Virus record (IMG/VR): IMGVR_UViG_3300042868_003730 | Span: 32,001-96,000 of that record | Source of the DNA: a virus | Reading direction: 5' to 3' (one strand) | DNA length: 64,000 nt | In this document: positions 1 to 64,000 of the stretch, piece after piece | Layout of the letters: each line of letters opens with the position of its first letter | Numbering within the stretch: the stretch's first letter is position 1 | Notes under the pieces: generated by a model | Databases searched by the model: none | Seen by the model: the letters and a program-made list of their open reading frames with translations, nothing else | Told to the model about the DNA's origin: nothing | Made by a program: the position numbers and the translations under genes

Positions 1-147
1 GTCTCAGTTGATATCGTCGCGCAGTTTCGTCAGGAGTGTGATGACATTGATGATTATGACGAAAGTATGGATGGTGACTTCGATTCTGCTCTGGCGTCGG
101 CAGGATTTGGTACTGATGAAGATTATGGAGGATATAATGAAGAATAG
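1..147 (+). CDS. 3' end of acidic hypothetical protein (partial)
   Basis: Frame 1 open from window edge, ...DESMDGDFDSALASAGFGTDEDYGGYNEE*; not in ORF track. Confidence 0.6.
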   Translation, partial: VSVDIVAQFRQECDDIDDYDESMDGDFDSALASAGFGTDEDYGGYNEE

Positions 148-256
148 TGTTACTGTGCCGCGACCTTACACTAGGGTATCTATCAAACCAAAGCAAGCGC
201 ATAAGATCGCTACTCGTTATGACCGAAAAAAACTGGACAAGTATAATTATGACTGA
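137..256 (+). CDS. small basic hypothetical protein
   Basis: GGAGG SD before ATG137, MKNSVTVPRPY...; start preferred over the track's 8. Confidence 0.5.
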   Translation: MKNSVTVPRPYTRVSIKPKQAHKIATRYDRKKLDKYNYD

Positions 257-422
257 TAAGGAACTAGAAGAACTCCAGCAGCGCAATGCCCAGCGACTGG
301 CAGAAGTTAAATTGAGGATGGGCGATAAGTGGCTCCTGCATCCTACCAATAAGGTTACGAAGGAAAAGTGGCAGAAGGTTATCAAGACATCTACCAAAAG
401 GATTGTTCTTAACAATGTCTAA
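249..422 (+). CDS. hypothetical protein
   Basis: MTDKELEELQQRNAQRL..., overlaps the previous stop. Confidence 0.55.
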   Translation: MTDKELEELQQRNAQRLAEVKLRMGDKWLLHPTNKVTKEKWQKVIKTSTKRIVLNNV

Positions 423-735
423 ACTAAAGTTCAAATCAGCTGCAGAGAAACGTCAATACGAAGAGAATCTGCGCAGCTGGGAAAATTTGAAGGCTAAATA
501 CCCTCCAGCCCTAGTAAAACGTAAGAAAGATACTGACTGGGTGTATTCGCTACCAGTTGCGCGTAATACGGAGAAATTGCAGAGTTTGGTGACCCCTGGT
601 GGTTCAACTGCTGCAAAACAGTCTATGATGTACACTGGAGACAAAATCAAGGGTATTGGGACTATGCATAAGTCCAATATGGTCCCTGTGTTCTCCAATG
701 ACGAGGCTAAAGACCTGGCGTCCATGCGGCGATAG
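415..735 (+). CDS. conserved T4-like hypothetical protein
   Basis: C-terminal YTGDKIKGIGTMHKSNMVPVF...ASMRR motif that I recognise from T4-like phages. Confidence 0.7.
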   Translation: MSKLKFKSAAEKRQYEENLRSWENLKAKYPPALVKRKKDTDWVYSLPVARNTEKLQSLVTPGGSTAAKQSMMYTGDKIKGIGTMHKSNMVPVFSNDEAKDLASMRR

Positions 736-738
736 TTC

Positions 739-767
739 TTTACTTTTATTCAGTTTCGAGGTATAAT
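739..767 (+). promoter_or_regulatory. early sigma70-type promoter
   Basis: TTTACT-17bp-TATAAT; near-identical copies at 30268 and 30695. Confidence 0.85.
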
Positions 768-796
768 AACTTATCGAAGGTTGAAAGGAAAGCAAA

Positions 797-913
797 ATGT
801 TTGAATCGTTTCTCGCGTGGATGTTTATGCCTGGCACCTGGAATGATGCTATGGTTTACCTTGGGTTTGTCGCTCTTGTCGCTCTGGCTACTCTTGTCGC
901 TTTTGGAGAATAA
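797..913 (+). CDS. 38-aa membrane peptide
   Basis: AAGGA SD, first ORF after the promoter, MFESFLAWMFMPGTWNDAMVYLGFVALVALATLVAFGE; below the track cutoff. Confidence 0.6.
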   Translation: MFESFLAWMFMPGTWNDAMVYLGFVALVALATLVAFGE

Positions 914-914
914 G

Positions 915-1121
915 ATGAAGAAATTATTGCTTATCGTTGGTGTTACTCTGATGCTTTCGGGTTGTGGTAAGTTTAACCAGACGTGGGACTCTGCAGTATC
1001 TGGGTTTACTACCCGATGCATCGAAGGAACGACGTTCGTAATTCTGGATTCTGATCGCGGTGTTGCAATTACCCCTCTTGTTGGACAGGATGGGCTACCT
1101 AAAGTTTGCGTGTCTGAATAA
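915..1121 (+). CDS. small lipoprotein
   Basis: GGAG SD; MKKLLLIVGVTLMLSG|C lipobox. Confidence 0.7.
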   Translation: MKKLLLIVGVTLMLSGCGKFNQTWDSAVSGFTTRCIEGTTFVILDSDRGVAITPLVGQDGLPKVCVSE

Positions 1122-1321
1122 TGAATGATCGGATTAAGAAATTGGCTGAGGAAGCTGGCCTAGGTCAGGAACGATGGAATTCCACAGAACAGTTTAATGC
1201 TTTTCTGGAAGAGTTCGCCGAGTTGATTGTAGGGGAATGTGCCGTTGTTGCGGATTATTTCTACTCTCGGAACGATTGTGTGAGTGGTCGAAACATTAAG
1301 AAACATTTTGGAGTTGAATGA
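1121..1321 (+). CDS. hypothetical protein
   Basis: Coupled ORF; MNDRIKKLAEEAG...EFAELIVGEC small phage protein type. Confidence 0.65.
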   Translation: MNDRIKKLAEEAGLGQERWNSTEQFNAFLEEFAELIVGECAVVADYFYSRNDCVSGRNIKKHFGVE

Positions 1322-1518
1322 TGGAAAAACTAGATAAATTTATGAAATATATGCCTGGTCTGTATATGTTTGTTGCGGGATTCATGTTCTTAGTCATGTG
1401 CCAAGATTTCCTCGAAGGAAACATTGGTCTGGCGTTCATTAGTTCCATTTTGTTCTTGGGCAATCTTTGTGCTTACATCCATGATGTGAGGAAGGAAGAA
1501 AATGAATCTGTGCATTGA
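1318..1518 (+). CDS. small membrane protein (2 TM)
   Basis: ATGA overlap, two hydrophobic segments. Confidence 0.6.
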   Translation: MMEKLDKFMKYMPGLYMFVAGFMFLVMCQDFLEGNIGLAFISSILFLGNLCAYIHDVRKEENESVH

Positions 1519-1753
1519 CTGCATTCACTTTCGTCGCGCCCAGATGCTCGATTCGAAAGGAATCTGTTATCACCCTCAGGCAGTCATTTCGCGATCGCCA
1601 ATTGATGGCACGGTAACCTACCATAAAGTTGAGGTGATGCGCGCCAAGGTCGATCTTTGCCGCAATTCTGGTGTTCTGTTCCAATCTTTGCCAGTAGGCA
1701 AAGGTAAAACGGATTCCTCTTTATTTGATCGCATGAAGCGATGGTTTCCTTAA
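1502..1753 (+). CDS. hypothetical Cys-containing protein
   Basis: CIDC...C...C pattern, AGGA SD. Confidence 0.6.
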   Translation: MNLCIDCIHFRRAQMLDSKGICYHPQAVISRSPIDGTVTYHKVEVMRAKVDLCRNSGVLFQSLPVGKGKTDSSLFDRMKRWFP

Positions 1754-2226
1754 TCAAATATCACATCGTGGCATTTCTCTTGTTGGTAGCTACCTTACCA
1801 ACAAGTTTAGCCACAATGCCACCAAGTATAGATTGGCCCTCTGATGAGGTAATCAGTGAATACAAGTGTATGGTCACTGCTCTTTACTTCGAGGCTCGAG
1901 GTGAATCTATCATCGGTGTCCAGGCAGTCGCTAATGTTATTCTGAATAGAACTACGCACTATAGATTCCCTGGTAGTGTTTGTGAAGTAGTGAAGCAAAG
2001 AAATAAACGTACCTGCCAGTTCAGTTGGTATTGCGATAAGAAACCGCGAATACTGCCTGATACTATCGACATCAAGATAAAGGAAATCGCATACTCTGCA
2101 GTGATCACTAAATCATTAAAAGACGTAACAGGTGGCGCGTTGTTCTTTCATAGCAAAACAGTACAGGGTTGGGAAAGGTTAAATAGAACGAGACAGATCG
2201 GAAATCACTATTTCTACAAATACTAA
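1741..2226 (+). CDS. SleB-like cell wall hydrolase (Hydrolase_2)
   Basis: Signal peptide; ALYFEARGE, AVANVILNR, CQFSW, GGALFFH, IGNHYFY. Confidence 0.9.
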   Translation: MVSLIKYHIVAFLLLVATLPTSLATMPPSIDWPSDEVISEYKCMVTALYFEARGESIIGVQAVANVILNRTTHYRFPGSVCEVVKQRNKRTCQFSWYCDKKPRILPDTIDIKIKEIAYSAVITKSLKDVTGGALFFHSKTVQGWERLNRTRQIGNHYFYKY

Positions 2227-2234
2227 GGATCATT

Positions 2235-2822
2235 ATGGCAACTAGAAAACAATCAGCTAAACAGAAGGAAGACAGTCGCACAAGCCAAGGCGATATGGAG
2301 AACCATTCAGTTCAGTTGCTATTCGGTGAGATTGATATTGAAATCGCAGCAGTAATCTGCGCATGGATTCTTGAATCAAATATGGCACAGAATCCAGAAG
2401 AAAAGCCAGCGGCATTGACAATGATGATCAATAGCGTTGGTGGTGATCTGCATGCAGCATTCGCCATTATTGAATGTATGCGCGGCAGTACTATTCCTGT
2501 TCATACTGTGGCATTGGGTAATATCTGCTCAGCTGGTCTTATGATCTTTATGAGTGGACAGAAGTCGTTTAGAACTCTGACTCCAACCTGCACGATAATG
2601 AGCCACAACTACTCAACTGGTATTGTTGGCAATCACCACGAACTCCTTGCCATCCAGAAGGAACTGAACTTTACGCATCAACGTATTCTTGATGTATACA
2701 AGAAGTGTACTGGACTGCCAGAGAAGGTCATTCTTGAGAAGTTGATTGGTAATCAGGACACGTACCTGACCCCAACTGAGGCACTGGCATTGAAACTAGC
2801 AGATAGGATCGCAGGATTATAG
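2235..2822 (+). CDS. clpP: ClpP-like protease
   Basis: INSVGG, CSAG (Ser), IMSH (His), DTYLTPTEAL. Confidence 0.88.
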   Translation: MATRKQSAKQKEDSRTSQGDMENHSVQLLFGEIDIEIAAVICAWILESNMAQNPEEKPAALTMMINSVGGDLHAAFAIIECMRGSTIPVHTVALGNICSAGLMIFMSGQKSFRTLTPTCTIMSHNYSTGIVGNHHELLAIQKELNFTHQRILDVYKKCTGLPEKVILEKLIGNQDTYLTPTEALALKLADRIAGL

Positions 2823-2827
2823 GAACT

Positions 2828-2834
2828 CTAAATA
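2828..2834 (+). promoter_or_regulatory. T4-type late promoter (CTAAATA variant)
   Basis: CTAAATA recurs ahead of virion genes at 4099, 7914, 11541, 20393, 39910, 45347, 49270, 63493; TATAAATA at 7086. Confidence 0.7.
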
Positions 2835-2864
2835 ATCCATCGAGAACTATTTTGATGGATTAGC

Positions 2865-4106
2865 ATGCTGGATTTTAGAACTTATATCACCGAGGCAACT
2901 AATGCCCACATGACTCACATTGCCGACCTACCTTTTATCGAAGGTGTGGAAGGTACGCGAAAGGCTATCGCCTATTTGCATGATCTGAGGGACTTCCTAA
3001 ATGGTAGTCCCTCTTCTCACATGGCATCAAAGAATAAGATGTCAGTTAAGTTCGACGGAGCACCTGCTGTTTTCCTAGGTATCGACCCAACTGATGGAAA
3101 ATTCTTCGTCGCAAAGAAGGGTATCTTCAATAAGAACCCAATCGTCTACAAGACTCAGGCTGAAGTCGATGCTGATCTTCAGGGCGACCTACAAGAAAAG
3201 TTCTCGATCCTATTGAAGGAACTGCCTAAGCTGGGCATCAAGTCCGGAATCTTCCAGGGCGATTTGATGTTCACGAAGTCAGATCTCAAGAAAGAAACAA
3301 TTGATGGTGAGCAATATGTTTGCTTCCACCCAAATACGATTGTTTATGCAGTACCAGTATCTTCTCCTCTTGCTGCTAAGATTCAAGCAGCCAAGATCGG
3401 TATTGCTTTCCATACTGAATACACCGGAACAGAATTCGCTAACCTATCAGCGCATTTCGGAAATAAGATTGTTCCGAAGTTCAAAGAGAGCAAAGATATC
3501 TGGGCAGTTGATGCTGCCTTTGAAGATGCTTCCTCAGTAGCTACTCTTTCTCCGGCTGAAGAAGCGAATGTAGATACTCTTCTTAGTGGAATTGATAAAG
3601 TATTCAAGAGCATCGATGGTGTAATGCTCAATGAGATCCATAAAGACAAAGAACTGCTCGATCTGGTTTTGATCTACATCAACTCCAAAGTAAAACAGAA
3701 CGTCAGATCAGAAATGGCATCTGATAAAGCACTTGGCTTCGCTAAGTTTATTGATGATCGTTATCAGAAAGAGATCGAGAAAAGAGCTAGCGCAGCGGGT
3801 AAGGCTACTCAAGAACAAAAGCGATTAAGAGTCCTTGAGTATTTCAAGAAACATGAGAACAAGGAGATCGCAAAGATCTTCTTAGTTGCTGATATGATTG
3901 ATGAGTTAAAGGGTATTCTTATTGCCAAGATGAACCAGATCGGTGGTCTCAAGCACTTCGTCAAGACCAACAGTGGTTTCAAGGTAACCTCTCCTGAGGG
4001 ATTTGTTGCTATCAATAGTGACAATGAGGCAGTAAAACTAATTGACAGATTTGAGTTTAGTCAGAACAACTTCTCTCCAGAGATCATCAAAGGCTGGACT
4101 AAATAA
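2865..4106 (+). CDS. conserved T4-like protein (DUF6267-like) with ligase-like nucleotidyltransferase motifs
   Basis: KFDG, FQGDLMF, EGFV, VKL motifs; N-terminus MLDFRTYITE. Confidence 0.65.
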   Translation: MLDFRTYITEATNAHMTHIADLPFIEGVEGTRKAIAYLHDLRDFLNGSPSSHMASKNKMSVKFDGAPAVFLGIDPTDGKFFVAKKGIFNKNPIVYKTQAEVDADLQGDLQEKFSILLKELPKLGIKSGIFQGDLMFTKSDLKKETIDGEQYVCFHPNTIVYAVPVSSPLAAKIQAAKIGIAFHTEYTGTEFANLSAHFGNKIVPKFKESKDIWAVDAAFEDASSVATLSPAEEANVDTLLSGIDKVFKSIDGVMLNEIHKDKELLDLVLIYINSKVKQNVRSEMASDKALGFAKFIDDRYQKEIEKRASAAGKATQEQKRLRVLEYFKKHENKEIAKIFLVADMIDELKGILIAKMNQIGGLKHFVKTNSGFKVTSPEGFVAINSDNEAVKLIDRFEFSQNNFSPEIIKGWTK

Positions 4107-4130
4107 TATATTCGTCGATTGTCAAACAAA

Positions 4131-5756
4131 ATGAAAAATTACAAATCACTCATTCAAGAAGTTGCTGGGTCAACCATCGTTATGGGCTTCGGAAGACTGA
4201 ATCCTATTACCAATGGTCATGCGCTTTTGTTAGATAAACTTCTTAAGATTGCTTCTGCCAACAGAGCGAAGCACGTGATGTACATCACAAAGACTCAAGA
4301 TAAGAAGAAAAACCCACTACCAATTGAGCGGAAATTATTCTGGTCGAAGAAAGCATTTCCGGAAATCAATTTCGTTGGTTGTGATGACCAAATCCGAACA
4401 GTTATTGAAGCAGCGAAAGAACAGGATGGCAAGTACAAGAACCTAATTCTTGTAGCTGGTTCTGATCGCGTTCCGTCATATGAATCTTTATTGAACAAAT
4501 ACAATGGAACTGAATATAATTTCGATTCCATCAAGGTAGTCTCCGCAGGTGAGCGCGACCCAGACGCAGATGATGCTACTGGTATGAGTGCTTCGAAGAT
4601 GAGAGCAGCTGCGACGAATAATGATTTTGTGTTGTTTAAGAAGGGCGTTCCTGATTCAATTAAGGAACCAGATGCTCGTAAAATGATGCAGGAATTGCGC
4701 ACCCATATGGGCATCAAGTCCGTAGCTGAGATGGCGATTCAAGTTACACCTTCAAGAAATGCATATTACCTCGGTGAGACTTTCCTTATTGGTCAGGTAG
4801 TAAGAGAAGGCAATGAGTATTTCGAGATCCTTGATCGTGGAAGTAATTACGTAACCGTCTCTGATATCAATGGACATATGAAACGTAAGTTCATTCAATC
4901 ACTGGTCGTCGAAGATATCCAGATGCCATACGCTTCCGCAGAGGATGAAGATACGGGATTTTCCTTTAAGGGATTCCATCCTTCTAAGTCATTCCTTAAT
5001 AATCATGATGCAGTGACATCATTCCAGGCTACAATTGGTCGCTATGAAGAAGGAAAGATTGGCGACGCAGTTGGAATTCTTCGTGCCATGCAAAATACTG
5101 ATGAGATGATTCAACACATCGAGAAGATTGTTGATCTAGGGGAACATCCTGGCGATCATACTCTGGTAAATGCAAAGGTAATGGAACATTACGCAAAGAT
5201 CAGAGACAGTCTTATTGGTATTGGTGAGTTCGAGCACCACAGAGATTACCTACAGGCACTTCTATCTTTAGTTCAACTGGCAGAAATAGAAGCACAACCA
5301 ATGGCGGAAAATATGGAAACACCAATCGTTAAACCAAGCGACAAACTAAAAGTAGCCAAGATTATCGCTGATGCTCTTGGTGTTGACTCATCTGGTAGCA
5401 ATGCCGAGACACTTGTTAATAGTGCACTTCGTGCTATGAGGAAGAAAGTTCTCAAACAAGATTCAGTTGCGATCATTGGAAATATGCTTGATCTTGCTGA
5501 CGAAGTAGGTATCAAATACGATAAGAATTTAGTTCCAACTGGTCTAAAAGAAAGTGCTGATCCAGTAAATATGGATACTGAAACAGAAATGCTTGGATTC
5601 GAACAGCTGCGTCGTCGTATTCGCAAACACGCAACCCTCGGCGCACCAGAACAAGAAGAACTTCCTGAGAAACCAGCTGGCGTCGGTTCTAGTCTTGGCT
5701 CATCTTCCGAAACTCATCGTAAACAAAAAGTACGCAAGTTGATGAGTAATGATTAA
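4131..5756 (+). CDS. HxGH-family cytidylyl/nucleotidyltransferase with C-terminal extension
   Basis: FGRLNPITNGH, VAGSDRV, SAGERDPDA, MSASKMR; ATG4131 preferred. Confidence 0.8.
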   Translation: MKNYKSLIQEVAGSTIVMGFGRLNPITNGHALLLDKLLKIASANRAKHVMYITKTQDKKKNPLPIERKLFWSKKAFPEINFVGCDDQIRTVIEAAKEQDGKYKNLILVAGSDRVPSYESLLNKYNGTEYNFDSIKVVSAGERDPDADDATGMSASKMRAAATNNDFVLFKKGVPDSIKEPDARKMMQELRTHMGIKSVAEMAIQVTPSRNAYYLGETFLIGQVVREGNEYFEILDRGSNYVTVSDINGHMKRKFIQSLVVEDIQMPYASAEDEDTGFSFKGFHPSKSFLNNHDAVTSFQATIGRYEEGKIGDAVGILRAMQNTDEMIQHIEKIVDLGEHPGDHTLVNAKVMEHYAKIRDSLIGIGEFEHHRDYLQALLSLVQLAEIEAQPMAENMETPIVKPSDKLKVAKIIADALGVDSSGSNAETLVNSALRAMRKKVLKQDSVAIIGNMLDLADEVGIKYDKNLVPTGLKESADPVNMDTETEMLGFEQLRRRIRKHATLGAPEQEELPEKPAGVGSSLGSSSETHRKQKVRKLMSND

Positions 5757-7090
5757 TGGCACAGTTTAATAAAAACACTCAGGAATTTCTCAACCAAGAG
5801 AAAACACTATTTGAAGTTCCAATGATTGCCAACAAGAATGGCGACATTGTTACCACTTCAAATCGGTTTCCAGTCGATGCGGTAATAACAGGCACACCCG
5901 TTGTATCGTTTGGTGGAGTAAATCTAGATGCTTTTGGTAGATTAAGGGTAAGCAATCCACATACACTATTTGATGGCGCACAACGTTATAGAGATGATCC
6001 ATTTAAATGGAATCAAGTAGACACTGGCGCAGCCACAAGTGTATTTCTGCCTAACGAAAGTTCAGTGTTAATGTCGGTCTCAGGCAACGGTGACGAAAGC
6101 CTGAGACAAACTAAATCAGTGTTTGCCTATCAGCCTGGCAAAAGTTTACTGACCATGGTTACCTTTGCTATGACAACACCCACTGCAGGTCTGCGTCAGC
6201 GTGTTGGATTGTTTGGAGCACAGAATGGTGTATACTTTGAAGTAGATGGCACGACTGTGAATCTTGTGATTAGAAAATACACATCAGGATCCGTAGACGA
6301 CACAACAGAAAAGTTTGCTCAGGCAAATTGGAATGGTGATAAACTTAATGGCACTGGCCCAAGTGGAATTACTTTAAATGTCGCAACAGCACAAATTTTT
6401 TGGTGTGATATTGAATGGCTAGGAGTTGGATCAGTTCGTTGTGGGTTTGTAATTGATGGACAGTTCATACTCTGTCATACATTTCATCATGCCAATAGAG
6501 TTGGGTTCAGTAAAGTTTATATGACTACTGCTTCATTGCCAGTTAGATATGAATTAACTAGTACTGGCCCTGCAGGTTCTATGAGAGCAATATGTTCTAC
6601 CGTGATGTCTGAGGGTGGATATATGAATCGTAGTATTACTCGAAGTATTGGAACTAGTTTAACGGGTAAAGATCTAAGTAATACTGTGTATAGACCTCTG
6701 GTATGTATTAGACTCAATTCTGCCAATATTGAATCTGTGGTAGTTCCTTCTAAGTTTGATATATTTGGTTTGCAGTTGGCTGCGTTTTCATATCGCATTA
6801 TAGTAAATCCCACATTAACTGGCGCTAGTTGGACTAGTTCTGGAGCAGACAGTTCAGTAGAGTATGATATTTCTGCCACAGCATTAACAGGTGGAACAGT
6901 TATTGACCAAGGAATTTTTGTAGGATCTAATAAGGGTGGTTCAGCTTCAATCACTTCTAATGATGTAGATTTTAGTCAACAAATTGGTCGTACCATAGCA
7001 GGGGTTAGTGATATTTGGTGTCTAGCTGCTATAGCGACTACAAATAATGATGATGCTGTTGGTGTAGTGACTTGGCAAGAGCATATATAA
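5756..7090 (+). CDS. putative virion structural protein (beta-rich)
   Basis: DAFGRLRVS, YQPGKS, DIEWLGVGSVRCGF motifs typical of a phage virion family. Confidence 0.6.
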   Translation: MAQFNKNTQEFLNQEKTLFEVPMIANKNGDIVTTSNRFPVDAVITGTPVVSFGGVNLDAFGRLRVSNPHTLFDGAQRYRDDPFKWNQVDTGAATSVFLPNESSVLMSVSGNGDESLRQTKSVFAYQPGKSLLTMVTFAMTTPTAGLRQRVGLFGAQNGVYFEVDGTTVNLVIRKYTSGSVDDTTEKFAQANWNGDKLNGTGPSGITLNVATAQIFWCDIEWLGVGSVRCGFVIDGQFILCHTFHHANRVGFSKVYMTTASLPVRYELTSTGPAGSMRAICSTVMSEGGYMNRSITRSIGTSLTGKDLSNTVYRPLVCIRLNSANIESVVVPSKFDIFGLQLAAFSYRIIVNPTLTGASWTSSGADSSVEYDISATALTGGTVIDQGIFVGSNKGGSASITSNDVDFSQQIGRTIAGVSDIWCLAAIATTNNDDAVGVVTWQEHI

Positions 7091-7108
7091 ATAACAATAA
7101 GGATTATA

Positions 7109-7546
7109 ATGAATGATCTAACCATCTCAATGAAGAAGTTGCTTGCCAATGTATTCTTCTATTACTACAAAGCACATGCATTTCATTGGAACGTAGAGAG
7201 TGTTCTGTTCTCGCAGATCCATGACTTCTTTGGGGATATCTATGCTGATGCTCATACTTCAGTAGATGATATTGCTGAACGAATTCGTATTATGGATGAA
7301 TATGCGCCAACCAATCTGGCTGAATTGTATCAACTGAAGACCATCCAGGAAAGTAATCTTAGTGGTAGCGATGTCGTGAATATGCTTTCAGAACTGGAAA
7401 AGGATAATGAGAGTATCCAGGAAAACTTAACAGAAGTGTTCGGAATGGCAAATTCACTAAATATGCAGGGGCTAGCAAATTACCTCGCTGGTAGATTAGA
7501 GATCCACTCCAAATTCGGTTGGATGATTAAGAGTCATTTGAAATGA
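7109..7546 (+). CDS. dps: Dps/ferritin-like protein
   Basis: HAFHWNV, H..F...Y, DDIAERI ferroxidase motifs; TATAAATA at 7086. Confidence 0.9.
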   Translation: MNDLTISMKKLLANVFFYYYKAHAFHWNVESVLFSQIHDFFGDIYADAHTSVDDIAERIRIMDEYAPTNLAELYQLKTIQESNLSGSDVVNMLSELEKDNESIQENLTEVFGMANSLNMQGLANYLAGRLEIHSKFGWMIKSHLK

Positions 7547-7893
7547 GCAATTTAAATAGTTATTTCGTTTCTGCTGAACTTGATCTGTATATTGATCAGG
7601 GAGACGCGTATGATAATGTCGTGACTCTCAATGATGAGTCAGGAAGTCCAATTGATCTAACTGGATTGACCGTAACTGCTTCTCTGAAGAGATATTATAA
7701 CTCAACAAGGGATTACGCTCTAACTGCTGCATCCATTGGAAGTGGAACCAATGGTCAGATTTTATTATCTATGACTGCAGAGACTACTGCATTACTAGTT
7801 GACCCAAGATACGTTTATACTGTCTATGTAACAACCAACAATAAGAAAGTCAAAGTTTTATATGGGCAGGTATTAACATCGCCGATGGCGTAA
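7543..7893 (+). CDS. small virion/baseplate-associated protein
   Basis: LYIDQGDAY...PIDLTGLT...RYVY pattern. Confidence 0.55.
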   Translation: MSNLNSYFVSAELDLYIDQGDAYDNVVTLNDESGSPIDLTGLTVTASLKRYYNSTRDYALTAASIGSGTNGQILLSMTAETTALLVDPRYVYTVYVTTNNKKVKVLYGQVLTSPMA

Positions 7894-7963
7894 CAATCAC
7901 TATGTTTTCTTATCTAAATAAGAAATAAGAAAACGATCTCTTACTAATTTTATAGGAAATAAT

Positions 7964-8536
7964 ATGAACATAGCAAAATCACAAGACGTGCTTGGAGCAT
8001 CAGTTACTCGTGGAAGCAGCCAGTCTGAACAAATGGAAGTTAGCGGTCGTTATCGCGCGGAATGCCTTGACGCACAGGGTAATGTCAAGTGGGTCGAGGA
8101 TTTCGACAACTTGGTTACCACCCAAGGCAGAAACCACTTGTTAGACCATGGTCTAGCTGGTCCAGCTACTGCTGTTATTGTTCGCATGTCGTTCATTACT
8201 TCTGGTACTCCAGTTGTTGGTGACACATACGCGACCCACGCTGGTTTCACTGAACTTGGTTCGGGTATTATTGCTGCTCGCGGCACACCATCCTTCTCTG
8301 CCGCATCTGCTGGTGCTAAGGCAACTTCGGCAGCAGTTTCTGCTTCTATTGTTGGTACTGGTTCTGTTACTGGTGTGGCAATTAACCTAGTTGTTGGTGT
8401 TGTTGGTAACTTGGGTGTCGTTGCTGATACAGCAACCTCTGGTGGTATCCTGTACAGTGCTGGTCTGTTCGCTGTGGCCAAGTCTGTTTCGTCAGGCGAC
8501 ACTCTCAACGTAACTTACACGACTACATTGACCTAA
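7964..8536 (+). CDS. virion/tail-associated protein
   Basis: NLVTTQGRNHLLD...GDTLNVTY; late promoter upstream. Confidence 0.55.
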   Translation: MNIAKSQDVLGASVTRGSSQSEQMEVSGRYRAECLDAQGNVKWVEDFDNLVTTQGRNHLLDHGLAGPATAVIVRMSFITSGTPVVGDTYATHAGFTELGSGIIAARGTPSFSAASAGAKATSAAVSASIVGTGSVTGVAINLVVGVVGNLGVVADTATSGGILYSAGLFAVAKSVSSGDTLNVTYTTTLT

Positions 8537-8567
8537 TTTTCGTTCTTAACGATACTGGTGTTATTGT

Positions 8568-8855
8568 ATGTGTGATGTTGCGGCATTAACACCAGTATTA
8601 AGTTTCAATTATTTGAGTTCAAGAACACAGGTGTATAAAGGCGATCCTGGTCAGGGATTACCTATACACCAACATGAGTTTGCTCACCTTACAGTATGCA
8701 TCCAAGGTAGCATAAAGGTATTGAAGCAAAAGGGGTCGAAAATTTTAACTGTAAATGATAATCCTCTATTACTTACAGCTAATGAGTGGCACGAAATAGA
8801 AATTGTAGAACCAAATACAATATTCTCAAACATTTTCGAGGCGATAAATGGCTAA
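8568..8855 (+). CDS. cupin-domain protein
   Basis: HQHEFAHLT...G...WHEIE cupin metal motif. Confidence 0.75.
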   Translation: MCDVAALTPVLSFNYLSSRTQVYKGDPGQGLPIHQHEFAHLTVCIQGSIKVLKQKGSKILTVNDNPLLLTANEWHEIEIVEPNTIFSNIFEAING

Positions 8856-9042
8856 TTGCATTTTATTAGATCCACAGGGTAATTATGTGAATGCAATAGT
8901 TGCTGAACTAAACGATCCAGTCGACGAAGGTTATACTCTAGTAGAAGTGCCTGCAGGTTCTATCTGGGATGGCACTAAAGTCATAACCATAGAACAGTAC
9001 CAACAACAACGATCAAATACTAAAACAGTAGAGGCATTTTAA
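8848..9042 (+). CDS. small hypothetical protein (possible fibre chaperone)
   Basis: VNAIVA...GSIWDG; precedes the Gly-rich protein. Confidence 0.5.
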   Translation: MANCILLDPQGNYVNAIVAELNDPVDEGYTLVEVPAGSIWDGTKVITIEQYQQQRSNTKTVEAF

Positions 9043-11537
9043 TGCCTACAGTTGTTATAGCCCTAACTAGTGGAACTCGGTGGATAGTTCCAGGGGATTG
9101 CACAAGTGCTACTATTGAATGTATAGGTGCTGGTCGTACTTATGATACGTATGGTACGTATTTAAATGGCGGAGCATATTCTAAAACTAATACTGTTAGT
9201 TTGACTCCTGGCTCTGCAGTATACTTTAACATCGGTTCTAATATTACTGGTGGTGATACTTGGTTTAACAAAACTGCAAATAGTGCTACTACTTCAACCA
9301 CAGATGGATCCTTGGCTAAAGGTGGTGGAACCACTCCAAGTAGTCAAATAGCGGCAGGTGTTGGCGATCTAAAATATCGTGGCGGTACTGGCGGTATAAA
9401 TCATTATTCTCCAAGTGGTTGTTGTGGCTCTAACGATATTGGAGCTGGCGGTGGCGCAGCAGGTCCAAATGGCAATGGTGGCGATGCATTCGTTGATAGC
9501 AGCACTAACTGGTCCGATGGTGGTGGTGGCGCTAACGGAGGAAGTGCTGGTGGCACTGGATATAATTACCCATTATATGCAAATAATGGTGGAAATAACA
9601 GATTTGGAACTGGTGGTGGTGTAGCTCCAGGTGGTGCTGGTACAAATGGCGGTGGTGGTGCTGGTTTATACGACTCTGGCGACGGTGGTGCCGGTTCCCA
9701 GGAAAACATTTGGACAGATTGGCTAGGCAATAACTATGGACCAGGCGGTGGCGTAGGTGGTACATCCTTCTCTACTACTGGTATTCCACCAATCAGCACT
9801 GGTTATGGTGGTGGTGGAGCCAATGGTGGTATAATTATTATTACCTATGAAGCCAATCCACAAACTGCAACATGGACTGAAGTATACACCAAAACAACGC
9901 CAATAAGAATTCCTTACGGCTGCACTCAAGTAATAGCAGAGGGTATCGGTAGCGGAGCACCTGGAACTGTTGTTGCTGCTGGTGGTAACGGCGGTGGCGG
10001 TGGCGCATACGCAAAGAGTATTATTACCAGCGGGTTAGTTGGTAATTCAGCGGCATACGCACAGGTTCAATCTGATGTTCTTTACCCATACAGTGCTGGT
10101 TCTCCAGTAGATACTTGGTTTAATTTAACAGCAAATTCAGCACCAACTGTTTCTACTACTGGTATACTCACTGAGAGAGGATTTAAAGGAGGTACAGCAG
10201 GTAATGCAGCCAATTGTATAGGTACCACCATTTATAGTGGAGGTACTGGCGGGTTTGGTAATACTGCAGGAACTATTTCTCGCGGTGGCGGTGGCGGTGG
10301 ATCAGCTGGTCCTACTGGCGCGGGTAAAAACGGCGGTAATGCATTTAGTTATACAACTAACGTAGCAGGAACTGGCGGTGGTGGCGGCGGTTCTAATGGA
10401 GGGTCGAGTACAGTAGGCTCTAATGGCGCCACCACCATTAGCGGTTCTGGCGGAGCAAGTAGTGATGGAACTGCAGGTGGCGCAGGCTCATCCAGTGCTG
10501 CTATGGGTAACTCCGGTACTAATGGAAGTGGTGGGGCAGGTGGTTATCGAGGTAGTAGTACTTTAGCTTGGGGTGCTGGTAACGGCAGCATGCAAACTGT
10601 ATGGACCAGTGTTGGTGTTAATTATGGTCCTGGCGGAGGCGGTGGTGGTGGAGGAGGAAGTTCCGCCACAACTCAAACTTATCCTGGTAATGGTCTTGGT
10701 TACGGCAGTGGTGGTGGAGGAGCTGGTACTCGCTATAGTGGGTCACCTGTTTATGGTGGAGCTTCTGCACCAGGAATTCTGGTACTTACATTCACCACAG
10801 CAGCAGCAACTGTTGTAAATGATTCTACTTCAGATACAAATTCTATTTCCACGACAGAGAGTGGTTCTAGTTCATCATCTGCTTCTAGTACTGATACCAA
10901 CTCTATTATTTCGTCAGAAATACCTACGCTGATAACAGTAATATCTGCGGCTGAAACTACTTCAACAGCTACCAGTGAAGTTGGTGAAAAACTTCTTAAT
11001 GCATCTATAGCTGAGACCAACAGCACTAGTGATTCATTGATAATTATTCTTGATGTAGTAGTCTCTGATACAACAAATACCAATAGTACAGAATCATCTG
11101 CAGGAACAGTTATTGTAACAGTTACTGATGTGGTTTCCGCGACCGAGAATATAACAGCTGGTGTTGTTTCTCTGCAAGCAGTCACTGATTCTAATGGTGT
11201 TGTTTCTGCGCAGTCATCATTCATCAACGCAAGTGCATTCTTATTCGATTCAAATGCAACGAGTGATGATCAGGCATTCTCGATTTTATTCCTGGTCAAC
11301 TATACAGACATACAAGAAGTTTATTCTGCAGAATACGTATTTGGTGACGCAAATGCGGAAATATATGAATATATCACTGTAACTGATTACAATGACTCAG
11401 CTGTAATATTCAAACAGGTTCCTGGTGCTAAGGTTGTTGCGCAACAGGATTCTCTTCGCAAAGTATCTGCGTCAACTCAGGTTAATAAACGAGTCGCAGT
11501 AACACAAAATGCAAAGACATATATCAACGTTGGCTAA
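9042..11537 (+). CDS. glycine-rich virion/fibre protein
   Basis: Two Gly-rich domains plus Ser/Thr-rich C-terminal repeats. Confidence 0.65.
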   Translation: MPTVVIALTSGTRWIVPGDCTSATIECIGAGRTYDTYGTYLNGGAYSKTNTVSLTPGSAVYFNIGSNITGGDTWFNKTANSATTSTTDGSLAKGGGTTPSSQIAAGVGDLKYRGGTGGINHYSPSGCCGSNDIGAGGGAAGPNGNGGDAFVDSSTNWSDGGGGANGGSAGGTGYNYPLYANNGGNNRFGTGGGVAPGGAGTNGGGGAGLYDSGDGGAGSQENIWTDWLGNNYGPGGGVGGTSFSTTGIPPISTGYGGGGANGGIIIITYEANPQTATWTEVYTKTTPIRIPYGCTQVIAEGIGSGAPGTVVAAGGNGGGGGAYAKSIITSGLVGNSAAYAQVQSDVLYPYSAGSPVDTWFNLTANSAPTVSTTGILTERGFKGGTAGNAANCIGTTIYSGGTGGFGNTAGTISRGGGGGGSAGPTGAGKNGGNAFSYTTNVAGTGGGGGGSNGGSSTVGSNGATTISGSGGASSDGTAGGAGSSSAAMGNSGTNGSGGAGGYRGSSTLAWGAGNGSMQTVWTSVGVNYGPGGGGGGGGGSSATTQTYPGNGLGYGSGGGGAGTRYSGSPVYGGASAPGILVLTFTTAAATVVNDSTSDTNSISTTESGSSSSSASSTDTNSIISSEIPTLITVISAAETTSTATSEVGEKLLNASIAETNSTSDSLIIILDVVVSDTTNTNSTESSAGTVIVTVTDVVSATENITAGVVSLQAVTDSNGVVSAQSSFINASAFLFDSNATSDDQAFSILFLVNYTDIQEVYSAEYVFGDANAEIYEYITVTDYNDSAVIFKQVPGAKVVAQQDSLRKVSASTQVNKRVAVTQNAKTYINVG

Positions 11538-11552
11538 ACTCTAAATAACACT

Positions 11553-12236
11553 ATGAACGAAAACTTTTTACGTAAAGTACAGGCAGCTACTATTGTTGCC
11601 AAAACTCTTGGGTATGAACCACAGGAGGGGGAAAGTCCAGCTGATATTATTAAGACAGCACTGGCTCTCCAACCAGATTTGACTGAAGAGCAGAAAAAGA
11701 CTCTTCGCGATATGTTAAAGTTGTCAGAATCTATGGGTATTGATGTGGAAGATAAAGACTACTCCGATGACGAACTAGACAAAATGGCTGATGGCGTGAA
11801 AGACTGGGATCATATTATTGATGCCTATGACGATGAAGAACTGGCTATTGTTGATGATGAAACAGGCGAGGAAGTTGATAACCTGAAAGAATCATTTGAG
11901 ATCAATGAGGTATTGTCCAGAGCTGAGCGTATCAGAGCAAAGGCAAGATTCGCAAGAACTGCAACCAAAAGAGAAATCAAAACCAAACTCGCACTTCGTC
12001 GTCAATCTAATTCAGCTACATTCAGCAAAAGAGCCAGACATTTGGCCATGAATATGATGAAAGTTAAACTGGCCAAGAAACCTCTTGCCAATATGACTGT
12101 GCTTGATAAAGAAAGAGTTGAGAGGATTCTTTCTAAGAGGAAAGTTCTTATCAATCGCCTGGCAATGAAACTAATGCCTCGTGTCAAGAAGATCGAGAAA
12201 GATCGTTTACATCACAGAACATTCACACAAAAATGA
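11553..12236 (+). CDS. hypothetical head-associated protein (acidic middle, very basic C-terminus)
   Basis: Late promoter 5 nt upstream; ESFEINE junction then Arg/Lys-rich region. Confidence 0.55.
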   Translation: MNENFLRKVQAATIVAKTLGYEPQEGESPADIIKTALALQPDLTEEQKKTLRDMLKLSESMGIDVEDKDYSDDELDKMADGVKDWDHIIDAYDDEELAIVDDETGEEVDNLKESFEINEVLSRAERIRAKARFARTATKREIKTKLALRRQSNSATFSKRARHLAMNMMKVKLAKKPLANMTVLDKERVERILSKRKVLINRLAMKLMPRVKKIEKDRLHHRTFTQK

Positions 12237-12892
12237 TTAGACTAAAAGAATTCATTTCCGAAGCAGAGCGCGGCACAAAGAATGCACGTGAGATTGCTGA
12301 TACACTGAAGAAAGCTGGGTACAAGAAACTCGGTGAAGGTGTGGATGCTACTGTCTGGACTAAGGATGATGGTTCAGTGCTGAAGATTATTATGCCTAGT
12401 ACACCTGACTCACAGGCTGCGCTAACATTTATGAATTTTTGGAAGTTCTGTCAGAACCATAAACAACTTCGGTGCTTGCCAAGATTCAAAGAAATCCAGG
12501 GTGAGAATCTAGCGAAGTTTACTCTTAGAAAAAAAGAGTATCTCCAGATCTCAATGGAGAAATTACAACCTCTGGCCAAAGGTAGTGCTGAAGAAATCCT
12601 AGTCTGGCACCTTAGTGATTATGCCACACAGAATACTGACTGGAACACCGTATTCACAGATCTTCATAAAATAGAGAGTTATGAAGATCTCAAACCAAAA
12701 GAACAAAAGAGATATTTGTCTTTCTTGGAAGATAAGAGTAAAGTCTTAGAGTATAAGATGTTGTATACTGTTATGAAACTTCTTTACGTAACAGGATCGC
12801 TAAATAATATGAATTGGGACCTGCATACTGAAAACGCAATGCAGCGAGCAGATGGTACTGTAGTTATCGTCGATCCTTGGCTAACCTTCTAA
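12233..12892 (+). CDS. protein kinase-like fold protein
   Basis: LGEGVDATVW (Gly loop), VLKI, MEKL, DLHTEN, IVDP. Confidence 0.75.
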   Translation: MIRLKEFISEAERGTKNAREIADTLKKAGYKKLGEGVDATVWTKDDGSVLKIIMPSTPDSQAALTFMNFWKFCQNHKQLRCLPRFKEIQGENLAKFTLRKKEYLQISMEKLQPLAKGSAEEILVWHLSDYATQNTDWNTVFTDLHKIESYEDLKPKEQKRYLSFLEDKSKVLEYKMLYTVMKLLYVTGSLNNMNWDLHTENAMQRADGTVVIVDPWLTF

Positions 12893-12902
12893 AGTAATTA
12901 CA

Positions 12903-15761
12903 ATGAAAACATTCAAAGAACTGTTCGAAAAGAAACTAACTCCAGCTGAGTTAAAGAAGCGCGAAGAAATTGCTAAGGCAATGGAGCGTGAGAATCCAGG
13001 TATGGATATGGGCAAGAAGATGGCCATTGCTACTGCAGCTGCTAAGCGCGTAGCAGAAGAAACTGAAGTTGAAGAAGCATATATGTCCAGCGACCGCAGC
13101 AAGCAAATGTTTAAGCGTAATGAGTTGGACCACGAACTTAGGCATGAAGTAGAACCAAAGCGTTCTGAGCCTGCAGAACCACACGCTGTTCACATCAATG
13201 GTAAGAAGTGGAAAACATTTCCAACCAAGTCACACGCTACTAACGTCGCCAAGAAGATTGCTGGTGCTACTGTTGTAAAAGAATCAATTGATGAGGGCAA
13301 GATTCCGGAAATGAGATATTCGGAAGTGATGAAGAAGATTAAATCTGGAACACACGAAGCAACTCACGATGTCAAGCCAGGCAAGCATGTCGAACTTCGT
13401 CACATTGACTCAGGTAAAAAGACAACAGTTTATGTAAAAGAATCTTCGGAATTGGATGAAGCAACAGATCACCACGCTGACGCGATGGAACACAAGAAAC
13501 AATCTGACGCAGCAATGGATAAGAATGATATGGAAGCATATCATCACCATATGTCGGCTCATCATGAATCAATGGGTCAATGGCACGAGTCAAAGGGTCG
13601 CAGTTCTAATGCTGACAAAGAATACGAAAAAGCAGAAAAGCATCACGAACTAAGCCTGAAGAAATCAAATCAGAAAAACGAAGGAACCGAAATGTTATCA
13701 TTCAAGTATTTCCAGCAAGCACTGGTTGAAGCCAAGAAGAAATGCAAAGAATCTTCAGGTGAGATGGAAATTGCTCATGGTGAATTGCTAAACAAAGATG
13801 AAGATAATGGTAAAGAACTCGACGAAGAAGATGATTATGATAAAATGTTGAAAGACTTGATGAAGAAAGATGGCAAAAGACTTATGCAGAAATACTCTAC
13901 CGATGTTAAGAAGTCTAAAGACCTTGACAGCGGCAAAGAGCTCAAAAAACATATCAAGCAAAATCCAGATGTTGTAAAAACTTATTCAACAGCTGTCAAA
14001 AAAGACAAAAAGATGTATGAAGAAGTAGAGATTGATGAGCAAGCACCTGTTGCTCCAGTTCCTGGAATGAAAGATGGAAAGTACGCTATCATGGTTCATC
14101 CAGAATCAAAGCAGCGCGTGACGATCGAAAGAAAGAACAAGAAGAACTATCCAGCATCTGAAGGCTGGAAAGAAGTTGCTCCTGGTATCAAAGAATCAGT
14201 TGAACTTGATGAAGCAGAATTATTTTATCAGCATGCTAAGAAACTTATGGATCAAGGAAGAGATTCGCATAAGCCAAGTTCTGATGCGCCTTATGGTCGT
14301 ACTTTTCATGGTAATGCATACCACAATCCACCAGGAAAATCAAGATTACATGTGTTGGATAATGGTAAAAAAGTAAAGACAGTCCATGTTCCAGACGAAC
14401 ATATTGAAAAACTGGATACCAAGGGAAAACTTGAATGGCCAAATCATATGGACCCTACAATTGAGAAAAAGCATTTTGATGCATATGCGAAAACCAATTC
14501 CAAGCACATTAGTGAACCAGTTAAAGAATCAGTTGAAGAACTCGATGAAGCAGCAATTACGCACGTTGTCGCAAAGGACAAACTTGCTGCGCACAAAGAG
14601 TTTATGGACAAAGAAGGGTTTAAGGTAACAACAAAACCTCTACCAAAGAGCCACCCAAAACACGCCACCCATATGGGTATTGTTTCTAAGAATAGTCAGG
14701 AGTCTTCATATCACGAAGATGGAAATGCTCATTCTGTCAGCGAATCAGTTGAATTCGATGAATCCTACGACGAATTGAATATGCGTCACAAGTTTGTGTT
14801 TAATAAAACAGCTGCCGGAAAAGCACGTGAAGTGGCTCGTAATCGTGAAGAACTAAAGAGCCAAATGAAGAGACAAAGAGAAATGGGCGGCATTACTGGT
14901 CCTAAAGGTAAATTGCCAGAAGAAGTTGAACTAGACGAGATCTCTACTGCTACAATGAGTCATCAAGGTAAGACTACTCTGAAACATGTCAAGAATCCAG
15001 GTGTTCAACTGCGTATGGCTGCTCATGACATTAAGCCAGGTATCAAGGGATATCGCGATCGCGTTGCCCTTATGCACGCAGCTGATGCTGAAAAGAAGCT
15101 AAAGGAAGAAGTTGAACTGGATGAAGTTTCTCCATTCGACTGGAAAGCCTACGCAAAAGAAAAGGGAACTGCTTCTTCTAACAAGACAAAGACGTTTCAC
15201 GACGTAAAGAAAACTAGCACTGGTACTGTATACACCAAGCAAGTTAATCCAGACGGTACGAGCAAGGGTTCGGGCGATGATGCTGCTAAAACAGCTGAGA
15301 AAGCCGATGCTCCTAAGCGTGGTCGCGGTCGTCCTGCTGGTGTTGGTGCAAAGACTGGTTCTTACAAGCCACGTGATCCAGCGGCTAAGGCTGCGTCTGC
15401 TGCCAAAGCAGCTGCTAGCAAGGCAGCTAACCGCGCAATGCGCAAAGAAGAATTCGATAATGAGTTTATGGGAAGTTTGATTGAAGGTTTCGAGGATGAA
15501 GACTTTGACGAATTCCTATATTGCGAAGAATTTGACGAGTTGGATGAGGCAACGCAAGAAGCCCTGATCAATTTCATTAATGAAAAGAGCTGTGGTTCAT
15601 ACAAAATGAAAGAGTCTCTTACTGGTAAGCAACATAAACTAGATAAGAACAAGAATGGTAAGATCGACAGCCACGATTTCAAACTTCTTCGTAAAGAAGA
15701 AACTGAACAAGTCCAAGAAAGCGTAAATACATATGCTGCTTTCTTAACCAAGAAACAATAA
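12903..15761 (+). CDS. large charged modular protein, probable head-internal/core protein
   Basis: MKTFKELFE N-terminus, repeated E(S/E)VELDE linkers, AT-hook KRGRGRP, EF-hand-like DKNKNGKIDSHD. Confidence 0.65.
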   Translation: MKTFKELFEKKLTPAELKKREEIAKAMERENPGMDMGKKMAIATAAAKRVAEETEVEEAYMSSDRSKQMFKRNELDHELRHEVEPKRSEPAEPHAVHINGKKWKTFPTKSHATNVAKKIAGATVVKESIDEGKIPEMRYSEVMKKIKSGTHEATHDVKPGKHVELRHIDSGKKTTVYVKESSELDEATDHHADAMEHKKQSDAAMDKNDMEAYHHHMSAHHESMGQWHESKGRSSNADKEYEKAEKHHELSLKKSNQKNEGTEMLSFKYFQQALVEAKKKCKESSGEMEIAHGELLNKDEDNGKELDEEDDYDKMLKDLMKKDGKRLMQKYSTDVKKSKDLDSGKELKKHIKQNPDVVKTYSTAVKKDKKMYEEVEIDEQAPVAPVPGMKDGKYAIMVHPESKQRVTIERKNKKNYPASEGWKEVAPGIKESVELDEAELFYQHAKKLMDQGRDSHKPSSDAPYGRTFHGNAYHNPPGKSRLHVLDNGKKVKTVHVPDEHIEKLDTKGKLEWPNHMDPTIEKKHFDAYAKTNSKHISEPVKESVEELDEAAITHVVAKDKLAAHKEFMDKEGFKVTTKPLPKSHPKHATHMGIVSKNSQESSYHEDGNAHSVSESVEFDESYDELNMRHKFVFNKTAAGKAREVARNREELKSQMKRQREMGGITGPKGKLPEEVELDEISTATMSHQGKTTLKHVKNPGVQLRMAAHDIKPGIKGYRDRVALMHAADAEKKLKEEVELDEVSPFDWKAYAKEKGTASSNKTKTFHDVKKTSTGTVYTKQVNPDGTSKGSGDDAAKTAEKADAPKRGRGRPAGVGAKTGSYKPRDPAAKAASAAKAAASKAANRAMRKEEFDNEFMGSLIEGFEDEDFDEFLYCEEFDELDEATQEALINFINEKSCGSYKMKESLTGKQHKLDKNKNGKIDSHDFKLLRKEETEQVQESVNTYAAFLTKKQ

Positions 15762-15771
15762 GGAGACAATT

Positions 15772-17085
15772 ATGTCACTATGGGGAAATAAAGATACGGC
15801 AGCTGTAACTGGGTTGGTTGGTATCGTTGGAGCAACATACGGAACCACTACTACTGGTACTTCGGTAGCAGCAGCAGCTACTTATAACGTAACACAAAAA
15901 TCAGCTACTGGTGGTGGCACTGGTGGAACATTCACTATCGTTAAGACTGGTTCTGGTACATCATATAGTGGAGCCACTACTATCACTGGCGTTCTTCCAG
16001 TTAATGGTGGATACACTGCAAGCACTGTCGTTACCATTAGCGGTGCGCAACTTGGTGGCGCCGATGGTACGAATGATATGACATTTACTGTCAACACTCT
16101 ACCTACATCAGCTCTAACTGGCGCTGCTGGTACTTTTACTAATGCTGGTACTGCTGTTGCAGTAACACAAACATTCACTGGTTTAACACAAAAATCTGGT
16201 GGCACTACAACTGGAACTGGCGCAGTCTTTTCTGTCGCTCGTACAGGTGGTACAGCATATTCTTCTAATACAGTCGTTACAGTAACGACTCCAGGAACTG
16301 GATATGTTGCTGGTGATACAGTTAAGATTGATGGCGCATTACTTGGTGGCGTGACAGTAACAAATGATTTAACTGTTACAATTACTGCTGCTCCTACTGC
16401 ATTTACGCTTGAATTAAAAGAAGGCAGTTTCGTTGTTATTGCTGGCGTTAAGTATAAGATTCTTAAAATCAACAGCAATATTTCAGCTACTCTGACTAGT
16501 CTTTATGAGGCTGCTACAGTAACTGGTGGAACGATCACTGAGCATCTGGCACCAACTTTCCTTAGTCTAGCTGATGCTCGTAAGGCAGTATTCGTTTCGC
16601 AAGAAGAAGCTCTTCTGGCAACAAATAAAGCCAAGGGAATTAATGGTGCTGGTTGGTGGTTATTCAATGAGTACACTGATGCTGCTGGCAAAATTCGTTA
16701 CAAAACATCATGCCTTGTCGCTATGACTGTTCTTAATGCAGTTTCTGGTGACTCCGCTGCTACTGGTGAAGATCTGATCGCTTCGGATGCTGAGTCTGTT
16801 GTTACTATTGGCACTCAACCTGCTGCGCAGAATACTTCTAGTGGTGCAGCGACCTTCGGCGTTACTGCGTCGGCTACCTCTGGTACTCTGACCTATCAGT
16901 GGCAACGTGCTCTGGCAGCAACACCAACTCGTTTCACCAATATCTCTGGAGCAACTTCGGCTACTCGCGTACTATCTGGTCAGACCTCAGGCAACACCGG
17001 AGATCTATATCGCGTAGTTATTAGTACAGATGCTGGTGCAGCCAAGGTTACTTCTAATGCAGCTGCGTTGACATTCGTGTCTTAA
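15772..17085 (+). CDS. virion surface/fibre protein with C-terminal Ig-like domain
   Basis: MSLWGNKD start, Thr/Gly repeats, TQP...TYQWQ...YRVVI Ig motif. Confidence 0.7.
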   Translation: MSLWGNKDTAAVTGLVGIVGATYGTTTTGTSVAAAATYNVTQKSATGGGTGGTFTIVKTGSGTSYSGATTITGVLPVNGGYTASTVVTISGAQLGGADGTNDMTFTVNTLPTSALTGAAGTFTNAGTAVAVTQTFTGLTQKSGGTTTGTGAVFSVARTGGTAYSSNTVVTVTTPGTGYVAGDTVKIDGALLGGVTVTNDLTVTITAAPTAFTLELKEGSFVVIAGVKYKILKINSNISATLTSLYEAATVTGGTITEHLAPTFLSLADARKAVFVSQEEALLATNKAKGINGAGWWLFNEYTDAAGKIRYKTSCLVAMTVLNAVSGDSAATGEDLIASDAESVVTIGTQPAAQNTSSGAATFGVTASATSGTLTYQWQRALAATPTRFTNISGATSATRVLSGQTSGNTGDLYRVVISTDAGAAKVTSNAAALTFVS

Positions 17086-17091
17086 TGATCG

Positions 17092-17463
17092 GTGATTAGT
17101 GAGAAGAACTTCTTGCAGCGTGCTCTGCGCTGCTATGATAATCCTCAGTGTATAACTCTGGATGAATTTCAAGAAGATCTGAATCGTTTTTCTCACATCA
17201 AGAAGATCATAACGAAGTACGTAGAAGGACAAGGCGAAATAAACGATCGCCTTGTCCTTAATCATTTGGTTACTTTGTTTAATGTTTTTGGTTTAGAGGC
17301 GTTATTATTTACTTTGTTCAAAGTAGAACAAAAACATTGGGGTGTTATTTTCCCATTTCTTATTCTTCTAAATAAGTTACCAGATTATATTCCTGAGTTA
17401 CAACTGGAAACAGCGGATATAGAACTGGATAAAAACATAATCGAGAAATTAAGGCAAATCTAA
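17092..17463 (+). CDS. conserved T4-like hypothetical protein
   Basis: YDNPQC...EFQEDLNRF...LNHL...FNVFG motif. Confidence 0.7.
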   Translation: MISEKNFLQRALRCYDNPQCITLDEFQEDLNRFSHIKKIITKYVEGQGEINDRLVLNHLVTLFNVFGLEALLFTLFKVEQKHWGVIFPFLILLNKLPDYIPELQLETADIELDKNIIEKLRQI

Positions 17464-18222
17464 ATGGCACGCATCGTAGACAATCTAGCAGCTCTTAGAG
17501 TAATTTGGTTGTTGGCCACACCATTCGAAAAGTTCGATGCATTCAAGCTGGGACTAATTGATGCTAATGGTGTTAAACTAAAGAAGGCAGAAACTTCTGA
17601 AGAGAGGAATGCCACCTCTATGTTACACCGCCTCGTCTGGAATCTAAAGCGTATCATCGCATTGGCTCCAGGAGGAAAAACTCGTATTGGTAGTTTAGTT
17701 GCCGCATACCTTCTTGTGAAGGAATCTGCTGAGAATGATTACGATGAGATGCAACTTGAAGAAGAGATTCTAAACAAGTTCCAGATTTATAGAAACATTC
17801 ACTTTATTGAAGAAGAAGTGATTGTAGAAGAAGCATTACTTGCATTATTTGAAGACGCACCCGCGAATGTAACTGGTGCTGCGGTCAGTACTGATATTCC
17901 TGTAGTCAGACCGAAAAATGCAAAAAGAAAGTTCGCCTCGTTTGATGTTGATGACGATACGTTTTCTAAATTCAAAAATGGTAAAGCAAAATTCCGTAAA
18001 TGGAGTTCGTATCTAAATCTTGAAGATGATTCTCACAAAGAGATTCATAAGTATGCCAAGAAGAACCCACGTGGTATTCTAGTTATCAAAGACTCCAAGG
18101 GAAATATGAAGGGTATTCGTTACTCAAGAACTGGCGGTGGGAATTGGCATAATGTAAAAAGGAAATCAACTGTCACTGGGTCAATGCAACAAGAATATTT
18201 AACTGTTGAGCGTATCATATGA
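17464..18222 (+). CDS. conserved T4-like hypothetical protein
   Basis: PFEKFDAFKLGLIDANG...RLVWNLKR; LFE|DAPAN possible processing site. Confidence 0.65.
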   Translation: MARIVDNLAALRVIWLLATPFEKFDAFKLGLIDANGVKLKKAETSEERNATSMLHRLVWNLKRIIALAPGGKTRIGSLVAAYLLVKESAENDYDEMQLEEEILNKFQIYRNIHFIEEEVIVEEALLALFEDAPANVTGAAVSTDIPVVRPKNAKRKFASFDVDDDTFSKFKNGKAKFRKWSSYLNLEDDSHKEIHKYAKKNPRGILVIKDSKGNMKGIRYSRTGGGNWHNVKRKSTVTGSMQQEYLTVERII

Positions 18223-18704
18223 TCAGAATCTATATAATCTGTGGAATTGTGGCAGCGGCTCTTCTTGGCCTCTACGCTGTATTCTCTTTCGGTAGATCGT
18301 ATGAACGCACAGAATGGGAATTGAAATACGCCGAAGCAGCAGCAGAAATTAAAGAACTAGAATCTAAAGCAGCTGAAGTTAGTAATGTCGTAGTTACTAA
18401 GTATGTTAATAAGATTCAATACGTTGATAAAGTAAAGATCCAGACAGTTACACAATTCGTGTCGAGTGAGTCAGACAAGTCCTGTGTTATAAATAATGGA
18501 TTCGTGAATGTGCATAATGCTGCCGCAGCTGCTAGTGCTATCGTGGCAAGTGATACAGACAAAGACCAGTCTCAGATCAAACTAAGTAATGTTGCTTCTG
18601 TGGTGGTCGATAACTACGCTGAGTGTAATAAAACCAAATTGCAGTTGGAATCACTTCAAGGATGGGTTCGTGACCAACAAACTTTATGGAATACCACTAA
18701 ATGA
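18219..18704 (+). CDS. Rz-like inner-membrane spanin
   Basis: N-terminal TM, coiled coil, C-terminal cysteines (NYAEC...LQGW). Confidence 0.75.
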   Translation: MIRIYIICGIVAAALLGLYAVFSFGRSYERTEWELKYAEAAAEIKELESKAAEVSNVVVTKYVNKIQYVDKVKIQTVTQFVSSESDKSCVINNGFVNVHNAAAAASAIVASDTDKDQSQIKLSNVASVVVDNYAECNKTKLQLESLQGWVRDQQTLWNTTK

Positions 18705-18886
18705 AATCTCTGTTTTGTGCTATTTGTCTAGTTCTTTTGGTTGGTTGTGGGGGAACAACAATCCCTGTTATTAAACAAAAGTTTCCTGATCCTCCGGAGT
18801 TACTAATGGCTCCAGTACCTGAACTAAAGAAGTTAGGGGAGACTACTCCAGCTGTAGAACCTAAGAAGTTAGATAAACTCTCATAA
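18701..18886 (+). CDS. Rz1-like outer-membrane lipoprotein spanin
   Basis: Lipobox LVG|C, Pro-rich, follows the i-spanin. Confidence 0.75.
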   Translation: MKSLFCAICLVLLVGCGGTTIPVIKQKFPDPPELLMAPVPELKKLGETTPAVEPKKLDKLS

Positions 18887-18949
18887 GCACAGTTGAATTA
18901 TACCTGGTAAGAAACAAGTGTAAAATAAACTTTGCACGATAAACTTTAG

Positions 18950-18978
18950 TTTACTTTTCGTTATGGTGGGGGCATAAT
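18950..18978 (+). promoter_or_regulatory. early sigma70-type promoter for primase
   Basis: TTTACT-17bp-CATAAT, 6 nt before the ATG. Confidence 0.7.
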
Positions 18979-18984
18979 TACACT

Positions 18985-20004
18985 ATGTCCTTACTTTTCA
19001 TTGATCGCAAATTCGCCAGACTCCTCGGAGCAAGGCTTCTTAACTTTAAGGAAAAGAAGCCAGATCTTTTCACGTTCTCCCATACGTGTGAAGATCGCTC
19101 TCACAGTAAAGTCAAGGCACGCGGATACATCTACCGCCAAGAAAACTCCCTCTATGTCAAGTGCCACCATTGTAGTCTGAGCCACAAACTCTCTACATTC
19201 CTACAACAGGAATGCCCTACTCTGGCTGATGAATACCGTCTTGAGATGTATAAAGAGAAGGTTAACTCTGGTCAACTAACTCAAAGAGTTCCTGAGCGGA
19301 AAGAAGTCATCATACCTAAGGTCTCTCTTGACTCGGTTCTGGATGGATTGATAGCACTATCTACATTACCAAAGAGTCATCCTGCTGTTCTTTATGCAAA
19401 GAAAAGAGCAATCCCTGAAGAACACTACAAGAGCATTTTCTTTTGTCCGAAATTCTTTAAGTATGCAGTAAAGTATAAGGATTCCTTTGCGAAAATGAAG
19501 GAAGATTATCCTAGACTGGTCTTCCCTTATTTTGATGCAAATGGTCGTGTGTATGCCCTGACAGCAAGAGCATTCGGTAATGAAGAACCAAAGTATATCT
19601 TTCTATCTATCGATGAACGCAAGGAAAACATTTATGGAATCTGGAGAATTGATGCTAGCAAACCTATTATCGCAGTTGAGGGACAAATTGACAGTCTTTG
19701 TGTCGACAATGCCATTGCAGTGGGTGGAGCCGACTATAATTCTGCTCTTCTTCGGTCTCTTCAGTCTAATCTGATTATTGTTCCGGATAATGACTTCATA
19801 AGAAACAAACAAGTCGCTGATTCAGTTATGAAGGCTATTAAGGCTGGATATTCTGTCTCTCTTTTCCCTGCTTCATTTAGGTATAAAGATATCAATGAAG
19901 CAACGAAGAAGATGACAAAGCAAGAAATTCAAACAATCATTCTAGATAATGTAAAGCGTGGTGCTGAAGCAGAACTAGAACTTATTTTCCGCAGGAAGTG
20001 TTAA
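18985..20004 (+). CDS. 61: DNA primase (T4 gp61-like)
   Basis: Zn-binding N-terminus (KARGY, CHHC), RLVFPY, TOPRIM VEGQIDS, PDND, KDINE. Confidence 0.92.
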   Translation: MSLLFIDRKFARLLGARLLNFKEKKPDLFTFSHTCEDRSHSKVKARGYIYRQENSLYVKCHHCSLSHKLSTFLQQECPTLADEYRLEMYKEKVNSGQLTQRVPERKEVIIPKVSLDSVLDGLIALSTLPKSHPAVLYAKKRAIPEEHYKSIFFCPKFFKYAVKYKDSFAKMKEDYPRLVFPYFDANGRVYALTARAFGNEEPKYIFLSIDERKENIYGIWRIDASKPIIAVEGQIDSLCVDNAIAVGGADYNSALLRSLQSNLIIVPDNDFIRNKQVADSVMKAIKAGYSVSLFPASFRYKDINEATKKMTKQEIQTIILDNVKRGAEAELELIFRRKC

Positions 20005-20014
20005 AGGGTATAAT

Positions 20015-20389
20015 ATGAATGTAACTACGTGGGCAAAAGAATATCCATTTATCTCGGATGTATTCGATATGGTTAGTTTTGATCTTATTCGGCTGAGTAA
20101 TGATGAAGATGATATGTTGTATACTATCTTGGTACGCTATGTTATTCTCGATCAGGCACAAGAGAAAGTCACTGGTGGTGTAACTGTTCAGACTGGTATG
20201 TCTGGTTCTACGTTTCTAGAATGCGCAGAGTTGCTTGATCGTCTGGTGAATATTGGATTCTTTAATCAGGCAGTTAGTTCTTATGGTGTGGTTTATTCTG
20301 AAGATATGGAAAAACTCGATGAACTGGATTGGAATAATATCTTGTTGGTCTCTAGTACTTTGATACCAGAACATACAACTATCCAGTGA
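20015..20389 (+). CDS. hypothetical protein
   Basis: ORF in gene-dense strand. Confidence 0.6.
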   Translation: MNVTTWAKEYPFISDVFDMVSFDLIRLSNDEDDMLYTILVRYVILDQAQEKVTGGVTVQTGMSGSTFLECAELLDRLVNIGFFNQAVSSYGVVYSEDMEKLDELDWNNILLVSSTLIPEHTTIQ

Positions 20390-20427
20390 GATCTAAATAA
20401 AAACCCAACCATATTAGGAGATCAAAT

Positions 20428-20778
20428 ATGAACAGAATTGAAATAGGAAATGTCGAAAACATTATGTGTGATGGCGACGCACTTCTCAAATTGTTTAAGA
20501 GTTGTGTTGGAGATAACCTCGGTGATTTTGTTTTTGTTCTTCCAGAAGGTTCTTCTGAGTTGTCAAGAACGATGTTTGATAACTTTATCAATAACATGAA
20601 TTTTGAGTTTAAGCGTGTTTCCAAAGATATTAGAATTCATCGAACAGAAATTAAAGTTCCTGCTCCAGTAGTTGAACCAGTGATTGATGTGATCCCAGAA
20701 GTAGTTCCTGAGCCAGAACCAGAAGTAGTTCCTGAGACAGAAGTAACACCAACGCAAACACCAAAGAGAAAGAGATAA
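20428..20778 (+). CDS. hypothetical protein with Pro/Glu-rich tail
   Basis: AGGAG SD, PEVVPE repeats, late promoter at 20393. Confidence 0.6.
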   Translation: MNRIEIGNVENIMCDGDALLKLFKSCVGDNLGDFVFVLPEGSSELSRTMFDNFINNMNFEFKRVSKDIRIHRTEIKVPAPVVEPVIDVIPEVVPEPEPEVVPETEVTPTQTPKRKR

Positions 20779-20779
20779 T

Positions 20780-22564
20780 ATGATCATTGACTATAGCCGC
20801 GATTCCCTCTTTGATGTACTGGGATTACGTCGCTTAAAAGATTCTTACATGCGGGAAGATGAGACTTCTCCTCAGGATAGATTCGCATACGTCTCTAAGG
20901 CATTCGGCAGTAATGATGCCCACGCACAGAGACTCTATGATTATTCAAGCAAACATTGGCTTAGTTATTCCACACCAATCCTTTCCTTCGGAAGAAACAA
21001 GAAGGGATTGCCAATCAGCTGCTACTTGAATTACCTCGATGATACTGCAGAGGGATTGGTTGATAATCTGTCTGAAACCAACTGGCTCTCTATGATGGGT
21101 GGTGGCGTTGGTATCCACGTTGGTATTCGTGGGTCAGATGACAAGTCCGTTGGTGTGATGCCTCACTTGAAGGTATATGATGCTAGCTCGCTGGCATTTA
21201 AGCAGGGCACAACTCGTCGTGGTTCTTATGCGGCATATCTGGATATCTCTCACCCAGATATTATTCAATTCCTTGAGATGCGTAAGCCAACTGGTGATCA
21301 GAATATGCGCACTCTGAATTTGAACCACGCTATCAACATCAGTGATAAGTTTATGGATATCATTGAGCGTTGTATGCTTGACCCAGAGACTGATGATCGA
21401 TGGGATCTGGTTCAACCACACAATGGTCGAGTAGTTGAGACTGTTTCGGCAAAAGAACTGTGGATGCGTTTGCTTGAGATTCGTATGCAGACAGGAGAAC
21501 CATATATTTGGTTCAATGATACTGCTAATCGTGCACTACCAGAATATCAAAAGGCTCTTGGCCTAAAGATCAATGGTTCGAATCTTTGCTCAGAGATTGC
21601 ACTTGCTACTTCTGAAGATCGCACGGCAGTTTGCTGCTTGTCCTCAGTGAATCTTGAATACTATGATGATTGGAAAGATGATCCACAGTTCTTGTCAGAT
21701 GTTCTTGAGATGCTTGATAATGTGGTTCAGTACTTTATTCATAATGCACCAGATGAAATTGGTCGTGCTCGTTACTCAGCAATGAGAGAGCGTTCAGTTG
21801 GAGTTGGTGCTCTGGGATTCCATGCCTACCTACAGAAGAACAATATTGCCTTTGAGGGTGTTCTTGCTAAGAGTATGAACAACAAGATGTTCTCGTATAT
21901 TCGTAAGCAACTTGATGCAGCGAATGTTCGTTTGGCAGAGGAACGCGGTTCGTGTCCAGATGCTGAAGAGGCTGGAGTTAAGCAACGTCTGACTCATGTC
22001 ATGGCAGTTGCTCCTAATGCATCTAGTTCAATTATTATGGGTAATACCAGCCCAAGCATTGAGCCATATGCAGCCAATGCTTACAGACAAGATACTTCTT
22101 CCGGTGCATTCATTACCAAGAATCGTTTCCTTGATGCTATTATCAAGAAAGAAGCACAGTCGAGAAAAGATGGTTGGTATGATGAGGTCTGGGCTAATAT
22201 CATTGCTGATGATGGCTCGGTGCAGAATCTAGACTGGATGGATGAGAATACTAAGTATGTATACAAGACTTCCTTTGAGATTGACCAACGTTGGATTATT
22301 GAACACGCAGCTGATCGCCAGAATTATATCGATCAGGCTCAGAGCGTGAATCTATTCTTTAGGCCAGATGTCAACGTGAAGTATCTTCATGCTGTTCACT
22401 TTATGGCATGGAAGCATTCATTGAAGAGTCTTTACTATTGCCGTAGCACTAAGTTGCGCAAGGCAGATAAGGTTGGACAGAAGATTGTTCGCCAAAGAAT
22501 TGAAGAAGACATCGACCTACAACAAGTCGCAGAAGGCAGCAGCTGTCTTGCGTGCGAGGGATAA
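20780..22564 (+). CDS. nrdA: ribonucleotide reductase class I alpha subunit
   Basis: PISC, GSNLCSEI, VCCLSS, APNASSS, KSLYY, C-terminal CLACEG. Confidence 0.96.
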   Translation: MIIDYSRDSLFDVLGLRRLKDSYMREDETSPQDRFAYVSKAFGSNDAHAQRLYDYSSKHWLSYSTPILSFGRNKKGLPISCYLNYLDDTAEGLVDNLSETNWLSMMGGGVGIHVGIRGSDDKSVGVMPHLKVYDASSLAFKQGTTRRGSYAAYLDISHPDIIQFLEMRKPTGDQNMRTLNLNHAINISDKFMDIIERCMLDPETDDRWDLVQPHNGRVVETVSAKELWMRLLEIRMQTGEPYIWFNDTANRALPEYQKALGLKINGSNLCSEIALATSEDRTAVCCLSSVNLEYYDDWKDDPQFLSDVLEMLDNVVQYFIHNAPDEIGRARYSAMRERSVGVGALGFHAYLQKNNIAFEGVLAKSMNNKMFSYIRKQLDAANVRLAEERGSCPDAEEAGVKQRLTHVMAVAPNASSSIIMGNTSPSIEPYAANAYRQDTSSGAFITKNRFLDAIIKKEAQSRKDGWYDEVWANIIADDGSVQNLDWMDENTKYVYKTSFEIDQRWIIEHAADRQNYIDQAQSVNLFFRPDVNVKYLHAVHFMAWKHSLKSLYYCRSTKLRKADKVGQKIVRQRIEEDIDLQQVAEGSSCLACEG

Positions 22565-22565
22565 A

Positions 22566-23543
22566 ATGATTAAGAAAACTAAATTAAAACTAACTGACGA
22601 ACGTCAATTCTTCAAGCCATTCTCTTATCCATGGTGCTATGATGCGTTTATGCAATCAGAGCAAATGCATTGGTTGCCTGCAGAGGCTCCGATGTTGGAG
22701 GATGTGAAGGACTGGAAGAATAAGTTAACTGAGAATGAGAAGCGATTCTTGACTCATATCTTCCGATTTTTCACGCAGGGCGACATTGACGTCTCTGGTG
22801 CTTATGTAAAGAACTATCTACCGAACTTCCCTCAGCCAGAAGTTCGAATGATGTTGAGCAGTTTCTGCGCACGTGAGGCGATTCACGTTGCTGCCTATTC
22901 TCACTTGATTGAGACGCTAGGCATGCCAGAAACTACTTACAATGAATTCCTGCAGTATAAAGAGATGCAGGACAAGCACGATTTCATTGCTAGTTTTATT
23001 GAAGAAGACTCCGACACAATTGCTCAACAGATTGCTGTGTTCTCGGCATTTACTGAAGGTCTGCAGTTGTTTAGTTCTTTTGTTATGTTGTTGAACTTTG
23101 CTCGATTCGGTAAGATGAAAGGAATGGGTCAGATCATTGCCTGGTCTATTGCTGATGAATCTCTGCATTGTGAGTCCATGATCAAGTTGTTCCGTGAGTT
23201 TATCAAGGAGAACAAGGATATCTGGAATGATGAATTAAAATCACAAATATATACTGTAGCAGAGAAGATGGTTGAGTTAGAAGATAATTTCATTGACCTG
23301 GCATTTGGGGTTACTGAAATGGAAGGTCTAACTAAAGAAGATGTTAAGCAATATATTCGTTACATTGCTGATCGTCGTCTAATCTCTCTTGGTATGAAGG
23401 GGATTTTCAAAGTAAAGAAGAACCCTCTTCCATGGGTTGATGGCATGCTCGGTACTACTCATACAAATTTCTTTGAGAACAAGAGTACTGATTACGCCAA
23501 GGGTGCATTGACTGGCTCGTGGGAAGATGTCTGGTCAAAATAA
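22566..23543 (+). CDS. nrdB: ribonucleotide reductase class I beta subunit
   Basis: FFTQGD, REAIHVAAYS, EGLQLFSSF, DESLH, NFFE; ATG22566 preferred. Confidence 0.96.
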   Translation: MIKKTKLKLTDERQFFKPFSYPWCYDAFMQSEQMHWLPAEAPMLEDVKDWKNKLTENEKRFLTHIFRFFTQGDIDVSGAYVKNYLPNFPQPEVRMMLSSFCAREAIHVAAYSHLIETLGMPETTYNEFLQYKEMQDKHDFIASFIEEDSDTIAQQIAVFSAFTEGLQLFSSFVMLLNFARFGKMKGMGQIIAWSIADESLHCESMIKLFREFIKENKDIWNDELKSQIYTVAEKMVELEDNFIDLAFGVTEMEGLTKEDVKQYIRYIADRRLISLGMKGIFKVKKNPLPWVDGMLGTTHTNFFENKSTDYAKGALTGSWEDVWSK

Positions 23544-23554
23544 GGATAATAACA

Positions 23555-23704
23555 ATGCAGAAGATCAATTTCGAGTGTGAGAGCTGTGATGCGAAGGGAA
23601 CTATCAGATTACCTTCGGAGTGTGATGGTTATAGAATAGAGGTCTGTCCTTGTTGTGCTGGTCCATTAGATATGGACGAGGACTACGAAGATGACGAAGA
23701 ATAA
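23555..23704 (+). CDS. small Zn-ribbon protein
   Basis: CESC...CPCC, acidic tail, AGGA SD. Confidence 0.65.
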   Translation: MQKINFECESCDAKGTIRLPSECDGYRIEVCPCCAGPLDMDEDYEDDEE

Positions 23705-24110
23705 TGGCTGGCATCTACTAGACGGCACTGTTCTCGAAACTCCTCCAACTGACGCAGTAGGGTTTGTTTACCGCATAACTCGGATCTCTGATGGTAAGTT
23801 TTACATCGGTAAAAAGAAACTTACCTTCAAACGATCTAAGATGGTAAAGGGCAAAAGGAAACGATTTACTATCGATTCTGATTGGCTAACCTACTACGGC
23901 AGTTCAGAAGAACTTAAAAATGATGTCAAATCTCTCGGAGAGGATTCGTTTCTCCGAGAGATTCTCCACATGTGTACTACTTTGAGTCAATGTAATTACC
24001 TCGAGACTATGGAGATCTTTAGTAATAGGTGTCTATTACGGGAAGATTGCTACAACTCCTGGGTATCCTGTAAAATTCATAAGAAACACGTCCTTGGAAA
24101 GATGCTTTAA
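23691..24110 (+). CDS. GIY-YIG endonuclease (EndoII/Seg-like)
   Basis: GFVY...FYIGKK, YYGSS, FLREIL, E, YN. Confidence 0.8.
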   Translation: MTKNNGWHLLDGTVLETPPTDAVGFVYRITRISDGKFYIGKKKLTFKRSKMVKGKRKRFTIDSDWLTYYGSSEELKNDVKSLGEDSFLREILHMCTTLSQCNYLETMEIFSNRCLLREDCYNSWVSCKIHKKHVLGKML

Positions 24111-24116
24111 GTTTAT

Positions 24117-24145
24117 TTTACATCTATACATATATCAGGCATAAT
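24117..24145 (+). promoter_or_regulatory. early promoter of the modification operon
   Basis: TTTACA-17bp-CATAAT; GAGGT SD before ATG24172. Confidence 0.7.
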
Positions 24146-24171
24146 TACTGAATCGTAACCTGAGGTGAAAA

Positions 24172-25524
24172 ATGGTAAGAAAAATTGTAGCAAATGAAGT
24201 TTATGACTCCAAGCATCTGCTGGGGACTTTCCTTGATGAATCTAATTACGATATTCTAATTGAGGAAGATTGTGATGTTTATGCACCTGCTGGATGCGAT
24301 CTAGCAACAACAGTTGATTGTAAGCCGCAATCTGATTGCGCAGAATGCCCTAAAGGTATTTCCGAAGATAGGGTTGCTTTCAAATTCCGAAAGAACTACT
24401 TCAGCAAGGAACAGCAACAAGCAGCCTATGAAGGTCTGCGTGCTGCAGCAACTCCGACTAATAATCGTGGTACAGCAGCGGGTACTGTTCGCGTCGGTAA
24501 GGCAGGTAATCGTGAGTGGGTCACGGAATACCAGGAAGCAGTAATCAAATACTTTGCTAAACCTTATACCACTATTACTGGTGAAGATCCGCTCGAAGAA
24601 CTATTTGCTAGGAAAGAGCAGATGGCTGAACCTGGTACCATAAACACAGTATGGAGAACAGGTGCTCCGATTGTGTTTGAAGAGTGGGTCGAAGCAACCA
24701 GAAAACTACCAGCAGAAAAACAAAAGTTAGCAGCGAAAAATATCCTTGAGGATAACATCTCAGCTACTACCTACGCCAATGAAGTGCTTAGTGGAATTGC
24801 TGGTGCTTTCGGAAGAACTCCCCGAGTTCCATTCGGTCGTCTTGCTGCATACAATGAGCGCAATCCAGATATGTTTGAAAGAGGTGTGCCATTCCTGCAG
24901 ACACTTGATCGGGCATTTTCTGAACTTATGCCAGAACGCCACGGAGCGCAAAAGAACTTTGTTGATTCATTGGATGAACATTTCCGAATCGCAGATACGG
25001 TGTTCACCACACTGACTATCAATAAGACGTTCCGTACTGCTGCTCACCTTGACGCAGGTGATTATGGCCCAGGATTCTCTAATCTTCTTGTTCTTTCAAA
25101 CGATGGTGATTTCACTGGTGGTTACTTGATTCTTCCTGAGTTTAGGATTGCAGTTAATGTTCGACCTGGCGATCTGTTGCTGATTGCAAACCATACTGCG
25201 ATTCACGGAAACACTCCGATCGTTCTTGGCTCAGAAGCCAGTGAGCGTATCTCCATTGTTGCTTACGCTCGTGAAGATCTTAAGTCACTTGGTACTTGGG
25301 ACTATGAACAGACTCGAAAGAGATACGTTGACAGTTGCAGGGATAATAAAGACCACCCGCACTGGTGGGATCGTTTCACTGGGGTATGGGCAGGAATGTG
25401 GCAATCCAAAGAATGGTATGATTATTTGGTAGCTGCATTGGGTGAAGATGAGGCTCGTGCTAATGACCCAGCTATTTTTGAGATCCACAATAATGGATCA
25501 GTTGGTCTTGAGTCCTTCTTCTGA
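24172..25524 (+). CDS. TET/JBP-family 2OG-Fe(II) dioxygenase
   Basis: FTTLTIN..FRTAAHLDAGD (HxD), GGYL, HGNTPI (H), RISIVAYARE (2OG Arg). Confidence 0.85.
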   Translation: MVRKIVANEVYDSKHLLGTFLDESNYDILIEEDCDVYAPAGCDLATTVDCKPQSDCAECPKGISEDRVAFKFRKNYFSKEQQQAAYEGLRAAATPTNNRGTAAGTVRVGKAGNREWVTEYQEAVIKYFAKPYTTITGEDPLEELFARKEQMAEPGTINTVWRTGAPIVFEEWVEATRKLPAEKQKLAAKNILEDNISATTYANEVLSGIAGAFGRTPRVPFGRLAAYNERNPDMFERGVPFLQTLDRAFSELMPERHGAQKNFVDSLDEHFRIADTVFTTLTINKTFRTAAHLDAGDYGPGFSNLLVLSNDGDFTGGYLILPEFRIAVNVRPGDLLLIANHTAIHGNTPIVLGSEASERISIVAYAREDLKSLGTWDYEQTRKRYVDSCRDNKDHPHWWDRFTGVWAGMWQSKEWYDYLVAALGEDEARANDPAIFEIHNNGSVGLESFF

Positions 25525-26204
25525 TGTGTGCAGTTATTGGCGCAACAATTAAGAATCCAAGTAGCGCAGATTTTCAAACACTGAAAAGAGTATTCCACGA
25601 ATCCCGCATTCGTGGAATGCACGCTACTGGATTATCATACGTCAAGAACAATAAAATCCACACAAACAAACTTCCAGTATCTGCTGATAAGTTTCCCTTT
25701 GATTGGGATGATTATGTCAATGAAGATGGCAATCTTTATTTGGTGGGTCACTGTCGTTACTCAACTTCAGACCTGCAATATAATCAACCCATTAACAATG
25801 ATACTATATCAGTAGTTCATAATGGTGTGGTGACACAAGAGTCACCAGAGAGCTGGAAAGATAATTATGGTTATGACTGCGTAACAAAGAATGATACTGA
25901 GTTGATCCTTAAATCATTAGAGGCAGATGAATCTCCTCTTGAGCACTGGTCAGAATCATCTCTGGCTGTTTGTGAACTATGGAATGATAAGAAGATTCGG
26001 TTCTACCGAAATGGAAAGCGACCAATTTATTTTACTTCAGTCGATCGCGGAACTATAATTACTTCTACGCGAGATATTGCTATTCGCTCTGGTTTAACTA
26101 ATACCACTGAACTTCCGTATAATACATACGCCACAATTAAGAGTGATGGACTAATTATGGAACAAGTAAGTGTAAACAATAAAGACTTACAGCATACACT
26201 ATGA
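25524..26204 (+). CDS. class II glutamine amidotransferase (Ntn hydrolase)
   Basis: N-terminal MC, RG.HATG, GHCRYST, NQP, HNG, NDTE. Confidence 0.88.
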   Translation: MCAVIGATIKNPSSADFQTLKRVFHESRIRGMHATGLSYVKNNKIHTNKLPVSADKFPFDWDDYVNEDGNLYLVGHCRYSTSDLQYNQPINNDTISVVHNGVVTQESPESWKDNYGYDCVTKNDTELILKSLEADESPLEHWSESSLAVCELWNDKKIRFYRNGKRPIYFTSVDRGTIITSTRDIAIRSGLTNTTELPYNTYATIKSDGLIMEQVSVNNKDLQHTL

Positions 26205-27079
26205 CAAAATACAATCCCAGTAACTTTACGTATGGTATGGAAATAGAGTGGGGTGATGTTCCTCGCTCTTTTGCGATTCCGGATAACCTTGGGTCGTGGG
26301 AATATTCTGAACGGGATATTATAAACCTAAGAGAACCATATCAATATGTCTGCGCTGATCCTCTTGGTGAGACACCACCAGTAGGAGGTGAGATCAACAC
26401 AAAGCCAACTAAAACTTGGCAAGAGCAGGTTGCTCGATACTTTGAGTTGAAAGAATTGTTTGAGTCAAATGGATCTTCTCCTACAGTTGGTGTAACTGCT
26501 CATACGCACATTCACTGTCGTGTTCCTGGGTTGAAGGATGATATCAATGCTCTAAAGTCTTTGACGAAATATATCAAAGAAAATCAGGCAGCAGCTATTG
26601 ATCGAATCTATGGGTTCTACGAACATAATCAGATGAAGGGTGCTAAGGGTGCCAAGATGTATTTGAAGTTCGATGGTGGTCGCCCAATGCCAGATTATAT
26701 GAGCGATAACATTATCAGCAAGGCAACTGACTTCGATTCATTCATCAAGATGCACGCTGCTGGTAAAGATGGTGTATCAATGGGTAGGCCATTTAGATTT
26801 GCCATCAATATGTATGCATTGAAGCATATTGACACAGTAGAGTTTAGGTTGTTCCGTGGTACATTTGACAGAAACCAACTTGAGTCTTGTTTCCGTTTTG
26901 TTCAAGACTTTCTTGATGCTGCGTTGAACGATGGTCCAACTGTTGATGAGTTGTTCTCAAACAATAATTACAATTTCCCTCCAATGATGTGGGATCTAAA
27001 TCAATTCATTGGTTGGGAGAAAACTAAACACCCAGAAGATCGTGGTAAGAAAGTAAGGACATTCGTTGAAGTTATCTAA
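26201..27079 (+). CDS. amidoligase (COOH-NH2 ligase, Amidoligase_2-like)
   Basis: YGMEIE, GEINT, HTHIH, INM, TVEFRLFRGT. Confidence 0.8.
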   Translation: MTKYNPSNFTYGMEIEWGDVPRSFAIPDNLGSWEYSERDIINLREPYQYVCADPLGETPPVGGEINTKPTKTWQEQVARYFELKELFESNGSSPTVGVTAHTHIHCRVPGLKDDINALKSLTKYIKENQAAAIDRIYGFYEHNQMKGAKGAKMYLKFDGGRPMPDYMSDNIISKATDFDSFIKMHAAGKDGVSMGRPFRFAINMYALKHIDTVEFRLFRGTFDRNQLESCFRFVQDFLDAALNDGPTVDELFSNNNYNFPPMMWDLNQFIGWEKTKHPEDRGKKVRTFVEVI

Positions 27080-27623
27080 ATGCACACGAGATAAATTTAT
27101 CTCAAGTATTAGCACAGCGAAAGAAGATAATTTTGCTCGCACATTTGTCGCTAAGGCAGATATGCAAGAACAGTGGGATTATTGTCTCGGGTTGTTTGAT
27201 AATACAGGAGATCTTATGGCAGCAATCATTACCACAATCTCCAAAAGGAAACCATTCGTAGCCAACCTTCAATTGTTGCATACATTCGCTAAGCATAGAG
27301 GGCAGGGTGCAGCTAGGTTGCTTTGTGAGCAATCTTTACTGAATGTAAAGAATCACGGAGCTGAGTATTTCCGAGTTTCTTCTGAGATCAATGCTGTTGC
27401 ATTCTATGAGAAGATAGGTTTCAAGTTTTGGGGAAAACAAAAGAGTGGTTGCCAACTTTCGATATTCCGAATTGATGGCGGCACATTCGCTGAGGGTGAT
27501 TATGATTATTATGATTCAATGATCCATAACGCAATCCATAAAAAAGGTAAGGGTGGGTGCGTTGAACTATTTGATATTGCAAAGAATAAAGACAATGGTC
27601 TTCAAGAGTTATTCTCAGCATGA
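27066..27623 (+). CDS. GNAT acetyltransferase
   Basis: HTFAKHRGQGAARLL (motif A), AVAFYEKIGF (motif B). Confidence 0.85.
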   Translation: MKLSKCTRDKFISSISTAKEDNFARTFVAKADMQEQWDYCLGLFDNTGDLMAAIITTISKRKPFVANLQLLHTFAKHRGQGAARLLCEQSLLNVKNHGAEYFRVSSEINAVAFYEKIGFKFWGKQKSGCQLSIFRIDGGTFAEGDYDYYDSMIHNAIHKKGKGGCVELFDIAKNKDNGLQELFSA

Positions 27624-28633
27624 ATCATAAAGAACTTCCAAGAGAATCATTTATTCGTTGGTATGCCTGGTCATTAAAATATAATGATTGTGACCCAGCT
27701 GTGTGGGCAACAAATTATCTAAACAAAAGATTCGAGCATAACTCTGAACAGAAACTGTGGCTCGCGTGGTTATACGGAAACACCTATCATCTGCCTACTG
27801 CTTGGGTTCTAATGAATGAGTTTCCTGATTTTGAATTAGCAACAGTTGACCGAACTACTCAATGGAATACTGCTAACTATAAAAGATTACGTTATCAGAC
27901 AGATACAAAATGGAACAAAGGACATCTACCAGTGATGTTCAAATCCTATCAAGAATTTATAGGTGAAGGAAGTCAACATGACCGTATTGAATCATACTAT
28001 GCTGGAAATGCGAAAGAAAATTTTGATTCTTTGTGGAATGTACTTAAAGGAAACCTTCATAAGTTTGGTCGTTATTCTACTTGGTTTTATATGCAGCATC
28101 TCAAACATACTGCTAGTGTTAATGTCGAGCCTACTTCTCTCATGTTGGATGATTATGATGGTTCCCGTTCTCATCGTAATGGGTTACTTATGGCCATCGG
28201 CAGGAATAACGATTATGATAGGAAACTTAGTACAGCGGAGTATCGAGACCTTGAGTCTATTAGCATTGGAATTATCGATGAGATGAGGGATAGGTTTCCG
28301 GAGTTAAAAGATCAGATTGATTTCTTTACAATGGAAACCTGTCTGTGCTCATTTAAGAAAATCTTCAGAGAACACCATGGTCGTTATCTTGGTTACTACT
28401 TAGATCGGCAGGCTGAAGAGATTATGCAATGCGAGAAAGATGGCTGGCATGGTATTGACTGGGAAGTTCTTTGGCAAGCAAGGAATGAAACAATTGATTC
28501 GCGATTGAACAATAAGAGAGGTATTATCAAAGAAAAGTTTACTTCTTTTGTTAGAGAAGGTAAGATTGATAATCTCGAGTGGATGTTCGATGATGAAGAA
28601 TGTAGTAATGTTAGTTTGGAGAAATTCTTATGA
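27620..28633 (+). CDS. amino acid:DNA transferase (aGPT-PPlase2-like)
   Basis: DCDP, WLYGNTY, FGRYSTWFY (HhH-like), ETCLCSFKK, RYLGYYLDRQ. Confidence 0.8.
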   Translation: MNHKELPRESFIRWYAWSLKYNDCDPAVWATNYLNKRFEHNSEQKLWLAWLYGNTYHLPTAWVLMNEFPDFELATVDRTTQWNTANYKRLRYQTDTKWNKGHLPVMFKSYQEFIGEGSQHDRIESYYAGNAKENFDSLWNVLKGNLHKFGRYSTWFYMQHLKHTASVNVEPTSLMLDDYDGSRSHRNGLLMAIGRNNDYDRKLSTAEYRDLESISIGIIDEMRDRFPELKDQIDFFTMETCLCSFKKIFREHHGRYLGYYLDRQAEEIMQCEKDGWHGIDWEVLWQARNETIDSRLNNKRGIIKEKFTSFVREGKIDNLEWMFDDEECSNVSLEKFL

Positions 28634-29175
28634 GAAAAATCGTAGCAGTTGGTGGTCAACCAGGAACAGGTAAAACTACTCTATTCCGTAAATTTATGGA
28701 AGATAAAACCTGGGAGAAGGTTGAGCCAAAGAAAATGCTTCCTGCTCTTTACTGCAAGGAACTTGATCTTTATGTTCTGGGTAAGTATGAAGAGGGTGAG
28801 ACGTTTGCTGGTACTGACCGATTAAGTATGGCTGTGCAGCCAATCGCTCAGTGTTTTGTTACTGAGACTAAATCGAATGTCTTGTTTGAAGGTGATCGAA
28901 TCTTTAATCAGTCCTTTCTGGAATTCGCTATGGCTCTTCCGGAAGTTGATCTTCAGGTTATCTATCTTAAGGTTTCGCCAGAAACCCTGACTCAACGATA
29001 CGCCGATAGAGGATCAGATCAGTCAGAGACTTTCCTAAAGGGAAGAGCCACTAAATATAATAACATACTTTCAAATTTTGAATTGATGCCCTATATTAAT
29101 GAGTTCGTGAACACTACATTAGAAGATCAATTGAAAGTTATCAAATTTATGGAAAATCATTTAATAGGTAAATAA
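28630..29175 (+). CDS. P-loop kinase, probable 5-hydroxymethyl-pyrimidine DNA kinase
   Basis: GGQPGTGKTT, GTDRLSM, LFEGDR; adjacent to the aGPT-PPlase2 gene. Confidence 0.8.
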   Translation: MRKIVAVGGQPGTGKTTLFRKFMEDKTWEKVEPKKMLPALYCKELDLYVLGKYEEGETFAGTDRLSMAVQPIAQCFVTETKSNVLFEGDRIFNQSFLEFAMALPEVDLQVIYLKVSPETLTQRYADRGSDQSETFLKGRATKYNNILSNFELMPYINEFVNTTLEDQLKVIKFMENHLIGK

Positions 29176-30267
29176 ATGCTTTCGCTAAAACAATATATAT
29201 CCGAGACAGAAAATAAAATGGCAGCATCTATCAAAAAGAAATTACTGACTCCGTCAAAGTTTGGCTTAAACACAATGAAGCCCATGACTTCGAGTCAAAT
29301 AGTGACTGTTGCCAGAAAGAGATTAATGTCGTTGGATATATCAGATGATGCTAAAAAATTATGTAATTATATAATTGATCAATCCATTGCTGGTAAAGAT
29401 AGTTTCCCTGCAAAATTTAGTGGTGTTTCTAATGAAGATCTTGGTGTTATAACTTCTGACTTCGGTGAGGTTGCTGGCGCCATTTACATGCTAAACTCCA
29501 AAATGGGTTACACTCATGCTAGATTTCCAATTGGAGAGAATGAGCGTCTCGTAGATTACTATCTTGTTAGGGATGGTATTGATGAGAAGATTTCTGCTAA
29601 AGCAGGTCAGGGTGGTGCACCTGCTCTTACTGCTGTAGAGAAAGCATTAGGAGATATTGACACCAAAATACTAAACGATACACAAAAGAAAGCATTAAGT
29701 GTCTTGGACTTTATCAATAAGGGTACTGTTTACGGTGGTGTTCTTGAAGCAGCTAAATTTCTTAAGATGCCTGGGTATAAGGCATTGATATCGATCTTGT
29801 CCAGAAAAGATTTGAAGACTGGTTATAATGCACCAAACATCCCTGACCAACAAGATCTTATCAGAGCTGTTGACGCATGCGGAACTTTTGACTCTTGCAT
29901 GAGTGAGTTCAAGCCTCTGTTCACTGCTGCCAATTTTGTATTAGGTGGTGAGGGTAAGATGAGATCTGTTTTTGATGGAAGCGCAGGATCTAGATATAAG
30001 AAATGGGGCATCCTACACTTTCCAGTTACTAGTGAAGTTATGGGGTGGTTAAATGATCCCGACAATGAAGCAAGAAATTTGTTGACCATGGCTGCTAGAA
30101 CTCTGACAGTTAGTCAGGTTTATTTTGACTATAAATCGAACAATTTTTCATATACAACGAAAACCTTTTCTGACGCTGACTTCAAATTCCATTCTCCGTC
30201 AAGTACACCAAACCCAGTGGGAAACAGAATTGGCATGAAAATGATCAAATCGCCGAAGAAAGAATAA
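29176..30267 (+). CDS. hypothetical protein, possible PD-(D/E)XK-like fold
   Basis: MLSLKQYISE N-terminus; DFGE...LVDY...ISAK. Confidence 0.5.
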   Translation: MLSLKQYISETENKMAASIKKKLLTPSKFGLNTMKPMTSSQIVTVARKRLMSLDISDDAKKLCNYIIDQSIAGKDSFPAKFSGVSNEDLGVITSDFGEVAGAIYMLNSKMGYTHARFPIGENERLVDYYLVRDGIDEKISAKAGQGGAPALTAVEKALGDIDTKILNDTQKKALSVLDFINKGTVYGGVLEAAKFLKMPGYKALISILSRKDLKTGYNAPNIPDQQDLIRAVDACGTFDSCMSEFKPLFTAANFVLGGEGKMRSVFDGSAGSRYKKWGILHFPVTSEVMGWLNDPDNEARNLLTMAARTLTVSQVYFDYKSNNFSYTTKTFSDADFKFHSPSSTPNPVGNRIGMKMIKSPKKE

Positions 30268-30296
30268 TTTACTTTTATTCAATTTCGCGGTATAAT
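30268..30296 (+). promoter_or_regulatory. early sigma70-type promoter
   Basis: TTTACT-17bp-TATAAT repeat copy. Confidence 0.85.
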
Positions 30297-30325
30297 AACT
30301 TATTGAAGTTTGAAGGAGAAATGAA

Positions 30326-30439
30326 ATGTCCCGTCGCCAATATTGCATGGATCTTATTATTGCTCTTAACCAAGCCAAGGCAGCTGGCGATTTCGTCCGA
30401 GCTGACTACCTTCAACTTTGCATCAATGAGTTGACCTAA
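30326..30439 (+). CDS. 37-aa early peptide
   Basis: AAGGAG SD; MSRRQYCMDLIIALNQAKAAGDFVRADYLQLCINELT; stop overlaps the next ATG. Confidence 0.6.
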   Translation: MSRRQYCMDLIIALNQAKAAGDFVRADYLQLCINELT

Positions 30440-30693
30440 TGTGGGATAATAAAAAACCACTCAAGGTATTTGGTGTGACTCCCTTGGAGTACCAAATCCT
30501 CACTGTTCTGTACACCATGGATACTGAGGAAGAAATTGAGATCTTCAAGAACAATTTCACTGAACCAGAAAACCGACTCCTCGTAGATCAACTAAAAGTA
30601 GAACTGATCCTCGCTGCGCAGGAAGCATCCTGTCCTGAGATCACCGATGAATACGTTTCGCATATCCTCACTAAGTACAGACTTCCGGTATAG
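30439..30693 (+). CDS. hypothetical protein
   Basis: TAATG coupling. Confidence 0.6.
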   Translation: MWDNKKPLKVFGVTPLEYQILTVLYTMDTEEEIEIFKNNFTEPENRLLVDQLKVELILAAQEASCPEITDEYVSHILTKYRLPV

Positions 30694-30694
30694 G

Positions 30695-30723
30695 TTTACT
30701 TTTATTCAATTTCGAGGTATAAT
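30695..30723 (+). promoter_or_regulatory. early sigma70-type promoter
   Basis: TTTACT-17bp-TATAAT repeat copy. Confidence 0.85.
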
Positions 30724-30750
30724 AACTTATCGAATTGAAAAGGAAAGAAA

Positions 30751-31053
30751 ATGTTTTACGAAGAGATGACCAAAGCCGAAGAACTCCACGGTATCTGGAG
30801 CGACTTCCATAAGGATTATTATGGCTTCCGCCCACGTGGCTATTCTGCTGAACAGTTGCAAGATGAAGCCTGGCTGCAGGAACGCATTGACGAAATCCAT
30901 GCGAGCATTGATCGTCAAAAGGAAACTTTCGCTGGTCGTGAGAATCTCCGCGAACAGGGTTGGTATATCGAAGAAACAGATCCGGTCTATATCCAGAAAG
31001 CCAAGTGGCTGCAGGAAGAACGCGACCGTGAAGAAGCTGAATGGATGAAGTAA
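30751..31053 (+). CDS. early hypothetical protein
   Basis: SDFHKDYYGFRPR motif seen in phage early proteins. Confidence 0.7.
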   Translation: MFYEEMTKAEELHGIWSDFHKDYYGFRPRGYSAEQLQDEAWLQERIDEIHASIDRQKETFAGRENLREQGWYIEETDPVYIQKAKWLQEERDREEAEWMK

Positions 31054-31238
31054 TGGCAACAGAAAGTAAAGAATACCAACAAGGCTATATGGATGGTCTT
31101 GATGGACTTCCATATAAGAATCGTTATCCCGCAGATAGTGTTCAGGGACGAGCATTCCACGCTGGGTGGTTTGCTGGTAATCTAGTTAACAATCGCCGAC
31201 AGTCTGGCGTTCTTCCAGGTGGAAATTTGAATGGCTGA
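31053..31238 (+). CDS. hypothetical protein
   Basis: YQQGYMDG...NRY...GWFAG. Confidence 0.55.
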   Translation: MATESKEYQQGYMDGLDGLPYKNRYPADSVQGRAFHAGWFAGNLVNNRRQSGVLPGGNLNG

Positions 31239-31641
31239 TATTATTTGTAATCGGATTCGCACCCCAGATGGTACGATCATTGAAAGCAAGAATCGTCATG
31301 ATTATGTATCTCACAAAGATGCCAATGGTCATACCTACGCAGTTGATGGTGGTAAGGATTACCTAAAGCGATCATCTTCAATTGATGCTCCACCAGCTGA
31401 GGAACTCTCTGTGTACTCAGACGATGAGCACTCAGTTATCCGTGAGGTAATGTCCTGGGGAACCTACGGAAAGGAAGGTAAAGATCCGTTCCATTATGTG
31501 CCTCTGAAGGATATGACCTCGGAACATATCCTTGCTTGTCTGAAGAATGTTCCGAATATGCACCCGTCATATAGGGATTCCTTCAAGAGAGAATTGGAAT
31601 TTCGTTTGAATCTACCAGAGATTGACATTACTTTTAATTGA
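31231..31641 (+). CDS. conserved phage hypothetical protein
   Basis: IESKNRHDYV...AVDGGKDYLKR, WGTYGK. Confidence 0.7.
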   Translation: MADIICNRIRTPDGTIIESKNRHDYVSHKDANGHTYAVDGGKDYLKRSSSIDAPPAEELSVYSDDEHSVIREVMSWGTYGKEGKDPFHYVPLKDMTSEHILACLKNVPNMHPSYRDSFKRELEFRLNLPEIDITFN

Positions 31642-31655
31642 TTATCAGGTATAAT
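31627..31655 (+). promoter_or_regulatory. early sigma70-type promoter
   Basis: ATTACT-17bp-TATAAT, 5 nt before ATG31661. Confidence 0.65.
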
Positions 31656-31660
31656 ATACT

Positions 31661-31993
31661 ATGGATAAGGTTTACAACGAAGAAGGTAAGGTCGCGGTTC
31701 TCTACTCGCCAGGGTATGGGGCTGGTTGGTCTACTTGGGCGCACGATGATTCAGTTCGTCTGAAGGCTCTATTTGATCCCGAAGTGGTTCAGTGGGTTCT
31801 GGATGGAAAGCCAGAAGGAAAGTTCACTGATGATGACTACTTTGACCAGAAGTATGGTGGATATATCTACACTGGAGGTATGTACGACTTGGTAATTGAA
31901 TGGGTAACTCCTGGTACAAAGTTTCGCATCCGTGAACAAGATGGTAATGAGTGGCTGGAATTTATTGATAACATTGAATGGATTTATGCTTAA
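31661..31993 (+). CDS. conserved phage hypothetical protein
   Basis: VAVLYSPGYGAGWSTW...FRIREQDGNE. Confidence 0.7.
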   Translation: MDKVYNEEGKVAVLYSPGYGAGWSTWAHDDSVRLKALFDPEVVQWVLDGKPEGKFTDDDYFDQKYGGYIYTGGMYDLVIEWVTPGTKFRIREQDGNEWLEFIDNIEWIYA

Positions 31994-31994
31994 T

Positions 31995-32255
31995 ATGAAT
32001 GACACAAACCGACTTGAACAAGATATTCTCAATTATTGCAAAGAACGCAATATGGAGAAGGTCGATGTTATCCGAGCTGATCTTATTCAGCAGCGATCGA
32101 AACTTGACTTCTTTATGAGCAAGTTCATTGACAAGTATGGCTCTAAGTTGGATGAGAAGCGCAATGACTCATACAACCGATTCTACACTGACAAGAGCAA
32201 TGAATATTCCGGTATTAATCGTCTACTTCGAGTAATTGATGCATACAGCAAATAA
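31995..32255 (+). CDS. hypothetical protein
   Basis: ORF filling the gap before gp33; start uncertain. Confidence 0.55.
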   Translation: MNDTNRLEQDILNYCKERNMEKVDVIRADLIQQRSKLDFFMSKFIDKYGSKLDEKRNDSYNRFYTDKSNEYSGINRLLRVIDAYSK

Positions 32256-32538
32256 TTTTTCAATCTTTGATCAGGAAATGCTGTTGAATATTGATATCGA
32301 TAGCGCAAGTAATTTCCTGTTCCGTAACTCCTCGGAGTTCAGTCAATTCGTGGAACTAACCTCGATTCGTGAGGGACGTAGTTGTACTAGTATTATTCTT
32401 GCCTACTGTGAGGATAAGGATCTAGACCCCGAAGACATCTCTAAATTGATATCAAAGCCACTTCGTGAGAAGTTGATGATCGAGATGCAAGAGGATGGCT
32501 TGTTACCACGGAGCACTGCTACTTTAGAATTTGAATGA
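32239..32538 (+). CDS. 33: late transcription coactivator gp33
   Basis: FSQFVE, ILAYCE, LISKPLREKL..E, C-terminal TLEFE; 33-59-32 synteny. Confidence 0.8.
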   Translation: MHTANNFSIFDQEMLLNIDIDSASNFLFRNSSEFSQFVELTSIREGRSCTSIILAYCEDKDLDPEDISKLISKPLREKLMIEMQEDGLLPRSTATLEFE

Positions 32539-33095
32539 TGGATGCGTTTCAAGTATACAAGTTATACCAGGCTGTCAGGTTACACTTCTCTAATGAGAAG
32601 TATGACATTATTGTACACCGTGGTAAAATGAAACATTGTTCAGAATCGGCATTCTATGAGAAGCCAGGAAGTAGGAAGTTCCATTTCTTATCTAAGCAAT
32701 TGGCTGACCCACAACAGGCAGTACAGTTCTTCATTTCCTGCTTCGCATATGATGCAGATGTATTTGATTCAACGTCAGCTGACGCAGCATTCTTTCTTTG
32801 GAAGAAGAATAAAGAAATGCTAACTCAGTTGATTCTTGATGATATTGAGCAGATTGGTGATATTACTTCTGCCTTATCTGGCGATCCCTGCAAACTACAA
32901 CAATTGGTTGCTGGTGGTCATGTTAATATCGAAACTGCAGTTGCCTTAAATAAGTTTCTGAATTATTCTTCCTCTTGGAAAAATAATTTTGCATATAAGG
33001 GATTAGCAGGTAAAATTGAAAAGTTAAATGCTTTCGTTAAATTCAATGAGTCAAAAGTAAATGAAGTTCTCCAACATGAACAACAATTCGCGTAA
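32535..33095 (+). CDS. 59: helicase loader gp59
   Basis: FQVYKLYQAVRLHF..KYD, NIETAV. Confidence 0.85.
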   Translation: MMDAFQVYKLYQAVRLHFSNEKYDIIVHRGKMKHCSESAFYEKPGSRKFHFLSKQLADPQQAVQFFISCFAYDADVFDSTSADAAFFLWKKNKEMLTQLILDDIEQIGDITSALSGDPCKLQQLVAGGHVNIETAVALNKFLNYSSSWKNNFAYKGLAGKIEKLNAFVKFNESKVNEVLQHEQQFA

Positions 33096-33270
33096 CAAGT
33101 TCCAAAAATATGAATCTGCTTTCGATAGGAAAGCAAAGAAGGCTGAACAACTTCGGTTTCGAAACACTCGCGAAAGAATGGAACTAAATAGCAGGTCAGA
33201 AGATGATTACGATCCATATTTTGTAATTGGACACGATGATATCGATGATGAGAAAGAGAATCTGGAGTAA
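33076..33270 (+). CDS. small hypothetical protein
   Basis: Basic then acidic ORF between 59 and 32. Confidence 0.5.
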   Translation: MNNNSRNKFQKYESAFDRKAKKAEQLRFRNTRERMELNSRSEDDYDPYFVIGHDDIDDEKENLE

Positions 33271-33320
33271 ATCTCCATTAACCACAGGGGTAAATCCCCT
33301 TCAAAAGGAAAGAGGACACT

Positions 33321-34232
33321 ATGTCTATTAGTATTGCAGATCTACGTAAGGCTCGGTCAACTGATTTTGGTGCTATCTCCAAGGCACTTACAAAAACGAC
33401 TGAGGGTAAGTCTGATGATGGCGACTTCTTCAAACTGGAGAAAGACAAGGCTGGCAATGCCTCGGCTGTTATTCGTTTCTTGCCAAAGCACCCAGATGAT
33501 GAACTTCCTTGGGTGACTGTCTATAATCATGCCTTCCAAGGTCCATCGGGTCGCTGGTTCATTGAGAACAGTCGGACGACTATCAATGATGCCGATCCTA
33601 TCTCTGAAGCCAATCGTGCTCTCTGGGCAACGGGTAGTGAAAAGGACAAGGATCTTGCTCGCAAGCAAAAGCGCAAGACGAACTATATTACCAATGTTCT
33701 GGTTATCAGTGATCCAAAGAATCCTGATAACGAAGGCAAGGTAATGCGTTTCAAGTTCGGCAAGAAAATCTTTGAGAAGATCATGGATAAGGCGAAGCCG
33801 ACGTTTGAAGATGAGAAGCCAGTGAATGTGTTTGATGCATTCGAAGGTGCAGAGTTCAAACTTCGTATGCGTCAGGTTGATGGCTATCCAAACTATGATA
33901 CCTCTATCTTCAGCGAACCAAAGCCTATCGCTGAGTCAGATGAGGAAATCGTAGCAGTTGTCAATCAGATGAAGAGCCTGAAGGAGTTCGTTGATCCGAA
34001 GAACTTCAAGAGCTACGATGAACTGAAGCGTAAGTTCGAGTCCGTTATGTCAGGCAGTGTTGCTTCTAGTGCGAAAGCCGAAGCAGTTGCTGAGCGTATG
34101 CGGGAAGAGCCAGCTCCAGTGGCACAGAAACCTGTTGGTAAGGTTGCTGAGGCAAAGTCAACTACCAAGCCAGCTTGGGAAGAGGATGATGACCAATCGG
34201 TAGAGGATTACTTTAAGAGCATCGCTAACTAA
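33321..34232 (+). CDS. 32: single-stranded DNA-binding protein gp32
   Basis: DKAGNASAVIRFLP, HAFQGP.GRWFIENS, FGKKIF, NYD.S, acidic tail. Confidence 0.95.
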   Translation: MSISIADLRKARSTDFGAISKALTKTTEGKSDDGDFFKLEKDKAGNASAVIRFLPKHPDDELPWVTVYNHAFQGPSGRWFIENSRTTINDADPISEANRALWATGSEKDKDLARKQKRKTNYITNVLVISDPKNPDNEGKVMRFKFGKKIFEKIMDKAKPTFEDEKPVNVFDAFEGAEFKLRMRQVDGYPNYDTSIFSEPKPIAESDEEIVAVVNQMKSLKEFVDPKNFKSYDELKRKFESVMSGSVASSAKAEAVAERMREEPAPVAQKPVGKVAEAKSTTKPAWEEDDDQSVEDYFKSIAN

Positions 34233-34244
34233 AGTAGTTCATCC

Positions 34245-34275
34245 AAAAGAAAGGCAGCTTCGGCTGCCTTTTCTT
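34245..34275. terminator. bidirectional intrinsic terminator with UUCG loop
   Basis: AAAGGCAGC-TTCG-GCTGCCTTT between convergent genes. Confidence 0.9.
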
Positions 34276-36053
34276 CATCCAACCAAATAACGAGATAGTC
34301 TGTTATTGTATGAGACTTCTGGATTCCTGATCGGAGTTTTTACTGACCCAGAAGATCCTTTATTGTTATTGATAATAGTCGTCGGAGAATTATTCAAAAG
34401 AGTCGGAGCAGCTGGCTCTTCTTTCTTATTATTCATCGTCTGGAGATCGTCAGTACTCGCTGCTAATGCACCAGTCTGCGAAACTCTATTTGGCATCGAT
34501 GGTTTCTCAGCATCAGGACCAGCACCAAACAATGAAGCAATTCCCTTTGATGCAGTATCCTTACCAAGTAATCCGAAGGTAAGCCCAGAAGCCGCACTAC
34601 CAGCAGCGGAGGATAGTTTCTCACCAAGAGTTGCATCTCTGCCCTCGATGCCTAGATTTTCACCTGCCTCATTAAAGCCAGAGTATGCATCATAAGCAGC
34701 CATACCTGCCATTGCAAGTGGACCTGCCTTTCCAAGAGCACCCTTTAGGAATCCACCTGCTTTACCAAGACCACCAAGTGCTTTACTTGCCATTCCTGGT
34801 GCCTTCGCAGCACCACCAGCTATAGCCTTACCTGCGCCGAGGACTGGTGCAGCCAGTTTCGCTGCACCACCAAGTAATTTCCCACCAATTCCTGATAAGG
34901 CACCCATCAGCATTCCAGGAAGTCCTTTGAGCAAACTTCCGAAATTACCGAACATATCCATGATGGACTTCAACCATCCACCACCTTCTGCTTCTTTCTT
35001 CTTATCTTCTTTCGGGTCTTGAATCGAAGTAAGCATATTGTCTTTATTCTTAGACTCTAACTTATCTTCTTCTGAAGCAGTGCTTGCTCGAACGAGAGCA
35101 ACCAATTGATCAAGTTGTTTCTCATTAATCTCTGTCAGACTTCCAAGTGCACCTTCAAATACACCCTTTAGGTATTCTGGATCAGCTGTGTTTAATGCTT
35201 TCTTTTCTTCAGGCGATAGAACAGAGATCTCTGACTTAACACCCTCTGCAACTCCAGCAAGAAGATCCTCTGTTTTCTTGCTACCCATTGGCTTCTCGCC
35301 AGCTGAGAAATCAGTTGCTTCTTTCTTGAGATTCTGAGCAGAAACCAGTCTGGCGGTGTCTTCTTCTGAGAGACTACCACCGAATGACTTGGCTTCTTTC
35401 TGCTTTGCTTCTAACTCAGCGATTATTGGATCAGCCTTGGCGATATCTTTATATCTGCGTTCACCTTCAGCTGTAACTCTTTTCATCCCATCCGCATCAC
35501 CTGGTTTACCTCGTAGCTCTCTTCCCTTTTCAGTGAACTCACCGAAGTTAGCAATAAACTCAGCCTTCTTTGCTTTCTTTTCTTTTCTCTGAAGTATAGA
35601 ACCTAGAACAGCACCCTTCAGTGAACCATCATCTCGACCAATACCAGCCATTCCAGCCACACCCTCTAGGCTAAAAGCCTTCTTTACACTGGCAACTTTT
35701 CCTTGAACATATCCAGCAAGACCCTTCTTCTTTTCTTCCTGCTGCCTTTTGTAACCAAACTGCATTGTCTTGGTCAATTCAGAAACTGCTTTGAGTAGTT
35801 TCTTATCTACATCGATAGCATCCTGCTGGACGTCATTCGATTCTTCCATAAGTTTCGCAGAAGCGGAACTATTATCTCTCTCAACTGATGCTTTCGCGGA
35901 AGATGTTGACGACTGTACTGGCTGAGTAACTTCTGGTTGTTGAATAACTTCAGGTGCGGCTTGTTCCTCGGCATTTCTATTATAATTTGCCTGCACTACG
36001 CGCTGACTAAGTTTCATCTTAGTCGCTTTCGTTTTTTGTCTTACCTTAGCCAT
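34275..36053 (-). CDS. tail tape measure / baseplate hub length determinant (gp29-like)
   Basis: Helical Ala/Gly/Lys-rich, 592 aa, follows gp26/gp51, C-terminal NNSPTTIINN...PIRN. Confidence 0.6.
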   Translation of the reverse strand: MAKVRQKTKATKMKLSQRVVQANYNRNAEEQAAPEVIQQPEVTQPVQSSTSSAKASVERDNSSASAKLMEESNDVQQDAIDVDKKLLKAVSELTKTMQFGYKRQQEEKKKGLAGYVQGKVASVKKAFSLEGVAGMAGIGRDDGSLKGAVLGSILQRKEKKAKKAEFIANFGEFTEKGRELRGKPGDADGMKRVTAEGERRYKDIAKADPIIAELEAKQKEAKSFGGSLSEEDTARLVSAQNLKKEATDFSAGEKPMGSKKTEDLLAGVAEGVKSEISVLSPEEKKALNTADPEYLKGVFEGALGSLTEINEKQLDQLVALVRASTASEEDKLESKNKDNMLTSIQDPKEDKKKEAEGGGWLKSIMDMFGNFGSLLKGLPGMLMGALSGIGGKLLGGAAKLAAPVLGAGKAIAGGAAKAPGMASKALGGLGKAGGFLKGALGKAGPLAMAGMAAYDAYSGFNEAGENLGIEGRDATLGEKLSSAAGSAASGLTFGLLGKDTASKGIASLFGAGPDAEKPSMPNRVSQTGALAASTDDLQTMNNKKEEPAAPTLLNNSPTTIINNNKGSSGSVKTPIRNPEVSYNNRLSRYLVG

Positions 36054-36056
36054 ATG

Positions 36057-36236
36057 TTACCCTTGTTGTTTCTGAGACTTTTGTTTTTCTATTAGCGTGT
36101 TAAGCATCTGAATATAAATCTCTCGCTCATAAGGAAGCATATTGTCAATTTCAGTTAGTGAGTATTTGTGTATTTGCACTAACTGAAAGTTTGTGTCATA
36201 ATGATTGAATAGCGTCTCGTGGGAGAGATTTATTAA
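36057..36236 (-). CDS. 51: gp51-like baseplate hub assembly segment, in the -1 frame of gp26
   Basis: SHETLFNHYDTNFQLVQIHKYSLTEIDNMLPYEREIY; missed by the track; no canonical start ahead of the conserved part. Confidence 0.8.
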   Translation of the reverse strand, partial: LINLSHETLFNHYDTNFQLVQIHKYSLTEIDNMLPYEREIYIQMLNTLIEKQKSQKQQG

Positions 36237-36943
36237 AAAAAATTGTTCAGACCCTTTACGTGTTTATTATGTTCTACTTTACAAACTGGACAGGTATACT
36301 TTACTGCAATCCTAACAAGTGGCATTGTCTCGAAGAAATCCTCGAGCATCTTGTTCTGTTTGCTAGTCAAACTATCCATGAATGCTTTTAGTTCAGATTC
36401 AGTTTCTTCAGCAACATGGTATACGTCATCTTCGACATAAATAGTTTCCATCGCTGCCAAGACTGCTTTCTGCTTAGCATCTTCCTCAGTTGAATTCTGA
36501 ATCTCAATCAATTCATCCATTGTCGGATATTTCATCAGAACAGTGATTGTATCAGATAGTTTGACCTTATTGCTATGCTCTTCAGGAGTAAACACTTCAA
36601 CTGTTCGTAAGTCAATCTGGATCTTTGCTTTGGCTTCTGGATCCTCACAGGTATCACAGCGGAATACTAACTCGCTGAACTCACCAACGGACTTTGATCG
36701 AATAAAGGTAAACAGATACTCAAGATCGAAACTCGTCATATTCTCAACAAGTTCAGATGGCTCGATACAGTTCTCAACTACTTGTTTCAAAGTAGTCAAC
36801 ATCACTGCTAGGTCTTCTGACTCTTGAGCAGCTAACAGAGCACGTTCTTCTTTTACTCGGAATGGACGATACTTTGCTTTCTTCTTTGTTGATGGAATAG
36901 TAATCGGGTATAGTGGGGTTGGGTTAACTTCAGATAATCTCAT
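36233..36943 (-). CDS. 26: baseplate hub assembly protein gp26-like
   Basis: YRPFRVKEER, FDLEYLF..IRSKSVGE, MKYPT, CPVC, GLNNFF. Confidence 0.88.
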   Translation of the reverse strand: MRLSEVNPTPLYPITIPSTKKKAKYRPFRVKEERALLAAQESEDLAVMLTTLKQVVENCIEPSELVENMTSFDLEYLFTFIRSKSVGEFSELVFRCDTCEDPEAKAKIQIDLRTVEVFTPEEHSNKVKLSDTITVLMKYPTMDELIEIQNSTEEDAKQKAVLAAMETIYVEDDVYHVAEETESELKAFMDSLTSKQNKMLEDFFETMPLVRIAVKYTCPVCKVEHNKHVKGLNNFF

Positions 36944-37350
36944 AGTTTTTTCATCTTCTCCATAATTATTGCATTCATTTCAGAGGTAGTACCAATGAAG
37001 GCTACATTATTAGTTACATTAGCAGTCGGTATATTCTTCTCAGTTGACTTCTCAAGAATCTTTCTTTTCTTCTCATGCACGTCCAGCAATTGAGAATTCA
37101 TATCAGATACTGTCTTCAGCATTGTTGCTAGTACTTCATATGACCTTGGTGTTTCGCTTTGAATGGCAATTTCTAGCGCACTCTCAATGGCTCTGTTACC
37201 GAGGTTGAGAAGTCCTTTGATGTTTGTTCTTGCCAGTTCTGCGTCTGTTGAAACAGTTGAGTCTTTATCATCTTCGGAGATTGTGGGAAGTATAACCCGA
37301 TCCATCGGAACTGGTTCTACATCAAATACCTCGGAAATCTTTTTACTCAT
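36940..37350 (-). CDS. 16: terminase small subunit gp16-like
   Basis: D..LAR.NI, A..SETPRSYEV, TNNVAFIGTTSE. Confidence 0.75.
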   Translation of the reverse strand: MSKKISEVFDVEPVPMDRVILPTISEDDKDSTVSTDAELARTNIKGLLNLGNRAIESALEIAIQSETPRSYEVLATMLKTVSDMNSQLLDVHEKKRKILEKSTEKNIPTANVTNNVAFIGTTSEMNAIIMEKMKKL

Positions 37351-37631
37351 TGTTCTTTAGAAACTGCGTCAGATGCGTTATTTATTCTCGCAATTTTCTC
37401 TTGACCGCGAGTAAATGCCGAGACGCCAAGAATCGCTCCGAATGAGATATGGAATAATCCAGACCCAACCAGAGTTAATGGTTGCCACTGAGAATTGACA
37501 TTACCATTATAAAATGTCTGGATAATTGACCAGAGAATTGGCGCAACAACAAAATCAAATAAACAAATAACCAAATACACAATGGCAGTAATTGGTCGCC
37601 ATTTATTTTGCAACCAAGTTTCTGGTGTCAT
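37347..37631 (-). CDS. putative holin (GTA/3TM-type)
   Basis: KWRP..AIVYLVICLFDF, WQPLTL..GLFH..GAILG.SA.TRGQEK. Confidence 0.7.
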   Translation of the reverse strand: MTPETWLQNKWRPITAIVYLVICLFDFVVAPILWSIIQTFYNGNVNSQWQPLTLVGSGLFHISFGAILGVSAFTRGQEKIARINNASDAVSKEQ

Positions 37632-38869
37632 TAGTATTTTCCTCTGGTAACATCGGATTGAAGTTGTGATGCTGCACCGGAAACATCATTACCTCTGGTG
37701 TTATATACACTACCCATTTTACCAACAGAATCAGCGATCTGTTGGCTTCCACCAGGAATACTGTTCATTGAATTGGTCAGACTAGAGAAGATTGATCCAA
37801 CTCCTGATAAGTTCGCACCAATAGCACCAAGATGACCAGGAATACCTGCGACATTTGACACAACAGCAAGTTTGCCACCAATTCCCAATAGATTGGTTTG
37901 TATACCTGCGAATGGTGCCCCAAGTCCCAGAGAACTTGCTGCTGAGTTAATAGCACCAAGTGTATTTGCGATACCGACCGTAGCATTAGTGAGTGCAGCT
38001 AATGGTGCGGTGATGTTGTTGATTCCTTCTCCAAGCCCACCAAGAGCAGCACCAAAATCACTGGAACTCTTTCCAAGAGAAAGAATACCACTACCGAAAG
38101 CAGAAGTATTTGCATTTCCTCCAGGTGCTGTGCTTAACAAAGCATAGGAAGCAGAACAACTTCTTGATGTGTCGGATGCGAAATCTCTGCCGAGGGCAAC
38201 TGCACCACCAGAAAAGTTATTCGAGAATCCTGAACCACTACCAGCTGTTGCGTAGCCGAGATATTCAGCAGAACCATCTTTTGCCAATGCTGCCACACCA
38301 CTCTCTGATTTTTTAGTCGTGAACAGTTCTAGTTTATTGCTAATTTCATTCCCTGCTTCATCCATGGGAATTTGAGTCCAGTATTTGAATACCAGAGATA
38401 CGCGCACTCTGATGATATCTTTATTCTCGAAACCGAAACTAATATCCTGTATTGATTTCGGATATGCCTCAAAGACTCTGGCACAATAAACTATTTTACT
38501 TTCTTTATCAGTTACGATGACATCTAATTGTTTAGTGTAATCTGAATAATATCCTACATTTCTTGTTGTTTTATTTACAACTGCGTTAGACCATTGTTCG
38601 AAGTATTGTTTAACTATCATCTTCCTGTCAGATATAAATGATAGTTCCATACTTGGATATAATGGCATATACGGTACTTCTCTATTTTCACCGAATATTC
38701 TAATATCTGTTGTTGAGTTTGTTAACCCAGGAAGGTTAACGCTGTCGCACATTAAACTAACTTCTTTACCAGTGGAGTCACCAAACACCACATAGTAGTG
38801 CGTTCCTGTGAGCAGTCCTTCAGATTTTACCTTAGAGATAAACTCATTTAATGTTGCCTTTGAATCCAT
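37631..38869 (-). CDS. 54: baseplate-tail tube initiator gp54-like with long C-terminal extension
   Basis: CDSVNLPG, YFEQW, YYSDY, EAYPKSI tube-fold motifs. Confidence 0.7.
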   Translation of the reverse strand: MDSKATLNEFISKVKSEGLLTGTHYYVVFGDSTGKEVSLMCDSVNLPGLTNSTTDIRIFGENREVPYMPLYPSMELSFISDRKMIVKQYFEQWSNAVVNKTTRNVGYYSDYTKQLDVIVTDKESKIVYCARVFEAYPKSIQDISFGFENKDIIRVRVSLVFKYWTQIPMDEAGNEISNKLELFTTKKSESGVAALAKDGSAEYLGYATAGSGSGFSNNFSGGAVALGRDFASDTSRSCSASYALLSTAPGGNANTSAFGSGILSLGKSSSDFGAALGGLGEGINNITAPLAALTNATVGIANTLGAINSAASSLGLGAPFAGIQTNLLGIGGKLAVVSNVAGIPGHLGAIGANLSGVGSIFSSLTNSMNSIPGGSQQIADSVGKMGSVYNTRGNDVSGAASQLQSDVTRGKY

Positions 38870-38871
38870 GA

Positions 38872-39462
38872 TTACCAGTGCGCTTTCTTAGATGATTCTT
38901 TCCATACCTGTTCTTTGGATGCGCCGACGAATCTCTGTACTGGCATTAACATAGCCGTATACCAGGATTCATGGGGGATTTCGCAGAATGGGGACTTTAC
39001 GTGCGGAAGAAGGTATTGTTTAATGCAAGGTGCCGCTGCCTTTAGACGAGACATTCCCTGGATCAAATCCCAAGAATACTTAATCTTAGCAGTATCCGTC
39101 CCACCCTTCTCATAGATGGATGTCAGTTCTTTGAATAGCATCATACGAGGACGATAGTCCAGATAATGAAGATTCAATCCAATGAAACCATTCTCTGTCT
39201 TTGCATAAGGAATAACTAAAGGAAACTGGTCATAGTAAGGCAGAGTTTCTTTGAACTTTGGATCATAGTAAAAGAAGATTGGTCGACCAGGCACTAGGCG
39301 AGAAGTCAAGTTCATACCACCATCACCAATCATAATTCTGTTGGGTGTGATTTTCTTGGTTGACAACATCTTTACTTGGTCGTCAAACCATCTTTTTGAA
39401 TTCACAACTTGACTTGGATCAATATGATACAACTCAAGTGAGGTCTTTCTTTCTCTTGCCAT
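38872..39462 (-). CDS. 2: DNA end protector gp2
   Basis: YDPKFKETLPYYDQFPLV, GLNLHYL, CIKQYL. Confidence 0.9.
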   Translation of the reverse strand: MARERKTSLELYHIDPSQVVNSKRWFDDQVKMLSTKKITPNRIMIGDGGMNLTSRLVPGRPIFFYYDPKFKETLPYYDQFPLVIPYAKTENGFIGLNLHYLDYRPRMMLFKELTSIYEKGGTDTAKIKYSWDLIQGMSRLKAAAPCIKQYLLPHVKSPFCEIPHESWYTAMLMPVQRFVGASKEQVWKESSKKAHW

Positions 39463-39468
39463 ATTTCC

Positions 39469-39906
39469 TTAGAACAATTGTTTCTCGGTTAGTACGATGA
39501 ATTCCATATTGTGCTTCTTACAATATGCATCAGCACTTTTCCACTTCTCTGTATTTACAGCATAGGTAGCCATCTCAGTCAGAAACTTCTTGGTCTTTCT
39601 AGTCTGCTTCGGAGGTTCCGTTTGCGCCGAAGGTTTAATTTCCACTGCGTATTTCTTTATATCACCAGTTCTTGTCTTTACCATAATGACAAAGTCAACA
39701 AAGTATCTGTGCGGTCGTTTATCAACTGGTGATATATAAGGAATAACTAATTCTTCGTTGTTGTACTTTAACACTGAAGGATTCGCGTCGCACCAATTTA
39801 GAAACTTCAACTCCCAGCTGCTACGATAGAAGATATTGTTAATATCACCTACGTATTTCTCTGGTCGTTTTGGTTTGAAATATCCCTGAATATAGTGCCG
39901 CGCCAT
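39469..39906 (-). CDS. 4: head completion protein gp4
   Basis: KY.GD...YRSSWE, HRYFVDF, EIKP, NTEKW. Confidence 0.9.
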   Translation of the reverse strand: MARHYIQGYFKPKRPEKYVGDINNIFYRSSWELKFLNWCDANPSVLKYNNEELVIPYISPVDKRPHRYFVDFVIMVKTRTGDIKKYAVEIKPSAQTEPPKQTRKTKKFLTEMATYAVNTEKWKSADAYCKKHNMEFIVLTEKQLF

Positions 39907-39909
39907 TCG

Positions 39910-39939
39910 CTAAATATAATACTACTAACCATTATTTAG
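39910..39939. promoter_or_regulatory. crossed divergent late promoters
   Basis: CTAAATA on + at 39910-39916 and on - at 39933-39939. Confidence 0.65.
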
Positions 39940-39948
39940 ACCACCACA

Positions 39949-40878
39949 ATGGCAACTCCTCAAAAACGCTCTGTAACGTACAATACTCTCAAGTACGAGA
40001 TACAGAATTTACAGTACCCAGAGGATTTGGATACATCGGAACAATATGGTCAGAACAGAGTATTGTTCTTTATCAATGTCACTGGTGAAAGTAAATTGAA
40101 CAAGAATTCAATTTACCCTGAGCGAATAGTAGTAGATATTCCTCCGAATGAATACAAGAATTCTGTTGGAAGAGAATCACTTGAGAAAGCAACCGAGAAA
40201 ATTGGTCTTGGTGGAGCATTGAGAAGTACGTTACCAATGAAGAGGTTAACCTCTGCTATTAGCCTATATATCCCAAATGATCTTAGTACCTCGTATGGTG
40301 TTACATGGGGAGATGGAGAAGAGTTAGCGGGTAGTGGTCTTTTTGCGCAACTAGGTTCTGATGTGACTAGTGGTAAAGCGGGATTTGGGGATGCGGCTGC
40401 AAGTGCAGCTCTAACTGGAGTCGCGCAAACAGTCTTAAAAAATTCTAAGTCTGTTCAGAAAATTTCAAGGACTACACAAAACACAAAGAAAGAACAATTA
40501 TTCCAGGGTGTTGATTTTAGAACTATAAATTTCTCTTATCAATTCGCACCAAAGAATGAGTTTGAAGCAGCTAATGTTCTTGACATTATTCGAACATTTC
40601 GTCACCATATGCTTCCTGAGTTCGCAGATGAGAATCAGTTTATCTATATCTACCCTTCTGAATTTGAGATCAAGTATTTTAGGGGTGACCAAGAAAGTGA
40701 ATTCCTCGAGCGACACTTTACTGCTGTGTTGACAAATTGTAACATAAACTACACACCGAATGGGCAATTTGTTACATTCGAAAATGGAATGCCTTCTCAG
40801 ATAAACATGACCTTGACATTCAAAGAACTGTTCTTGGCATCCAAAGAAACATCAAGTCAGTTTGAGGCTGGAAAATGA
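39949..40878 (+). CDS. 48: baseplate tail tube cap gp48
   Basis: LQYP, ISLYIP, EQLFQGVDFRT..F...FAPKN, YPSEF, LTFKE. Confidence 0.85.
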   Translation: MATPQKRSVTYNTLKYEIQNLQYPEDLDTSEQYGQNRVLFFINVTGESKLNKNSIYPERIVVDIPPNEYKNSVGRESLEKATEKIGLGGALRSTLPMKRLTSAISLYIPNDLSTSYGVTWGDGEELAGSGLFAQLGSDVTSGKAGFGDAAASAALTGVAQTVLKNSKSVQKISRTTQNTKKEQLFQGVDFRTINFSYQFAPKNEFEAANVLDIIRTFRHHMLPEFADENQFIYIYPSEFEIKYFRGDQESEFLERHFTAVLTNCNINYTPNGQFVTFENGMPSQINMTLTFKELFLASKETSSQFEAGK

Positions 40879-41408
40879 CCTACTTCGCAAACTTCCCAGA
40901 TATCTTATATCCATTCGAACTGGGTGGAAAGATCAAACTCGTTCGAGTCAAAGACATTGTTTGTAATGTTAGAGTTAGAAAGAAGGTACTGAGTAATATC
41001 ACGTTGTATGATGAATATGATATTGAGGACGGAGAGACTCCGGAAATTATTGCTGAGAGAGTTTATGGGGATGCCAATCTTCATTGGGTAATTATGCTTG
41101 CGAATGATCGTTATGATAGGTGGAATGATTTTCCAATGAGTGGAGAGGCTCTTGGCAAGTACATTGAAAACAAATATGGGCAGGGAAATGATGGTGACCA
41201 GCACTATATTTTTGACACGCCACATTTCGAGGATGAGAAAGGAAATATAGTTGACGGTCCTGCAACAAATCTAGTTCGAGCCATAACCAATCTTGAGTAT
41301 GAGACAAGAGTCAATGAGAGTAAACGAAGAATTAAGATTATCAATAAAACTCTAATTGCTGCTATCGTCTCTGAACTTGAAACATCATTTGAGACGTTCG
41401 AAGAATGA
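40875..41408 (+). CDS. 53: baseplate wedge gp53
   Basis: YFANFP, GETPEIIAERVYGD..LHWVI...N, NESKRRIK. Confidence 0.9.
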   Translation: MTYFANFPDILYPFELGGKIKLVRVKDIVCNVRVRKKVLSNITLYDEYDIEDGETPEIIAERVYGDANLHWVIMLANDRYDRWNDFPMSGEALGKYIENKYGQGNDGDQHYIFDTPHFEDEKGNIVDGPATNLVRAITNLEYETRVNESKRRIKIINKTLIAAIVSELETSFETFEE

Positions 41409-42640
41409 CTGTTAATTACCCTCTGAAGTTTGCAGGTGAATATACCTTAGATGAGGTAACTATAATTACGTCTGAAAATGCAGAGACGAATATTGTCGAT
41501 CAGGTTGTTGGTATTGTTGTTTATGAAGATCTGTTCTCTCCATTTATATCAGGAACTATTTTCATAAAAGATACATTCGACCTCCCTGGGTTATTCGGAA
41601 GATCTGGACTTAATAGAGTTCGTCTAAAGATATACACCCCAACTATTGACAAAGATAATTATATCTCTTCGGTATTTCACATATACAAACATTCTGATAG
41701 AACACTTACTGGGGATAGAACGCAACAATACTCATTCCACTTCATATCAGAAGAAGCTATCGCCAACCAGAAAAAGATATCCAAGAGTTATGGTGGTTCT
41801 CCATCAGAGTTAGTGAACAGAATTATTAGAGATGAGTTCCGTTCTAGAAAACCAGTCTATATGACTCCATCGACGAACAGCATAAAGTATGTGTCTAACT
41901 TCTGGACTCCGACGGAGAATATCAGATTCCTTTCTGAGGTATCAAGAGGAACTGGTGGTGATAACTTCGTATTTTTTGAGAATAGAGATGGGTTCAATTT
42001 TCTTTGCTTAAATGATATGGCAAATAAACAAAAGCCAACTCTACAGAAGTTTAAAAATATTGATTCTCTTGGCAAAGGAAAGAAAGATATCAATTTTGAC
42101 TATGAGACTATTATTTCCATAAACGTAGATACTTTCTATGATTACTTCAAAGACTTAGATTCTGGTATGATAAAATCTAAGTTGTATATCTCTGATCCAG
42201 TATTAAAGAGATACAAGATTAAAACATTCGATCTTTCAACTGATAAAAAAGAACTACTCAATAAGAACAGACTTTATACTGATAAAGTAATTAGTGAATC
42301 ACAAACAACTATTATGAGCGGCACCCGTCAGTATAACACGATGAGTGCCGGAGACTCAACTAACTTTGATTATTATCAGAGACGGATTTCTCAGATCAGA
42401 CAATTCCAAGCATCGAAGGTTGAGATCGAGGTTCTTGGAAGAACGGACTATACTGTCGGCAAGAAAGTGCTCTTGGATATTAACAAGATTCGCTCATTCT
42501 CTGCGGGAGATGATCAGGGAGATTTCTTAGATAAAATCCTTAGTGGATACTATATAATTTCCGCAGTCGCGCATAAGTTCTCTCTTGATAAACACATCTG
42601 CAGCCTCGAACTAATTAAAGATAGCACACAATCAGAATGA
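41405..42640 (+). CDS. baseplate hub protein (gp27-like)
   Basis: YEDLFSPFISG, FFENRDGFNF, SGYYIISAVAH; lies between 53 and 5. Confidence 0.7.
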   Translation: MTVNYPLKFAGEYTLDEVTIITSENAETNIVDQVVGIVVYEDLFSPFISGTIFIKDTFDLPGLFGRSGLNRVRLKIYTPTIDKDNYISSVFHIYKHSDRTLTGDRTQQYSFHFISEEAIANQKKISKSYGGSPSELVNRIIRDEFRSRKPVYMTPSTNSIKYVSNFWTPTENIRFLSEVSRGTGGDNFVFFENRDGFNFLCLNDMANKQKPTLQKFKNIDSLGKGKKDINFDYETIISINVDTFYDYFKDLDSGMIKSKLYISDPVLKRYKIKTFDLSTDKKELLNKNRLYTDKVISESQTTIMSGTRQYNTMSAGDSTNFDYYQRRISQIRQFQASKVEIEVLGRTDYTVGKKVLLDINKIRSFSAGDDQGDFLDKILSGYYIISAVAHKFSLDKHICSLELIKDSTQSE

Positions 42641-45060
42641 CACAATTTTACACTGGCGTAGTTGAGGATAGAACCACTGACCCATTAAAATTAGGTCGTT
42701 GTAAGGTAAGAGTATTCGGTTTACATTCTGAGAGTAAACTAGATCTACCAACAGCAGATCTGCCATGGGCGATCGTAATGCAGCCTGTTACATCAGCTGC
42801 TATGAGTGGTATTGGGTTCTCTCCAGTTGGTCCAGTTGAAGGTTCTTGGGTAGTTGTTATCTTTACTGATGCTGATAACCAGCAGCCAGTAATTATTGGT
42901 ACACTGGGTGGTATTCCTCAACAGGACGTCGGGACGAACTCAACTTATGCTGAACAAAGCAACACATTAAAATCCACTGATGGCACAGAAGTAACGGATA
43001 GTAGTGGTGCTCCAATCTTAACTGGTGAGACAACTCCTGCTACTCCGGAGACTTCTACCTCAGTTGGCCAAGCAAAGAAAGTATCTTCTTTATCTTTATC
43101 AGCAGAAGGATTAAATGAATTAAAGAGTCACGAGGGTCTTGCTTCTTTGGATAAAGCAAGGACGAGAATCGGCAGAGATTCTACTCCTGATAATACAACA
43201 TTGTATCCATATAAAGATACCAAAGGCATTTGGACGATCGGTTGGGGATCAACTTATCTTCTTGATAATTCAAGAGTCAACGAGAACACAATTATCACTA
43301 AAGCAGAAGCTGATAAACTTCTGGCATATAAACTGGAAAAGGAATTTGTTCCTGCTATAAAACGTAATGTGAAGGTTCCTGTCACCCAGAGTATGTTTGA
43401 CTCTCTGGTGGGTATGGTCTATAATATGGGATCTGGTGGATTGTTTAGCAGCCAGATTGCTACAAGTCTTAATGCAGGAAAATATGAAGAAGCAGCTGCA
43501 TTTATTCCGCAGACCAGAAATAACAATGGTACTCTCACTGGAAGAAGAGAAAAAGAGAAAACTCTATTTCTGAAAGACGGTATTCCTACCATCGATGGTG
43601 ATGTAACACCAACTCCAGCAACGCCAACTGAAACCAAAACAGCAGCTGATGTTACGCAGAATCCAGCTGTTATTCGTAAAGCATCCACGACTACCGTAGC
43701 GCAGCCATTAAACCCAACAGATAATTCTGGTTTCAAGGATCCTAATAAAGCATACCCAAGATTTCTGAATGAACCAGATACGCACCGTCTAGCAAGAAAT
43801 GAGTCTATTGATAATACAGTTGTATTCTCCAAGGAAGCTGGTCGTGTTCTAAACGTAAAGAAGGCAGATGGGTCAACTTGGAATCAACCTCCTATTCCAT
43901 ACAATGCCAAGTATCCATTCAATCATGTATTCGCAACTGAGAGTGGCCATATTGAAGAATGGGATGACACAAAGGGCAGCGAGCGTCGTCACTCCTTTCA
44001 TAAGTCTGGAACATTTTACGAGATCGATGCAAATGGAACTAGAGTAACTCGTATCGTCGGTGATGATTATGAGATCTTAGAACGTAATGGTAACATTCTG
44101 GTTAAGGGTGCTTGTAACGTAACTATCCAGGGAAACTCGAATGTTCGAATTGAGAATAACTCTATCGTTCAAGTTTTAGGAAATGCTACTCTAAATGTTA
44201 CTGGGAATCTAACCCAAGCAGTATCTGGTGATTATAAAGTAAAGGTCGGCGGTCAATTCGCAGTTGACGCAAATAAGATTTACTTCAATAGTGGAGTTGC
44301 GAGTGGAGTGTCTCTACCAACAGAAGCTGCTGGTGAACAACCAGAGTTCGGTGTATTGACTACGACAAGCAGAACTAGCGATGTTGATGCCAATTACGAG
44401 ACTCCACAGGAAGGTAATTCAGAGGAATTCGTTGCGAAGAATATTGATAATGGTAAGGTGAATCCAGAAGAGACTCAACCTACCACGACACCAACCACTG
44501 AGGAAGCAGTTGTTCCAGAGAAAACAGCAGTCGCATCGTTCACTACTTGTGGCGATGACATCAAGAATACAACTACCTTTACCTCTGGATTCAAACTAAC
44601 TGAACAGTTTACGCTTGGTCAAATCTGTGTCGGCTCCAGTGGTATTCCAAGTGGTGTCAACTATGGAATACCAGCATCTGAAATTGTTTGTAACCTTCGT
44701 CTACTGGTAGCAAATTGTATTGAGCCAATCAAAGCAAAGTATCCGAATCTGAATATCACCAGTGCCTGGAGATCGGAAGCACAGAATACAAAAATCGGTG
44801 GTTCAAAGACATCGGATCACTTGAAAGGAATGGCGATCGATTTCCAGTTGAAGGGATTCAACAGAAAGCAACACTACGATGCTATTATTGAGATCCAGAA
44901 AATGCTTCCGGCATTCCGACAACTTATTCTTGAGTATAAAGGTGCAACTACCTGGATTCATATTGCTTTCAATATAAATAATAATCTTATGCAGGCATTG
45001 ACAATTGATGCAGCAATAAATAAGACCCTCAAATCTGGTGGCTATGTGCTAAAGGAATAA
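42637..45060 (+). CDS. 5: baseplate hub/spike gp5 with GH24 lysozyme and C-terminal M15 peptidase
   Basis: GVVEDR.DPLKLGR..VR OB-fold; HEG...YKDTKGIWTIGWG lysozyme; ESGH..E.DDT beta-helix; SAWR...SDH..G.AID...WIH M15. Confidence 0.9.
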   Translation: MTQFYTGVVEDRTTDPLKLGRCKVRVFGLHSESKLDLPTADLPWAIVMQPVTSAAMSGIGFSPVGPVEGSWVVVIFTDADNQQPVIIGTLGGIPQQDVGTNSTYAEQSNTLKSTDGTEVTDSSGAPILTGETTPATPETSTSVGQAKKVSSLSLSAEGLNELKSHEGLASLDKARTRIGRDSTPDNTTLYPYKDTKGIWTIGWGSTYLLDNSRVNENTIITKAEADKLLAYKLEKEFVPAIKRNVKVPVTQSMFDSLVGMVYNMGSGGLFSSQIATSLNAGKYEEAAAFIPQTRNNNGTLTGRREKEKTLFLKDGIPTIDGDVTPTPATPTETKTAADVTQNPAVIRKASTTTVAQPLNPTDNSGFKDPNKAYPRFLNEPDTHRLARNESIDNTVVFSKEAGRVLNVKKADGSTWNQPPIPYNAKYPFNHVFATESGHIEEWDDTKGSERRHSFHKSGTFYEIDANGTRVTRIVGDDYEILERNGNILVKGACNVTIQGNSNVRIENNSIVQVLGNATLNVTGNLTQAVSGDYKVKVGGQFAVDANKIYFNSGVASGVSLPTEAAGEQPEFGVLTTTSRTSDVDANYETPQEGNSEEFVAKNIDNGKVNPEETQPTTTPTTEEAVVPEKTAVASFTTCGDDIKNTTTFTSGFKLTEQFTLGQICVGSSGIPSGVNYGIPASEIVCNLRLLVANCIEPIKAKYPNLNITSAWRSEAQNTKIGGSKTSDHLKGMAIDFQLKGFNRKQHYDAIIEIQKMLPAFRQLILEYKGATTWIHIAFNINNNLMQALTIDAAINKTLKSGGYVLKE

Positions 45061-45061
45061 T

Positions 45062-45346
45062 ATGCCAGCAGTAGCAAGACTCTACGACAAATGTTCTGGT
45101 CATGGTTGTTTCCCTCCGAGGGTAAATGATGCTGCATCATCAGATGTTTTTGTTAATGGTAAAGGCGTACATAGAGTCGGCGACCATTGGATTCCGCATA
45201 AATGTAATAAGAATATGCATGACTCAATCCTTGCTGCTGGGAGTTCTACTGTATTTGTTAATGGTAAGGCTGTTGGAAGAATTGGTGATGATGTTGCCTG
45301 TGGTTCAGTGATAGCGCAGGGATCTTCAGACGTTTTCAGCGGGTAA
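45062..45346 (+). CDS. PAAR spike tip protein (gp5.4-like)
   Basis: MPAVARL.D.C.GH, VFVNGK repeats. Confidence 0.9.
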   Translation: MPAVARLYDKCSGHGCFPPRVNDAASSDVFVNGKGVHRVGDHWIPHKCNKNMHDSILAAGSSTVFVNGKAVGRIGDDVACGSVIAQGSSDVFSG

Positions 45347-45357
45347 CTAAATAATAC

Positions 45358-45744
45358 ATGGCCACAATAACATTCTCAGATATCGATGCTAGTTTTACAC
45401 CAAATCCCATAACAGGCGATTTGGCAGTAAGAACAGACGACCAGGCAATTAAATTCGCCATTCGTTCACTCATAATGACGAATTATTATGAGCGTCCATT
45501 TCATAGTAATATTGGATCCCCTGTCAGTTCTCTCTTGTTTAATAACATGGGTCCAAATTTCAATAGCATCCTTAGGCAAGGCATTACTGATACCATAAAC
45601 AACTTTGAACCAAGAGTTGATGTTTTGGAAGTTCAGATAGATGATTCACCAGATAATAATCGAGTGTATATCTCGATTATCTTTAAGATTAAGAACACAG
45701 AAAGACCAATTGAGGTCGGGCTAAATCTAACGAGAACACGATGA
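45358..45744 (+). CDS. 25: baseplate wedge gp25
   Basis: FSDID, ERPFH..IGS, NFEPRV. Confidence 0.9.
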   Translation: MATITFSDIDASFTPNPITGDLAVRTDDQAIKFAIRSLIMTNYYERPFHSNIGSPVSSLLFNNMGPNFNSILRQGITDTINNFEPRVDVLEVQIDDSPDNNRVYISIIFKIKNTERPIEVGLNLTRTR

Positions 45745-47531
45745 CAAGTAAAAACATTAGAACCGATTCTCTTGATTTCGATGAGATCAAACAGAATATC
45801 AAGAACTTCCTTCGTGGTCAGTCTAAGTTTACTGACTATGATTTCGAAGGTTCTGCTCTTAGTATTCTGATTGATGTTCTTGCGTACAACACTCATTACA
45901 ACTCATTGTACACGAACCTTGCGGTCAATGAGATGTTCTTGGATAGTGCAAACAAGTATTCTAGTGTTGTGTCATTGGCGAAGAGTCTTGGTTACAATGC
46001 CAAGTCTATTACTAGTGCCAGAGCAAAAATCAATCTAACCATCACTACTAATACGTTTAGCACAAATACTTTAGTTCTTCCCGCAGGAACAGTATTCCGT
46101 GGTAAAGTAGGTGATGTTGAGTATGACTTCGTCGTAGAGAGTGATGTCAGTTCATCGGGATTTCTTACTGCAGATAACATTAATGGTGTGTATAGGTTCT
46201 TTGATGTAAGTTTGGTTGAAGGTTATAGACTCACCAAACAATACGTCGCGACTGCAACTGGATTTGATTTTGCTATTCCAAATAGATTGGCTGATCTTTC
46301 ATCGCTTCAGGTTAGCGTTCAAGATAATGCATCTTCATCAATCTATACTGGATTTGGTTTTGCAGCTGACACATTATCAGTTCAGGGTGACACCCCTGTA
46401 TATTTTATCAAACAAAGAGATGATCTTTATTACGAGATATTCTTTGGTAATGATGTAATTGGTAAGGCAGTCAATCCTGGTAATGTCGTTCACCTTAGTT
46501 ATTTGGTTAGTTCTGGCTCAGCTGCAAATGGTGCCAATAATTTCGTATACTCCCGTGGATTGAATCTTCCATCTTTGACATCAACTGTCGTAGAGTTAGT
46601 TTCTGCTGCTTATGGTGGAGCAGAAGAAGAAGATATTGATTCAGTTAGATTCAATGCCCCTCGCGCGTATGCCTCGCAGAACAGAGCTGTGACGGCTGAA
46701 GATTATAAGAATATCCTTTATACCAATTACCCATCCATTGAAACAATTGCTACCTGGGGTGGTCAGGAGAATTACCCTCCTGTATACGGAAAAGTTTATA
46801 TCTCCGCAAAACCATACGGTGCCAGTTCATTTACTGCTGCAGAAAAAGAAAGTATCATAAACTTTATAAAGAGAACCAAGTCTGTTGTGTCAGTTACTCC
46901 TGTGTTTGTTGACCCAGAGTTCCTGAGAATTGAACTTACCACAACAGTAAACTTCAATAGAAATGCTGCTCGCCGAAGTGTTGGTGAGATCCAGAGTCTT
47001 GTTGCATCGTCTCTCGTACAGTACGGTGATTCACTTGGTAAATTTGGGTCCAATTTTAGATATTCTAAGGTCGGTGCTTTGATTGATGGCGCAGATGATT
47101 CTATTACGAGCAATGAGACATCGGTTAAAATTAGACATACAATAAGTCCGTTGTATAATAAGAATGCAAGATACACAGTCCCATTCGATAACCCTATCTT
47201 CGATAATCCACTTGGTGGGGCATTCTTCTCAACGAGATTCTATATTCCAACAGTAGAAGATCGTTGTTATCTGTCAGATGATGGTGCGGGCAATATCGAC
47301 CTTTATTCAGAAACAATTGAAGGAACTCCTTCTAGAATTAGAACAGTTGGTAAAATTGAATACGTATCTGGGTTAATTGATGTATATGAATTAACGATCA
47401 GTGGATTACATGATACATTGTTTGAGTTCGTGGTAATTCCAGCGAAGAATGATATCTTTCCAACTAGAAAGTATATCATCCAAATGCCAGAAGAACTGTT
47501 AAATATCAGCATGCAAGTCGATAATACCTAA
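45741..47531 (+). CDS. 6: baseplate wedge gp6
   Basis: LDFDEIK, DYDFEGS, LAYNTHY, QNRAVTAEDY. Confidence 0.92.
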   Translation: MTSKNIRTDSLDFDEIKQNIKNFLRGQSKFTDYDFEGSALSILIDVLAYNTHYNSLYTNLAVNEMFLDSANKYSSVVSLAKSLGYNAKSITSARAKINLTITTNTFSTNTLVLPAGTVFRGKVGDVEYDFVVESDVSSSGFLTADNINGVYRFFDVSLVEGYRLTKQYVATATGFDFAIPNRLADLSSLQVSVQDNASSSIYTGFGFAADTLSVQGDTPVYFIKQRDDLYYEIFFGNDVIGKAVNPGNVVHLSYLVSSGSAANGANNFVYSRGLNLPSLTSTVVELVSAAYGGAEEEDIDSVRFNAPRAYASQNRAVTAEDYKNILYTNYPSIETIATWGGQENYPPVYGKVYISAKPYGASSFTAAEKESIINFIKRTKSVVSVTPVFVDPEFLRIELTTTVNFNRNAARRSVGEIQSLVASSLVQYGDSLGKFGSNFRYSKVGALIDGADDSITSNETSVKIRHTISPLYNKNARYTVPFDNPIFDNPLGGAFFSTRFYIPTVEDRCYLSDDGAGNIDLYSETIEGTPSRIRTVGKIEYVSGLIDVYELTISGLHDTLFEFVVIPAKNDIFPTRKYIIQMPEELLNISMQVDNT

Positions 47532-47533
47532 AC

Positions 47534-49273
47534 ATGGATGCATTAATCAATAGTACTGCTGTAGTAGCAGCAGTACTTTCTAAACAAGTTGCTCTTGCAT
47601 CTTCTATTGATGCTTCTGCGATTGCATCACCACCGCTGTCTAAACAAGTTGCTCTTGCATCTTCTATTGGTGCTTCTGCTTTAATATCAGGGAACATTTC
47701 TTCTGGTGTTGCAGTATGTACCGTCAATATAGTAGCTAACCTTAATGTTACTGTAGTTATTGGCACTATTCCTGCACGATCTTCTATCAAATGTATTAGT
47801 TCTGCAGCAGGAAATCTTTCTGTAATAAGAAAACGTGATATCAATGATGTTCTTCCTGCCCATCTAGTTGAACAACAGTTTCCTTCATTCATTCGTGATG
47901 ACTATCCAAAGATGGTCGAGTTCACTAGAGCCTATTATGACTTTATGGCTCAGACTGAGAATGGACGGATAGAGAATCTTAGAAATATCGATGAGACCTC
48001 AGGTGATTATCTTAATCACCTACAGAATGAATATCTGTATAATGCAGCGAAACCTAATTTTGAACAGGACTTCGCTGCTGAAGATTTCATTAGATATTCT
48101 AGGCAGTTCTATGCTGCCAAAGGAACTGAAGAATCAATTAAGTTCTTATTCCGCGCTCAGGCAAATAAAGAAATTGAAATTGAATATCCATCTGAACTGA
48201 TATTCAAACCATCAACTGCGCGTTGGTACCAAGAGCAGTCAATTAAAGTATCAATTACTGAGAATTCGAATTCTATTCCTGCTACTTATTTTATTGGTGG
48301 GTATTTAACTATCAGAAATAACAACGGCGAAGAACAGACAATTGAAATATCTAATGTTATTGATTTAACGCAAAAAGTAGCATCTACTGATTTATCTACA
48401 GAATTTGAGATATTCTTTACAACAGAATTGATTATTGATATTCAAGTTGGTAATGAACTTTTCGCGACCAACTTTTCCGCAACAATTACACCATCTATCT
48501 CAGAAGTTGACATTATTAATGCAGGAAGTAATTTTAGAGTTGGTCAGGTAGTTAAACTTGATGGTGTCACTGGATCTGGCGCAGTTGCTGTTATTACAAA
48601 AGTGCTTGAAGGCGGCGCAATTCGAAATCTCAAACTTATTAAGTTTGGTTCTAGTTATGTTACTAACTTCTACCTTGGTATTGAGCCGGAGGGTGTGTTT
48701 ACTAATACAGGTGCATCATTCACTGTTCCTAGTATTGATGGTGTTATTGCTACTACTAATCGTGCTCTCACAGACGTGACAGAAGGGTTTTTAGAATCAA
48801 AATCTATCTTAAGATCAGATTATGTTCTTAATGATTCTCCGGATGCATTTCCTTTCTATGCGTATCCTGGCTATGACGGTAAGTATGTTTCGCAATCATC
48901 TAACAGACAGGTATTTTACCTTGAGGAAAATTACTCTGCGTTGTTATTATGTAAAATTGGAGCGGTCTGTAAATATCCAGGAAAATATCTAGACCAGACT
49001 GGAATGCCATCTAACGATAGCGTTCTGCAAGATAATAATTACTATCAAGATTTCTCTTATGTAATTAAATCTACTCTTGATATTGAGAACTATAGAGATA
49101 CGATTACAGCTCTGGCGCACCCAGCTGGGTTCAAGATGTTCGGTGAACTATCAATTGAAAATGAGTTCTATAGTGACACTACAGCTGGGGAAGCTACTGT
49201 CAACTCATTTGTTGATCCAGCTAGTTTTATAAATGTGAGTGTTACTGTTGCAGCTACTCTTAGTGTTGTCTAA
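47534..49273 (+). CDS. 7: baseplate wedge gp7-like
   Basis: QFPSFIR, FY.AKGTEESIKFLFR, LQDNNYYQDFSYV, HPAGFKMFG. Confidence 0.75.
   Translation: MDALINSTAVVAAVLSKQVALASSIDASAIASPPLSKQVALASSIGASALISGNISSGVAVCTVNIVANLNVTVVIGTIPARSSIKCISSAAGNLSVIRKRDINDVLPAHLVEQQFPSFIRDDYPKMVEFTRAYYDFMAQTENGRIENLRNIDETSGDYLNHLQNEYLYNAAKPNFEQDFAAEDFIRYSRQFYAAKGTEESIKFLFRAQANKEIEIEYPSELIFKPSTARWYQEQSIKVSITENSNSIPATYFIGGYLTIRNNNGEEQTIEISNVIDLTQKVASTDLSTEFEIFFTTELIIDIQVGNELFATNFSATITPSISEVDIINAGSNFRVGQVVKLDGVTGSGAVAVITKVLEGGAIRNLKLIKFGSSYVTNFYLGIEPEGVFTNTGASFTVPSIDGVIATTNRALTDVTEGFLESKSILRSDYVLNDSPDAFPFYAYPGYDGKYVSQSSNRQVFYLEENYSALLLCKIGAVCKYPGKYLDQTGMPSNDSVLQDNNYYQDFSYVIKSTLDIENYRDTITALAHPAGFKMFGELSIENEFYSDTTAGEATVNSFVDPASFINVSVTVAATLSVV
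47579..47680 (+). repeat. 60-bp-period direct repeat in the gp7 5' end
   Basis: TCTAAACAAGTTGCTCTTGCATCTTCTATTG occurs twice, 60 nt apart. Confidence 0.85.
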
Positions 49274-49301
49274 ATAATACACAAATCTAATTCAAATAAT
49301 T

Positions 49302-49991
49302 ATGCAATTACAAGATACATTCAAAGTCACGGGAAATATTGTTCTGCGTCGATATGATGAGAATGGTATTCTTAATCTCGAGCGTGAACACAAGAATCTA
49401 GTTGTTACGACTGGCAAGGAACTAATTGCATCCAGATTAGCCTCTGATACACGCCCTGCTATTACGATTACTGCTACAGCGGGAACTAGCACAGAAGCGA
49501 CCATTACATACGCTACACAATTAGTTGTTCCGTATGAAGTTGGTACATACATATCCATTAGTGGCGTTGATCCTGTAGGATATAATGGAACATATAGAGT
49601 AAAGACAGCAACCACGACACAGATTACCTTTGATAGTACCACGACTGGGTCAATGGTAACTGCTGGTATTATCAATTCATTGTTTAATGATACAATCAAA
49701 ACAATGAGAATTGGTGAGAATACTACAGTGGCTAATCTTAGCGATATTGCCTTGGCGACTCAAGTAGGTTCTGTTAGTCTTTTCTCAAGTGCGTTTAGTA
49801 ATGCCAATGGAACAGCAGATGTTGTTTATATTGCTTTGTTTCCTGCAGGAACTGGCACCAGTACAGCTGGAATTGCTGAGGCTGCTTTGATGAATAGTAG
49901 TAATAAAATGCTTTGTAGAACAGTATTCCCTCTTGTCACAAAGGCAGCAGGAGAATCCCTGGCAATCTTCTGGACAGTAACTATAAACTAA
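49302..49991 (+). CDS. baseplate/fibre attachment protein
   Basis: KNLVVTTG...IAEAAL...MLCRTVFP...WTVT. Confidence 0.6.
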   Translation: MQLQDTFKVTGNIVLRRYDENGILNLEREHKNLVVTTGKELIASRLASDTRPAITITATAGTSTEATITYATQLVVPYEVGTYISISGVDPVGYNGTYRVKTATTTQITFDSTTTGSMVTAGIINSLFNDTIKTMRIGENTTVANLSDIALATQVGSVSLFSSAFSNANGTADVVYIALFPAGTGTSTAGIAEAALMNSSNKMLCRTVFPLVTKAAGESLAIFWTVTIN

Positions 49992-49995
49992 TAAG

Positions 49996-52900
49996 ATGTC
50001 ATCAATAATCACACACCAATTAAGAAGAGCCATCGCTGAGGCTATCTATGATGATATCTTCTCAAGAAGAAACAATTATTACTATGTTTTTGGGCGATAC
50101 CTAGACTCGGAAACAGTTCCTACTGATCCCCAGAACACTCTAGAATATGAGACGACAATGCGAAATCACATTGTCGCAGCCAAGAAAGTATATGTCTCAG
50201 ATGTAGCATTTATTGTTCCAAGGTTCAATTGGGTTAGTAACTCGTCATACCCGAAATATACCACATTGATGAATGGAAATGTAACAAAAGATAATGTAGT
50301 TAATGTTACTGACCTCTCCATAGGAGCAACAGCAACTATTCTTACTGTTGGCACCACAAACTTCGTTGCTATCGGAGCAATCAATAACAATATCGGTACA
50401 ACATTCACTGCTACTGGATCAGGGACAGGTACTGGTACAGTTACTTCTTCTGGTCCTGCATTTTATGTATATGATGATATAAACTATAGAGTCTACAAGT
50501 GCATCAATAACAATAATGGTGTCGGTGCTTCTACTATCCGTCCAACCAGTACAGAAGCATTTGATGTTACGTATTCTGATGGATATACTTGGCGCTATAT
50601 GTATAGCATTCCGAAATCTCTCAGGAATAAATTTGTAACAGCAACACACATCCCTGTGTTCACTGCTCTTCAGAAACGATATTATTCTGATGGTGGTATT
50701 GGTGATATTACAATCGTTAAGGCAGGGGCTAACTACACACAGGCAACTTCAGTAATTACTGTTTCTGGAGATGGTTCCGGAGCAGTATTAACTCCTGTTA
50801 TTGTAAATGGCCAGCTTGGTGATATTATCGTAAACAATCCAGGTCGAGATTATACCAGAGCAGTTATTTCTATTTCTGACAGTGGATCTGGATCAGGTGC
50901 CGAGGCAGTTGCTGAATTAAACACAGGTGATCTGGATAGTGATCAGGCACTTGTTGAACTATTAACTGTCGGTGGAACAGTTGACAGCGCCGAAGTAATA
51001 AATGGTGGTTCTGGTTATGTTACTGCCGCTGTCCAAGTCATCGGTGATGGTACTGGAGCTATTGCACAGGCAGATATATTTGGTGGAGTAATCACAAAAA
51101 TCCGCATCACTAGCAAAGGAAAAGGTTATTCCTACGCTTCATTAGTAATTACACCACAGAATATTCCTGCTATTACAACAGCAGCAACAGCTCGAGTTAA
51201 TGTATCGTCATTCCTTGGTCACGGCAGAAATGCAGTTTATGAGTTATTTGCTGACCAACTGATGTTCTATTCGAATATCACTTCAGATAGACTTGCTGAT
51301 TTTGATGTTGTTACTCCATATAAGCAATTCGGTATTATGAAGAATATTCGTAATCTTGAATATACATCAAATATCTATGACCAAGTATCTCCGAACAGGT
51401 ATCAGGTTGAGGCTGACTTTGGACCACAGGTATTATTCGTCGGTGGCGGTGGTACTGGTGCAAAAGGACGAGTCAACGTAACTGGTAATTTTGTTTCAGA
51501 TGTGAAGATCGAAAGTGCCGGAGCAGGATATTCTTCTACACCAACAGTAACTTTTAGTGGTACTGGTTCTGGTGCTACTGCAGTAGCTACTATTGATGCA
51601 AAACTAAACACCGCGACATTGAGTTATGGTGGTGTTGGATACGCATCTCCTCCAGGAGTCGCTTTATCTGCAGCCCAGGGTTTCGGTGGTGTAATTACTG
51701 CGACCACTACTCTTGGTGTTGGTGCTGTTGTTATTACTAACCAAGGCAGTGCTTATGCTACTGCGCCTACTGTTGGGTTCACTGGTGGAACTGGAGTAGC
51801 AGCAACTGCCACTGCAGTTATTGCTGATGGTAAAGTAGTTAAGATTATTATTACGAATCCAGGACAGTATTCTGTAGTTCCTACTGGAGTCACTTTCTCT
51901 GGCGGCGGTGCAGCAGCTGGAACAGTTGTTCAGACGTTTACTACTAATTCACTGACAGTTAGTAAGGTCGGTTCAGGATATCAACAAAATCCAACATTGA
52001 CATTTAATGGTTCATGTGGTATATCTGATATTATTGTAAACGATCCAGGATACTTATTCACTGCTGGTTCTAATCCTGCATTGACATTTACTGGCGGTGG
52101 TGGAAATGGATTAGCAGCAACTGCTTACGTTAATGACTGCATTAGAAGCGTAACAATTACAAATTCTGGAACTGGTTATTATCAGGCTGGAGCATTGATT
52201 CCGACCACGACGTTTACGACGATATCTGGAGTTAAACTAACAACCGCTACTGTTAGTAGCGCAACAGTAAGACAAAAATCGTCCAGTGGTTCTGGAACTG
52301 GTGCTACTTTCACCATTACGACGACTGGTTCTGGAGCTACGTATACTGGTGTCACGACCATTACTCTTGCGATTAATGGTTCTGGATATGCTCTTACTGA
52401 TACAGTAACTATTAGTGGCGCTGCTCTTGGTGGTCTAGATAGCGTCAATGATTTGACATTCACAATTGCTACTGCAGTTGGTGCTTTGCCAGTAGTTACA
52501 TTCGGAGGAGCTGGTGGTGCGACAGCAACAGGAACTGCAGTTGTTTCTGGTGGCGGAGTAGTAGGAATCACTATTACCAATAGAGGGACTGGATATACAT
52601 CAGGTTCAGTTACAATTGCTGCACCAAGCAGTGGAACTACTGCGACAGCCAATGTCTCTGTTGGTAGTGGTATTAGTCATATCAATATTACCAATCCAGG
52701 AACTGGATACACAGCATTACCTACAATAACAGTAGCCAATAATGGAACTAGAGATGGTTTCCAATTAACTCCTGTGCTCGGAAAAGGAATTGGTTCCACT
52801 ACAGTAACTGGCATCTTAAAAACAATTACACTGACAGGCAATGGTAGTGGGTATACTTCTGCCCCGACTGTTGTGTTGAGTGGTGGTTCACCAAGTACGG

Positions 52901-53670
52901 CAGCAGTTGCTTATTCGAAAGTAGTTGGAGCAGTTACATCTATTACAGTGGATGATGGCGGCGCTGGATATAGTAGTAGCCCATCAGTTATTATTTACGG
53001 TGGTGAAGGGATTGGGGCATCATATGTGGCCAATATCAATACCAGCACTGGTACAGTTACTACTTGCACCAAAGTAAGGGGTGGGAGTAATTATGTAATT
53101 ACCAAATTTGCTGATTTTACTATCGGCACATTATTGGTTGATGAACTGTTGAATGAGTATAATGTATACTCTGCCAAAACTAATATTGATAATAGTTCAC
53201 TTATCATAACATCAAATAATGGTTACCCAGTAGTCGGTAGAATGAAGATTCGTAAGAAGAATGCCTCTGACTATTTTATCACCAATACAGCACTGAGTCA
53301 GAAGTTCTTGGAATCGCGTTTTCCTGTTGCTTGTTATAAAGTTCGTGGTAATTTTACTTTAGGTAATTATCCGGCGAATACTACTGTGACATTAAGTGAC
53401 CAGGTAAATGGTACTAAGACATTCATTGTTATCTCATCAAAATACTATGATGTTGGTGTTAACGAAATGTTGTTATTGCCTATCGATGGAGGCACCCTAA
53501 ATAATGGTATGACGCTAACAAATGGGTCAAATCCTTTCTCGGTACTATCTTACGATGAGCCTGCACTGGATAGAAGAACTGGTGATGTATTAATGATAGC
53601 AAACAACTCATCTTCTTTTACTCAGAATGCCGACCAAACTCTTTCATTCAGAACTATCATAAATTTCTAA
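49996..53670 (+). CDS. 8: baseplate wedge gp8-like, expanded by repeats
   Basis: VPRFNW, YRVYKCI.N, DGYTWRYMY, many GxGY modules, GDVLMI.N. Confidence 0.75.
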   Translation: MSSIITHQLRRAIAEAIYDDIFSRRNNYYYVFGRYLDSETVPTDPQNTLEYETTMRNHIVAAKKVYVSDVAFIVPRFNWVSNSSYPKYTTLMNGNVTKDNVVNVTDLSIGATATILTVGTTNFVAIGAINNNIGTTFTATGSGTGTGTVTSSGPAFYVYDDINYRVYKCINNNNGVGASTIRPTSTEAFDVTYSDGYTWRYMYSIPKSLRNKFVTATHIPVFTALQKRYYSDGGIGDITIVKAGANYTQATSVITVSGDGSGAVLTPVIVNGQLGDIIVNNPGRDYTRAVISISDSGSGSGAEAVAELNTGDLDSDQALVELLTVGGTVDSAEVINGGSGYVTAAVQVIGDGTGAIAQADIFGGVITKIRITSKGKGYSYASLVITPQNIPAITTAATARVNVSSFLGHGRNAVYELFADQLMFYSNITSDRLADFDVVTPYKQFGIMKNIRNLEYTSNIYDQVSPNRYQVEADFGPQVLFVGGGGTGAKGRVNVTGNFVSDVKIESAGAGYSSTPTVTFSGTGSGATAVATIDAKLNTATLSYGGVGYASPPGVALSAAQGFGGVITATTTLGVGAVVITNQGSAYATAPTVGFTGGTGVAATATAVIADGKVVKIIITNPGQYSVVPTGVTFSGGGAAAGTVVQTFTTNSLTVSKVGSGYQQNPTLTFNGSCGISDIIVNDPGYLFTAGSNPALTFTGGGGNGLAATAYVNDCIRSVTITNSGTGYYQAGALIPTTTFTTISGVKLTTATVSSATVRQKSSSGSGTGATFTITTTGSGATYTGVTTITLAINGSGYALTDTVTISGAALGGLDSVNDLTFTIATAVGALPVVTFGGAGGATATGTAVVSGGGVVGITITNRGTGYTSGSVTIAAPSSGTTATANVSVGSGISHINITNPGTGYTALPTITVANNGTRDGFQLTPVLGKGIGSTTVTGILKTITLTGNGSGYTSAPTVVLSGGSPSTAAVAYSKVVGAVTSITVDDGGAGYSSSPSVIIYGGEGIGASYVANINTSTGTVTTCTKVRGGSNYVITKFADFTIGTLLVDELLNEYNVYSAKTNIDNSSLIITSNNGYPVVGRMKIRKKNASDYFITNTALSQKFLESRFPVACYKVRGNFTLGNYPANTTVTLSDQVNGTKTFIVISSKYYDVGVNEMLLLPIDGGTLNNGMTLTNGSNPFSVLSYDEPALDRRTGDVLMIANNSSSFTQNADQTLSFRTIINF

Positions 53671-53671
53671 T

Positions 53672-56600
53672 ATGACAACATACAACCGCGACCCATACTT
53701 CGACGATTTTGACAAAACAAAGAATTTCGTCAAGATCCTGTTCAAACCTGGTGTCTCTGTTCAAGCGAGAGAGTTGACTCAGCTGCAGACAGCGATTCAG
53801 GAACAAATTAAATCGATCGGTGGTTTCCTCTTTAAGAATGAATCACTGGTCACTGGTGGTAATAGCAGAACATTCTCTGCTATTTGGATCGATGTTGCAT
53901 CAACTGATCTTTCTGACTATGTGACCAAGACATTCGTCGGCGCAAGTAGTCGCGCAAAGGCACAAGTTATTTCGTATAAGAATAACGTATCTTCTGGTGT
54001 TTCTAGGCTGTATTTTGTCTATAAGAATGGATACAGATTCCAGAAATCTGAGTCGTTGAGTGAGGATGTTCTTTCACCATCAGTTGCCCCAGTAGTAACA
54101 ACGAATAGCGACACCAATACTGGTAGCGCTATGGCGTACACGATCTCTGAGTCTGTGTTTTTCGTCAAAGACTATTTCGTTGTTTGCTCTGAGCAAACTA
54201 TTATTATTTCTGAGAACGCAACTCCGAGCGTAAAGATCGGTCTTACTGTTACTGAAGATATTGTTACGTATCAGGATGATGCAACACTGTTGGACCCAGC
54301 AACTGGTTCATACAACTACGCAGCACCAGGTGCTGATCGTGTCGCTATTAGCCTTGATCTAGTTACACATGCTCTGGATCCACTGGCAGATACAGATGCT
54401 GAGTTTATGATCGAGAACACTGAAGATAACTTCATTGAACTTGCTCGATATAAAGATGGTGTACTAATTAAGAGTTTGACTAGCCCAACTCTCGGTGCTC
54501 TTGAGGGAGTTCTCGCAAGAAGAACGTATGATGAATCAGGTGATTACACTGTTCGTGCGTTTAAGACTAAAGTTACAGACAATGTCAAGAAAGATTCTTC
54601 TAAATTAAGTCTGGCCATTGAACCAGGTAAAGCCTATGTTAAAGGCTATGAGTTCGAGACTACCTCAACTCTTTTCCTTGACTTAGAAAAAGCAAGAGAC
54701 ACGAATTTCATCAATAACTTCTATGGTGAAGCAGCATTCGGTGATTACTTTATTATTGAACACCCAACTGGTGCGCTTATTGATTATACTGCCAATCCAG
54801 AAATCAATTTAGTTAATTCATCGGTGGCAGTTATTGGTACTGCCAGAGTTAGGTATGTTTCTAGACATTCTGCGAATAGATTAAAGTTATACGTTTACAA
54901 TGTAAAATTCACTACGAGTTCTATTTCTGCAGTAACCACAGTTAAAAATGGATCATGGACTGCTAATGTTGATGGGGCAGCGAACGCAAATAAATTATAT
55001 CGCGGAAAAAACTTACAATATATTGTTCCTTTCACGCGCAGTCCAATTAAATCAGTGACTGATATTAGTTATACTTCACAGGTTGCAGTCAGCAACATAG
55101 CAACGGCTACTACATTAAGTTCACCAACATCATTAAGTGCAGGTAAAACTTATTCATCTAGTAACCCAGATGATTATATTGTTGTCAAGAGTGATGGTTC
55201 CGTTGCAACTGGGTTCACAGTTACAACCAGCGGAGGTCAGACGTTCATTTTGACTGGTACATTTACCAATGCGGCGACATACTCAGTTTATGCTAAGATT
55301 GCAGTTTCTACGCCAACAGTTAAGTCTAAAGTAAAGACAGCTGCTACTGTAACTGCCACAAATAGCAACGGCAACATCTCTCTTGGTGTGGCTGATGTTT
55401 ATAGAATTGTTTCCATCTACGCAAGCAGCACGGATGGAAGTTTGACATTAGATATTACTGGTAGATATAAACTGAATCGTGGTCAGAAAGATACTCATTA
55501 TGATTACAGCACACTTGTTCTGACAACTGGTCAACAAGCAGCCAATTTAACTACGTATCCGCGACTTGTCATAACTCTTGAGTATTTCGTTTCTGCGCAG
55601 ACCAATGGTTATTTCACAATTGACTCATACAATACTACTACAACAGATACAAGTCTGTTAGTTCCGTATGAGAAGATTCCATCATTCACAGGTTCAAATG
55701 GTGCGGTAGTTTCATTACGTGATGTTATTGACTTCAGATCTGTGCGTGCTAATGTTTCTGGATTCCCAGGATCATTAGGGACTCCTATTCCTTCCAGCGA
55801 TAACACAAGTATTGTTGGTAATGAATTCATCACTCCATCGAGTAACATCACTTCTGACTTTGAGTACTACCTTCCTAGAGTTGATAAACTAATTATCACC
55901 AAGGAAAAGAAGTTCGACCTTATTCAAGGCAATTCTTCAGAAATCCCGCAAATTCCATCTGATATTTCAGATGCGATGACGATCTATACAGTAGAGATTC
56001 CTGCCTATACGTTTAGTGCTGCTGAAGTTAAATTGAACTATATTGAGAATCGCCGTTATACAATGCGCGATATCGGTAAGATTGATAAACGAGTAGATCG
56101 TCTTGAGTATTACACATCGATGAGTTTGCTTGAGAAACAAGCATCAGATGAAGTAATTGTTAATGCAACTGGTATTGACAAGTTCAAGAATGGTATTCTG
56201 GTTGATCCATTTGCTGGTCACGGAGTTGGTGACGTTGGCTCTGCTGATTACTCCTGCTCTATTGACGTAGCGAATAGAACTCTTCGTCCGAGATTCGCAT
56301 CTGATTCATTCACGTTTGACGTAAACTTATCAGAGACTAGCGGAGCAAATTATTCGAGGAAAGATGATCTAATCACTCTTCCATATTCAACGGAATTTTA
56401 TGTTTCAAATAACCAGGCTACTAACTGGCAAAACCTAAACCCATATGCAGTGTTCTCATGGGATGGTGAGATTAAGTTAATGCCTGCAACTGATACTTGG
56501 ACCGATACAACTACCCGTCCAGATGTTGTTATTAACATAAATGGAGACAAAGACGCATTCACCATTATGGCTGATGACGTCGCCAACCCTGCATCAGTTG

Positions 56601-59600
56601 GAGTAGAATGGAATAATTGGCAAACTACCGTAAAGGGAGTTTCCCAAACTCCAACGTCAACTAGTAGTACTGCAACTAGCACATCTCTAAAGGGATCACA
56701 GGCTATTCAGTCAACATCAACTACCGCTACTACTTCATTGACAACTACTGTCAATGAGACATCTACGCGTACTGGTATTGAAGTAGAAAGATCTGCGATC
56801 TCAACTGTTACTAGAGATCTTGGAAATAAAGTCGTAGATACTTCTATCGTTCCGTTTATTAGATCTAGAGTTATTGACTTTTCCGCGTCTAGACTAAAAC
56901 CATCAACTCAACTATTTGCCTCATTCGATAGCGTTGATGTTACTACTTATTGCACACAGGCTCCAGTAATTTATCTGACTACGGTTGCTAATGCAAAACG
57001 TGTTCGCAAAATTGGAGCATCTAATGCTGCTAATGTGATTCTGTTAAAGACAGACAGAGCATACATTAAGATGGATGATGGGCAAACATTATTCGCAGTT
57101 GGCGATGTTGTTGAATGGTTAGTAAACAATGCCTGGGTCACTGGTACGACTATTACTGATGTAGCTGCTCCAGTCGATGATTCATTGATTACTGATGAGA
57201 ATGGTGATCTGGCTGGATATTTCCTAATTCCTAATAATTCAGAAACTAAATTCCGAACTGGTGAGCGACCATTTAGATTAGCAGACACTCTCGGTAAACA
57301 ACCACTCACTGCAGCAGAAACAAAGTATGTTGCACAGGGATTGTCAATGTCTGTGCAAAGAGACATTGTAGCAACTAGAGTTGTTACTGTTGCTGTTAAT
57401 CCCGTTCAACAATCAAATACTTCAACTTCTTCATCAACATCAACATCTACTGAAGTCGCAACAGTTACTAAAGATGTAACTGTCCTCTGCGGAGAAACTG
57501 CGAATGGAGCAGGAAGAACTGGTAAATTTACTTATGATCTAGAGTTCGGAACTGACATTGGAGCATGTGGTATTAACTATGCCACTGGACCAATTCCAGA
57601 CTGCTATACTATTATCTGGAATGGAAAAACAATAACTAGTGGTTTCCGTAGTCAGGGAAACAAAACGGAATATAATAGAACTCTTAATTCATTAGGATAT
57701 CCTTCAGTAAATAGCGTTATTGATGCAAATAATCCTGCGTATGGACAATTACGATTCCAGAAAACATCTATCTACCCAACCAAGGCAAAACTAATTGTTG
57801 ATGCTCCTCTTTCTGGCACTGGTTGGACCTGGAAATCAATTTGTCCAGGTAAGACTAATAACCTAGTAGCAGAAACTACTGCTCGTCTAGATGCATTCAT
57901 TGATGTTCCTTCTACGACAATAACGTCATTTAGGTCAGTTGGTGGCTCTCCTGCAGTTCCTGCTGCTTCTTTCGGTCTATTTAACATTCCAGCAAGACCA
58001 GCAGTAGATCCAACTATCTCTACTACAGATACTGGAGTTCGATATAACTTCGCATTGAAGATCAACGGAAATCAGGGCGTTGCTGTTGGTACTCCAGTAA
58101 TAATCACATCACTGTCTAGGTCAGAAACTACTAATGGTCGTTTCACTTCGTTCGCAACTGGAACTCGATTCTTGGTAAATGGCGCACCAATGACATTCCC
58201 TTACACGGTCAATGTCGGTGTTCCTCTTACAATTACAGCGATTTATGACTTCACAAATGACTCAAAAACAAAGGGTCTTAATTTATCCGGAAGTCTGAAC
58301 AATCCTATTTCTAGGATCACAGTTAATGCTGAATTAGTAACAGCAATTGCTGGTTCTGTTTGCGCTACTACTGCAGCAGATTCAGTTACTCATACATCTT
58401 CTTATGAGCGTTGGGACCGTAGTACTTGCAAAAATGACCCACTAGCTCAGACATTCTATGTGTCTTCAGAAGAAAATCCAGATGGTATTTTCGTTGACAG
58501 TGTTGATTTGTTCTTCAAGTCAAAGGATGCATCAGGAACAGTACCAGCAGTAGTGCAGATTCGCCCAACAGTTAATGGCTATCCATCTTCAGATACTGTT
58601 CTGCCTTTCGCAAGTGGTTCTGTTATGTCAAAGGACATTGTTGTCTCAGCTGAGAATAGTTCGAGCAAAGCAGCAACCAGGTTTAATTTCCAGGCTCCGG
58701 TCTTCTTAGCACCAGATACTCAATATGCTTTGGTTGTTCTTGCCAACACTGACAAATTTGAAGTTTATACTTCAAGAATCGGTGAGTTCTTGTTGTCTAA
58801 TCCTTCTGTTCGATGCACGAAACAACCTCTGGCTGGATCATTGTTCTTGTCACAAGATGGAATGACTTGGTCAGCTGTGCAGACTGATGATCTGGTATTC
58901 AGAATGAGTAAGTGCGTGTTTGATACAAATGTCGAGAGACCAGTTGTTCTTAATGTAAGTATTCCTGCAGAAAAGAAAACCAGTCAAGATTTTAACTATG
59001 ATGTTCTGTTTCTTGACGGAGAAGTTCTTGATTTTGCTAATACGAATGTTAACTATTTTTATAAAACAGCAGAGCTATCTGGTAGTTCTGTAGTTTATAC
59101 AAAAGACTCTTCTTGGAATTCATATCAATTAGGAAGTAACGTAATTCTCCCAGCAAGAAAGACTCTTGATATTCAAGATCCAACTACTCTGCGCATTAAG
59201 TGCGATATGCGGACTAATAATAAAGATATTAGCCCTGTTATTGACTTGGATAGATTGTCTACAGTTCTTGTTCAGAATATCATCAATAATAATTCTAACA
59301 GTGAGACAGCAACAACTACAGCTACCATCTCTTCAGTTGCTGCGACTACTAATACAGTAACTATCACGGCTTCTGCTGCTCATGGATTATCTGTTGGCGA
59401 TACTGTTTACGTGTACGCCAATACTTCTACTGTAGTTAATGGATTCGTGACTGTTGCTTCTATTGGTACGACAACAGTAACGAATGACAATTTCACTTAT
59501 GTGAGATTTGATGGAGGAACAACGATTTCTAGCACAAACCAGGCAGGAACTGTAACTAGAAACCCACAGGCACTCTCAAGATATATTACGCGTAAAGTTA

Positions 59601-59944
59601 CTCTGAATTCAGATTTTTATTCAACTGATATTAAGGCATATTTCCTCGCTGATATTCCTGCTGAGTGTTCAGTTATTCCGTATTATAGAGTAGCTAGTTT
59701 GACTGACAATATTCTAGAAGATAATGACTGGATCCCGATGACTCTTGATACAGTTGGTTCTGCCAATTCTTCTGGCTTCGCTGAATATAAATACAAAGCA
59801 CCGTATGTTGTATCTTCGAATACAGTAGCTCTTTCTACTGGTGAGACATTTGGAACCTTCAGTGTTAAATTAGTTATGTTGTCAAGTAATACTGTTAAAG
59901 TTCCGAAAATCAAAGACCTACGAGTATTGGCTCTAGATGACTAA
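53672..59944 (+). CDS. large virion structural protein (VrlC/DUF4815-like)
   Basis: PYFDDFD...LFKPG..VQARELTQLQ, APGADR, ARRTYDESGDY, RRYTMRDIG, DPLAQTF. Confidence 0.8.
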   Translation: MTTYNRDPYFDDFDKTKNFVKILFKPGVSVQARELTQLQTAIQEQIKSIGGFLFKNESLVTGGNSRTFSAIWIDVASTDLSDYVTKTFVGASSRAKAQVISYKNNVSSGVSRLYFVYKNGYRFQKSESLSEDVLSPSVAPVVTTNSDTNTGSAMAYTISESVFFVKDYFVVCSEQTIIISENATPSVKIGLTVTEDIVTYQDDATLLDPATGSYNYAAPGADRVAISLDLVTHALDPLADTDAEFMIENTEDNFIELARYKDGVLIKSLTSPTLGALEGVLARRTYDESGDYTVRAFKTKVTDNVKKDSSKLSLAIEPGKAYVKGYEFETTSTLFLDLEKARDTNFINNFYGEAAFGDYFIIEHPTGALIDYTANPEINLVNSSVAVIGTARVRYVSRHSANRLKLYVYNVKFTTSSISAVTTVKNGSWTANVDGAANANKLYRGKNLQYIVPFTRSPIKSVTDISYTSQVAVSNIATATTLSSPTSLSAGKTYSSSNPDDYIVVKSDGSVATGFTVTTSGGQTFILTGTFTNAATYSVYAKIAVSTPTVKSKVKTAATVTATNSNGNISLGVADVYRIVSIYASSTDGSLTLDITGRYKLNRGQKDTHYDYSTLVLTTGQQAANLTTYPRLVITLEYFVSAQTNGYFTIDSYNTTTTDTSLLVPYEKIPSFTGSNGAVVSLRDVIDFRSVRANVSGFPGSLGTPIPSSDNTSIVGNEFITPSSNITSDFEYYLPRVDKLIITKEKKFDLIQGNSSEIPQIPSDISDAMTIYTVEIPAYTFSAAEVKLNYIENRRYTMRDIGKIDKRVDRLEYYTSMSLLEKQASDEVIVNATGIDKFKNGILVDPFAGHGVGDVGSADYSCSIDVANRTLRPRFASDSFTFDVNLSETSGANYSRKDDLITLPYSTEFYVSNNQATNWQNLNPYAVFSWDGEIKLMPATDTWTDTTTRPDVVININGDKDAFTIMADDVANPASVGVEWNNWQTTVKGVSQTPTSTSSTATSTSLKGSQAIQSTSTTATTSLTTTVNETSTRTGIEVERSAISTVTRDLGNKVVDTSIVPFIRSRVIDFSASRLKPSTQLFASFDSVDVTTYCTQAPVIYLTTVANAKRVRKIGASNAANVILLKTDRAYIKMDDGQTLFAVGDVVEWLVNNAWVTGTTITDVAAPVDDSLITDENGDLAGYFLIPNNSETKFRTGERPFRLADTLGKQPLTAAETKYVAQGLSMSVQRDIVATRVVTVAVNPVQQSNTSTSSSTSTSTEVATVTKDVTVLCGETANGAGRTGKFTYDLEFGTDIGACGINYATGPIPDCYTIIWNGKTITSGFRSQGNKTEYNRTLNSLGYPSVNSVIDANNPAYGQLRFQKTSIYPTKAKLIVDAPLSGTGWTWKSICPGKTNNLVAETTARLDAFIDVPSTTITSFRSVGGSPAVPAASFGLFNIPARPAVDPTISTTDTGVRYNFALKINGNQGVAVGTPVIITSLSRSETTNGRFTSFATGTRFLVNGAPMTFPYTVNVGVPLTITAIYDFTNDSKTKGLNLSGSLNNPISRITVNAELVTAIAGSVCATTAADSVTHTSSYERWDRSTCKNDPLAQTFYVSSEENPDGIFVDSVDLFFKSKDASGTVPAVVQIRPTVNGYPSSDTVLPFASGSVMSKDIVVSAENSSSKAATRFNFQAPVFLAPDTQYALVVLANTDKFEVYTSRIGEFLLSNPSVRCTKQPLAGSLFLSQDGMTWSAVQTDDLVFRMSKCVFDTNVERPVVLNVSIPAEKKTSQDFNYDVLFLDGEVLDFANTNVNYFYKTAELSGSSVVYTKDSSWNSYQLGSNVILPARKTLDIQDPTTLRIKCDMRTNNKDISPVIDLDRLSTVLVQNIINNNSNSETATTTATISSVAATTNTVTITASAAHGLSVGDTVYVYANTSTVVNGFVTVASIGTTTVTNDNFTYVRFDGGTTISSTNQAGTVTRNPQALSRYITRKVTLNSDFYSTDIKAYFLADIPAECSVIPYYRVASLTDNILEDNDWIPMTLDTVGSANSSGFAEYKYKAPYVVSSNTVALSTGETFGTFSVKLVMLSSNTVKVPKIKDLRVLALDD

Positions 59945-60176
59945 TAATTATTTGAAAGTAATCGATGCTCCGGGTCTTTTACGAGACCCGTACTCGAAGG
60001 CTCTTGTAAACACAGACCTCTCTGCTCTTAATGAACATAAAAAGAAAAAGAGAGCGATGAATGCTATTCTAAATAATAGCAGAGAATTAGAAGCAAGAGT
60101 GGACGAATTATCTTCTAAGATGGATAACATCGAAATAATGTTAACAAAATTGTTAGAGAAACAATCAAATGGCTAA
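59937..60176 (+). CDS. small coiled-coil protein
   Basis: L.RD..SKALVNTD followed by coiled coil. Confidence 0.65.
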   Translation: MTNNYLKVIDAPGLLRDPYSKALVNTDLSALNEHKKKKRAMNAILNNSRELEARVDELSSKMDNIEIMLTKLLEKQSNG

Positions 60177-63100
60177 TTTAGTTTATCGTAAAAGTTCAAC
60201 TCCTGCAGCGAATGTAAGTACTACATTCAAGGGTTCACCATTAACGAATGATGAACTAGATAATAATCTATTTGGTATTAATGCTGAAGTTCAATTAAAA
60301 GCACCAATCAATAATGCTGTTTTCACTGGAACGACAACGATCCCAAGTATTACTGCCACTGGCGGTACAATAAACAATATCACAATTGGCGCAAGCGGTG
60401 CTTCTACTGGTGCGTTCACCACATTAACAACTACAGGTGATGTTAACGTTGATGGTGGTGACATTACAACGGCAGCAACGACATTCAATTTACTTAACGC
60501 AACTGCTACTACAGTGAACTTTGCTGGGGCAGGTACTGCGGTTACTATCGGTGCTACGACTGGAACTGCCACAATCCGTAATGCAACTCTAGCAGTAACT
60601 AATGCAGCCACAGTAGGAACTACATTAGGCGTTACAGGTAACGTAACAATCGGAGCATCCAAATTTGTTGTTACCGCAGCAACTGGTAATACTGCTATTG
60701 CTGGCGATGTTGCCGTCGATACCAATAAGTTTACAGTCGCTGCAGCGACTGGTAATACTGCTGTGTTGGGTACATTTAGTTCCGGTGGACTTTCTACCCT
60801 TAATTCTTTAACAGTAACTAACGCATCTACACTATCTGGCGGACTTAGTACAACTACTGGCTCATTTAGCGGTCAAGTTACATCAACAGTGGCAATCGGA
60901 ACTGCTCCATTTGTTGTAACGTCAACAACTAAGGTCACTAACTTAAATGCAGACAGAGTCGATGACTTTACAGCAGACCAAGCAAATACTGCATCTGCTA
61001 TTGTCGTGAGAGATGCGTCAAAGAATATAAACATTAGTAATGCAGTAATGTCCGGATCGACTTCTGGGACTACTACTTTACAACCAACAGCTATCTCTGG
61101 AACTAGTGTTCTGACTCTTCCAGCTGCGACTGACACTCTGGTTGGAAAAGCAACAACTGATACGTTGACAAATAAATCATTCAGCCTCGCGAGCAATACA
61201 TTAACTGGAACTCTGGCTCTGTTTAATACTGCTCTCACAGATGCTGATTTTGTTTCTATTGCTGGCGCAGAGACACTGACAAGTAAGACTTTAACTAGTC
61301 CAGTAATAAACACTGCCACTATCTCTGGTGGTACAATCAATAACACAATAATTGGCGGAACAACTAGAGCAGCTGGTTCGTTCACTACATTAAATGCGAA
61401 TAGTACTCTTGATGTTACTGGAGCAACTACTCTCTCCAGCACATTGGCAGTTAATGGTGCAAGTTTAACGACTACTGCAACTACGTTTAATTTAATCAAC
61501 GCAACAGCGACAACATTAAATCTCGGAGGAGCGGCGACAACAATCACTGTTGGTGCGGTAACAGGAACAACGACTGTAAGAAATAATGCCTCTATTACCG
61601 GAACTCTTGGTGTAACAGGAACATCTACTCTTGCTGCTGTAACAGCAACTACTGGATCATTTAGCGGTCAAGTTACATCAACAGTGGCAATCGGAACTGC
61701 TCCATTCGTAGTAACATCAACTACCAGAGTGACGAATCTGAACGCAGATAGAGTTGATGACTTTACAGCAGACCAAGCAAATACTGCATCTACAATAGTA
61801 GTTAGAGATGCATCTAAGAATATAAACATCAATAACGCAGTAATGTCTGGTTCAACTTCTGGAACGACGACATTACAACCAACAGCTATCTCTGGTACTA
61901 GTGTTCTGACTCTTCCGGCAGCAACAGATACTCTTGTTGGTAAAGCAACAACTGACGTATTAACTAATAAGACAGTCAATCTAACAAGCAATACATTAAC
62001 TGGAACTCTGGCTCAGTTTAATACTGCGCTAAGTGATGCCGATTTCGCCACTACTTCTGGTGCTGATACGCTGACGAATAAGACACTCAATCTGGCGAGT
62101 AATACATTATTAGGAACTCTGGCTCAGTTTAATACTGCGCTAAGTGATGCTGATTTTGTTTCTATTGCTGGAATCGAAACAATAACCAGTAAAACATTAA
62201 CTAGTCCAGTAATAAACACCGCTACTATCTCTGGTGGTACAATCAATAATGCAATCATTGGCGGAACAACTAGAGCAGCTGGTTCGTTTACTACATTAAA
62301 TGCGAATAGTACTCTTGATGTTACTGGTGTGACAACTCTTTCTAGTCTTGTTGTTGGTACTTCTGCAACAATCGGAACTACTCTAGCAGTCACTGGTGAT
62401 GTTTCTGTTAATACTAACAAGTTTAATGTAACTGCATTAAGTGGTAATACTGCAATCGCAGGTACATTAGGTGTTGCTGGTAATGTTGCTGTTGCTACAA
62501 ATAAGTTTACTATCGCAGCAGGATCTGGTGATACTGTGGTTGCTGGAACATTAAATGTTTCCGGAACATCTACTCTTGCTGGTGTGAACGCAGGCGCATT
62601 GAGTGCTAGTTCGTTAACATCCTCCGCTGGTGTGCAAGGAACAACTCTTACGTCTACTGTTGCTATTGGTACTGCACCACTCACAGTAACATCAACTACT
62701 AGAGTAACGAATCTAAATGCAGATACTGTTGATGGAATGAATTTTGCTACAGTTAATGTCGGTGGAGTTCTGAACACTGATCAGCGAGGTGGTGTTGCGT
62801 ATGCATCTGATGCATCTAATATTACATATGTCGCGCCAGGAACATCTGGATATTTACTGCAATCAAATGGATTAAATTCTGCTCCTACCTGGGTAGCAGC
62901 AAATGCACTAACTGCTGGTAATTCTTCTACAGCAGCAAATGTTTTGGGTGGCGCAGCTGGATCAATATTATATCAGAGCGCAGTAGATAATACTGCAAAA
63001 TTAACGATTGGTTCGACAGGACAAATCCTTACAGCTGGTGCTACGTTACCAGAATGGTCAAGCAGCATATCAGTATCAGGAACTTTGACTCATGGTGGTT

Positions 63101-63489
63101 TGACGCCATCTGCTGGCACGAACATTGACCAATTATACACAGCTACTGATGCAACATTAGTTGTTACCACTTCTTGGGTTAGTACCAGTGTTAATTTCGC
63201 AGAGCTCGCGACTGGTTCATATATGGTCCAAGTAAATACAGGAACAGAGTATTATACTGGTATTATGAGTTGGTATGGCGCTGATATCAATTCTGTGGTA
63301 ACGGACGAAATTATTCTACACAGAGCATCATCTGGTGCTGAAACTAGTAATCTGTTCCTTAAAGTTGAAAGAACAGATACTGACTTAGATCCAGCTGGTG
63401 CTGCTTCTCCAAATATGACACTACAAATTAGTTCATCTGTCGCAAGAGCATCAGCCAGTTACACTTATAAATTCCGCAGAATGATCTAA
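60169..63489 (+). CDS. tail fibre protein
   Basis: KGSPLTNDELDNN N-terminus, Thr-rich repeats, VTNLNAD and TLTNKT motifs. Confidence 0.8.
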   Translation: MANLVYRKSSTPAANVSTTFKGSPLTNDELDNNLFGINAEVQLKAPINNAVFTGTTTIPSITATGGTINNITIGASGASTGAFTTLTTTGDVNVDGGDITTAATTFNLLNATATTVNFAGAGTAVTIGATTGTATIRNATLAVTNAATVGTTLGVTGNVTIGASKFVVTAATGNTAIAGDVAVDTNKFTVAAATGNTAVLGTFSSGGLSTLNSLTVTNASTLSGGLSTTTGSFSGQVTSTVAIGTAPFVVTSTTKVTNLNADRVDDFTADQANTASAIVVRDASKNINISNAVMSGSTSGTTTLQPTAISGTSVLTLPAATDTLVGKATTDTLTNKSFSLASNTLTGTLALFNTALTDADFVSIAGAETLTSKTLTSPVINTATISGGTINNTIIGGTTRAAGSFTTLNANSTLDVTGATTLSSTLAVNGASLTTTATTFNLINATATTLNLGGAATTITVGAVTGTTTVRNNASITGTLGVTGTSTLAAVTATTGSFSGQVTSTVAIGTAPFVVTSTTRVTNLNADRVDDFTADQANTASTIVVRDASKNININNAVMSGSTSGTTTLQPTAISGTSVLTLPAATDTLVGKATTDVLTNKTVNLTSNTLTGTLAQFNTALSDADFATTSGADTLTNKTLNLASNTLLGTLAQFNTALSDADFVSIAGIETITSKTLTSPVINTATISGGTINNAIIGGTTRAAGSFTTLNANSTLDVTGVTTLSSLVVGTSATIGTTLAVTGDVSVNTNKFNVTALSGNTAIAGTLGVAGNVAVATNKFTIAAGSGDTVVAGTLNVSGTSTLAGVNAGALSASSLTSSAGVQGTTLTSTVAIGTAPLTVTSTTRVTNLNADTVDGMNFATVNVGGVLNTDQRGGVAYASDASNITYVAPGTSGYLLQSNGLNSAPTWVAANALTAGNSSTAANVLGGAAGSILYQSAVDNTAKLTIGSTGQILTAGATLPEWSSSISVSGTLTHGGLTPSAGTNIDQLYTATDATLVVTTSWVSTSVNFAELATGSYMVQVNTGTEYYTGIMSWYGADINSVVTDEIILHRASSGAETSNLFLKVERTDTDLDPAGAASPNMTLQISSSVARASASYTYKFRRMI
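60850..62330 (+). repeat. large internal duplication in the tail fibre gene
   Basis: TTGSFSGQVTST...KATTD.LTNK block repeated 795 nt apart. Confidence 0.85.
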
Positions 63490-63539
63490 CCTCTAAATAA
63501 TAAACAACTACCTCTGATTCATAAAGAAGGGACGAGGAA

Positions 63540-64000
63540 ATGACATTCAAAATCAAAGATGGTCTTTCTCTTGGCGCGAACACAGTAATTGACGCCACTG
63601 GAAACATAACTGTCCCTGGAAAGACTACCCTAAGTAATACAACAGCTACTGCAGCTAGTCTAAATTTAGGAACAGGAACGGCGGATCCTTCCTCACCAGT
63701 TGCTGGTGATTTTTGGAATAATACTGGTGTTCTAAAGATTCGTCAGGCATCTGCCACTAAGACTATCGCATTCCTCGATAGCAATATTACTGGAACAGCA
63801 GCGAACGTATCTACTGGCACAGTAGCTATTGCTAATGGCGGAACAAATACCACAACCACACCAACCGCTGGTGCAGTTGCAGTGGGAAATGGAACTGCGT
63901 ATGCATTTACTGCAGTTGGAACTGCGGGACAAGTCTTAACATCAGCAGCAGGTTCTACACCAACTTGGACTAACTCGACTAGCGCAAACACATTTTCGGC
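63540..64000 (+). CDS. tail fibre protein (partial, runs off window)
   Basis: GAGG SD, late promoter at 63493; MTFKIKDGLSLGANTVIDATG...VAIANGGT...GTAGQVLTS. Confidence 0.7.
   Translation, partial: MTFKIKDGLSLGANTVIDATGNITVPGKTTLSNTTATAASLNLGTGTADPSSPVAGDFWNNTGVLKIRQASATKTIAFLDSNITGTAANVSTGTVAIANGGTNTTTTPTAGAVAVGNGTAYAFTAVGTAGQVLTSAAGSTPTWTNSTSANTFS

Follow-up and report, generated by a model that had tools for sequence, protein, structure and literature searches.

The closest described counterpart of the leaders analysed here is the capsid targeting sequence (CTS) of phage T4. It is carried by the internal proteins IPI, IPII and IPIII and is cleaved off by the gp21 prohead protease (Mullaney and Black 1996, via PMC9026906); in the account given by the T4 review, residues 4 and 7 serve targeting and residues 8 and 10 serve processing (PMC9026906). 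In the T4 record, IPII and IPIII start with MKTYQEFIAE, and IPI starts with MKTFKEF. T4 also packages an enzyme, the ADP-ribosyltransferase Alt, in the head and injects it (PMC9026906). In cyanophages, kinases and cytidyltransferases are frequent in virion proteomes (PMC10665884). A literature search for a link between the capsid targeting sequence and cyanophages, which left most subscription papers outside, returned only the T4 review, and a NAR 2026 paper cites the CTS for T4 IPI alone.

The phage considered here is an uncultured T4-like phage with a genome of 147.9 kb, known from sequence alone (IMG/VR metagenomic record IMGVR_UViG_3300042868_003730); the window is the whole stretch of its DNA that was analysed, 64,000 nucleotides long. 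An earlier note on this DNA had quoted five T4-like N-termini, and the ORF translations confirm all of them at the given positions: MLDFRTYITE opens a 413-aa ORF at 2865, MKNYKSLIQE a 541-aa ORF at 4131 (for which ORF prediction extends the start upstream to a TTG at 4119), MIRLKEFISE a 219-aa ORF at 12233, MKTFKELFE, the 9-residue form, a 952-aa ORF at 12903, and MLSLKQYISE a 363-aa ORF at 29176. All five genes lie on the + strand. The likeness to the T4 sequence holds position by position: (i) all five leaders have F, Y or L at position 4, (ii) the four leaders of 10 residues have Y, L or F at position 7, and (iii) the leader at 12903, one residue shorter, has L at position 7, F at position 8 and Glu at position 9, and is identical to T4 IPI and T4 gp61.1 over its first six residues. 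In gene order the leaders end in ITE, IQE, ISE, LFE and ISE, which is the pattern hydrophobic-x-Glu at the level of the motif only.

A gene for a gp21-family (Peptidase S77) protease is located in the canonical head module of the same genome (PF03420, E 7.7e-44, 145.9 bits against a cut-off of 27 bits; phrog_207, E 6e-67). This protease itself starts with MKFLRE, and the major capsid protein contains KWAPILE|HAD. A ClpP-like protease at 2235-2822, just upstream of the tagged genes, was considered as a part of the system and rejected; it is found in 1 of 80 related loci.

The genome-wide scan proposed in the earlier note used a strict motif, defined by the regular expression M[KLIM]x[FYL][KRQ]x[FYL][ILFV]xE or its 9-mer form. 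Across the whole 147.9-kb genome, 6 of 197 ORF N-termini match, in comparison with 1 of 922 internal Met positions and 8 of 5339 Met positions in six frames. The N-terminal composition predicts 0.0265 matches per proteome, the maximum in 2000 simulations was 1, and the leader motif is far above chance. The set of five proved too small, as the sixth match, MKSFKSYLTE at genome position 122799, lies beyond the window and opens an Acb1-like protein. The note would have taken a motif equally common in replication genes as a refutation; among all ORF N-termini of the genome, no replication or nucleotide-metabolism gene matches the strict motif. Applied to positions 1-150,000 of the T4 record, the same expression finds ipII, ipIII, the start of gene 61.1 and, at 29376, an unannotated ORF of 10 codons. 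The leaders of the window phage are not DNA repeats, since their mean pairwise identity is only 46% at the nucleotide level and 37% at the amino acid level. In 80 related IMG/VR loci the leader opens 114 of 1434 plus-strand ORFs, and the mature parts behind it form 28 BLAST clusters, a count that includes reference-only clusters; the leader is also present in C48C1, Syn9 and locus L090.

The protein encoded at 2865..4106 belongs to the DUF6267 family (PF19782, E 6e-93), and its leader (2865-2894) lies outside the Pfam domain, which begins at residue 13. The earlier label "ligase-like" finds support in an invariant KxDG and in fold matches to RNA ligases. K62-x-D64-G65, with the motif I lysine, is invariant in 33 sequences, as are E378-G379-x-V381 and K391, which would correspond to ligase motifs IV (EGxV) and V (the lysine). 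In the AF2 model (pLDDT 86.6), residues 1-15 score below 50 and the leader is predicted to be disordered. A wide VIA search with this model placed ligases in 15 of the best 15 rows, with RNA ligases at Z 8.0-6.2, including 5cot (Z 8.0, 182 aligned residues, rmsd 3.8), T4 Rnl2 (Z 7.2), Trl1 (Z 7.0) and T4 Rnl1 (Z 6.2). Foldseek returned nothing for the model at E <= 0.001, a search of PDB with the DUF6267 profile found nothing, and single-sequence PDB searches with all five tagged proteins gave nothing usable. The model and the conserved residues suggest that the body of the protein is an RNA-ligase-like nucleotidyltransferase. The leader stands at the aligned start in 66 of 80 DUF6267 homologues; most of the remaining 14 are offset by one residue or have a GTG start.

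The name nucleotidyltransferase probably holds for the protein at 4131..5756, which matches phrog_3041, "cytidyltransferase" (E 1e-64); its N-terminal half carries PITNGH at residues 25-30, which fits the (H/T)xGH signature of HxGH nucleotidyltransferases. PF01467 scores 18.6 bits on this protein, below the 21-bit cut-off. By BLAST clustering, its C-terminal extension is related to a 593-aa post-capsid protein. From residue 1 onward the protein is 38% identical (E 3e-31) to gp154 of cyanophage S-CREM2, a virion protein.

The kinase label for the protein at 12233..12892 likewise stands, at the level of a candidate similar to the T7 gp0.7 kinase (phrog_15752, E 4.5e-12). A Pfam search with this protein gave no match; in the nearest ESM Atlas clusters, PF27024 is assigned to 10-11% of members (score 0.98), and it is precomputed on 3 of 112 homologues. 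Close homologues of the protein keep the leader.

The 952-aa protein at 12903..15761 is not an enzyme but, by its sequence features, a modular polyprotein. Eight linkers of the E-[SE]-V-E-L-D-E type end at residues 186, 379, 437, 549, 620, 679, 741 and 882, and the tripeptide [LI]xE is over-represented, with 17 occurrences for 8.4 expected (z 3.35). The protein also contains an internal leader-like MLSFKYFQQALVE, an RGRGRP AT-hook and an EF-hand-like loop. It has 1702 database matches, in which the modules occur in shuffled positions; of the eight relatives listed, six open with a leader of this type and every one has such linkers. Judged by these features, it is a chain of modules, "beads on a string", joined by eight repeats of a putative cut-site linker, and some of its modules are probably DNA-binding.

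The gene at 29176..30267 is the last of a DNA-modification operon. Its 363-aa product carries the leader MLSLKQYISETENK, and the body starts at Met15 in relatives. The designation "possible nuclease" survives in a weaker form: the AF2 model (pLDDT 91.5) has a weakly PD-(D/E)xK nuclease-like fold, with VIA values of Z 5.3 or less and many rows occupied by restriction enzymes. The best Foldseek match is HinP1I at probability 0.30, with nothing at E <= 0.001. Residues D95, E98, D127 and S140-A141-K142 are invariant; that they serve catalysis as D...(D/E/S)xK is a guess.

Two of 55 homologues have the leader and 53 lack it, beginning at the Met15 position, and in five IMG/VR relatives the protein opens with M(M)TIKKKLL. 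The leader is a lineage-specific add-on that was probably gained recently, and this protein is less surely cargo than the others. Because relatives start at Met15, translation from the leader ATG is uncertain, and there is some chance, well below even, that for this gene alone Met15 is the true start, the leader-like codons being untranslated or a relic and the protein not being cargo. Besides the starts of the homologues, such a reading agrees with the position of the gene at the end of the operon and with the lack of an exact copy of the late-promoter-like CTAAATAA ahead of it, where only a variant with 7 of 8 positions occurs, 117 nt upstream. Against it, a strict leader arises by chance about 0.03 times per proteome; the leader is kept in frame in two relatives, P0001 (98% identical) and P0002 (85% identical); and its ATG directly adjoins the stop codon upstream and has an AGGT nine bases before it.

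For the tagged proteins as a group, the preferred reading is loading into the head. The leader-bearing proteins, mostly enzymes, are probably shipped in the virus particle with the DNA, because several unrelated proteins open with the T4 head-loading peptide; it is likely that this cargo is loaded by a capsid targeting sequence of the T4 type, which can be written M-[KLI]-x-[FYL]-[KR]-x-[FYL]-[ILF]-x-E. For the window phage we infer action before transcription, every enzymatic activity, and the following steps: (i) docking of the newly made protein onto the prohead scaffolding core by the leader, (ii) cleavage after Glu by the gp21-type prohead protease, for which the [ILF]-x-E ending would be the site, (iii) retention of the mature protein in the filled head, and (iv) its exit with the DNA at infection. 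The cargo encoded in the window would comprise the DUF6267 RNA-ligase-like enzyme, the HxGH nucleotidyltransferase and the T7-0.7-like kinase, together with the 952-aa polyprotein, which the protease would cut at the eight linkers into small modules; the nuclease-like protein at 29176, with its presumably recent leader, is a less certain member. Avoidance of [LI]xE was not seen in the bodies of the cargo enzymes (z -0.84 to +0.47, background mean +0.50), and motif avoidance thus gives no support.

Purified particles of cyanophage S-CREM2 (OR473000) provide a comparison at the protein level. The proteome of its CsCl-purified virions comprises 52 of 221 ORFs (PMC10665884). In a leader scan of the record that omits positions 114001-117999, six annotated CDS open with the leader, and the products of five of them are in the virion proteome: gp6 SAM hydrolase, gp13, gp14 kinase, gp136 and gp154 cytidylyltransferase (hypergeometric P = 0.003, n=6 genes). 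The sixth, gp175 (55 aa), is absent from it. The SAM hydrolase and the kinase are represented by 19 and 21 unique peptides, respectively, and the authors caution that abundant proteins may co-purify with virions (PMC10665884). Peptide-level data were not found in the S-CREM2 supplement, and cleavage at residue 10/11 was not seen there.

These data also bear on an improbable alternative, in which the leader does bring proteins into the prohead core but they have a role in assembly only, or are degraded and expelled, so that nothing functional is injected. The 952-aa protein, which appears built for cutting up, would suit such a role, and in T4 the scaffold-type proteins gp22, gp67 and gp68 undergo such cleavage (PMC9026906). 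However, predicted intact enzyme folds and conserved catalytic motifs are kept behind the leader, the peptide counts of the S-CREM2 enzymes indicate retention in mature particles, and in T4 both the internal proteins and Alt enter the host with the DNA (PMC9026906).

The earlier note had placed most of the tagged genes behind late-promoter motifs. The T4 late promoter TATAAATA precedes none of the five and was rejected; all nine of its copies are on the + strand. A different element, CTAAATAA, occurs 13 times in the window, where 3.7 copies are expected and none of 100 shuffles yields as many. Genome-wide it is present 19 times on the + strand and three times on the - strand, ahead of genes for sheath, tube, scaffold and baseplate; this placement upstream of structural genes suggests that it is a late promoter. 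On the + strand it is found at 2828..2835, 29 nt before the ATG at 2865, at 4099..4106, 24 nt before the ATG at 4131, and at 12800..12807, 95 nt before the ATG at 12903. A further copy at 11541..11548 (+ strand) stands ahead of the gene 11553-12236, which overlaps the start at 12233 by 4 nt. The claim is thus sustained for three of the five genes and for the operon of a fourth, with CTAAATAA in place of the T4 element, and fails for 29176. Between 2000 and 19000, sigma-70-like sites are not enriched (29 against 38 expected). The same late cluster includes, on the + strand, a 444-aa member of a "virion structural protein" family without a leader (5756..7090; phrog_1645, E 6e-125), and it is closed by a 437-aa member of a "head protein" family (15772..17085; phrog_613, E 2.7e-40). 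Megablast of the 2000-17200 stretch against named phages gave no match.

The tagged genes are mostly late genes, and the leader codons are A/T-rich, as might be expected if the shared N-terminus served translation initiation or the mRNA in well-expressed late genes, or if it directed proteins elsewhere, for example to the membrane or tail, and not to the capsid. We regard this as very improbable: the residue class is conserved and not the DNA, the major late structural genes (sheath, tube, portal and capsid) have no leader, the invariant Glu behind hydrophobic-x fits a protease site and not an initiation feature, and the enrichment in S-CREM2 virions points to the particle. Chance resemblance, for which nothing but the shortness of the motif speaks, is refuted by the genome statistics (6 observed, 0.03 expected) and by the recurrence of the motif across the 80 related loci.

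Beyond head loading itself, we tentatively consider, at somewhat less than even confidence, that the leader is a portable capsid label that can make any gene an injected effector, providing a takeover and counter-defence kit before the first phage transcript. In such a kit, the RNA-ligase-like enzyme would act together with an NMNAT/PPAT-like transferase to repair RNA or supply cofactors. The kit would also contain a protein kinase, an enzyme of the Acb1 type directed against CBASS, and a nuclease to which the phage's own hypermodified DNA would be resistant; the recent tagging of the nuclease-like gene would be recruitment caught happening. If this is true, a leader scan would read the injected effector set of any T4-like phage from its sequence, and the injected proteins of uncultured marine and freshwater T4-like phages would become predictable. 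The leader would also offer a mechanism for the unexplained recurrence of kinases and cytidylyltransferases in purified cyanophage particles. Enzymes arriving with the DNA would, if confirmed, change models of the first minutes of infection and of escape from host defence, and the leader would provide a ready means of packaging foreign proteins in non-coli T4-like phages.

Comparison with known systems reveals both shared and distinct features. Like the T4 internal proteins, the window proteins carry an N-terminal leader of 9-10 residues with hydrophobic residues at 4, 7 and 8 and Glu at 10; in both phages the leader stands on unrelated proteins and a gp21-family protease is encoded. The mature parts are unrelated, without a Pfam match to any internal-protein family, and the T4 internal proteins are small and basic, whereas most of the tagged window proteins are predicted enzymes of 219-541 aa. 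Giant phages of the SPN3US / phiKZ type are alike in that many head-internal proteins are described as cut at several sites by a prohead protease; they form a separate lineage, and the cleavage motif of their protease also differs. T4 Alt, by its annotation and the review, is similarly a head-carried, gp21-trimmed enzyme that acts immediately on the host (PMC9026906), and it starts with MELITELFDE, which likewise has a hydrophobic-x-E ending at residue 10; its enzyme class differs from those of the window proteins, and it also loses a C-terminal propeptide (PMC9026906). S-CREM2, whose report (PMC10665884) cites S-CRM01 and others, shares with the window phage the kinase and cytidylyltransferase families and the same leader. 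Its particles were purified, whereas the window phage is uncultured, and the available text of the report gives virion presence and names no leader or loading mechanism (PMC10665884). T4-type tagging of head cargo is already known, and the tagged set of the window phage adds a probable case to it.

The source record is a 147,921-bp IMG/VR virus with terminal repeats. Its positions 32001-96000 hold T4-like myovirus genes (gp32, gp59, gp33 and baseplate gp5, gp6, gp25, gp53, gp48), and the portal, gp21 protease, gp22 scaffold, gp23 capsid, sheath, tube and gp55 genes lie elsewhere in the record. No named phage was matched by megablast; the closest named relative is Phage C48C1 (Kyanoviridae), with 43% identity on one protein.

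The five N-termini resembling the T4 capsid targeting sequence (CTS), from which the earlier note proposed a payload of packaged and injected enzymes, belong to ORFs starting at 2865 (413 aa), 4131 (541 aa), 12233 (219 aa), 12903 (952 aa) and 29176 (363 aa), and all were present in the translations exactly as quoted. A strict regular expression built from them and run genome-wide matched 6 of 197 ORF N-termini, 1 of 922 internal Met positions and 8 of 5339 Met positions in six frames; the expectation from N-terminal composition was 0.0265 per proteome (maximum 1 in 2000 simulations). Equal frequency in replication genes had been named as evidence against packaging, and across the whole genome the strict motif was found on none of these genes. 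The sixth N-terminal match, MKSFKSYLTE, starts a 168-aa protein encoded downstream of the capsid gene (genome 122799-123305, outside the window) that matches Pfam Acb1 (52.1 bits vs a 27-bit cut-off). The lone internal match, MMSFKSFLE at residue 87 of the adjoining 593-aa ORF, may be the true start of that ORF. With a mean pairwise nucleotide identity of 46%, the leaders are not duplicates of a single stretch of DNA. A near-copy of the 2865 N-terminus (MLDFRTYITEAT) was also observed internally, as LDFRTDLTEAT at residues 136-146 of a 509-aa P-loop protein encoded downstream of the capsid gene (genome 119474-121003, outside the window).

The genome encodes a Peptidase S77 (gp21) protease (E 7.7e-44) with the N-terminus MKFLRE; a candidate site, ILE|HAD, occurs at residue 17 of the capsid protein, and the scaffold protein is rich in sites of this kind. 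The T4 motif TATAAATA was rejected as the relevant promoter for the tagged genes, and CTAAATAA was enriched instead (13 observed vs 3.7 expected in the window; 0 of 100 shuffles reached 13). In the genome, CTAAATAA occurs 19 times on the plus strand vs 3 on the minus strand, and it lies 3-95 nt upstream of sheath, tube, scaffold and baseplate genes. The statement that most leader-bearing genes follow late-promoter motifs holds for 2865, 4131 and 12903 (late-promoter-like CTAAATAA 29, 24 and 95 nt upstream, respectively) and fails for 29176, which has only CTAAATAT, 117 nt upstream; CTAAATAA also precedes the gene overlapping 12233. Two genes adjoin the tagged ones on their upstream side (1741-2822): one for a PF07486 cell-wall hydrolase, the other for a ClpP-like protease (PF00574) that matches phrog_94 ('head maturation protease') and is present although the same genome encodes the gp21 protease. 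Of 80 related loci, just one has this pair, and the ClpP-like protease is a lineage-specific neighbor. A ferritin/Dps-like gene without the leader (7109-7546; T4-type TATAAATA 16 nt upstream) lies within the cargo cluster, and its placement is retained in the related locus L090.

Among the labels given to these proteins earlier, ligase-like (2865), nucleotidyltransferase (4131) and kinase-like (12233) largely hold as candidate identities, the nuclease likeness of 29176 proved weak, and 12903 showed no enzyme identity by any test applied. The 2865 protein (DUF6267) has K62-x-D64-G65, E378-G379-x-V381 and K391 invariant in 33 sequences; its structure model (pLDDT 86.6, residues 1-15 disordered) retrieved ligases in all of the best 15 rows against VIA, RNA ligases first (Z 8.0-6.2), and weak matches in Foldseek. 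The 4131 protein carries a PITNGH signature, matches phrog_3041 (E 1e-64) and scores under the family cut-off of Pfam PF01467. DUF6267 and the 4131-type transferase align to successive portions of a single PHROG family (phrog_455), so that in some phages they are probably fused as a single protein. Family matches make 12233 a candidate T7 0.7-like kinase.

The 12903 protein has E-[SE]-V-E-L-D-E-type linkers at eight places, is enriched in [LI]xE (z 3.35) and gave 1702 library matches, with the matching modules in shuffled positions; of eight relatives inspected, six start with a comparable leader, and comparable linkers occur in every one. At residues ~800-850 (15300-15460), an AT-hook-like KRGRGRPAG is followed by an EF-hand-like DKNKNGKIDSHDF loop, found in 6/8 and 3/8 of these relatives, respectively. 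Judging by the AT-hook, DNA binding is likely for some of the released modules. The enzyme cargo bodies show no avoidance of the cleavage motif [LI]xE, and motif avoidance therefore lends the packaging reading no support.

The 363-aa family of 29176 is mostly untagged (leader in 2 of 55 homologues). Homologues on five related contigs start with M(M)TIKKKLL, corresponding to residue 15 of the window protein, and in L090 an untagged homologue adjoins tagged genes; we infer that an existing gene acquired the leader in the window lineage. Fold matches of the confident 29176 model (pLDDT 91.5) were all weak, with Z at most 5.3, and restriction enzymes were frequent among them. Upstream lies a DNA hypermodification cluster (24172-29175) encoding a Tet/JBP oxygenase (PF12851), a glutamine amidotransferase, an unknown 292-aa protein, a GNAT protein, an amino acid:DNA transferase (PF18724) and P-loop nucleotide kinase 3 (PF18751); the same transferase (ADDT) and kinase pair precedes the untagged homologue in L090. 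A SegE-like GIY-YIG homing endonuclease (23691-24110) separates the ribonucleotide reductase genes from this cluster.

Across 80 IMG/VR loci that surround relatives of DUF6267, the leader starts 114 of 1434 plus-strand ORFs of at least 50 aa. Without their first 10 residues, the tagged proteins and seven reference proteins form 28 BLAST clusters, and the leader appears to be portable. In 66 of the 80 loci the DUF6267 homologue has the leader at its aligned start, the remaining 14 having mostly a one-residue offset or a GTG start; the leader was likewise seen in C48C1, Syn9 gp184 and L090. In the kinase family of 12233, the 10-mer leader was found in 14 of 112 homologues, and a relaxed form (including the shorter MRAxEFIxE type) in 56/112 vs 9/197 ORFs of the window genome, by which measure the family is habitually tagged. 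Distant kinase homologues (P0219-P0312) start with a shorter class, MR(A/S)xEF(I/T)xE, that may be an equivalent tag of another phage group.

For the related cyanophage S-CREM2 (OR473000), 52 of 221 ORFs were detected in CsCl-purified virions (PMC10665884). At annotated starts in its record, scanned except for positions 114001-117999, the leader was found on six CDS. Five are in the virion list: gp6, SAM hydrolase (MKDFDSFLEE, 19 peptides); gp13 (MKDLHSFLTE, 1 peptide); gp14, kinase (VKRFDAFLTE, 21 peptides); gp136 (MQTFSMFFSE, 8 peptides); and gp154, cytidylyltransferase (MKNFSSFLTE, 3 peptides). The 55-aa gp175 (MNWLKNYLIE) is not. This proportion exceeds the background of 52/219 (P = 0.003), and gp154 aligns with the 4131 protein from residue 1. 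Kinases and cytidyltransferases are recurrent in cyanophage virion proteomes, and the S-CREM2 authors caution that co-purification is possible (PMC10665884). Sections 18 and 19 of that paper mention no leader, and no peptide lists were found in its supplement. Within S-CREM2 record positions 7704-10546, the gp13 gene (78 aa) shares 4 nt with the beginning of gp12, an 869-aa virion protein annotated as Cas9-like with LRFASFMAE at residues 17-25.

The T4-like leaders, the gp21 protease gene and the S-CREM2 virion enrichment partly support the reading of a packaged, and putatively cleaved and injected, set of enzymes. Capsid loading of the tagged proteins overall is likely; we hold it with greater confidence for 2865, 4131, 12233 and 12903, and for 29176 the case is evenly balanced. 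The cargo set, the 12903 polyprotein, the leader gain and the tie to the cyanophage virion-proteome puzzle are new; in the literature searched (key subscription papers were outside reach), no paper tied a CTS-type leader to cyanophage virion-proteome proteins.

The loading mechanism predicted here for the window phage would be the same as in T4. In the T4 record, IPII and IPIII start with MKTYQEFIAE, IPI with MKTFKEF and Alt with MELITELFDE. Applied to T4 positions 1-150,000 of 168,903, the strict expression matched only ipII, ipIII, the gene 61.1 start and one 10-codon ORF at 29376, and therefore is specific in the reference phage. Gene 61.1 (18966-19130) encodes a 54-aa hypothetical protein with the full CTS-like leader MKTFKEFIKE. 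Within T4 record positions 73591-74410, the Acb1 gene (57B) adjoins ipI; in the window phage the Acb1-like protein is itself tagged. The CTS has been proposed as perhaps a general device of T4-like phages; in T4, its residues 4 and 7 govern targeting and residues 8 and 10 govern processing (PMC9026906). These functional positions are the ones conserved in the window leaders, and they stand out as well in a logo built from 43 distinct leaders of DUF6267 (F/L at 4, Y/F at 7, L/I at 8, E at 10).

Follow-up and report, generated by a model that had tools for sequence, protein, structure and literature searches.

Gene content and transcription of the locus

The window analyzed here, a stretch of 64,000 nucleotides, comes from an uncultured T4-like phage whose 148-kb genome is complete (direct terminal repeats, 100% complete). 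Six overlapping plus-strand open reading frames (ORFs) with intact catalytic residues span positions 24172–29175, preceded by a promoter-like site and followed by a further ORF.

24117..24145, plus strand: sigma-70-like promoter match (TTTACA-17-CATAAT), 10/12 consensus, 27 nt 5' of the first gene
24172..25524, plus strand: TET/JBP-type 5-methylpyrimidine dioxygenase, 450 aa, predicted thymine dioxygenase (Pfam Tet_JBP, 74.1 bits, 1e-20)
25524..26204, plus strand: stand-alone class II (Ntn) glutamine amidotransferase (GATase) domain, 226 aa (Pfam GATase_6, 33.9 bits, 3.6e-8)
26201..27079, plus strand: glutamine-synthetase-fold (GS-fold) carboxylate-amine ligase, 292 aa, of a divergent Amidoligase_2 subfamily (assigned by fold and profile relatives)
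27066..27623, plus strand: GNAT acetyltransferase, 185 aa, TTG start (Pfam Acetyltransf_10, 42.2 bits, 9.6e-11)
27620..28633, plus strand: amino-acid:DNA transferase (AADT, formerly aGPT-Pplase2), 337 aa (Pfam ADDT, 84.5 bits, 1.2e-23)
28630..29175, plus strand: P-loop kinase, 181 aa, predicted 5-hmdU DNA kinase (Pfam Ploopntkinase3, 36.2 bits, 5.9e-9)
29176..30267, plus strand: seventh ORF, 363 aa, directly after the kinase stop codon; not a conserved cassette member

A first-pass annotation had proposed six coupled genes of these families, and the frames, their strand and their junctions are as it described: TGATG (1-nt overlap) occurs once and ATGA three times, and at a 14-nt overlap a TTG start is preceded by an AAGGA ribosome-binding site. 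When Pfam cut-offs were applied to the six products, five families passed and the amidoligase fell below (13.4 versus a cut-off of 22); its assignment was borne out by its fold and by profile relatives that exceed the Amidoligase_2 cut-off. PLP enzymes, radical SAM enzymes and glycosyltransferases are all missing from the cluster, so that the absences claimed earlier, including that of a PLP decarboxylase, hold. The claimed early promoter stands as a consensus match only, because such sites are no commoner in the region (24 found) than expected from shuffled sequence (22.1). The description of a six-gene operon is accurate for the coupled ORFs, but the transcription unit may comprise seven genes, because the seventh co-oriented ORF, which had been overlooked, follows the kinase without a gap, and a promoter-like site next appears only beyond it, at 30268. 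This ORF is probably co-transcribed with the cassette. It had no Pfam or PHROG match, and the protein atlas yielded viral hypothetical proteins and a weak restriction-endonuclease lead, nothing more; its weak homologues in relatives are placed further downstream.

The amidoligase, whose gene is the best conserved of the six, is encoded in 115 IMG/VR stretches, among which the order TET–GATase–amidoligase–GNAT–(variable)–AADT–(variable)–kinase is kept in essentially every sufficiently long locus. The same order was found in about 80 fetched viral contigs or loci, across which amidoligase identity is 60–99%, and the six genes co-vary as a single unit. The arrangement is far beyond chance. Overall, we favour, and regard as probable, the explanation that all six genes belong to a single conserved cassette for predicted post-replicative hypermodification of thymine.

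Predicted source of the hydroxymethyl group

In the dioxygenase, H292-x-D294, H345 and R359 do not vary among 21 relatives. An AF2 model (pLDDT 81) was matched by VIA over residues 1–384 to TET2 (Z 18.9), CcTet (18.0), CMD1 (17.5) and NgTET1 (17.3), compared with Z 12.7 or less for AlkB-type enzymes, and Foldseek gave E 2.6e-10 against NgTET1; the enzyme thus lies within TET/JBP, as first proposed. A search of the whole 148-kb genome found neither a member of the ThyA family (dUMP hydroxymethylase type) nor a C5-methyltransferase, and likewise neither turned up in five related genomes, of which four are complete. ThyX is present (33.9 bits). These results support the earlier proposal that the hydroxymethyl handle is made after replication by the TET/JBP enzyme rather than by a dUMP hydroxymethylase, and owing to this gene content the predicted substrate of the dioxygenase is likely to be thymine in already-copied DNA. 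Published work on phage TET/JBP enzymes of clade C shows that they oxidize T after replication and that their genes are linked to those for GATase, P-loop kinase and AADT (PMC13229309). In the first step of the proposed pathway the dioxygenase would oxidize thymine in phage DNA to 5-hydroxymethyluracil (5hmU), dTMP itself coming from ThyX; the assignment draws on the family, the genome content and the published enzymology of relatives.

The competing idea that the substrate is 5-methylcytosine (5mC), with the cassette hypermodifying cytosine instead of thymine, has a precedent in the clade A/B phage TETs, which are 5mC dioxygenases and some of whose clusters carry P-loop kinases (PMC8256090). 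However, there is no C5-methyltransferase here or in the five related genomes, the published clusters that combine a GATase, a kinase and an AADT fall in the T-dioxygenase clade (PMC13229309), and AADT and 5-HMUDK chemistry has been demonstrated on 5-hmdU only (PMC8989533), which makes this idea most improbable.

About half of the relatives carry a ParB-like gene between the GNAT and AADT genes (inside the cassette in 34 related loci), whose products have the ParB motif approximately 150 residues from the N-terminus. No ParB-like gene was found in the window or in the rest of this genome, an absence that the first-pass annotation had overlooked. ParB-dependent 5mYOX enzymes require their partner on double-stranded DNA, and for some clade C1 enzymes without ParB no activity was detectable in Escherichia coli (O'Toole et al., PMC13229309). 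The cassette of this phage could accordingly be crippled, with a dioxygenase inactive on double-stranded DNA and downstream enzymes deprived of substrate. We consider this unlikely: the ParB-like gene is missing from 23 of the 44 assessable loci and its presence has switched at least six times on the dioxygenase tree, a near-identical contig (L005) retains the ParB-less form, and the six genes are intact and tightly coupled, with invariant catalytic residues. On the favoured explanation, the copy in the window would function without a ParB-like partner. The inactive ParB-less clade C1 enzymes nevertheless count against that explanation, as does the long branch (1.59) that sets the dioxygenase apart from its relatives on the tree.

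Proposed amino-acid transfer and tailoring

The kinase (Walker A, GQPGTGKT) shares phrog_800 with the Cr30 kinase and with the biochemically validated M6 gp54 kinase, by homology to which it would phosphorylate the hydroxymethyl group in the second step. It did not match HMUDK_HMUD1 or HMUD2, the models named for 5-hmdU DNA kinases, and its place in Ploopntkinase3, outside both, also counts against the favoured explanation. The AADT shares phrog_3271 with CBA120 orf248, a ViI gp247-type enzyme (26% identity over 295 aa, E 5e-23), and gives a short match to M6 gp51 (E 0.003); sequence comparison places it closer to the serine type of ViI than to the glycine type of M6, and its donor is not readable from homology because identity to the ViI type is only 26%. 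Its E239 and C243 are invariant, validated enzymes included, and conservation of these essential residues suggests a third step in which the AADT would displace the phosphate via a C5-methylene intermediate and install a nucleophile, for which a free amino acid is the likeliest candidate. The pairing of 5-HMUDK and AADT is known to put amino acids on 5-hmdU (PMC8989533).

The GATase begins with Met-Cys, and 18 relatives all retain its Cys2, Arg78 (HCRYST), Asn100-Gly101 and Asp124. For the amidoligase model (AF2, pLDDT 79.6, pTM 0.84), the top 17 chains in VIA (Z 8.2–10.0) are all GS-fold ligases (YbdK, PafA, GCL, GS), as is the next match (Z 7.1), the first unrelated fold appearing at Z 5.3; Foldseek agrees. 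Residues E14, E16, E64, H101/103/105, E214, R216 and R219 are invariant. Members of the amidoligase family are fused to GATase (P0214, P0280), to GNAT together with an HMUDK kinase (P0136) or an HMUD2 kinase (P0149), to an HMUD2 kinase alone (P0147, P0171) and to a TET-associated glycosyltransferase (P0233, P0249), and in one locus (L090) a GNAT gene comes after a GATase–amidoligase fusion. Relatives also occur within classic dUMP-hydroxymethylase-dependent thymidine clusters, beside 7-deazaguanine genes (L088, L096) and in PaMx11-like clusters with an FAD lyase and without a GATase (phage Simon, whose AADT is 40% identical to PaMx11 gp46, and L091, which has an amidoligase–GNAT–kinase fusion).

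Confidence is lowest for the fourth step. Here the amidoligase, with its GS fold, may work with the GATase as a single glutamine-dependent, ATP-dependent amide-forming unit on a carboxylate of the adduct, while the GNAT (acetyl-CoA motif RGQGAA) would acetylate its free amine. The product would have a side chain that is N-acetylated, contains an amide and is probably uncharged; if serine were the donor, it would be the N-acetyl-serinamide ether of 5-hmU. The GATase–amidoligase fusions favour such carboxyl amidation, but the data are compatible with at least one reading besides this route to a neutral adduct.

In the second reading, which shares the first steps, the GATase would give ammonia to the AADT to produce 5-aminomethyluracil directly, the amidoligase would couple this DNA-borne amine to a free carboxylic acid, such as glutamate (through its gamma-carboxyl) or a different amino acid, and the GNAT would cap the new alpha-amine. 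The PaMx11 FAD lyase gives 5-aminomethyl-dU (PMC8989533), so that the GATase and the FAD lyase look like alternative routes to one amine, and the occurrence of amidoligase relatives with a glycine-type AADT and an FAD lyase but no GATase favours acylation of a DNA-borne amine over amidation of a carboxylate. Activation of a free glutamate-type carboxylate is, moreover, typical of GS-fold ligases, which take varied amines, even macromolecular ones such as the substrate of PafA. However, the GATase always adjoins the amidoligase, is fused to it in P0214 and P0280, which represent separate lineages, and in one case to a GNAT-type domain, and is never fused to an AADT (three long forms recovered); two genes, plus the ParB-like gene in relatives, separate it from the AADT, and ammonia use is known for no AADT. 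This reading is possible but on balance doubtful.

The best structural match of the amidoligase, of the YbdK/GCS2 type (Z 10.0), and a GATase domain without a fused synthase domain would also suit a protect/deprotect pair resembling EgtA/EgtC, in which the ligase adds a gamma-glutamyl group to the adduct amine and the GATase-like enzyme removes it, with no transfer of ammonia. A ligase fused to the hydrolase that undoes its own product (P0214, P0280) would be odd, however, and a true amidotransferase fits at least equally well with the invariance of all glutaminase residues, including the glutamine-binding Arg and Asp; such a pair seems quite unlikely. Still less probable is a conversion of 5-carboxyuracil (5caU) to 5-carbamoyluracil by the amidoligase and GATase, parallel to or replacing the kinase/AADT branch. 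Phage T-dioxygenases are capable of the iterative oxidation that it demands (PMC13229309), and conversion of a base carboxylate to a carboxamide is known chemistry in the 7-deazaguanine setting of some amidoligase relatives (L088, L096); against this, the family is also found in dUMP-hydroxymethylase clusters without an oxygenase, where 5caU cannot form, and fused to 5-hmdU kinases, and all six genes co-vary.

Known systems and polymerase-like tails

The gene combination is already published, as contigs with TET_JBP, kinase and AADT genes in the company of functionally unassigned amidoligase and GATase genes (PMC8989533, PMC13229309); the novelty first suggested for it was overstated, although a survey listing had been allowed for. 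In the contigs of Lee et al. (2021; NAR, PMC8989533, Fig. 2, sequences 22–25), which were listed and not assayed, TET_JBP likewise adjoins kinase and transferase genes without a dUMP hydroxymethylase; oxidation of thymine in situ was inferred, and the amidoligase and glutamine amidotransferase genes were reported as co-associated. Beyond those contigs, the present analysis places the cassette in a complete 148-kb T4-like genome and adds the fold and fusions of the amidoligase, the GNAT and the clamp-like tails. The ParB-dependent clade C1 clusters of O'Toole et al. (2026; PNAS, PMC13229309), such as 5mYOX176/ParB176, also combine TET/JBP, GATase, P-loop kinase and AADT, whereas the window and its genome have no ParB-like gene; that work ends at 5hmU.

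The ViI/CBA120 pathway to 5-(2-aminoethoxy)methyl-dU similarly runs from kinase to AADT, and its essential AADT residues, Glu and Cys, are also found in the AADT of the window. However, in ViI 5hmU arises before replication from a dUMP hydroxymethylase and a PLP decarboxylase does the tailoring, whereas here a TET/JBP enzyme would supply 5hmU and tailoring would fall to the GATase, amidoligase and GNAT; the CBA120 kinase belongs to the HMUD2 Pfam family and that of the window to another. PaMx11, which makes 5-acetylaminomethyl-dU (gp46–gp49), shares the kinase, the AADT and an N-acetyltransferase that, as the last enzyme, works on an amine carried by the DNA, and phages like it (Simon, L091) carry relatives of the amidoligase; it differs in its glycine-type AADT, in an FAD lyase for carboxylate removal, in having no GATase and in an acetyltransferase (gp48) barely like the GNAT of the window (E 5e-4). 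In the synthesis of base J by kinetoplastids (JBP1/2 and a glucosyltransferase), TET/JBP enzymes also oxidize thymine in DNA to a 5hmU handle for a bulky group, but that system is eukaryotic and adds glucose, with no kinase or transferase step.

Three of the cassette enzymes end in similar short tails.

25504..25521, plus strand: dioxygenase C-terminal tail GLESFF, kept in 21/21 relatives; matches the phage DNA polymerase tail
27597..27620, plus strand: GNAT C-terminal tail GLQELFSA; similar L-x-[ED]-x-F tails in most relatives
28613..28630, plus strand: AADT C-terminal tail SLEKFL, present in 8/8 members of the lineage

The family-B DNA polymerase of the phage (G000:C1:138560-141064) terminates in SSLESFFG, and the motif occurs in four of the 204 ORFs of the genome, namely the polymerase, TET, GNAT and AADT, against 0.05 expected. 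The SLEKFL-type tail is absent from the AADTs of M6, PaMx11, CBA120 and Cr30. That the three enzymes share this tail with the phage's own polymerase suggests that they are tethered to the sliding clamp. The pairing of DNMT1 with PCNA is analogous. In T4, gp43, gp55 and gp33 bind gp45 via interchangeable hydrophobic-acidic C-termini (PMC2988020); the likeness lies in the short hydrophobic-acidic tail, common here to the DNA polymerase, and the difference is that the tail is carried by base-modifying enzymes, for which clamp binding is a prediction.

The present analysis adds a ParB-less copy, amidoligase fusions with GATase, GNAT and 5-hmdU kinases, an AADT nearer the ViI type, and polymerase-like tails by which TET, GNAT and AADT would probably be borne on the clamp, so that modification would be coupled to replication.

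The cassette and its genomic setting

The source record comprises 147,921 bp with direct terminal repeats and an estimated completeness of 100%, and the window corresponds to its bases 32001–96000. The six plus-strand genes of the cassette (24172–29175), which encode a TET/JBP dioxygenase, a GATase, an amidoligase, a GNAT, an amino-acid:DNA transferase (AADT) and a P-loop kinase, are located among T4-type replication genes, namely those for ribonucleotide reductase, the gp59 loader and gp32. The positions of the six ORFs agreed exactly with those in the first-pass annotation, and the gene coupling described there was borne out: one junction reads TGATG, three are ATGA overlaps, and at the fifth the genes overlap by 14 nt and the downstream gene starts with TTG. 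An early promoter had also been proposed; a sigma-70-like hexamer pair does begin at 24117, but it is a consensus match only and such pairs are as frequent in shuffled sequence, so that nothing beyond a plausible start of the unit is claimed for the site. At the other end of the unit, a further ORF follows the kinase gene:

29176–30267, plus strand: seventh ORF, 363 amino acids, function not assigned by family, starting at the first base after the kinase stop codon

Since this ORF abuts the kinase stop codon and the next promoter-like site occurs only after it, at 30268, the transcription unit may contain seven genes. The seventh ORF gave no family match; in the protein atlas it matched viral hypothetical proteins and, weakly, restriction endonucleases of the R.HinP1I type (0.91, 146 shared features), the latter match falling short of a level that can be trusted. 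Directly upstream of the cassette is a gene for a SegE-type GIY-YIG homing endonuclease (window 23691–24110; Pfam 1.7e-31), where relatives have a DnaB-like helicase, indicating that the left junction has been rearranged in the window.

The amidoligase is encoded in 115 IMG/VR stretches, and the order TET–GATase–amidoligase–GNAT–AADT–kinase is kept in essentially all loci of sufficient length. When 50,697 phage records were searched by megablast with the cassette, nothing matched, and at the protein level the amidoligase recovered only two distant records from the phage-record collection, none of whose cultured phages carries the full cassette. Judged by the dioxygenase protein, the closest named phages, at 40–47% identity, are Stenotrophomonas phage DLP6, Caulobacter phage Cr30 and phage C48C1. 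The label 'SNF2 DNA repair protein' on the dioxygenase relatives of DLP6, Cr30 and S-CBWM1 was presumably inherited from JBP2. Several relatives of the cassette contain insertions: a B12-binding radical SAM enzyme between the AADT and the kinase (locus L042:10478–11974), a small 2OG oxygenase (2OG-FeII_Oxy_5; L030:10263–10826) and a 141-amino-acid ORF without a family (L020:11787–12212). The final base probably differs among the relatives.

The first-pass annotation had allowed that comparative surveys may already have listed this combination, as is indeed the case. Contigs with a TET_JBP-associated kinase and transferase and without a hydroxymethylase have been described, with amidoligase and amidotransferase genes named as unexplained companions (Lee et al., 2021; PMC8989533), and the ParB-linked clade is stated to occur consistently together with GATases, P-loop kinases and AADTs (O'Toole et al., 2026; PMC13229309). 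The cassette of the window therefore belongs to a known, biochemically unfinished kind.

Predicted oxidation, phosphorylation and displacement

Pfam placed five of the six products above curated cut-offs (Tet_JBP, GATase_6, GNAT, ADDT and Ploopntkinase3), in line with the first-pass assignments. The dioxygenase scored 74.1 bits against Tet_JBP (PF12851; cut-off 34.9), and its Fe(II) ligands (H292-x-D294 and H345) and 2-oxoglutarate-binding R359 were invariant across 21 dioxygenase sequences. In structure comparison (VIA), the AF2 model (pLDDT 81) matched TET2, CcTet, CMD1 and NgTET1 with Z scores of 17.3–18.9 (r.m.s.d. 2.9–4.6, 221–287 residues aligned, model residues 1–384), whereas AlkB-type enzymes reached at most 12.7 (ALKBH3, the next best). 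The Pfam score, invariant ligands and TET-type fold thus uphold the membership of the oxygenase in the TET/JBP family. A fused ParB or other domain was considered for the 230-residue N-terminal region and rejected; the alignment to TET2 and NgTET1 covers residues 1–384 and the region gave no other Pfam match, so that it belongs to the TET-type domain and not to a fused partner.

It had been proposed that the dioxygenase supplies the hydroxymethyl handle, and a search of the whole genome for a dUMP hydroxymethylase or a C5 methyltransferase fits this proposal: neither a ThyA-family gene nor a C5-cytosine methyltransferase was found in the complete genome, and likewise neither was found in five related genomes (four complete). 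The window's genome encodes ThyX (33.9 bits), and the phage DNA would therefore be built with ordinary thymine. Apart from the dioxygenase, no route to a hydroxymethyl group is visible in the genome sequence, and we infer that the substrate of this enzyme is thymine; 5mC is regarded as a lesser alternative. This assignment matches published enzymology, in which phage clade C TET/JBP enzymes act as post-replicative T-dioxygenases (O'Toole et al., 2026; PMC13229309). The dioxygenase of the window is 38–55% identical to those of related loci (L005–L084) at which the amidoligase is 60–86% identical, and in the tree it groups with that of contig L005 on a long branch (1.59); it either evolves much faster than the other cassette genes or was exchanged.

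The kinase matched Ploopntkinase3 (PF18751; 36.2 bits) and carries the Walker A motif GQPGTGKT. It gave no match at E ≤ 0.01 to the 5-hmdU-kinase models PF18748 (HMUDK_HMUD1) and PF18747 (HMUD2), whereas M6 gp54 matches the former and CBA120 orf243 the latter. However, phrog_800 is common to the window kinase (7.2e-16), the validated M6 gp54 (2e-39) and the Cr30 kinase. The AADT scored 84.5 bits against PF18724 (aGPT-Pplase clade 2; cut-off 26.2), and its E239 and C243 were invariant in an alignment including M6 gp51, PaMx11 gp46 and CBA120 orf248; a Glu and a neighbouring Cys are essential by mutagenesis in M6 gp51 and ViI gp247 (Lee et al., 2021; PMC8989533). It shares phrog_3271 with CBA120 orf248, a homologue of the ViI serine transferase (26% identity over 295 residues, E 5e-23), whereas the glycine transferase M6 gp51 matched it over only a short stretch (E 0.003). 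The AADT thus seems closer to the ViI serine type than to the M6 glycine type, although at 26% identity the donor is only a lead.

Taken with the genome content and the published enzymology of the relatives, these family memberships and conserved catalytic residues make it quite probable that the first three steps would be oxidation of thymine, phosphorylation and displacement by a nucleophile. The cultured Caulobacter phage Cr30 (L002, KF301602, 51410–68681) has relatives of the dioxygenase (44%), AADT (28%) and kinase (41%) across 9 kb, with an inositol-1-phosphate-synthase-like gene among them and the GATase, amidoligase and GNAT absent, and a different thymidine modification begun by a TET enzyme may be present in its DNA.

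A divergent amidoligase and the proposed tailoring steps

The third gene was the only first-pass assignment that Pfam did not verify directly: its product matched Amidoligase_2 (PF12224) with 13.4 bits (cut-off 22) over the last 30 residues only, and none of 522 close homologues has a Pfam label. A sequence profile searched against PDB chains found nothing meaningful, and fold comparison alone succeeded. The best VIA match of the AF2 model (pLDDT 79.6, pTM 0.84) was the YbdK-type structure 1tt4 (Z 10.0, r.m.s.d. 4.6, 210 residues aligned), one of 17 GS-fold ligases at Z 8.2–10.0 that include YbdK, PafA, glutamate-cysteine ligases and glutamine synthetases; these were followed by one more GS-fold ligase (Z 7.1) and, at Z 5.3, by the first unrelated fold. 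Foldseek gave concordant results, and the invariant residues include conserved acidic, His and Arg residues. The family profile covers 350 representative clusters among 1.84 billion proteins, of which P0157 (42.6 bits), P0214 (33.7), P0147 (24.9) and P0249 (24.2) exceed the Amidoligase_2 cut-off and match the profile of the window's family with E values from 5.6e-63 to 4.7e-23. The GS fold and these intermediate sequences, in place of a direct Pfam match, identify the third gene product as a divergent amidoligase. No other gene of the cassette is as conserved as this one (60–99% identity), and amidoligase relatives are found fused to other modification enzymes.

Fusions of amidoligase relatives, by protein from the profile search
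P0214, P0280: class II GATase
P0136: GNAT and HMUDK_HMUD1 kinase
P0149: GNAT and HMUD2 kinase
P0147, P0171: HMUD2 kinase
P0233, P0249: TET-associated glycosyltransferase

These fusions and the gene contexts of the relatives characterize the family as nucleobase-tailoring ligases that are linked to 5-hmdU chemistry by gene fusion. Relatives also adjoin 7-deazaguanine genes (QueF-like, QueC, a radical SAM enzyme, GTP cyclohydrolase I and an Ntn aminohydrolase) in Vibrio phage 2.275.O (L088:5896–7008) and in L096:51–1070, so that the family may tailor deazaguanine bases too. A further relative, L097:1738–2757, lies beside HMUDK_hel and agrees with the database protein only when TAG is read as glutamine, suggesting a phage that has recoded this stop codon and carries thymidine modification genes.

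The GATase scored 33.9 bits against GATase_6 (cut-off 27), starts with Met-Cys, and has the invariant class II glutaminase residues C2, R78, N100-G101 and D124; complex prediction with the amidoligase gave a score of 0.01, a value that speaks neither for nor against binding. The GNAT matched Acetyltransf_10 (42.2 bits, cut-off 23.6) and has the acetyl-CoA motif RGQGAA. In the first-pass proposal, the amidoligase would use ammonia from the GATase to amidate the carboxylate of the adduct, and the GNAT would acetylate its amine. This fits the constant adjacency of the GATase and amidoligase genes and their two independent fusions; a GNAT gene follows the fusion in P0214. In the main rival model, the AADT would be fed by the GATase and give 5-aminomethyluracil, with acylation by the ligase to follow. 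PaMx11-like clusters fit this rival, as an FAD lyase there holds the place that the GATase has here: phage Simon and L091 carry amidoligase relatives with a ThyA-type hydroxymethylase, a glycine-type AADT and an FAD oxidoreductase, and have no GATase. Four more distant amidoligase representatives, in mixed contexts (2OG oxygenases with radical SAM; 7-deazaguanine genes; HMUDK_hel), favour neither model. With gamma-glutamyl protect-and-deprotect chemistry and amidation of 5-carboxyuracil as lesser alternatives for the same enzymes, amidation followed by acetylation is given a slight edge over the main rival as the predicted tailoring.

The cluster of Simon (L087, PQ683277, 9147–21926), an unannotated sewage phage, is a PaMx11-like thymidine cluster with the order helicase, AADT, FAD oxidoreductase, amidoligase, LMWPc, HMUDK kinase, Nmad5, ThyA family and HD, in which the amidoligase relative and the low-molecular-weight phosphatase occupy the place of the PaMx11 acetyltransferase.

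The ParB-less form and the polymerase-like tails

In 34 related loci, a ParB-like ORF of 413–501 residues lies between the GNAT and AADT genes (for example L020:9470–10771, L083:9503–10822 and L080:9499–11004). It evolves rapidly, with 24–39% identity between loci compared with 60–85% for the flanking genes. Its profile matches Noc (E 1.3e-3) and ParB (E 0.016) over the Q-x-R ... P-I-x-V ... G-E-R-R (GERR-box) region, in which DGNHR replaces GERR, and it therefore resembles the 5mYOX-associated ParB of O'Toole et al. (2026). Searches with Pfam ParB_N and a profile of the relatives' ParB-like proteins found no such gene in the whole genome, and none was found in the window or the near-twin contig L005. 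The ParB-dependent clade C1 clusters of O'Toole et al. (2026; PMC13229309) resemble the window in linking the dioxygenase with GATase, P-loop kinase and AADT genes, but have a ParB beside the dioxygenase; the window is thus a ParB-less variant of that cluster type. An assessable interval is available for 44 distinct dioxygenases, of which 21 are accompanied by the ParB-like gene and 23 are not; on a quick dioxygenase tree this distribution needs nine changes, at least six of which are forced by well supported branches. That the cassette was crippled by the loss of ParB is regarded as one of the lesser explanations.

The genome's 204 non-nested ORFs with a length of 80 residues or more were scanned for proteins in which [SGTN]-L-[DEQ]-x-[FL]-[FLIM] ends at most two residues from the C-terminus. 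Four carry this tail: the dioxygenase (GLESFF), the GNAT (GLQELFSA), the AADT (SLEKFL) and an 834-residue DNA polymerase:

G000:C1:138560–141064 (whole genome; outside the window): family-B DNA polymerase, tail SSLESFFG

Random internal positions of the same proteins gave a mean of 0.05 matches and never more than two (2000 trials). The tail is kept in all 21 dioxygenase relatives and all eight AADTs of the window's lineage, and is missing from the AADTs of M6, PaMx11, CBA120 and Cr30 and from the ParB-like proteins. A 248-amino-acid ORF without a Pfam match (G000:C1:107332–108078) ends in PLEFFMG. The T4 proteins gp43, gp55 and gp33 bind the gp45 clamp through hydrophobic-acidic C-termini that can replace one another (PMC2988020). 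As the tail is common to the polymerase and the three enzymes, it is reasonable to suppose by analogy that the dioxygenase, GNAT and AADT are tethered to the clamp. A wider proposal, that these three enzymes are recruited to the sliding clamp by a polymerase-type tail and also that the GATase–amidoligase–GNAT trio makes an undescribed N-acetylated amino-acid amide thymidine, is tentative and is advanced with limited confidence.

Hypermodified thymines shield phage DNA from restriction enzymes and CRISPR nucleases, and the pathways that produce them supply enzymes for chemistry directly on DNA polymers. To our knowledge, the TET-initiated branch has been demonstrated only as far as 5hmU. The window provides a minimal contiguous six-gene cassette within a complete genome and, as a naturally ParB-less form, allows comparison with relatives that contain ParB; the final base, this ParB-less form and the polymerase-like tails are the remaining points of interest. 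If the wider proposal is true, thymine hypermodification would take place in physical association with the replication fork, making it a phage equivalent of DNMT1–PCNA, and riding on the clamp could explain how a post-replicative pathway covers the whole genome before packaging.

What the first reader, a model, noticed from the sequence alone, without database searches (positions are those of the whole stretch)
36057..36260. Probable programmed -1 frameshift fusing gp26 to gp51 upstream of the tape measure gene
Seen (minus strand): gp26 ends AAC AAT TTT TTT TAA, an 8-T run at 36242-36235 that forms a T TTT TTT slippery heptamer. The -1 frame continues for 59 codons (LINLSHETLFNHYDTNFQLVQIHKYSLTEIDNMLPYEREIY...QQG*) and is gp51-like. 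That frame is closed by TAA TAA about 9 codons upstream and has no ATG/GTG/TTG until V20 or M33. An SD-like AAGGG lies shortly 5' of the slip site. The next gene is the tape-measure candidate. Established: lambda G/GT-type tail chaperones use a -1 shift just before the tape measure gene. Inference: gp26 and a gp26-51 fusion (about 295 aa) are the equivalent pair in this T4-like lineage, where the genes are normally annotated separately.
Basis: partly seen in the sequence, partly recalled or inferred. Interest (0 to 1): 0.8.

Follow-up and report, generated by a model that had tools for sequence, protein, structure and literature searches.

The report
Frameshifted tail chaperone gene (gp26/gp51)
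This T4-like phage most likely makes a short and a long version of its tail-assembly chaperone from one gene by letting some ribosomes slip back one base on a run of T's; the signal is real and strongly conserved, but the same arrangement appears to have been published for T4-like phages in 2022, so this is a correct call of a known kind.

Summary
On the minus strand the gp26-like gene (36943..36233, 236 aa, PF12322) ends AAT TTT TTT TAA TAA. The -1 frame then runs 59 codons (36236..36060), with no start codon before codon 20.

- In 105 related loci the extension lies in the -1 frame in 103, and an in-phase T TTT TTY heptamer is present in 103.
- Synonymous sites are constrained: the preceding codon always ends in T, and the first Phe codon is TTT in every locus that has the heptamer.
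- An SD-like GAGGG/AAGGG sits about 9-10 nt upstream.
- Four independent metagenome assemblies carry the identical 8-T run, which is the only T8/A8 run in the 64-kb window.
- T4 gp51 (249 aa) is a gp26 paralogue plus a C-terminal tail homologous to this extension, and it is co-linear with the predicted fusion with no gap at the junction.
- The complete 148-kb genome has only one PF12322 gene.
- The gp26 N-domain model resembles the HK97 tail assembly chaperone (Z 7.2).

The kind is not new. Papers citing Vladimirov, Gautam and Davidson (Virology 2022) describe T4-like TAC-N/TAC-NC genes with poly-T -1 signals, and T4's two-gene solution. I could not read that paper itself. The tape-measure identity of the 592-aa downstream gene is only probable. 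The scan's first stage flagged this same stretch once before.

The parts
36233..36943 (-). TAC-N / gp26-like gene (236 aa plus TAA stop at 36235-36233). This is the short, presumably major product.
   Evidence: ORF list. Pfam PF12322 T4_baseplate 7.3e-53. phrog_150 2.5e-56. AF2 model pLDDT 89, pTM 0.81. N-terminal ~90 aa resemble the HK97 tail assembly chaperone 2OB9, Z 7.2.
36252..36257 (-). Internal Shine-Dalgarno-like AAAGGG, 9 nt upstream of the heptamer. Putative frameshift stimulator.
   Evidence: Sequence. Across 103 loci the mean anti-SD duplex energy is about -7 kcal/mol at -17..-15 from the heptamer, versus a -0.08 background. Synonymous bias: GAG 80% vs 28%, GGR 70% vs 42%.
36236..36242 (-). 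Slippery heptamer T TTT TTT (X XXY YYZ phase), part of the 8-T run 36235-36242.
   Evidence: In-phase T TTT TTY in 103 of 105 loci. Only T8/A8 run in the window.
36230..36235 (-). Tandem 0-frame stop codons TAA TAA directly after the heptamer. They terminate TAC-N and may slow A-site decoding.
   Evidence: The stop lies 0-2 codons after the heptamer in all 103 loci that have it.
36057..36236 (-). -1 frame extension (59 codons, 36236..36060, plus TAA 36059-36057). This is the C-terminal tail of TAC-NC, usually annotated as a separate small 'gp51'.
   Evidence: phrog_634 8e-22 and phrog_150 positions 236-277 of 282. hhalign to the gp51 C-terminus: Prob 95.9%, E 5.8e-9. blastp to T4 gp51 204-248: 1e-5. 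No start codon before codon 20.
36057..36943 (-). Whole TAC-NC coding region (about 295 aa after a -1 shift at 36242-36236). Equivalent of T4 gp51.
   Evidence: gp26 maps to gp51 13-200 and the extension to gp51 206-252, co-linear. The gp51-type model has the same fold order plus a four-helix tail.
34275..36053 (-). 592-aa downstream gene, probable tape measure protein (client of the chaperone).
   Evidence: Synteny in all relatives. Same size as T4 gp29 (590 aa). Gly/Ala-rich hydrophobic segment. One short motif shared with gp29, E 0.004. ESM neighbours include a PF25671 T4_Tape_measure cluster, score 0.89, a lead only. No HMM hit to gp29.

Best explanation
The gene at 36943..36233 (minus strand) encodes the tail assembly chaperone of this T4-like myophage. 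It is decoded in two ways.

Most ribosomes terminate at TAA (36235-36233) and make the 236-aa short form (gp26 / TAC-N).

A minority slip back one base on T TTT TTT (36242-36236). The two tRNA-Phe re-pair from UUU UUU to UUU UUU. The slip is probably promoted by pairing of the 16S rRNA 3' end with the AAAGGG 9 nt upstream, and by the slowly decoded stop codon that follows.

Those ribosomes read 59 more codons in the -1 frame and produce a ~295-aa long form (TAC-NC), the equivalent of T4 gp51.

By analogy with lambda gpG/gpGT, both forms would bind the tape measure protein encoded by the next gene. The helical tail of the long form would recruit another tail or hub component to start assembly. 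Neither form would end up in the virion.

Shown here: the sequence signals, their conservation and phase, the homology of both parts to T4 gp26/gp51, and the TAC-like fold. Inferred: that slippage really occurs and at what rate, what the tail binds, and that the client is the 592-aa protein.
For: Slip site and phase. 103 of 105 related loci have the extension in the -1 frame, by HMM-based frame calling. 103 of 105 have an in-phase T TTT TTY, with the stop 0-2 codons later.

Synonymous constraint. In 19 lineages at <50% identity, the codon before FF always ends in T (log10 P -4.2), and the first Phe codon is TTT in all 17 that carry the heptamer, against a 49% background (log10 P -5.5).

The extension is translated from upstream. 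Positions H6, L9, Y12, Y13, N16 and F17 are conserved, yet 38 of 101 loci, including the window, have no ATG before codon 15.

SD-like stimulator at dnaX-like spacing, with synonymous bias towards it.

Not an assembly artefact. L005-L008 have an identical T8, and L009 kept the heptamer after substitutions. It is the only T8/A8 run in the window, versus 7.75 expected.

The long form exists as a normal gene in T4. gp51 is PF12322 (residues 1-201) plus a tail. hhalign places gp26 on gp51 13-200 (Prob 96.5%) and the extension on gp51 206-252 (Prob 95.9%).

The complete genome has a single PF12322 gene.

TAC fold: 2OB9 Z 7.2, 3KLU Z 6.8, 3FGX Z 8.0, versus 5 or less for unrelated chains.

Literature. 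gp26 and gp51 are both listed as hub assembly chaperones, and gp51 is absent from the particle (PMC3004832). Cyanophage gp51 lacks the first ~200 aa (PMC3037559). T4-like TAC-N genes carry poly-T -1 signals (PMC12846349, citing Vladimirov 2022).
Against: There is no protein or ribosome-profiling evidence for this phage or, as far as I could find, for any relative, and the efficiency is unknown.

No conserved downstream RNA structure was found. RNAalifold gave nothing, and the window's own hairpin is only -3.0 kcal/mol, z -1.1.

About half of the relatives have Met at extension position 4, so a separately initiated small protein is possible there.

One phage (S-SCSM1) has the extension in the +1 frame with its own ATG. 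Two Ackermannviridae lack the heptamer. The tail may therefore work unfused in some lineages.

The codons forming the SD-like element also encode the conserved Glu/Lys-Gly, so part of that signal is protein constraint.

Sequences in the census are phylogenetically related, so the P values are upper-bound impressions, not exact.
Confidence: 0.85

Rival explanations
1. Transcriptional slippage. RNA polymerase stutters on the T8 run and adds one U to a fraction of the mRNAs. Normal translation of those transcripts then yields the same long protein.
For: The window has 8 consecutive T's, and homopolymer runs of about this length are known to cause RNA polymerase slippage (reviewed in PMC5009743). 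The protein product would be indistinguishable. The title of Vladimirov et al. [quoted passage not shown]
Against: 78 of 103 loci have only six T's followed by C, too short for efficient polymerase slippage, yet they keep the same architecture. The run is always in X XXY YYZ codon phase, and an SD-like element sits at a fixed ~10-nt distance. Both features matter to ribosomes, not to RNA polymerase.
Confidence: 0.06
2. Two separate genes. The 59-codon frame, or part of it, is translated on its own as a small gp51 peptide by re-initiation or coupling after gp26 terminates, as current GenBank annotations imply.
For: Databases annotate a separate 'baseplate hub assembly catalyst' of 34-62 aa in most relatives. 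51 of 101 loci have Met at extension position 4. S-SCSM1 has the extension in another frame with its own ATG. Vibrio phage YC has a TAATG overlap start and no heptamer.
Against: In the window the first start codon is GTG at codon 20, with no SD-like sequence before it. That would cut off the conserved H6, L9, Y13, N16 and F17. Free initiation explains neither the near-universal -1 phase and invariant heptamer nor the synonymous T's. T4 gp51 carries this segment only as the end of a full gp26-like protein.
Confidence: 0.06
3. Artefact or pseudogene. The true sequence has 7 or 9 T's and the gene is a single continuous ORF, or it is a decaying gene broken by a homopolymer indel.
For: Homopolymer length errors are common in some sequencing chemistries, and the window is a metagenome-derived record.
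Against: Four independent assemblies share the same T8. The shifted arrangement is the rule in 103 of 105 loci, including cultured, finished phage genomes. The short form has its own conserved counterpart in T4, gp26, which ends at the same position. No in-frame fusion was found outside the T4-type gp51 paralogues.
Confidence: 0.02

Closest known systems
T4 gp26 and gp51 (hub assembly chaperones; TAC-N and TAC-NC of T4-like phages per Vladimirov, Gautam & Davidson, Virology 2022)
   Same: Same protein family. The window's gp26 and both T4 proteins match PF12322 and phrog_150. The extension is homologous to the last ~45 residues of gp51. A short and a long form share an N-terminal domain. The predicted fold order is the same.
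   Different: T4 encodes the two forms as two diverged, divergently transcribed paralogous genes (26 next to 25; 51 ahead of 27-28-29) and has no heptamer at the end of gene 26. The window has one gene plus a -1 shift and no second paralogue.
Lambda gpG/gpGT and the G/GT-type tail assembly chaperone frameshift (Levin, Hendrix & Casjens 1993; Xu, Hendrix & Duda 2004, as reviewed in PMC5009743)
   Same: A -1 shift on a heptamer near the 3' end of a chaperone gene, directly upstream of the tape-measure gene. It gives a major short and a minor long product with a common N-terminus. The N-terminal ~90 aa resemble the HK97 TAC fold (Z 7.2).
   Different: There is no detectable sequence similarity. 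The protein is about 100 aa longer, with an extra zinc-ribbon-like Cys4 module. The heptamer is U-rich (T TTT TTY) rather than G GGA AAG. The stop codon abuts the slip site. The client TMP also acts as a baseplate hub protein in T4.
E. coli dnaX -1 frameshift (A AAA AAG with an internal SD about 10 nt upstream and a 3' hairpin) and B. subtilis cdd (SD plus an adjacent stop)
   Same: An internal SD-like element sits about 9-10 nt 5' of the heptamer. A stop codon flanks the shift site on its 3' side.
   Different: No conserved 3' stem-loop was found. The biological role differs. The comparison with these systems rests on my own knowledge and was not tested.

Membership tests
T4 gp26/gp51 family (Pfam PF12322 T4_baseplate; phrog_150) | Significant match to the family profile over its full length | tested here: met
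   PF12322 7.3e-53, profile 3-218 of 219. phrog_150 2.5e-56.
T4 gp26/gp51 family (Pfam PF12322 T4_baseplate; phrog_150) | Long form carries the gp51-type C-terminal tail (PF28602 in newer Pfam; phrog_634) | tested here: met
   The extension hits phrog_634 at 8e-22. hhalign to gp51 206-252: Prob 95.9%. PF28602 itself could not be run, as it is absent from the local library.
G/GT-type tail assembly chaperones with programmed -1 frameshift | [quoted passage not shown] | tested here: met
   T TTT TTT at 36242-36236, and 59 open codons. Conserved in 103 of 105 loci.
G/GT-type tail assembly chaperones with programmed -1 frameshift | Gene lies immediately upstream of the tape measure gene | tested here: inconclusive
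   The 592-aa gene starts 3 nt after the extension stop. Its TMP identity is supported only by size, composition, synteny, an ESM neighbour (0.89) and a short gp29 motif. There is no HMM hit.
G/GT-type tail assembly chaperones with programmed -1 frameshift | TAC fold of the shared N-terminal domain | tested here: inconclusive
   VIA-align gives 2OB9 (HK97 TAC) Z 7.2 with 79 aligned, 3KLU Z 6.8, 3FGX Z 8.0, and unrelated chains at Z 5 or less. Foldseek gives prob 0.77 for 2OB9 but E 0.9. The Z values lie in the range the tool calls middling.
G/GT-type tail assembly chaperones with programmed -1 frameshift | Two products are really made, at a low long:short ratio, and neither is in the virion | not testable with these tools
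   This needs proteomics or reporter assays. For T4, gp51 is reported absent from the particle (PMC3004832).
G/GT-type tail assembly chaperones with programmed -1 frameshift | Short and long forms bind the tape measure protein, and the tail binds a tube or hub protein | not testable with these tools
   This needs binding experiments.

The most novel reading that the evidence does not exclude
The single-gene frameshift is the ancestral state for the whole T4 superfamily (Kyanoviridae, Schizotequatrovirus, Emmerichvirinae, Pootjesviridae, Emdodecavirus, Menderavirus and RSP15-like phages). It works with a dnaX/cdd-like stimulator set, an internal SD about 10 nt upstream plus an abutting stop codon, and no obligatory 3' structure. 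T4's two genes 26 and 51 are a derived duplication that froze the two decoding outcomes into separate genes. Ackermannviridae and S-SCSM1 represent further independent escapes from frameshifting. If the 2022 paper did not already cover these points, they would be a modest new contribution, and hundreds of GenBank 'gp51' CDS would need re-annotation as joined features.
Probability: 0.4. Interest if true: 0.4.

Novelty: new member of a known kind. Interest (0 to 1): 0.3.

Why it matters
It answers, for this phage and for most of the T4 superfamily, the old remark that the G/GT tail-chaperone frameshift is conserved in long-tailed phages "except T4" (PMC5009743). It also explains why cyanophage and marine vibriophage "gp51" seem to lack their first ~200 residues (PMC3037559): those residues are supplied by gp26 through the shift.

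In practice, the separate 34-62-aa "baseplate hub assembly catalyst" CDS in about 500 phage records are probably mis-annotated fragments of a joined gene. The idea itself appears to be published already (Vladimirov et al. 2022), so the value here is confirmation, a wider census and correct annotation of this genome.

Tried and rejected
Searches and steps that led nowhere:
- blastn ('distant') of the locus against the phage collection: no match.
- Search for longer proteins containing the 59-aa segment: nothing, but this tool has low sensitivity. The in-frame long form was found instead through PHROG and Pfam scans of T4 gp51.
- Conserved downstream RNA structure: RNAalifold gave an empty consensus for all 68 dereplicated junctions and for both subgroups. 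There is only a diffuse excess of local folding (mean z -1.6 vs -0.4), and I did not build a covariance model.
- T4 gp29 family (phrog_1283) in the whole genome: no hit even at E<=10. Pfam, PHROG and NCBIfam give no tape-measure hit for the 592-aa protein.
- PDB sequence search with gp26: nothing. Foldseek against PDB: nothing at E<=1e-3.
- PF28602 is not in the local Pfam copy.
- The key paper (doi 10.1016/j.virol.2021.11.003) is not held, so its content is known only through two citing papers.
- I could not fold the window's own fusion product, because a -1 joined sequence cannot be handed to the folding tool. A natural T4-type gp51 was folded instead.

Rejected: assembly error (see rival explanations).

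Full report
**What is there.** On the minus strand an ORF runs 36943..36233 (236 aa) and ends GGT CTG AAC AAT TTT TTT TAA TAA. It is a full-length member of Pfam PF12322 'T4_baseplate' (7.3e-53) and of phrog_150 'baseplate hub' (2.5e-56), so it is a T4 gp26 homologue. The T run is 36242-36235, and the heptamer T TTT TTT (36242-36236) is in X XXY YYZ phase.

The -1 frame is closed by TAA TAA nine codons upstream of the gp26 stop. It then stays open for 59 codons (36236..36060, stop 36059-36057). Its first possible start is GTG at codon 20, then ATG at codon 33. Three bases after its stop, a 592-aa ORF begins (36053..34275).

The 59-aa product hits phrog_634 'baseplate hub assembly catalyst' (8e-22). 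It also hits the last 40 positions of the gp26 family profile itself (phrog_150 236-277 of 282). The 8-T run is the only T8/A8 run in the whole 64-kb window on either strand, whereas shuffles give 7.75 +/- 3.6.

**Is it an artefact?** The window lies in a 147,921-bp virus record with direct terminal repeats, rated 100% complete. Four independent IMG/VR assemblies (L005-L008, about 95% protein identity) carry exactly the same T8-TAA junction. A 69%-identical relative (L009) reads T TTT TTC TAT TAA, so it changed the bases around the site but kept the heptamer and the phase. An assembly error is very unlikely.

**Comparative census.** tblastn with the 59-aa segment finds it in 496 phage records: cyanophages, Pelagibacter, Methylophilales, Sinorhizobium, Caulobacter and Pseudomonas phages. 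In most it straddles the annotated 'gp26' and a small 'gp51'.

I collected 105 loci. These comprise 24 annotated phage records, 86 IMG/VR contigs found with the protein and with an alignment, and the window itself, minus duplicates.
- With an HMM of the extension scanned in all three frames, the extension is in the -1 frame in 103 loci. It is +1 in one (Synechococcus phage S-SCSM1), and one locus is truncated.
- An in-phase T TTT TTY is present in 103 of 105, with the 0-frame stop 0, 1 or 2 codons later. The two exceptions are Ackermannviridae (Det7 and Vibrio phage YC).
- The architecture is found well outside Kyanoviridae: Schizotequatrovirus phi-ST2, Emmerichvirinae AS-sw, Agrobacterium OLIVR5, Sinorhizobium phiM7, Stenotrophomonas YB07 and Ralstonia RSP15.

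**Evidence that the site is selected as a slip site.** The two Phe residues are invariant in the protein, so the informative positions are synonymous ones.
- After dereplication to 19 lineages at <50% identity, the codon before FF always ends in T (log10 P about -4.2 given background usage).
- In all 17 of those lineages that carry the heptamer, the first Phe codon is TTT, against 49% TTT in the rest of the gene (log10 P about -5.5).
- These figures ignore residual relatedness and should be read as strong but not exact.

**Evidence that the extension is entered from gp26.** Extension positions H6, L9, Y12, Y13, N16, F17 and L19 are 83-97% conserved. Position 4, however, is Met in only 51 of 101 loci and Leu in 48, and 38 loci have no ATG before codon 15. 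In the window nothing can start translation before codon 20, and no SD-like sequence precedes that GTG. The conserved N-terminal third of the segment can therefore be made only by ribosomes arriving from gp26.

**Stimulators.** An SD-like element lies at a fixed distance. Mean anti-SD pairing energy is about -7 kcal/mol for 8-mers starting 15-17 nt before the heptamer, versus a -0.08 background and a 5th percentile of -4.6. In the window this element is AAAGGG (36257-36252), 9 nt upstream.

These bases encode the conserved Glu/Lys-Gly, but the synonymous choices lean towards the SD. GAG is used 80% of the time versus 28% elsewhere, and GGR 70% versus 42%. This spacing is the geometry I know from dnaX (own knowledge, not tested).

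No positionally conserved downstream structure exists. RNAalifold returned nothing for all junctions or for subgroups. Many lineages have some hairpin (mean z -1.6 vs -0.4 in controls), but the window's own is weak at -3.0 kcal/mol, z -1.1. The abutting stop codon may contribute (inference).

**The T4 connection.** In T4, gene 26 (208 aa) is followed by gene 25. Gene 51 (249 aa) is divergently transcribed at the head of 51-27-28-29-48-54.
- T4 gp51 matches the gp26 profile end to end (phrog_150 13-280 of 282, 2.6e-84; PF12322 over residues 1-201). T4 gp26 stops at profile position 235. The two are paralogues (blastp 2e-6).
- T4 gp51 204-248 aligns with the window's extension 4-53 (1e-5).
- Profile-profile comparison is co-linear. 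The window-type gp26 maps to gp51 13-200 (Prob 96.5%, E 9.5e-10), and the extension residues 6-53 map to gp51 206-252 (Prob 95.9%, E 5.8e-9). The predicted fusion therefore matches gp51 with no gap at the shift site.
- All 90-odd full-length gp51 homologues carry PF12322 plus PF28602.
- AF2 models of the window's gp26 (pLDDT 89) and of a T4-type gp51 (pLDDT 92) have the same order of secondary-structure elements. gp51 adds a four-helix tail at 196-249.
- The window's genome has only one PF12322 gene, so a gp51 equivalent can arise only by the shift.

This also explains the remark of Sullivan et al. 2010 that cyanophage and marine vibriophage gp51 lack the first ~200 residues (PMC3037559).

**What it works like.** Leiman et al. 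2010 list gp26 and gp51 as hub assembly chaperones, with gp51 absent from the particle (PMC3004832).

The structural search of the gp26 model puts three proteins on top, all covering residues 1-95: 3FGX (Z 8.0), the HK97 tail assembly chaperone 2OB9 (Z 7.2, 79 residues) and the B. subtilis prophage protein YqbN, 3KLU (Z 6.8). Unrelated chains start at Z 5 or below. Foldseek alone was not significant. The Z values are in the tool's 'middling' range, so I treat the TAC fold as likely, not proven.

The downstream 592-aa protein is the size of T4 gp29 (590 aa) and has a Gly/Ala-rich hydrophobic segment. It shares one 19-residue motif with gp29 (E 0.004) and has a T4_Tape_measure cluster among its embedding neighbours (0.89, a lead only). 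The syntenic protein of phi-ST2 hits a TMP family at 1.7e-6. No HMM assigns it. I call it a probable tape measure.

**Prior art.** Atkins et al. 2016 wrote that the G-T frameshift is conserved among long-tailed phages 'except T4' (PMC5009743).

Vladimirov, Gautam and Davidson (Virology 2022; 566:9-15) then identified the TAC genes of T4-like phages. I could not obtain the paper. According to PMC10885494 it shows that some T4-like phages carry one short gene and one longer fusion gene instead of frameshifting. According to PMC12846349 it describes TAC-N/TAC-NC isoforms and poly-T -1 frameshift signals in TAC-N genes of T4-like phages.

My other literature searches found nothing further. The kind is therefore known, and the window is a new, unannotated member. 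The first stage of this scan had also flagged the same stretch in another reading.

**Verdict.** My confidence is about 0.85 for a programmed -1 ribosomal frameshift giving TAC-N (236 aa) and TAC-NC (~295 aa). The rest is split between transcriptional slippage, a separately initiated peptide, and artefact. Novelty is low and annotation value is real.

Noticed in passing
L017 (Synechococcus phage S-SCSM1, NC_070962.1 161566-162469): The only locus of 105 where the gp51-like segment lies in the +1/-2 frame. The heptamer T TTT TTC is kept, but the -1 frame closes after six codons and the segment has its own ATG. This is either a real uncoupling into a separate small gene or an indel in the record.
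   Followed up: partly
L101 (Salmonella phage Det7) and L102 (Vibrio phage YC): These Ackermannviridae keep the homologous segment in the -1 frame but lack the slippery heptamer (GAG ATT TTC ATT TAA; GCT TTC ATG TAA TG). YC has a TAATG stop-start overlap. This suggests that this family makes the tail as a separate peptide or uses a different shift site.
   Followed up: partly
About 496 public phage records, e.g. L001 1579-1683, L003 (none annotated), L016 1552-1695: The small 'baseplate hub assembly catalyst / gp51' CDS are annotated with inconsistent starts (34 to 62 aa) or not at all. None of the rows I saw was flagged as a joined (ribosomal slippage) feature.
   Followed up: partly
window 37631-38869 (minus strand): A 412-aa protein whose first ~190 residues match tail-tube families (phrog_45 5.6e-27; weak gp19 Pfam). 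It is followed by a ~220-aa Gly/Ser/Ala-rich low-complexity C-terminal half, which is unusual for a tube-type protein.
   Followed up: no
window 36940-37631 (minus strand): A small-terminase gene (phrog_445 1e-28) and a 94-aa holin-like membrane protein (phrog_3427 3.3e-6) sit between the tube-like gene and the chaperone gene. This gene order is unlike T4's.
   Followed up: no
window, whole 64 kb: T8/A8 homopolymer runs are strongly depleted: 1 observed versus 7.75 +/- 3.6 expected from dinucleotide shuffles. This is consistent with selection against accidental slippage sites.
   Followed up: partly
L105 3803-4090 (T4 gene 26'): RefSeq annotates an internal in-frame product, gp26' (the C-terminal 95 aa of gp26). 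T4 therefore makes at least three proteins of this family. Whether the window's gene has an equivalent internal start was not examined.
   Followed up: no
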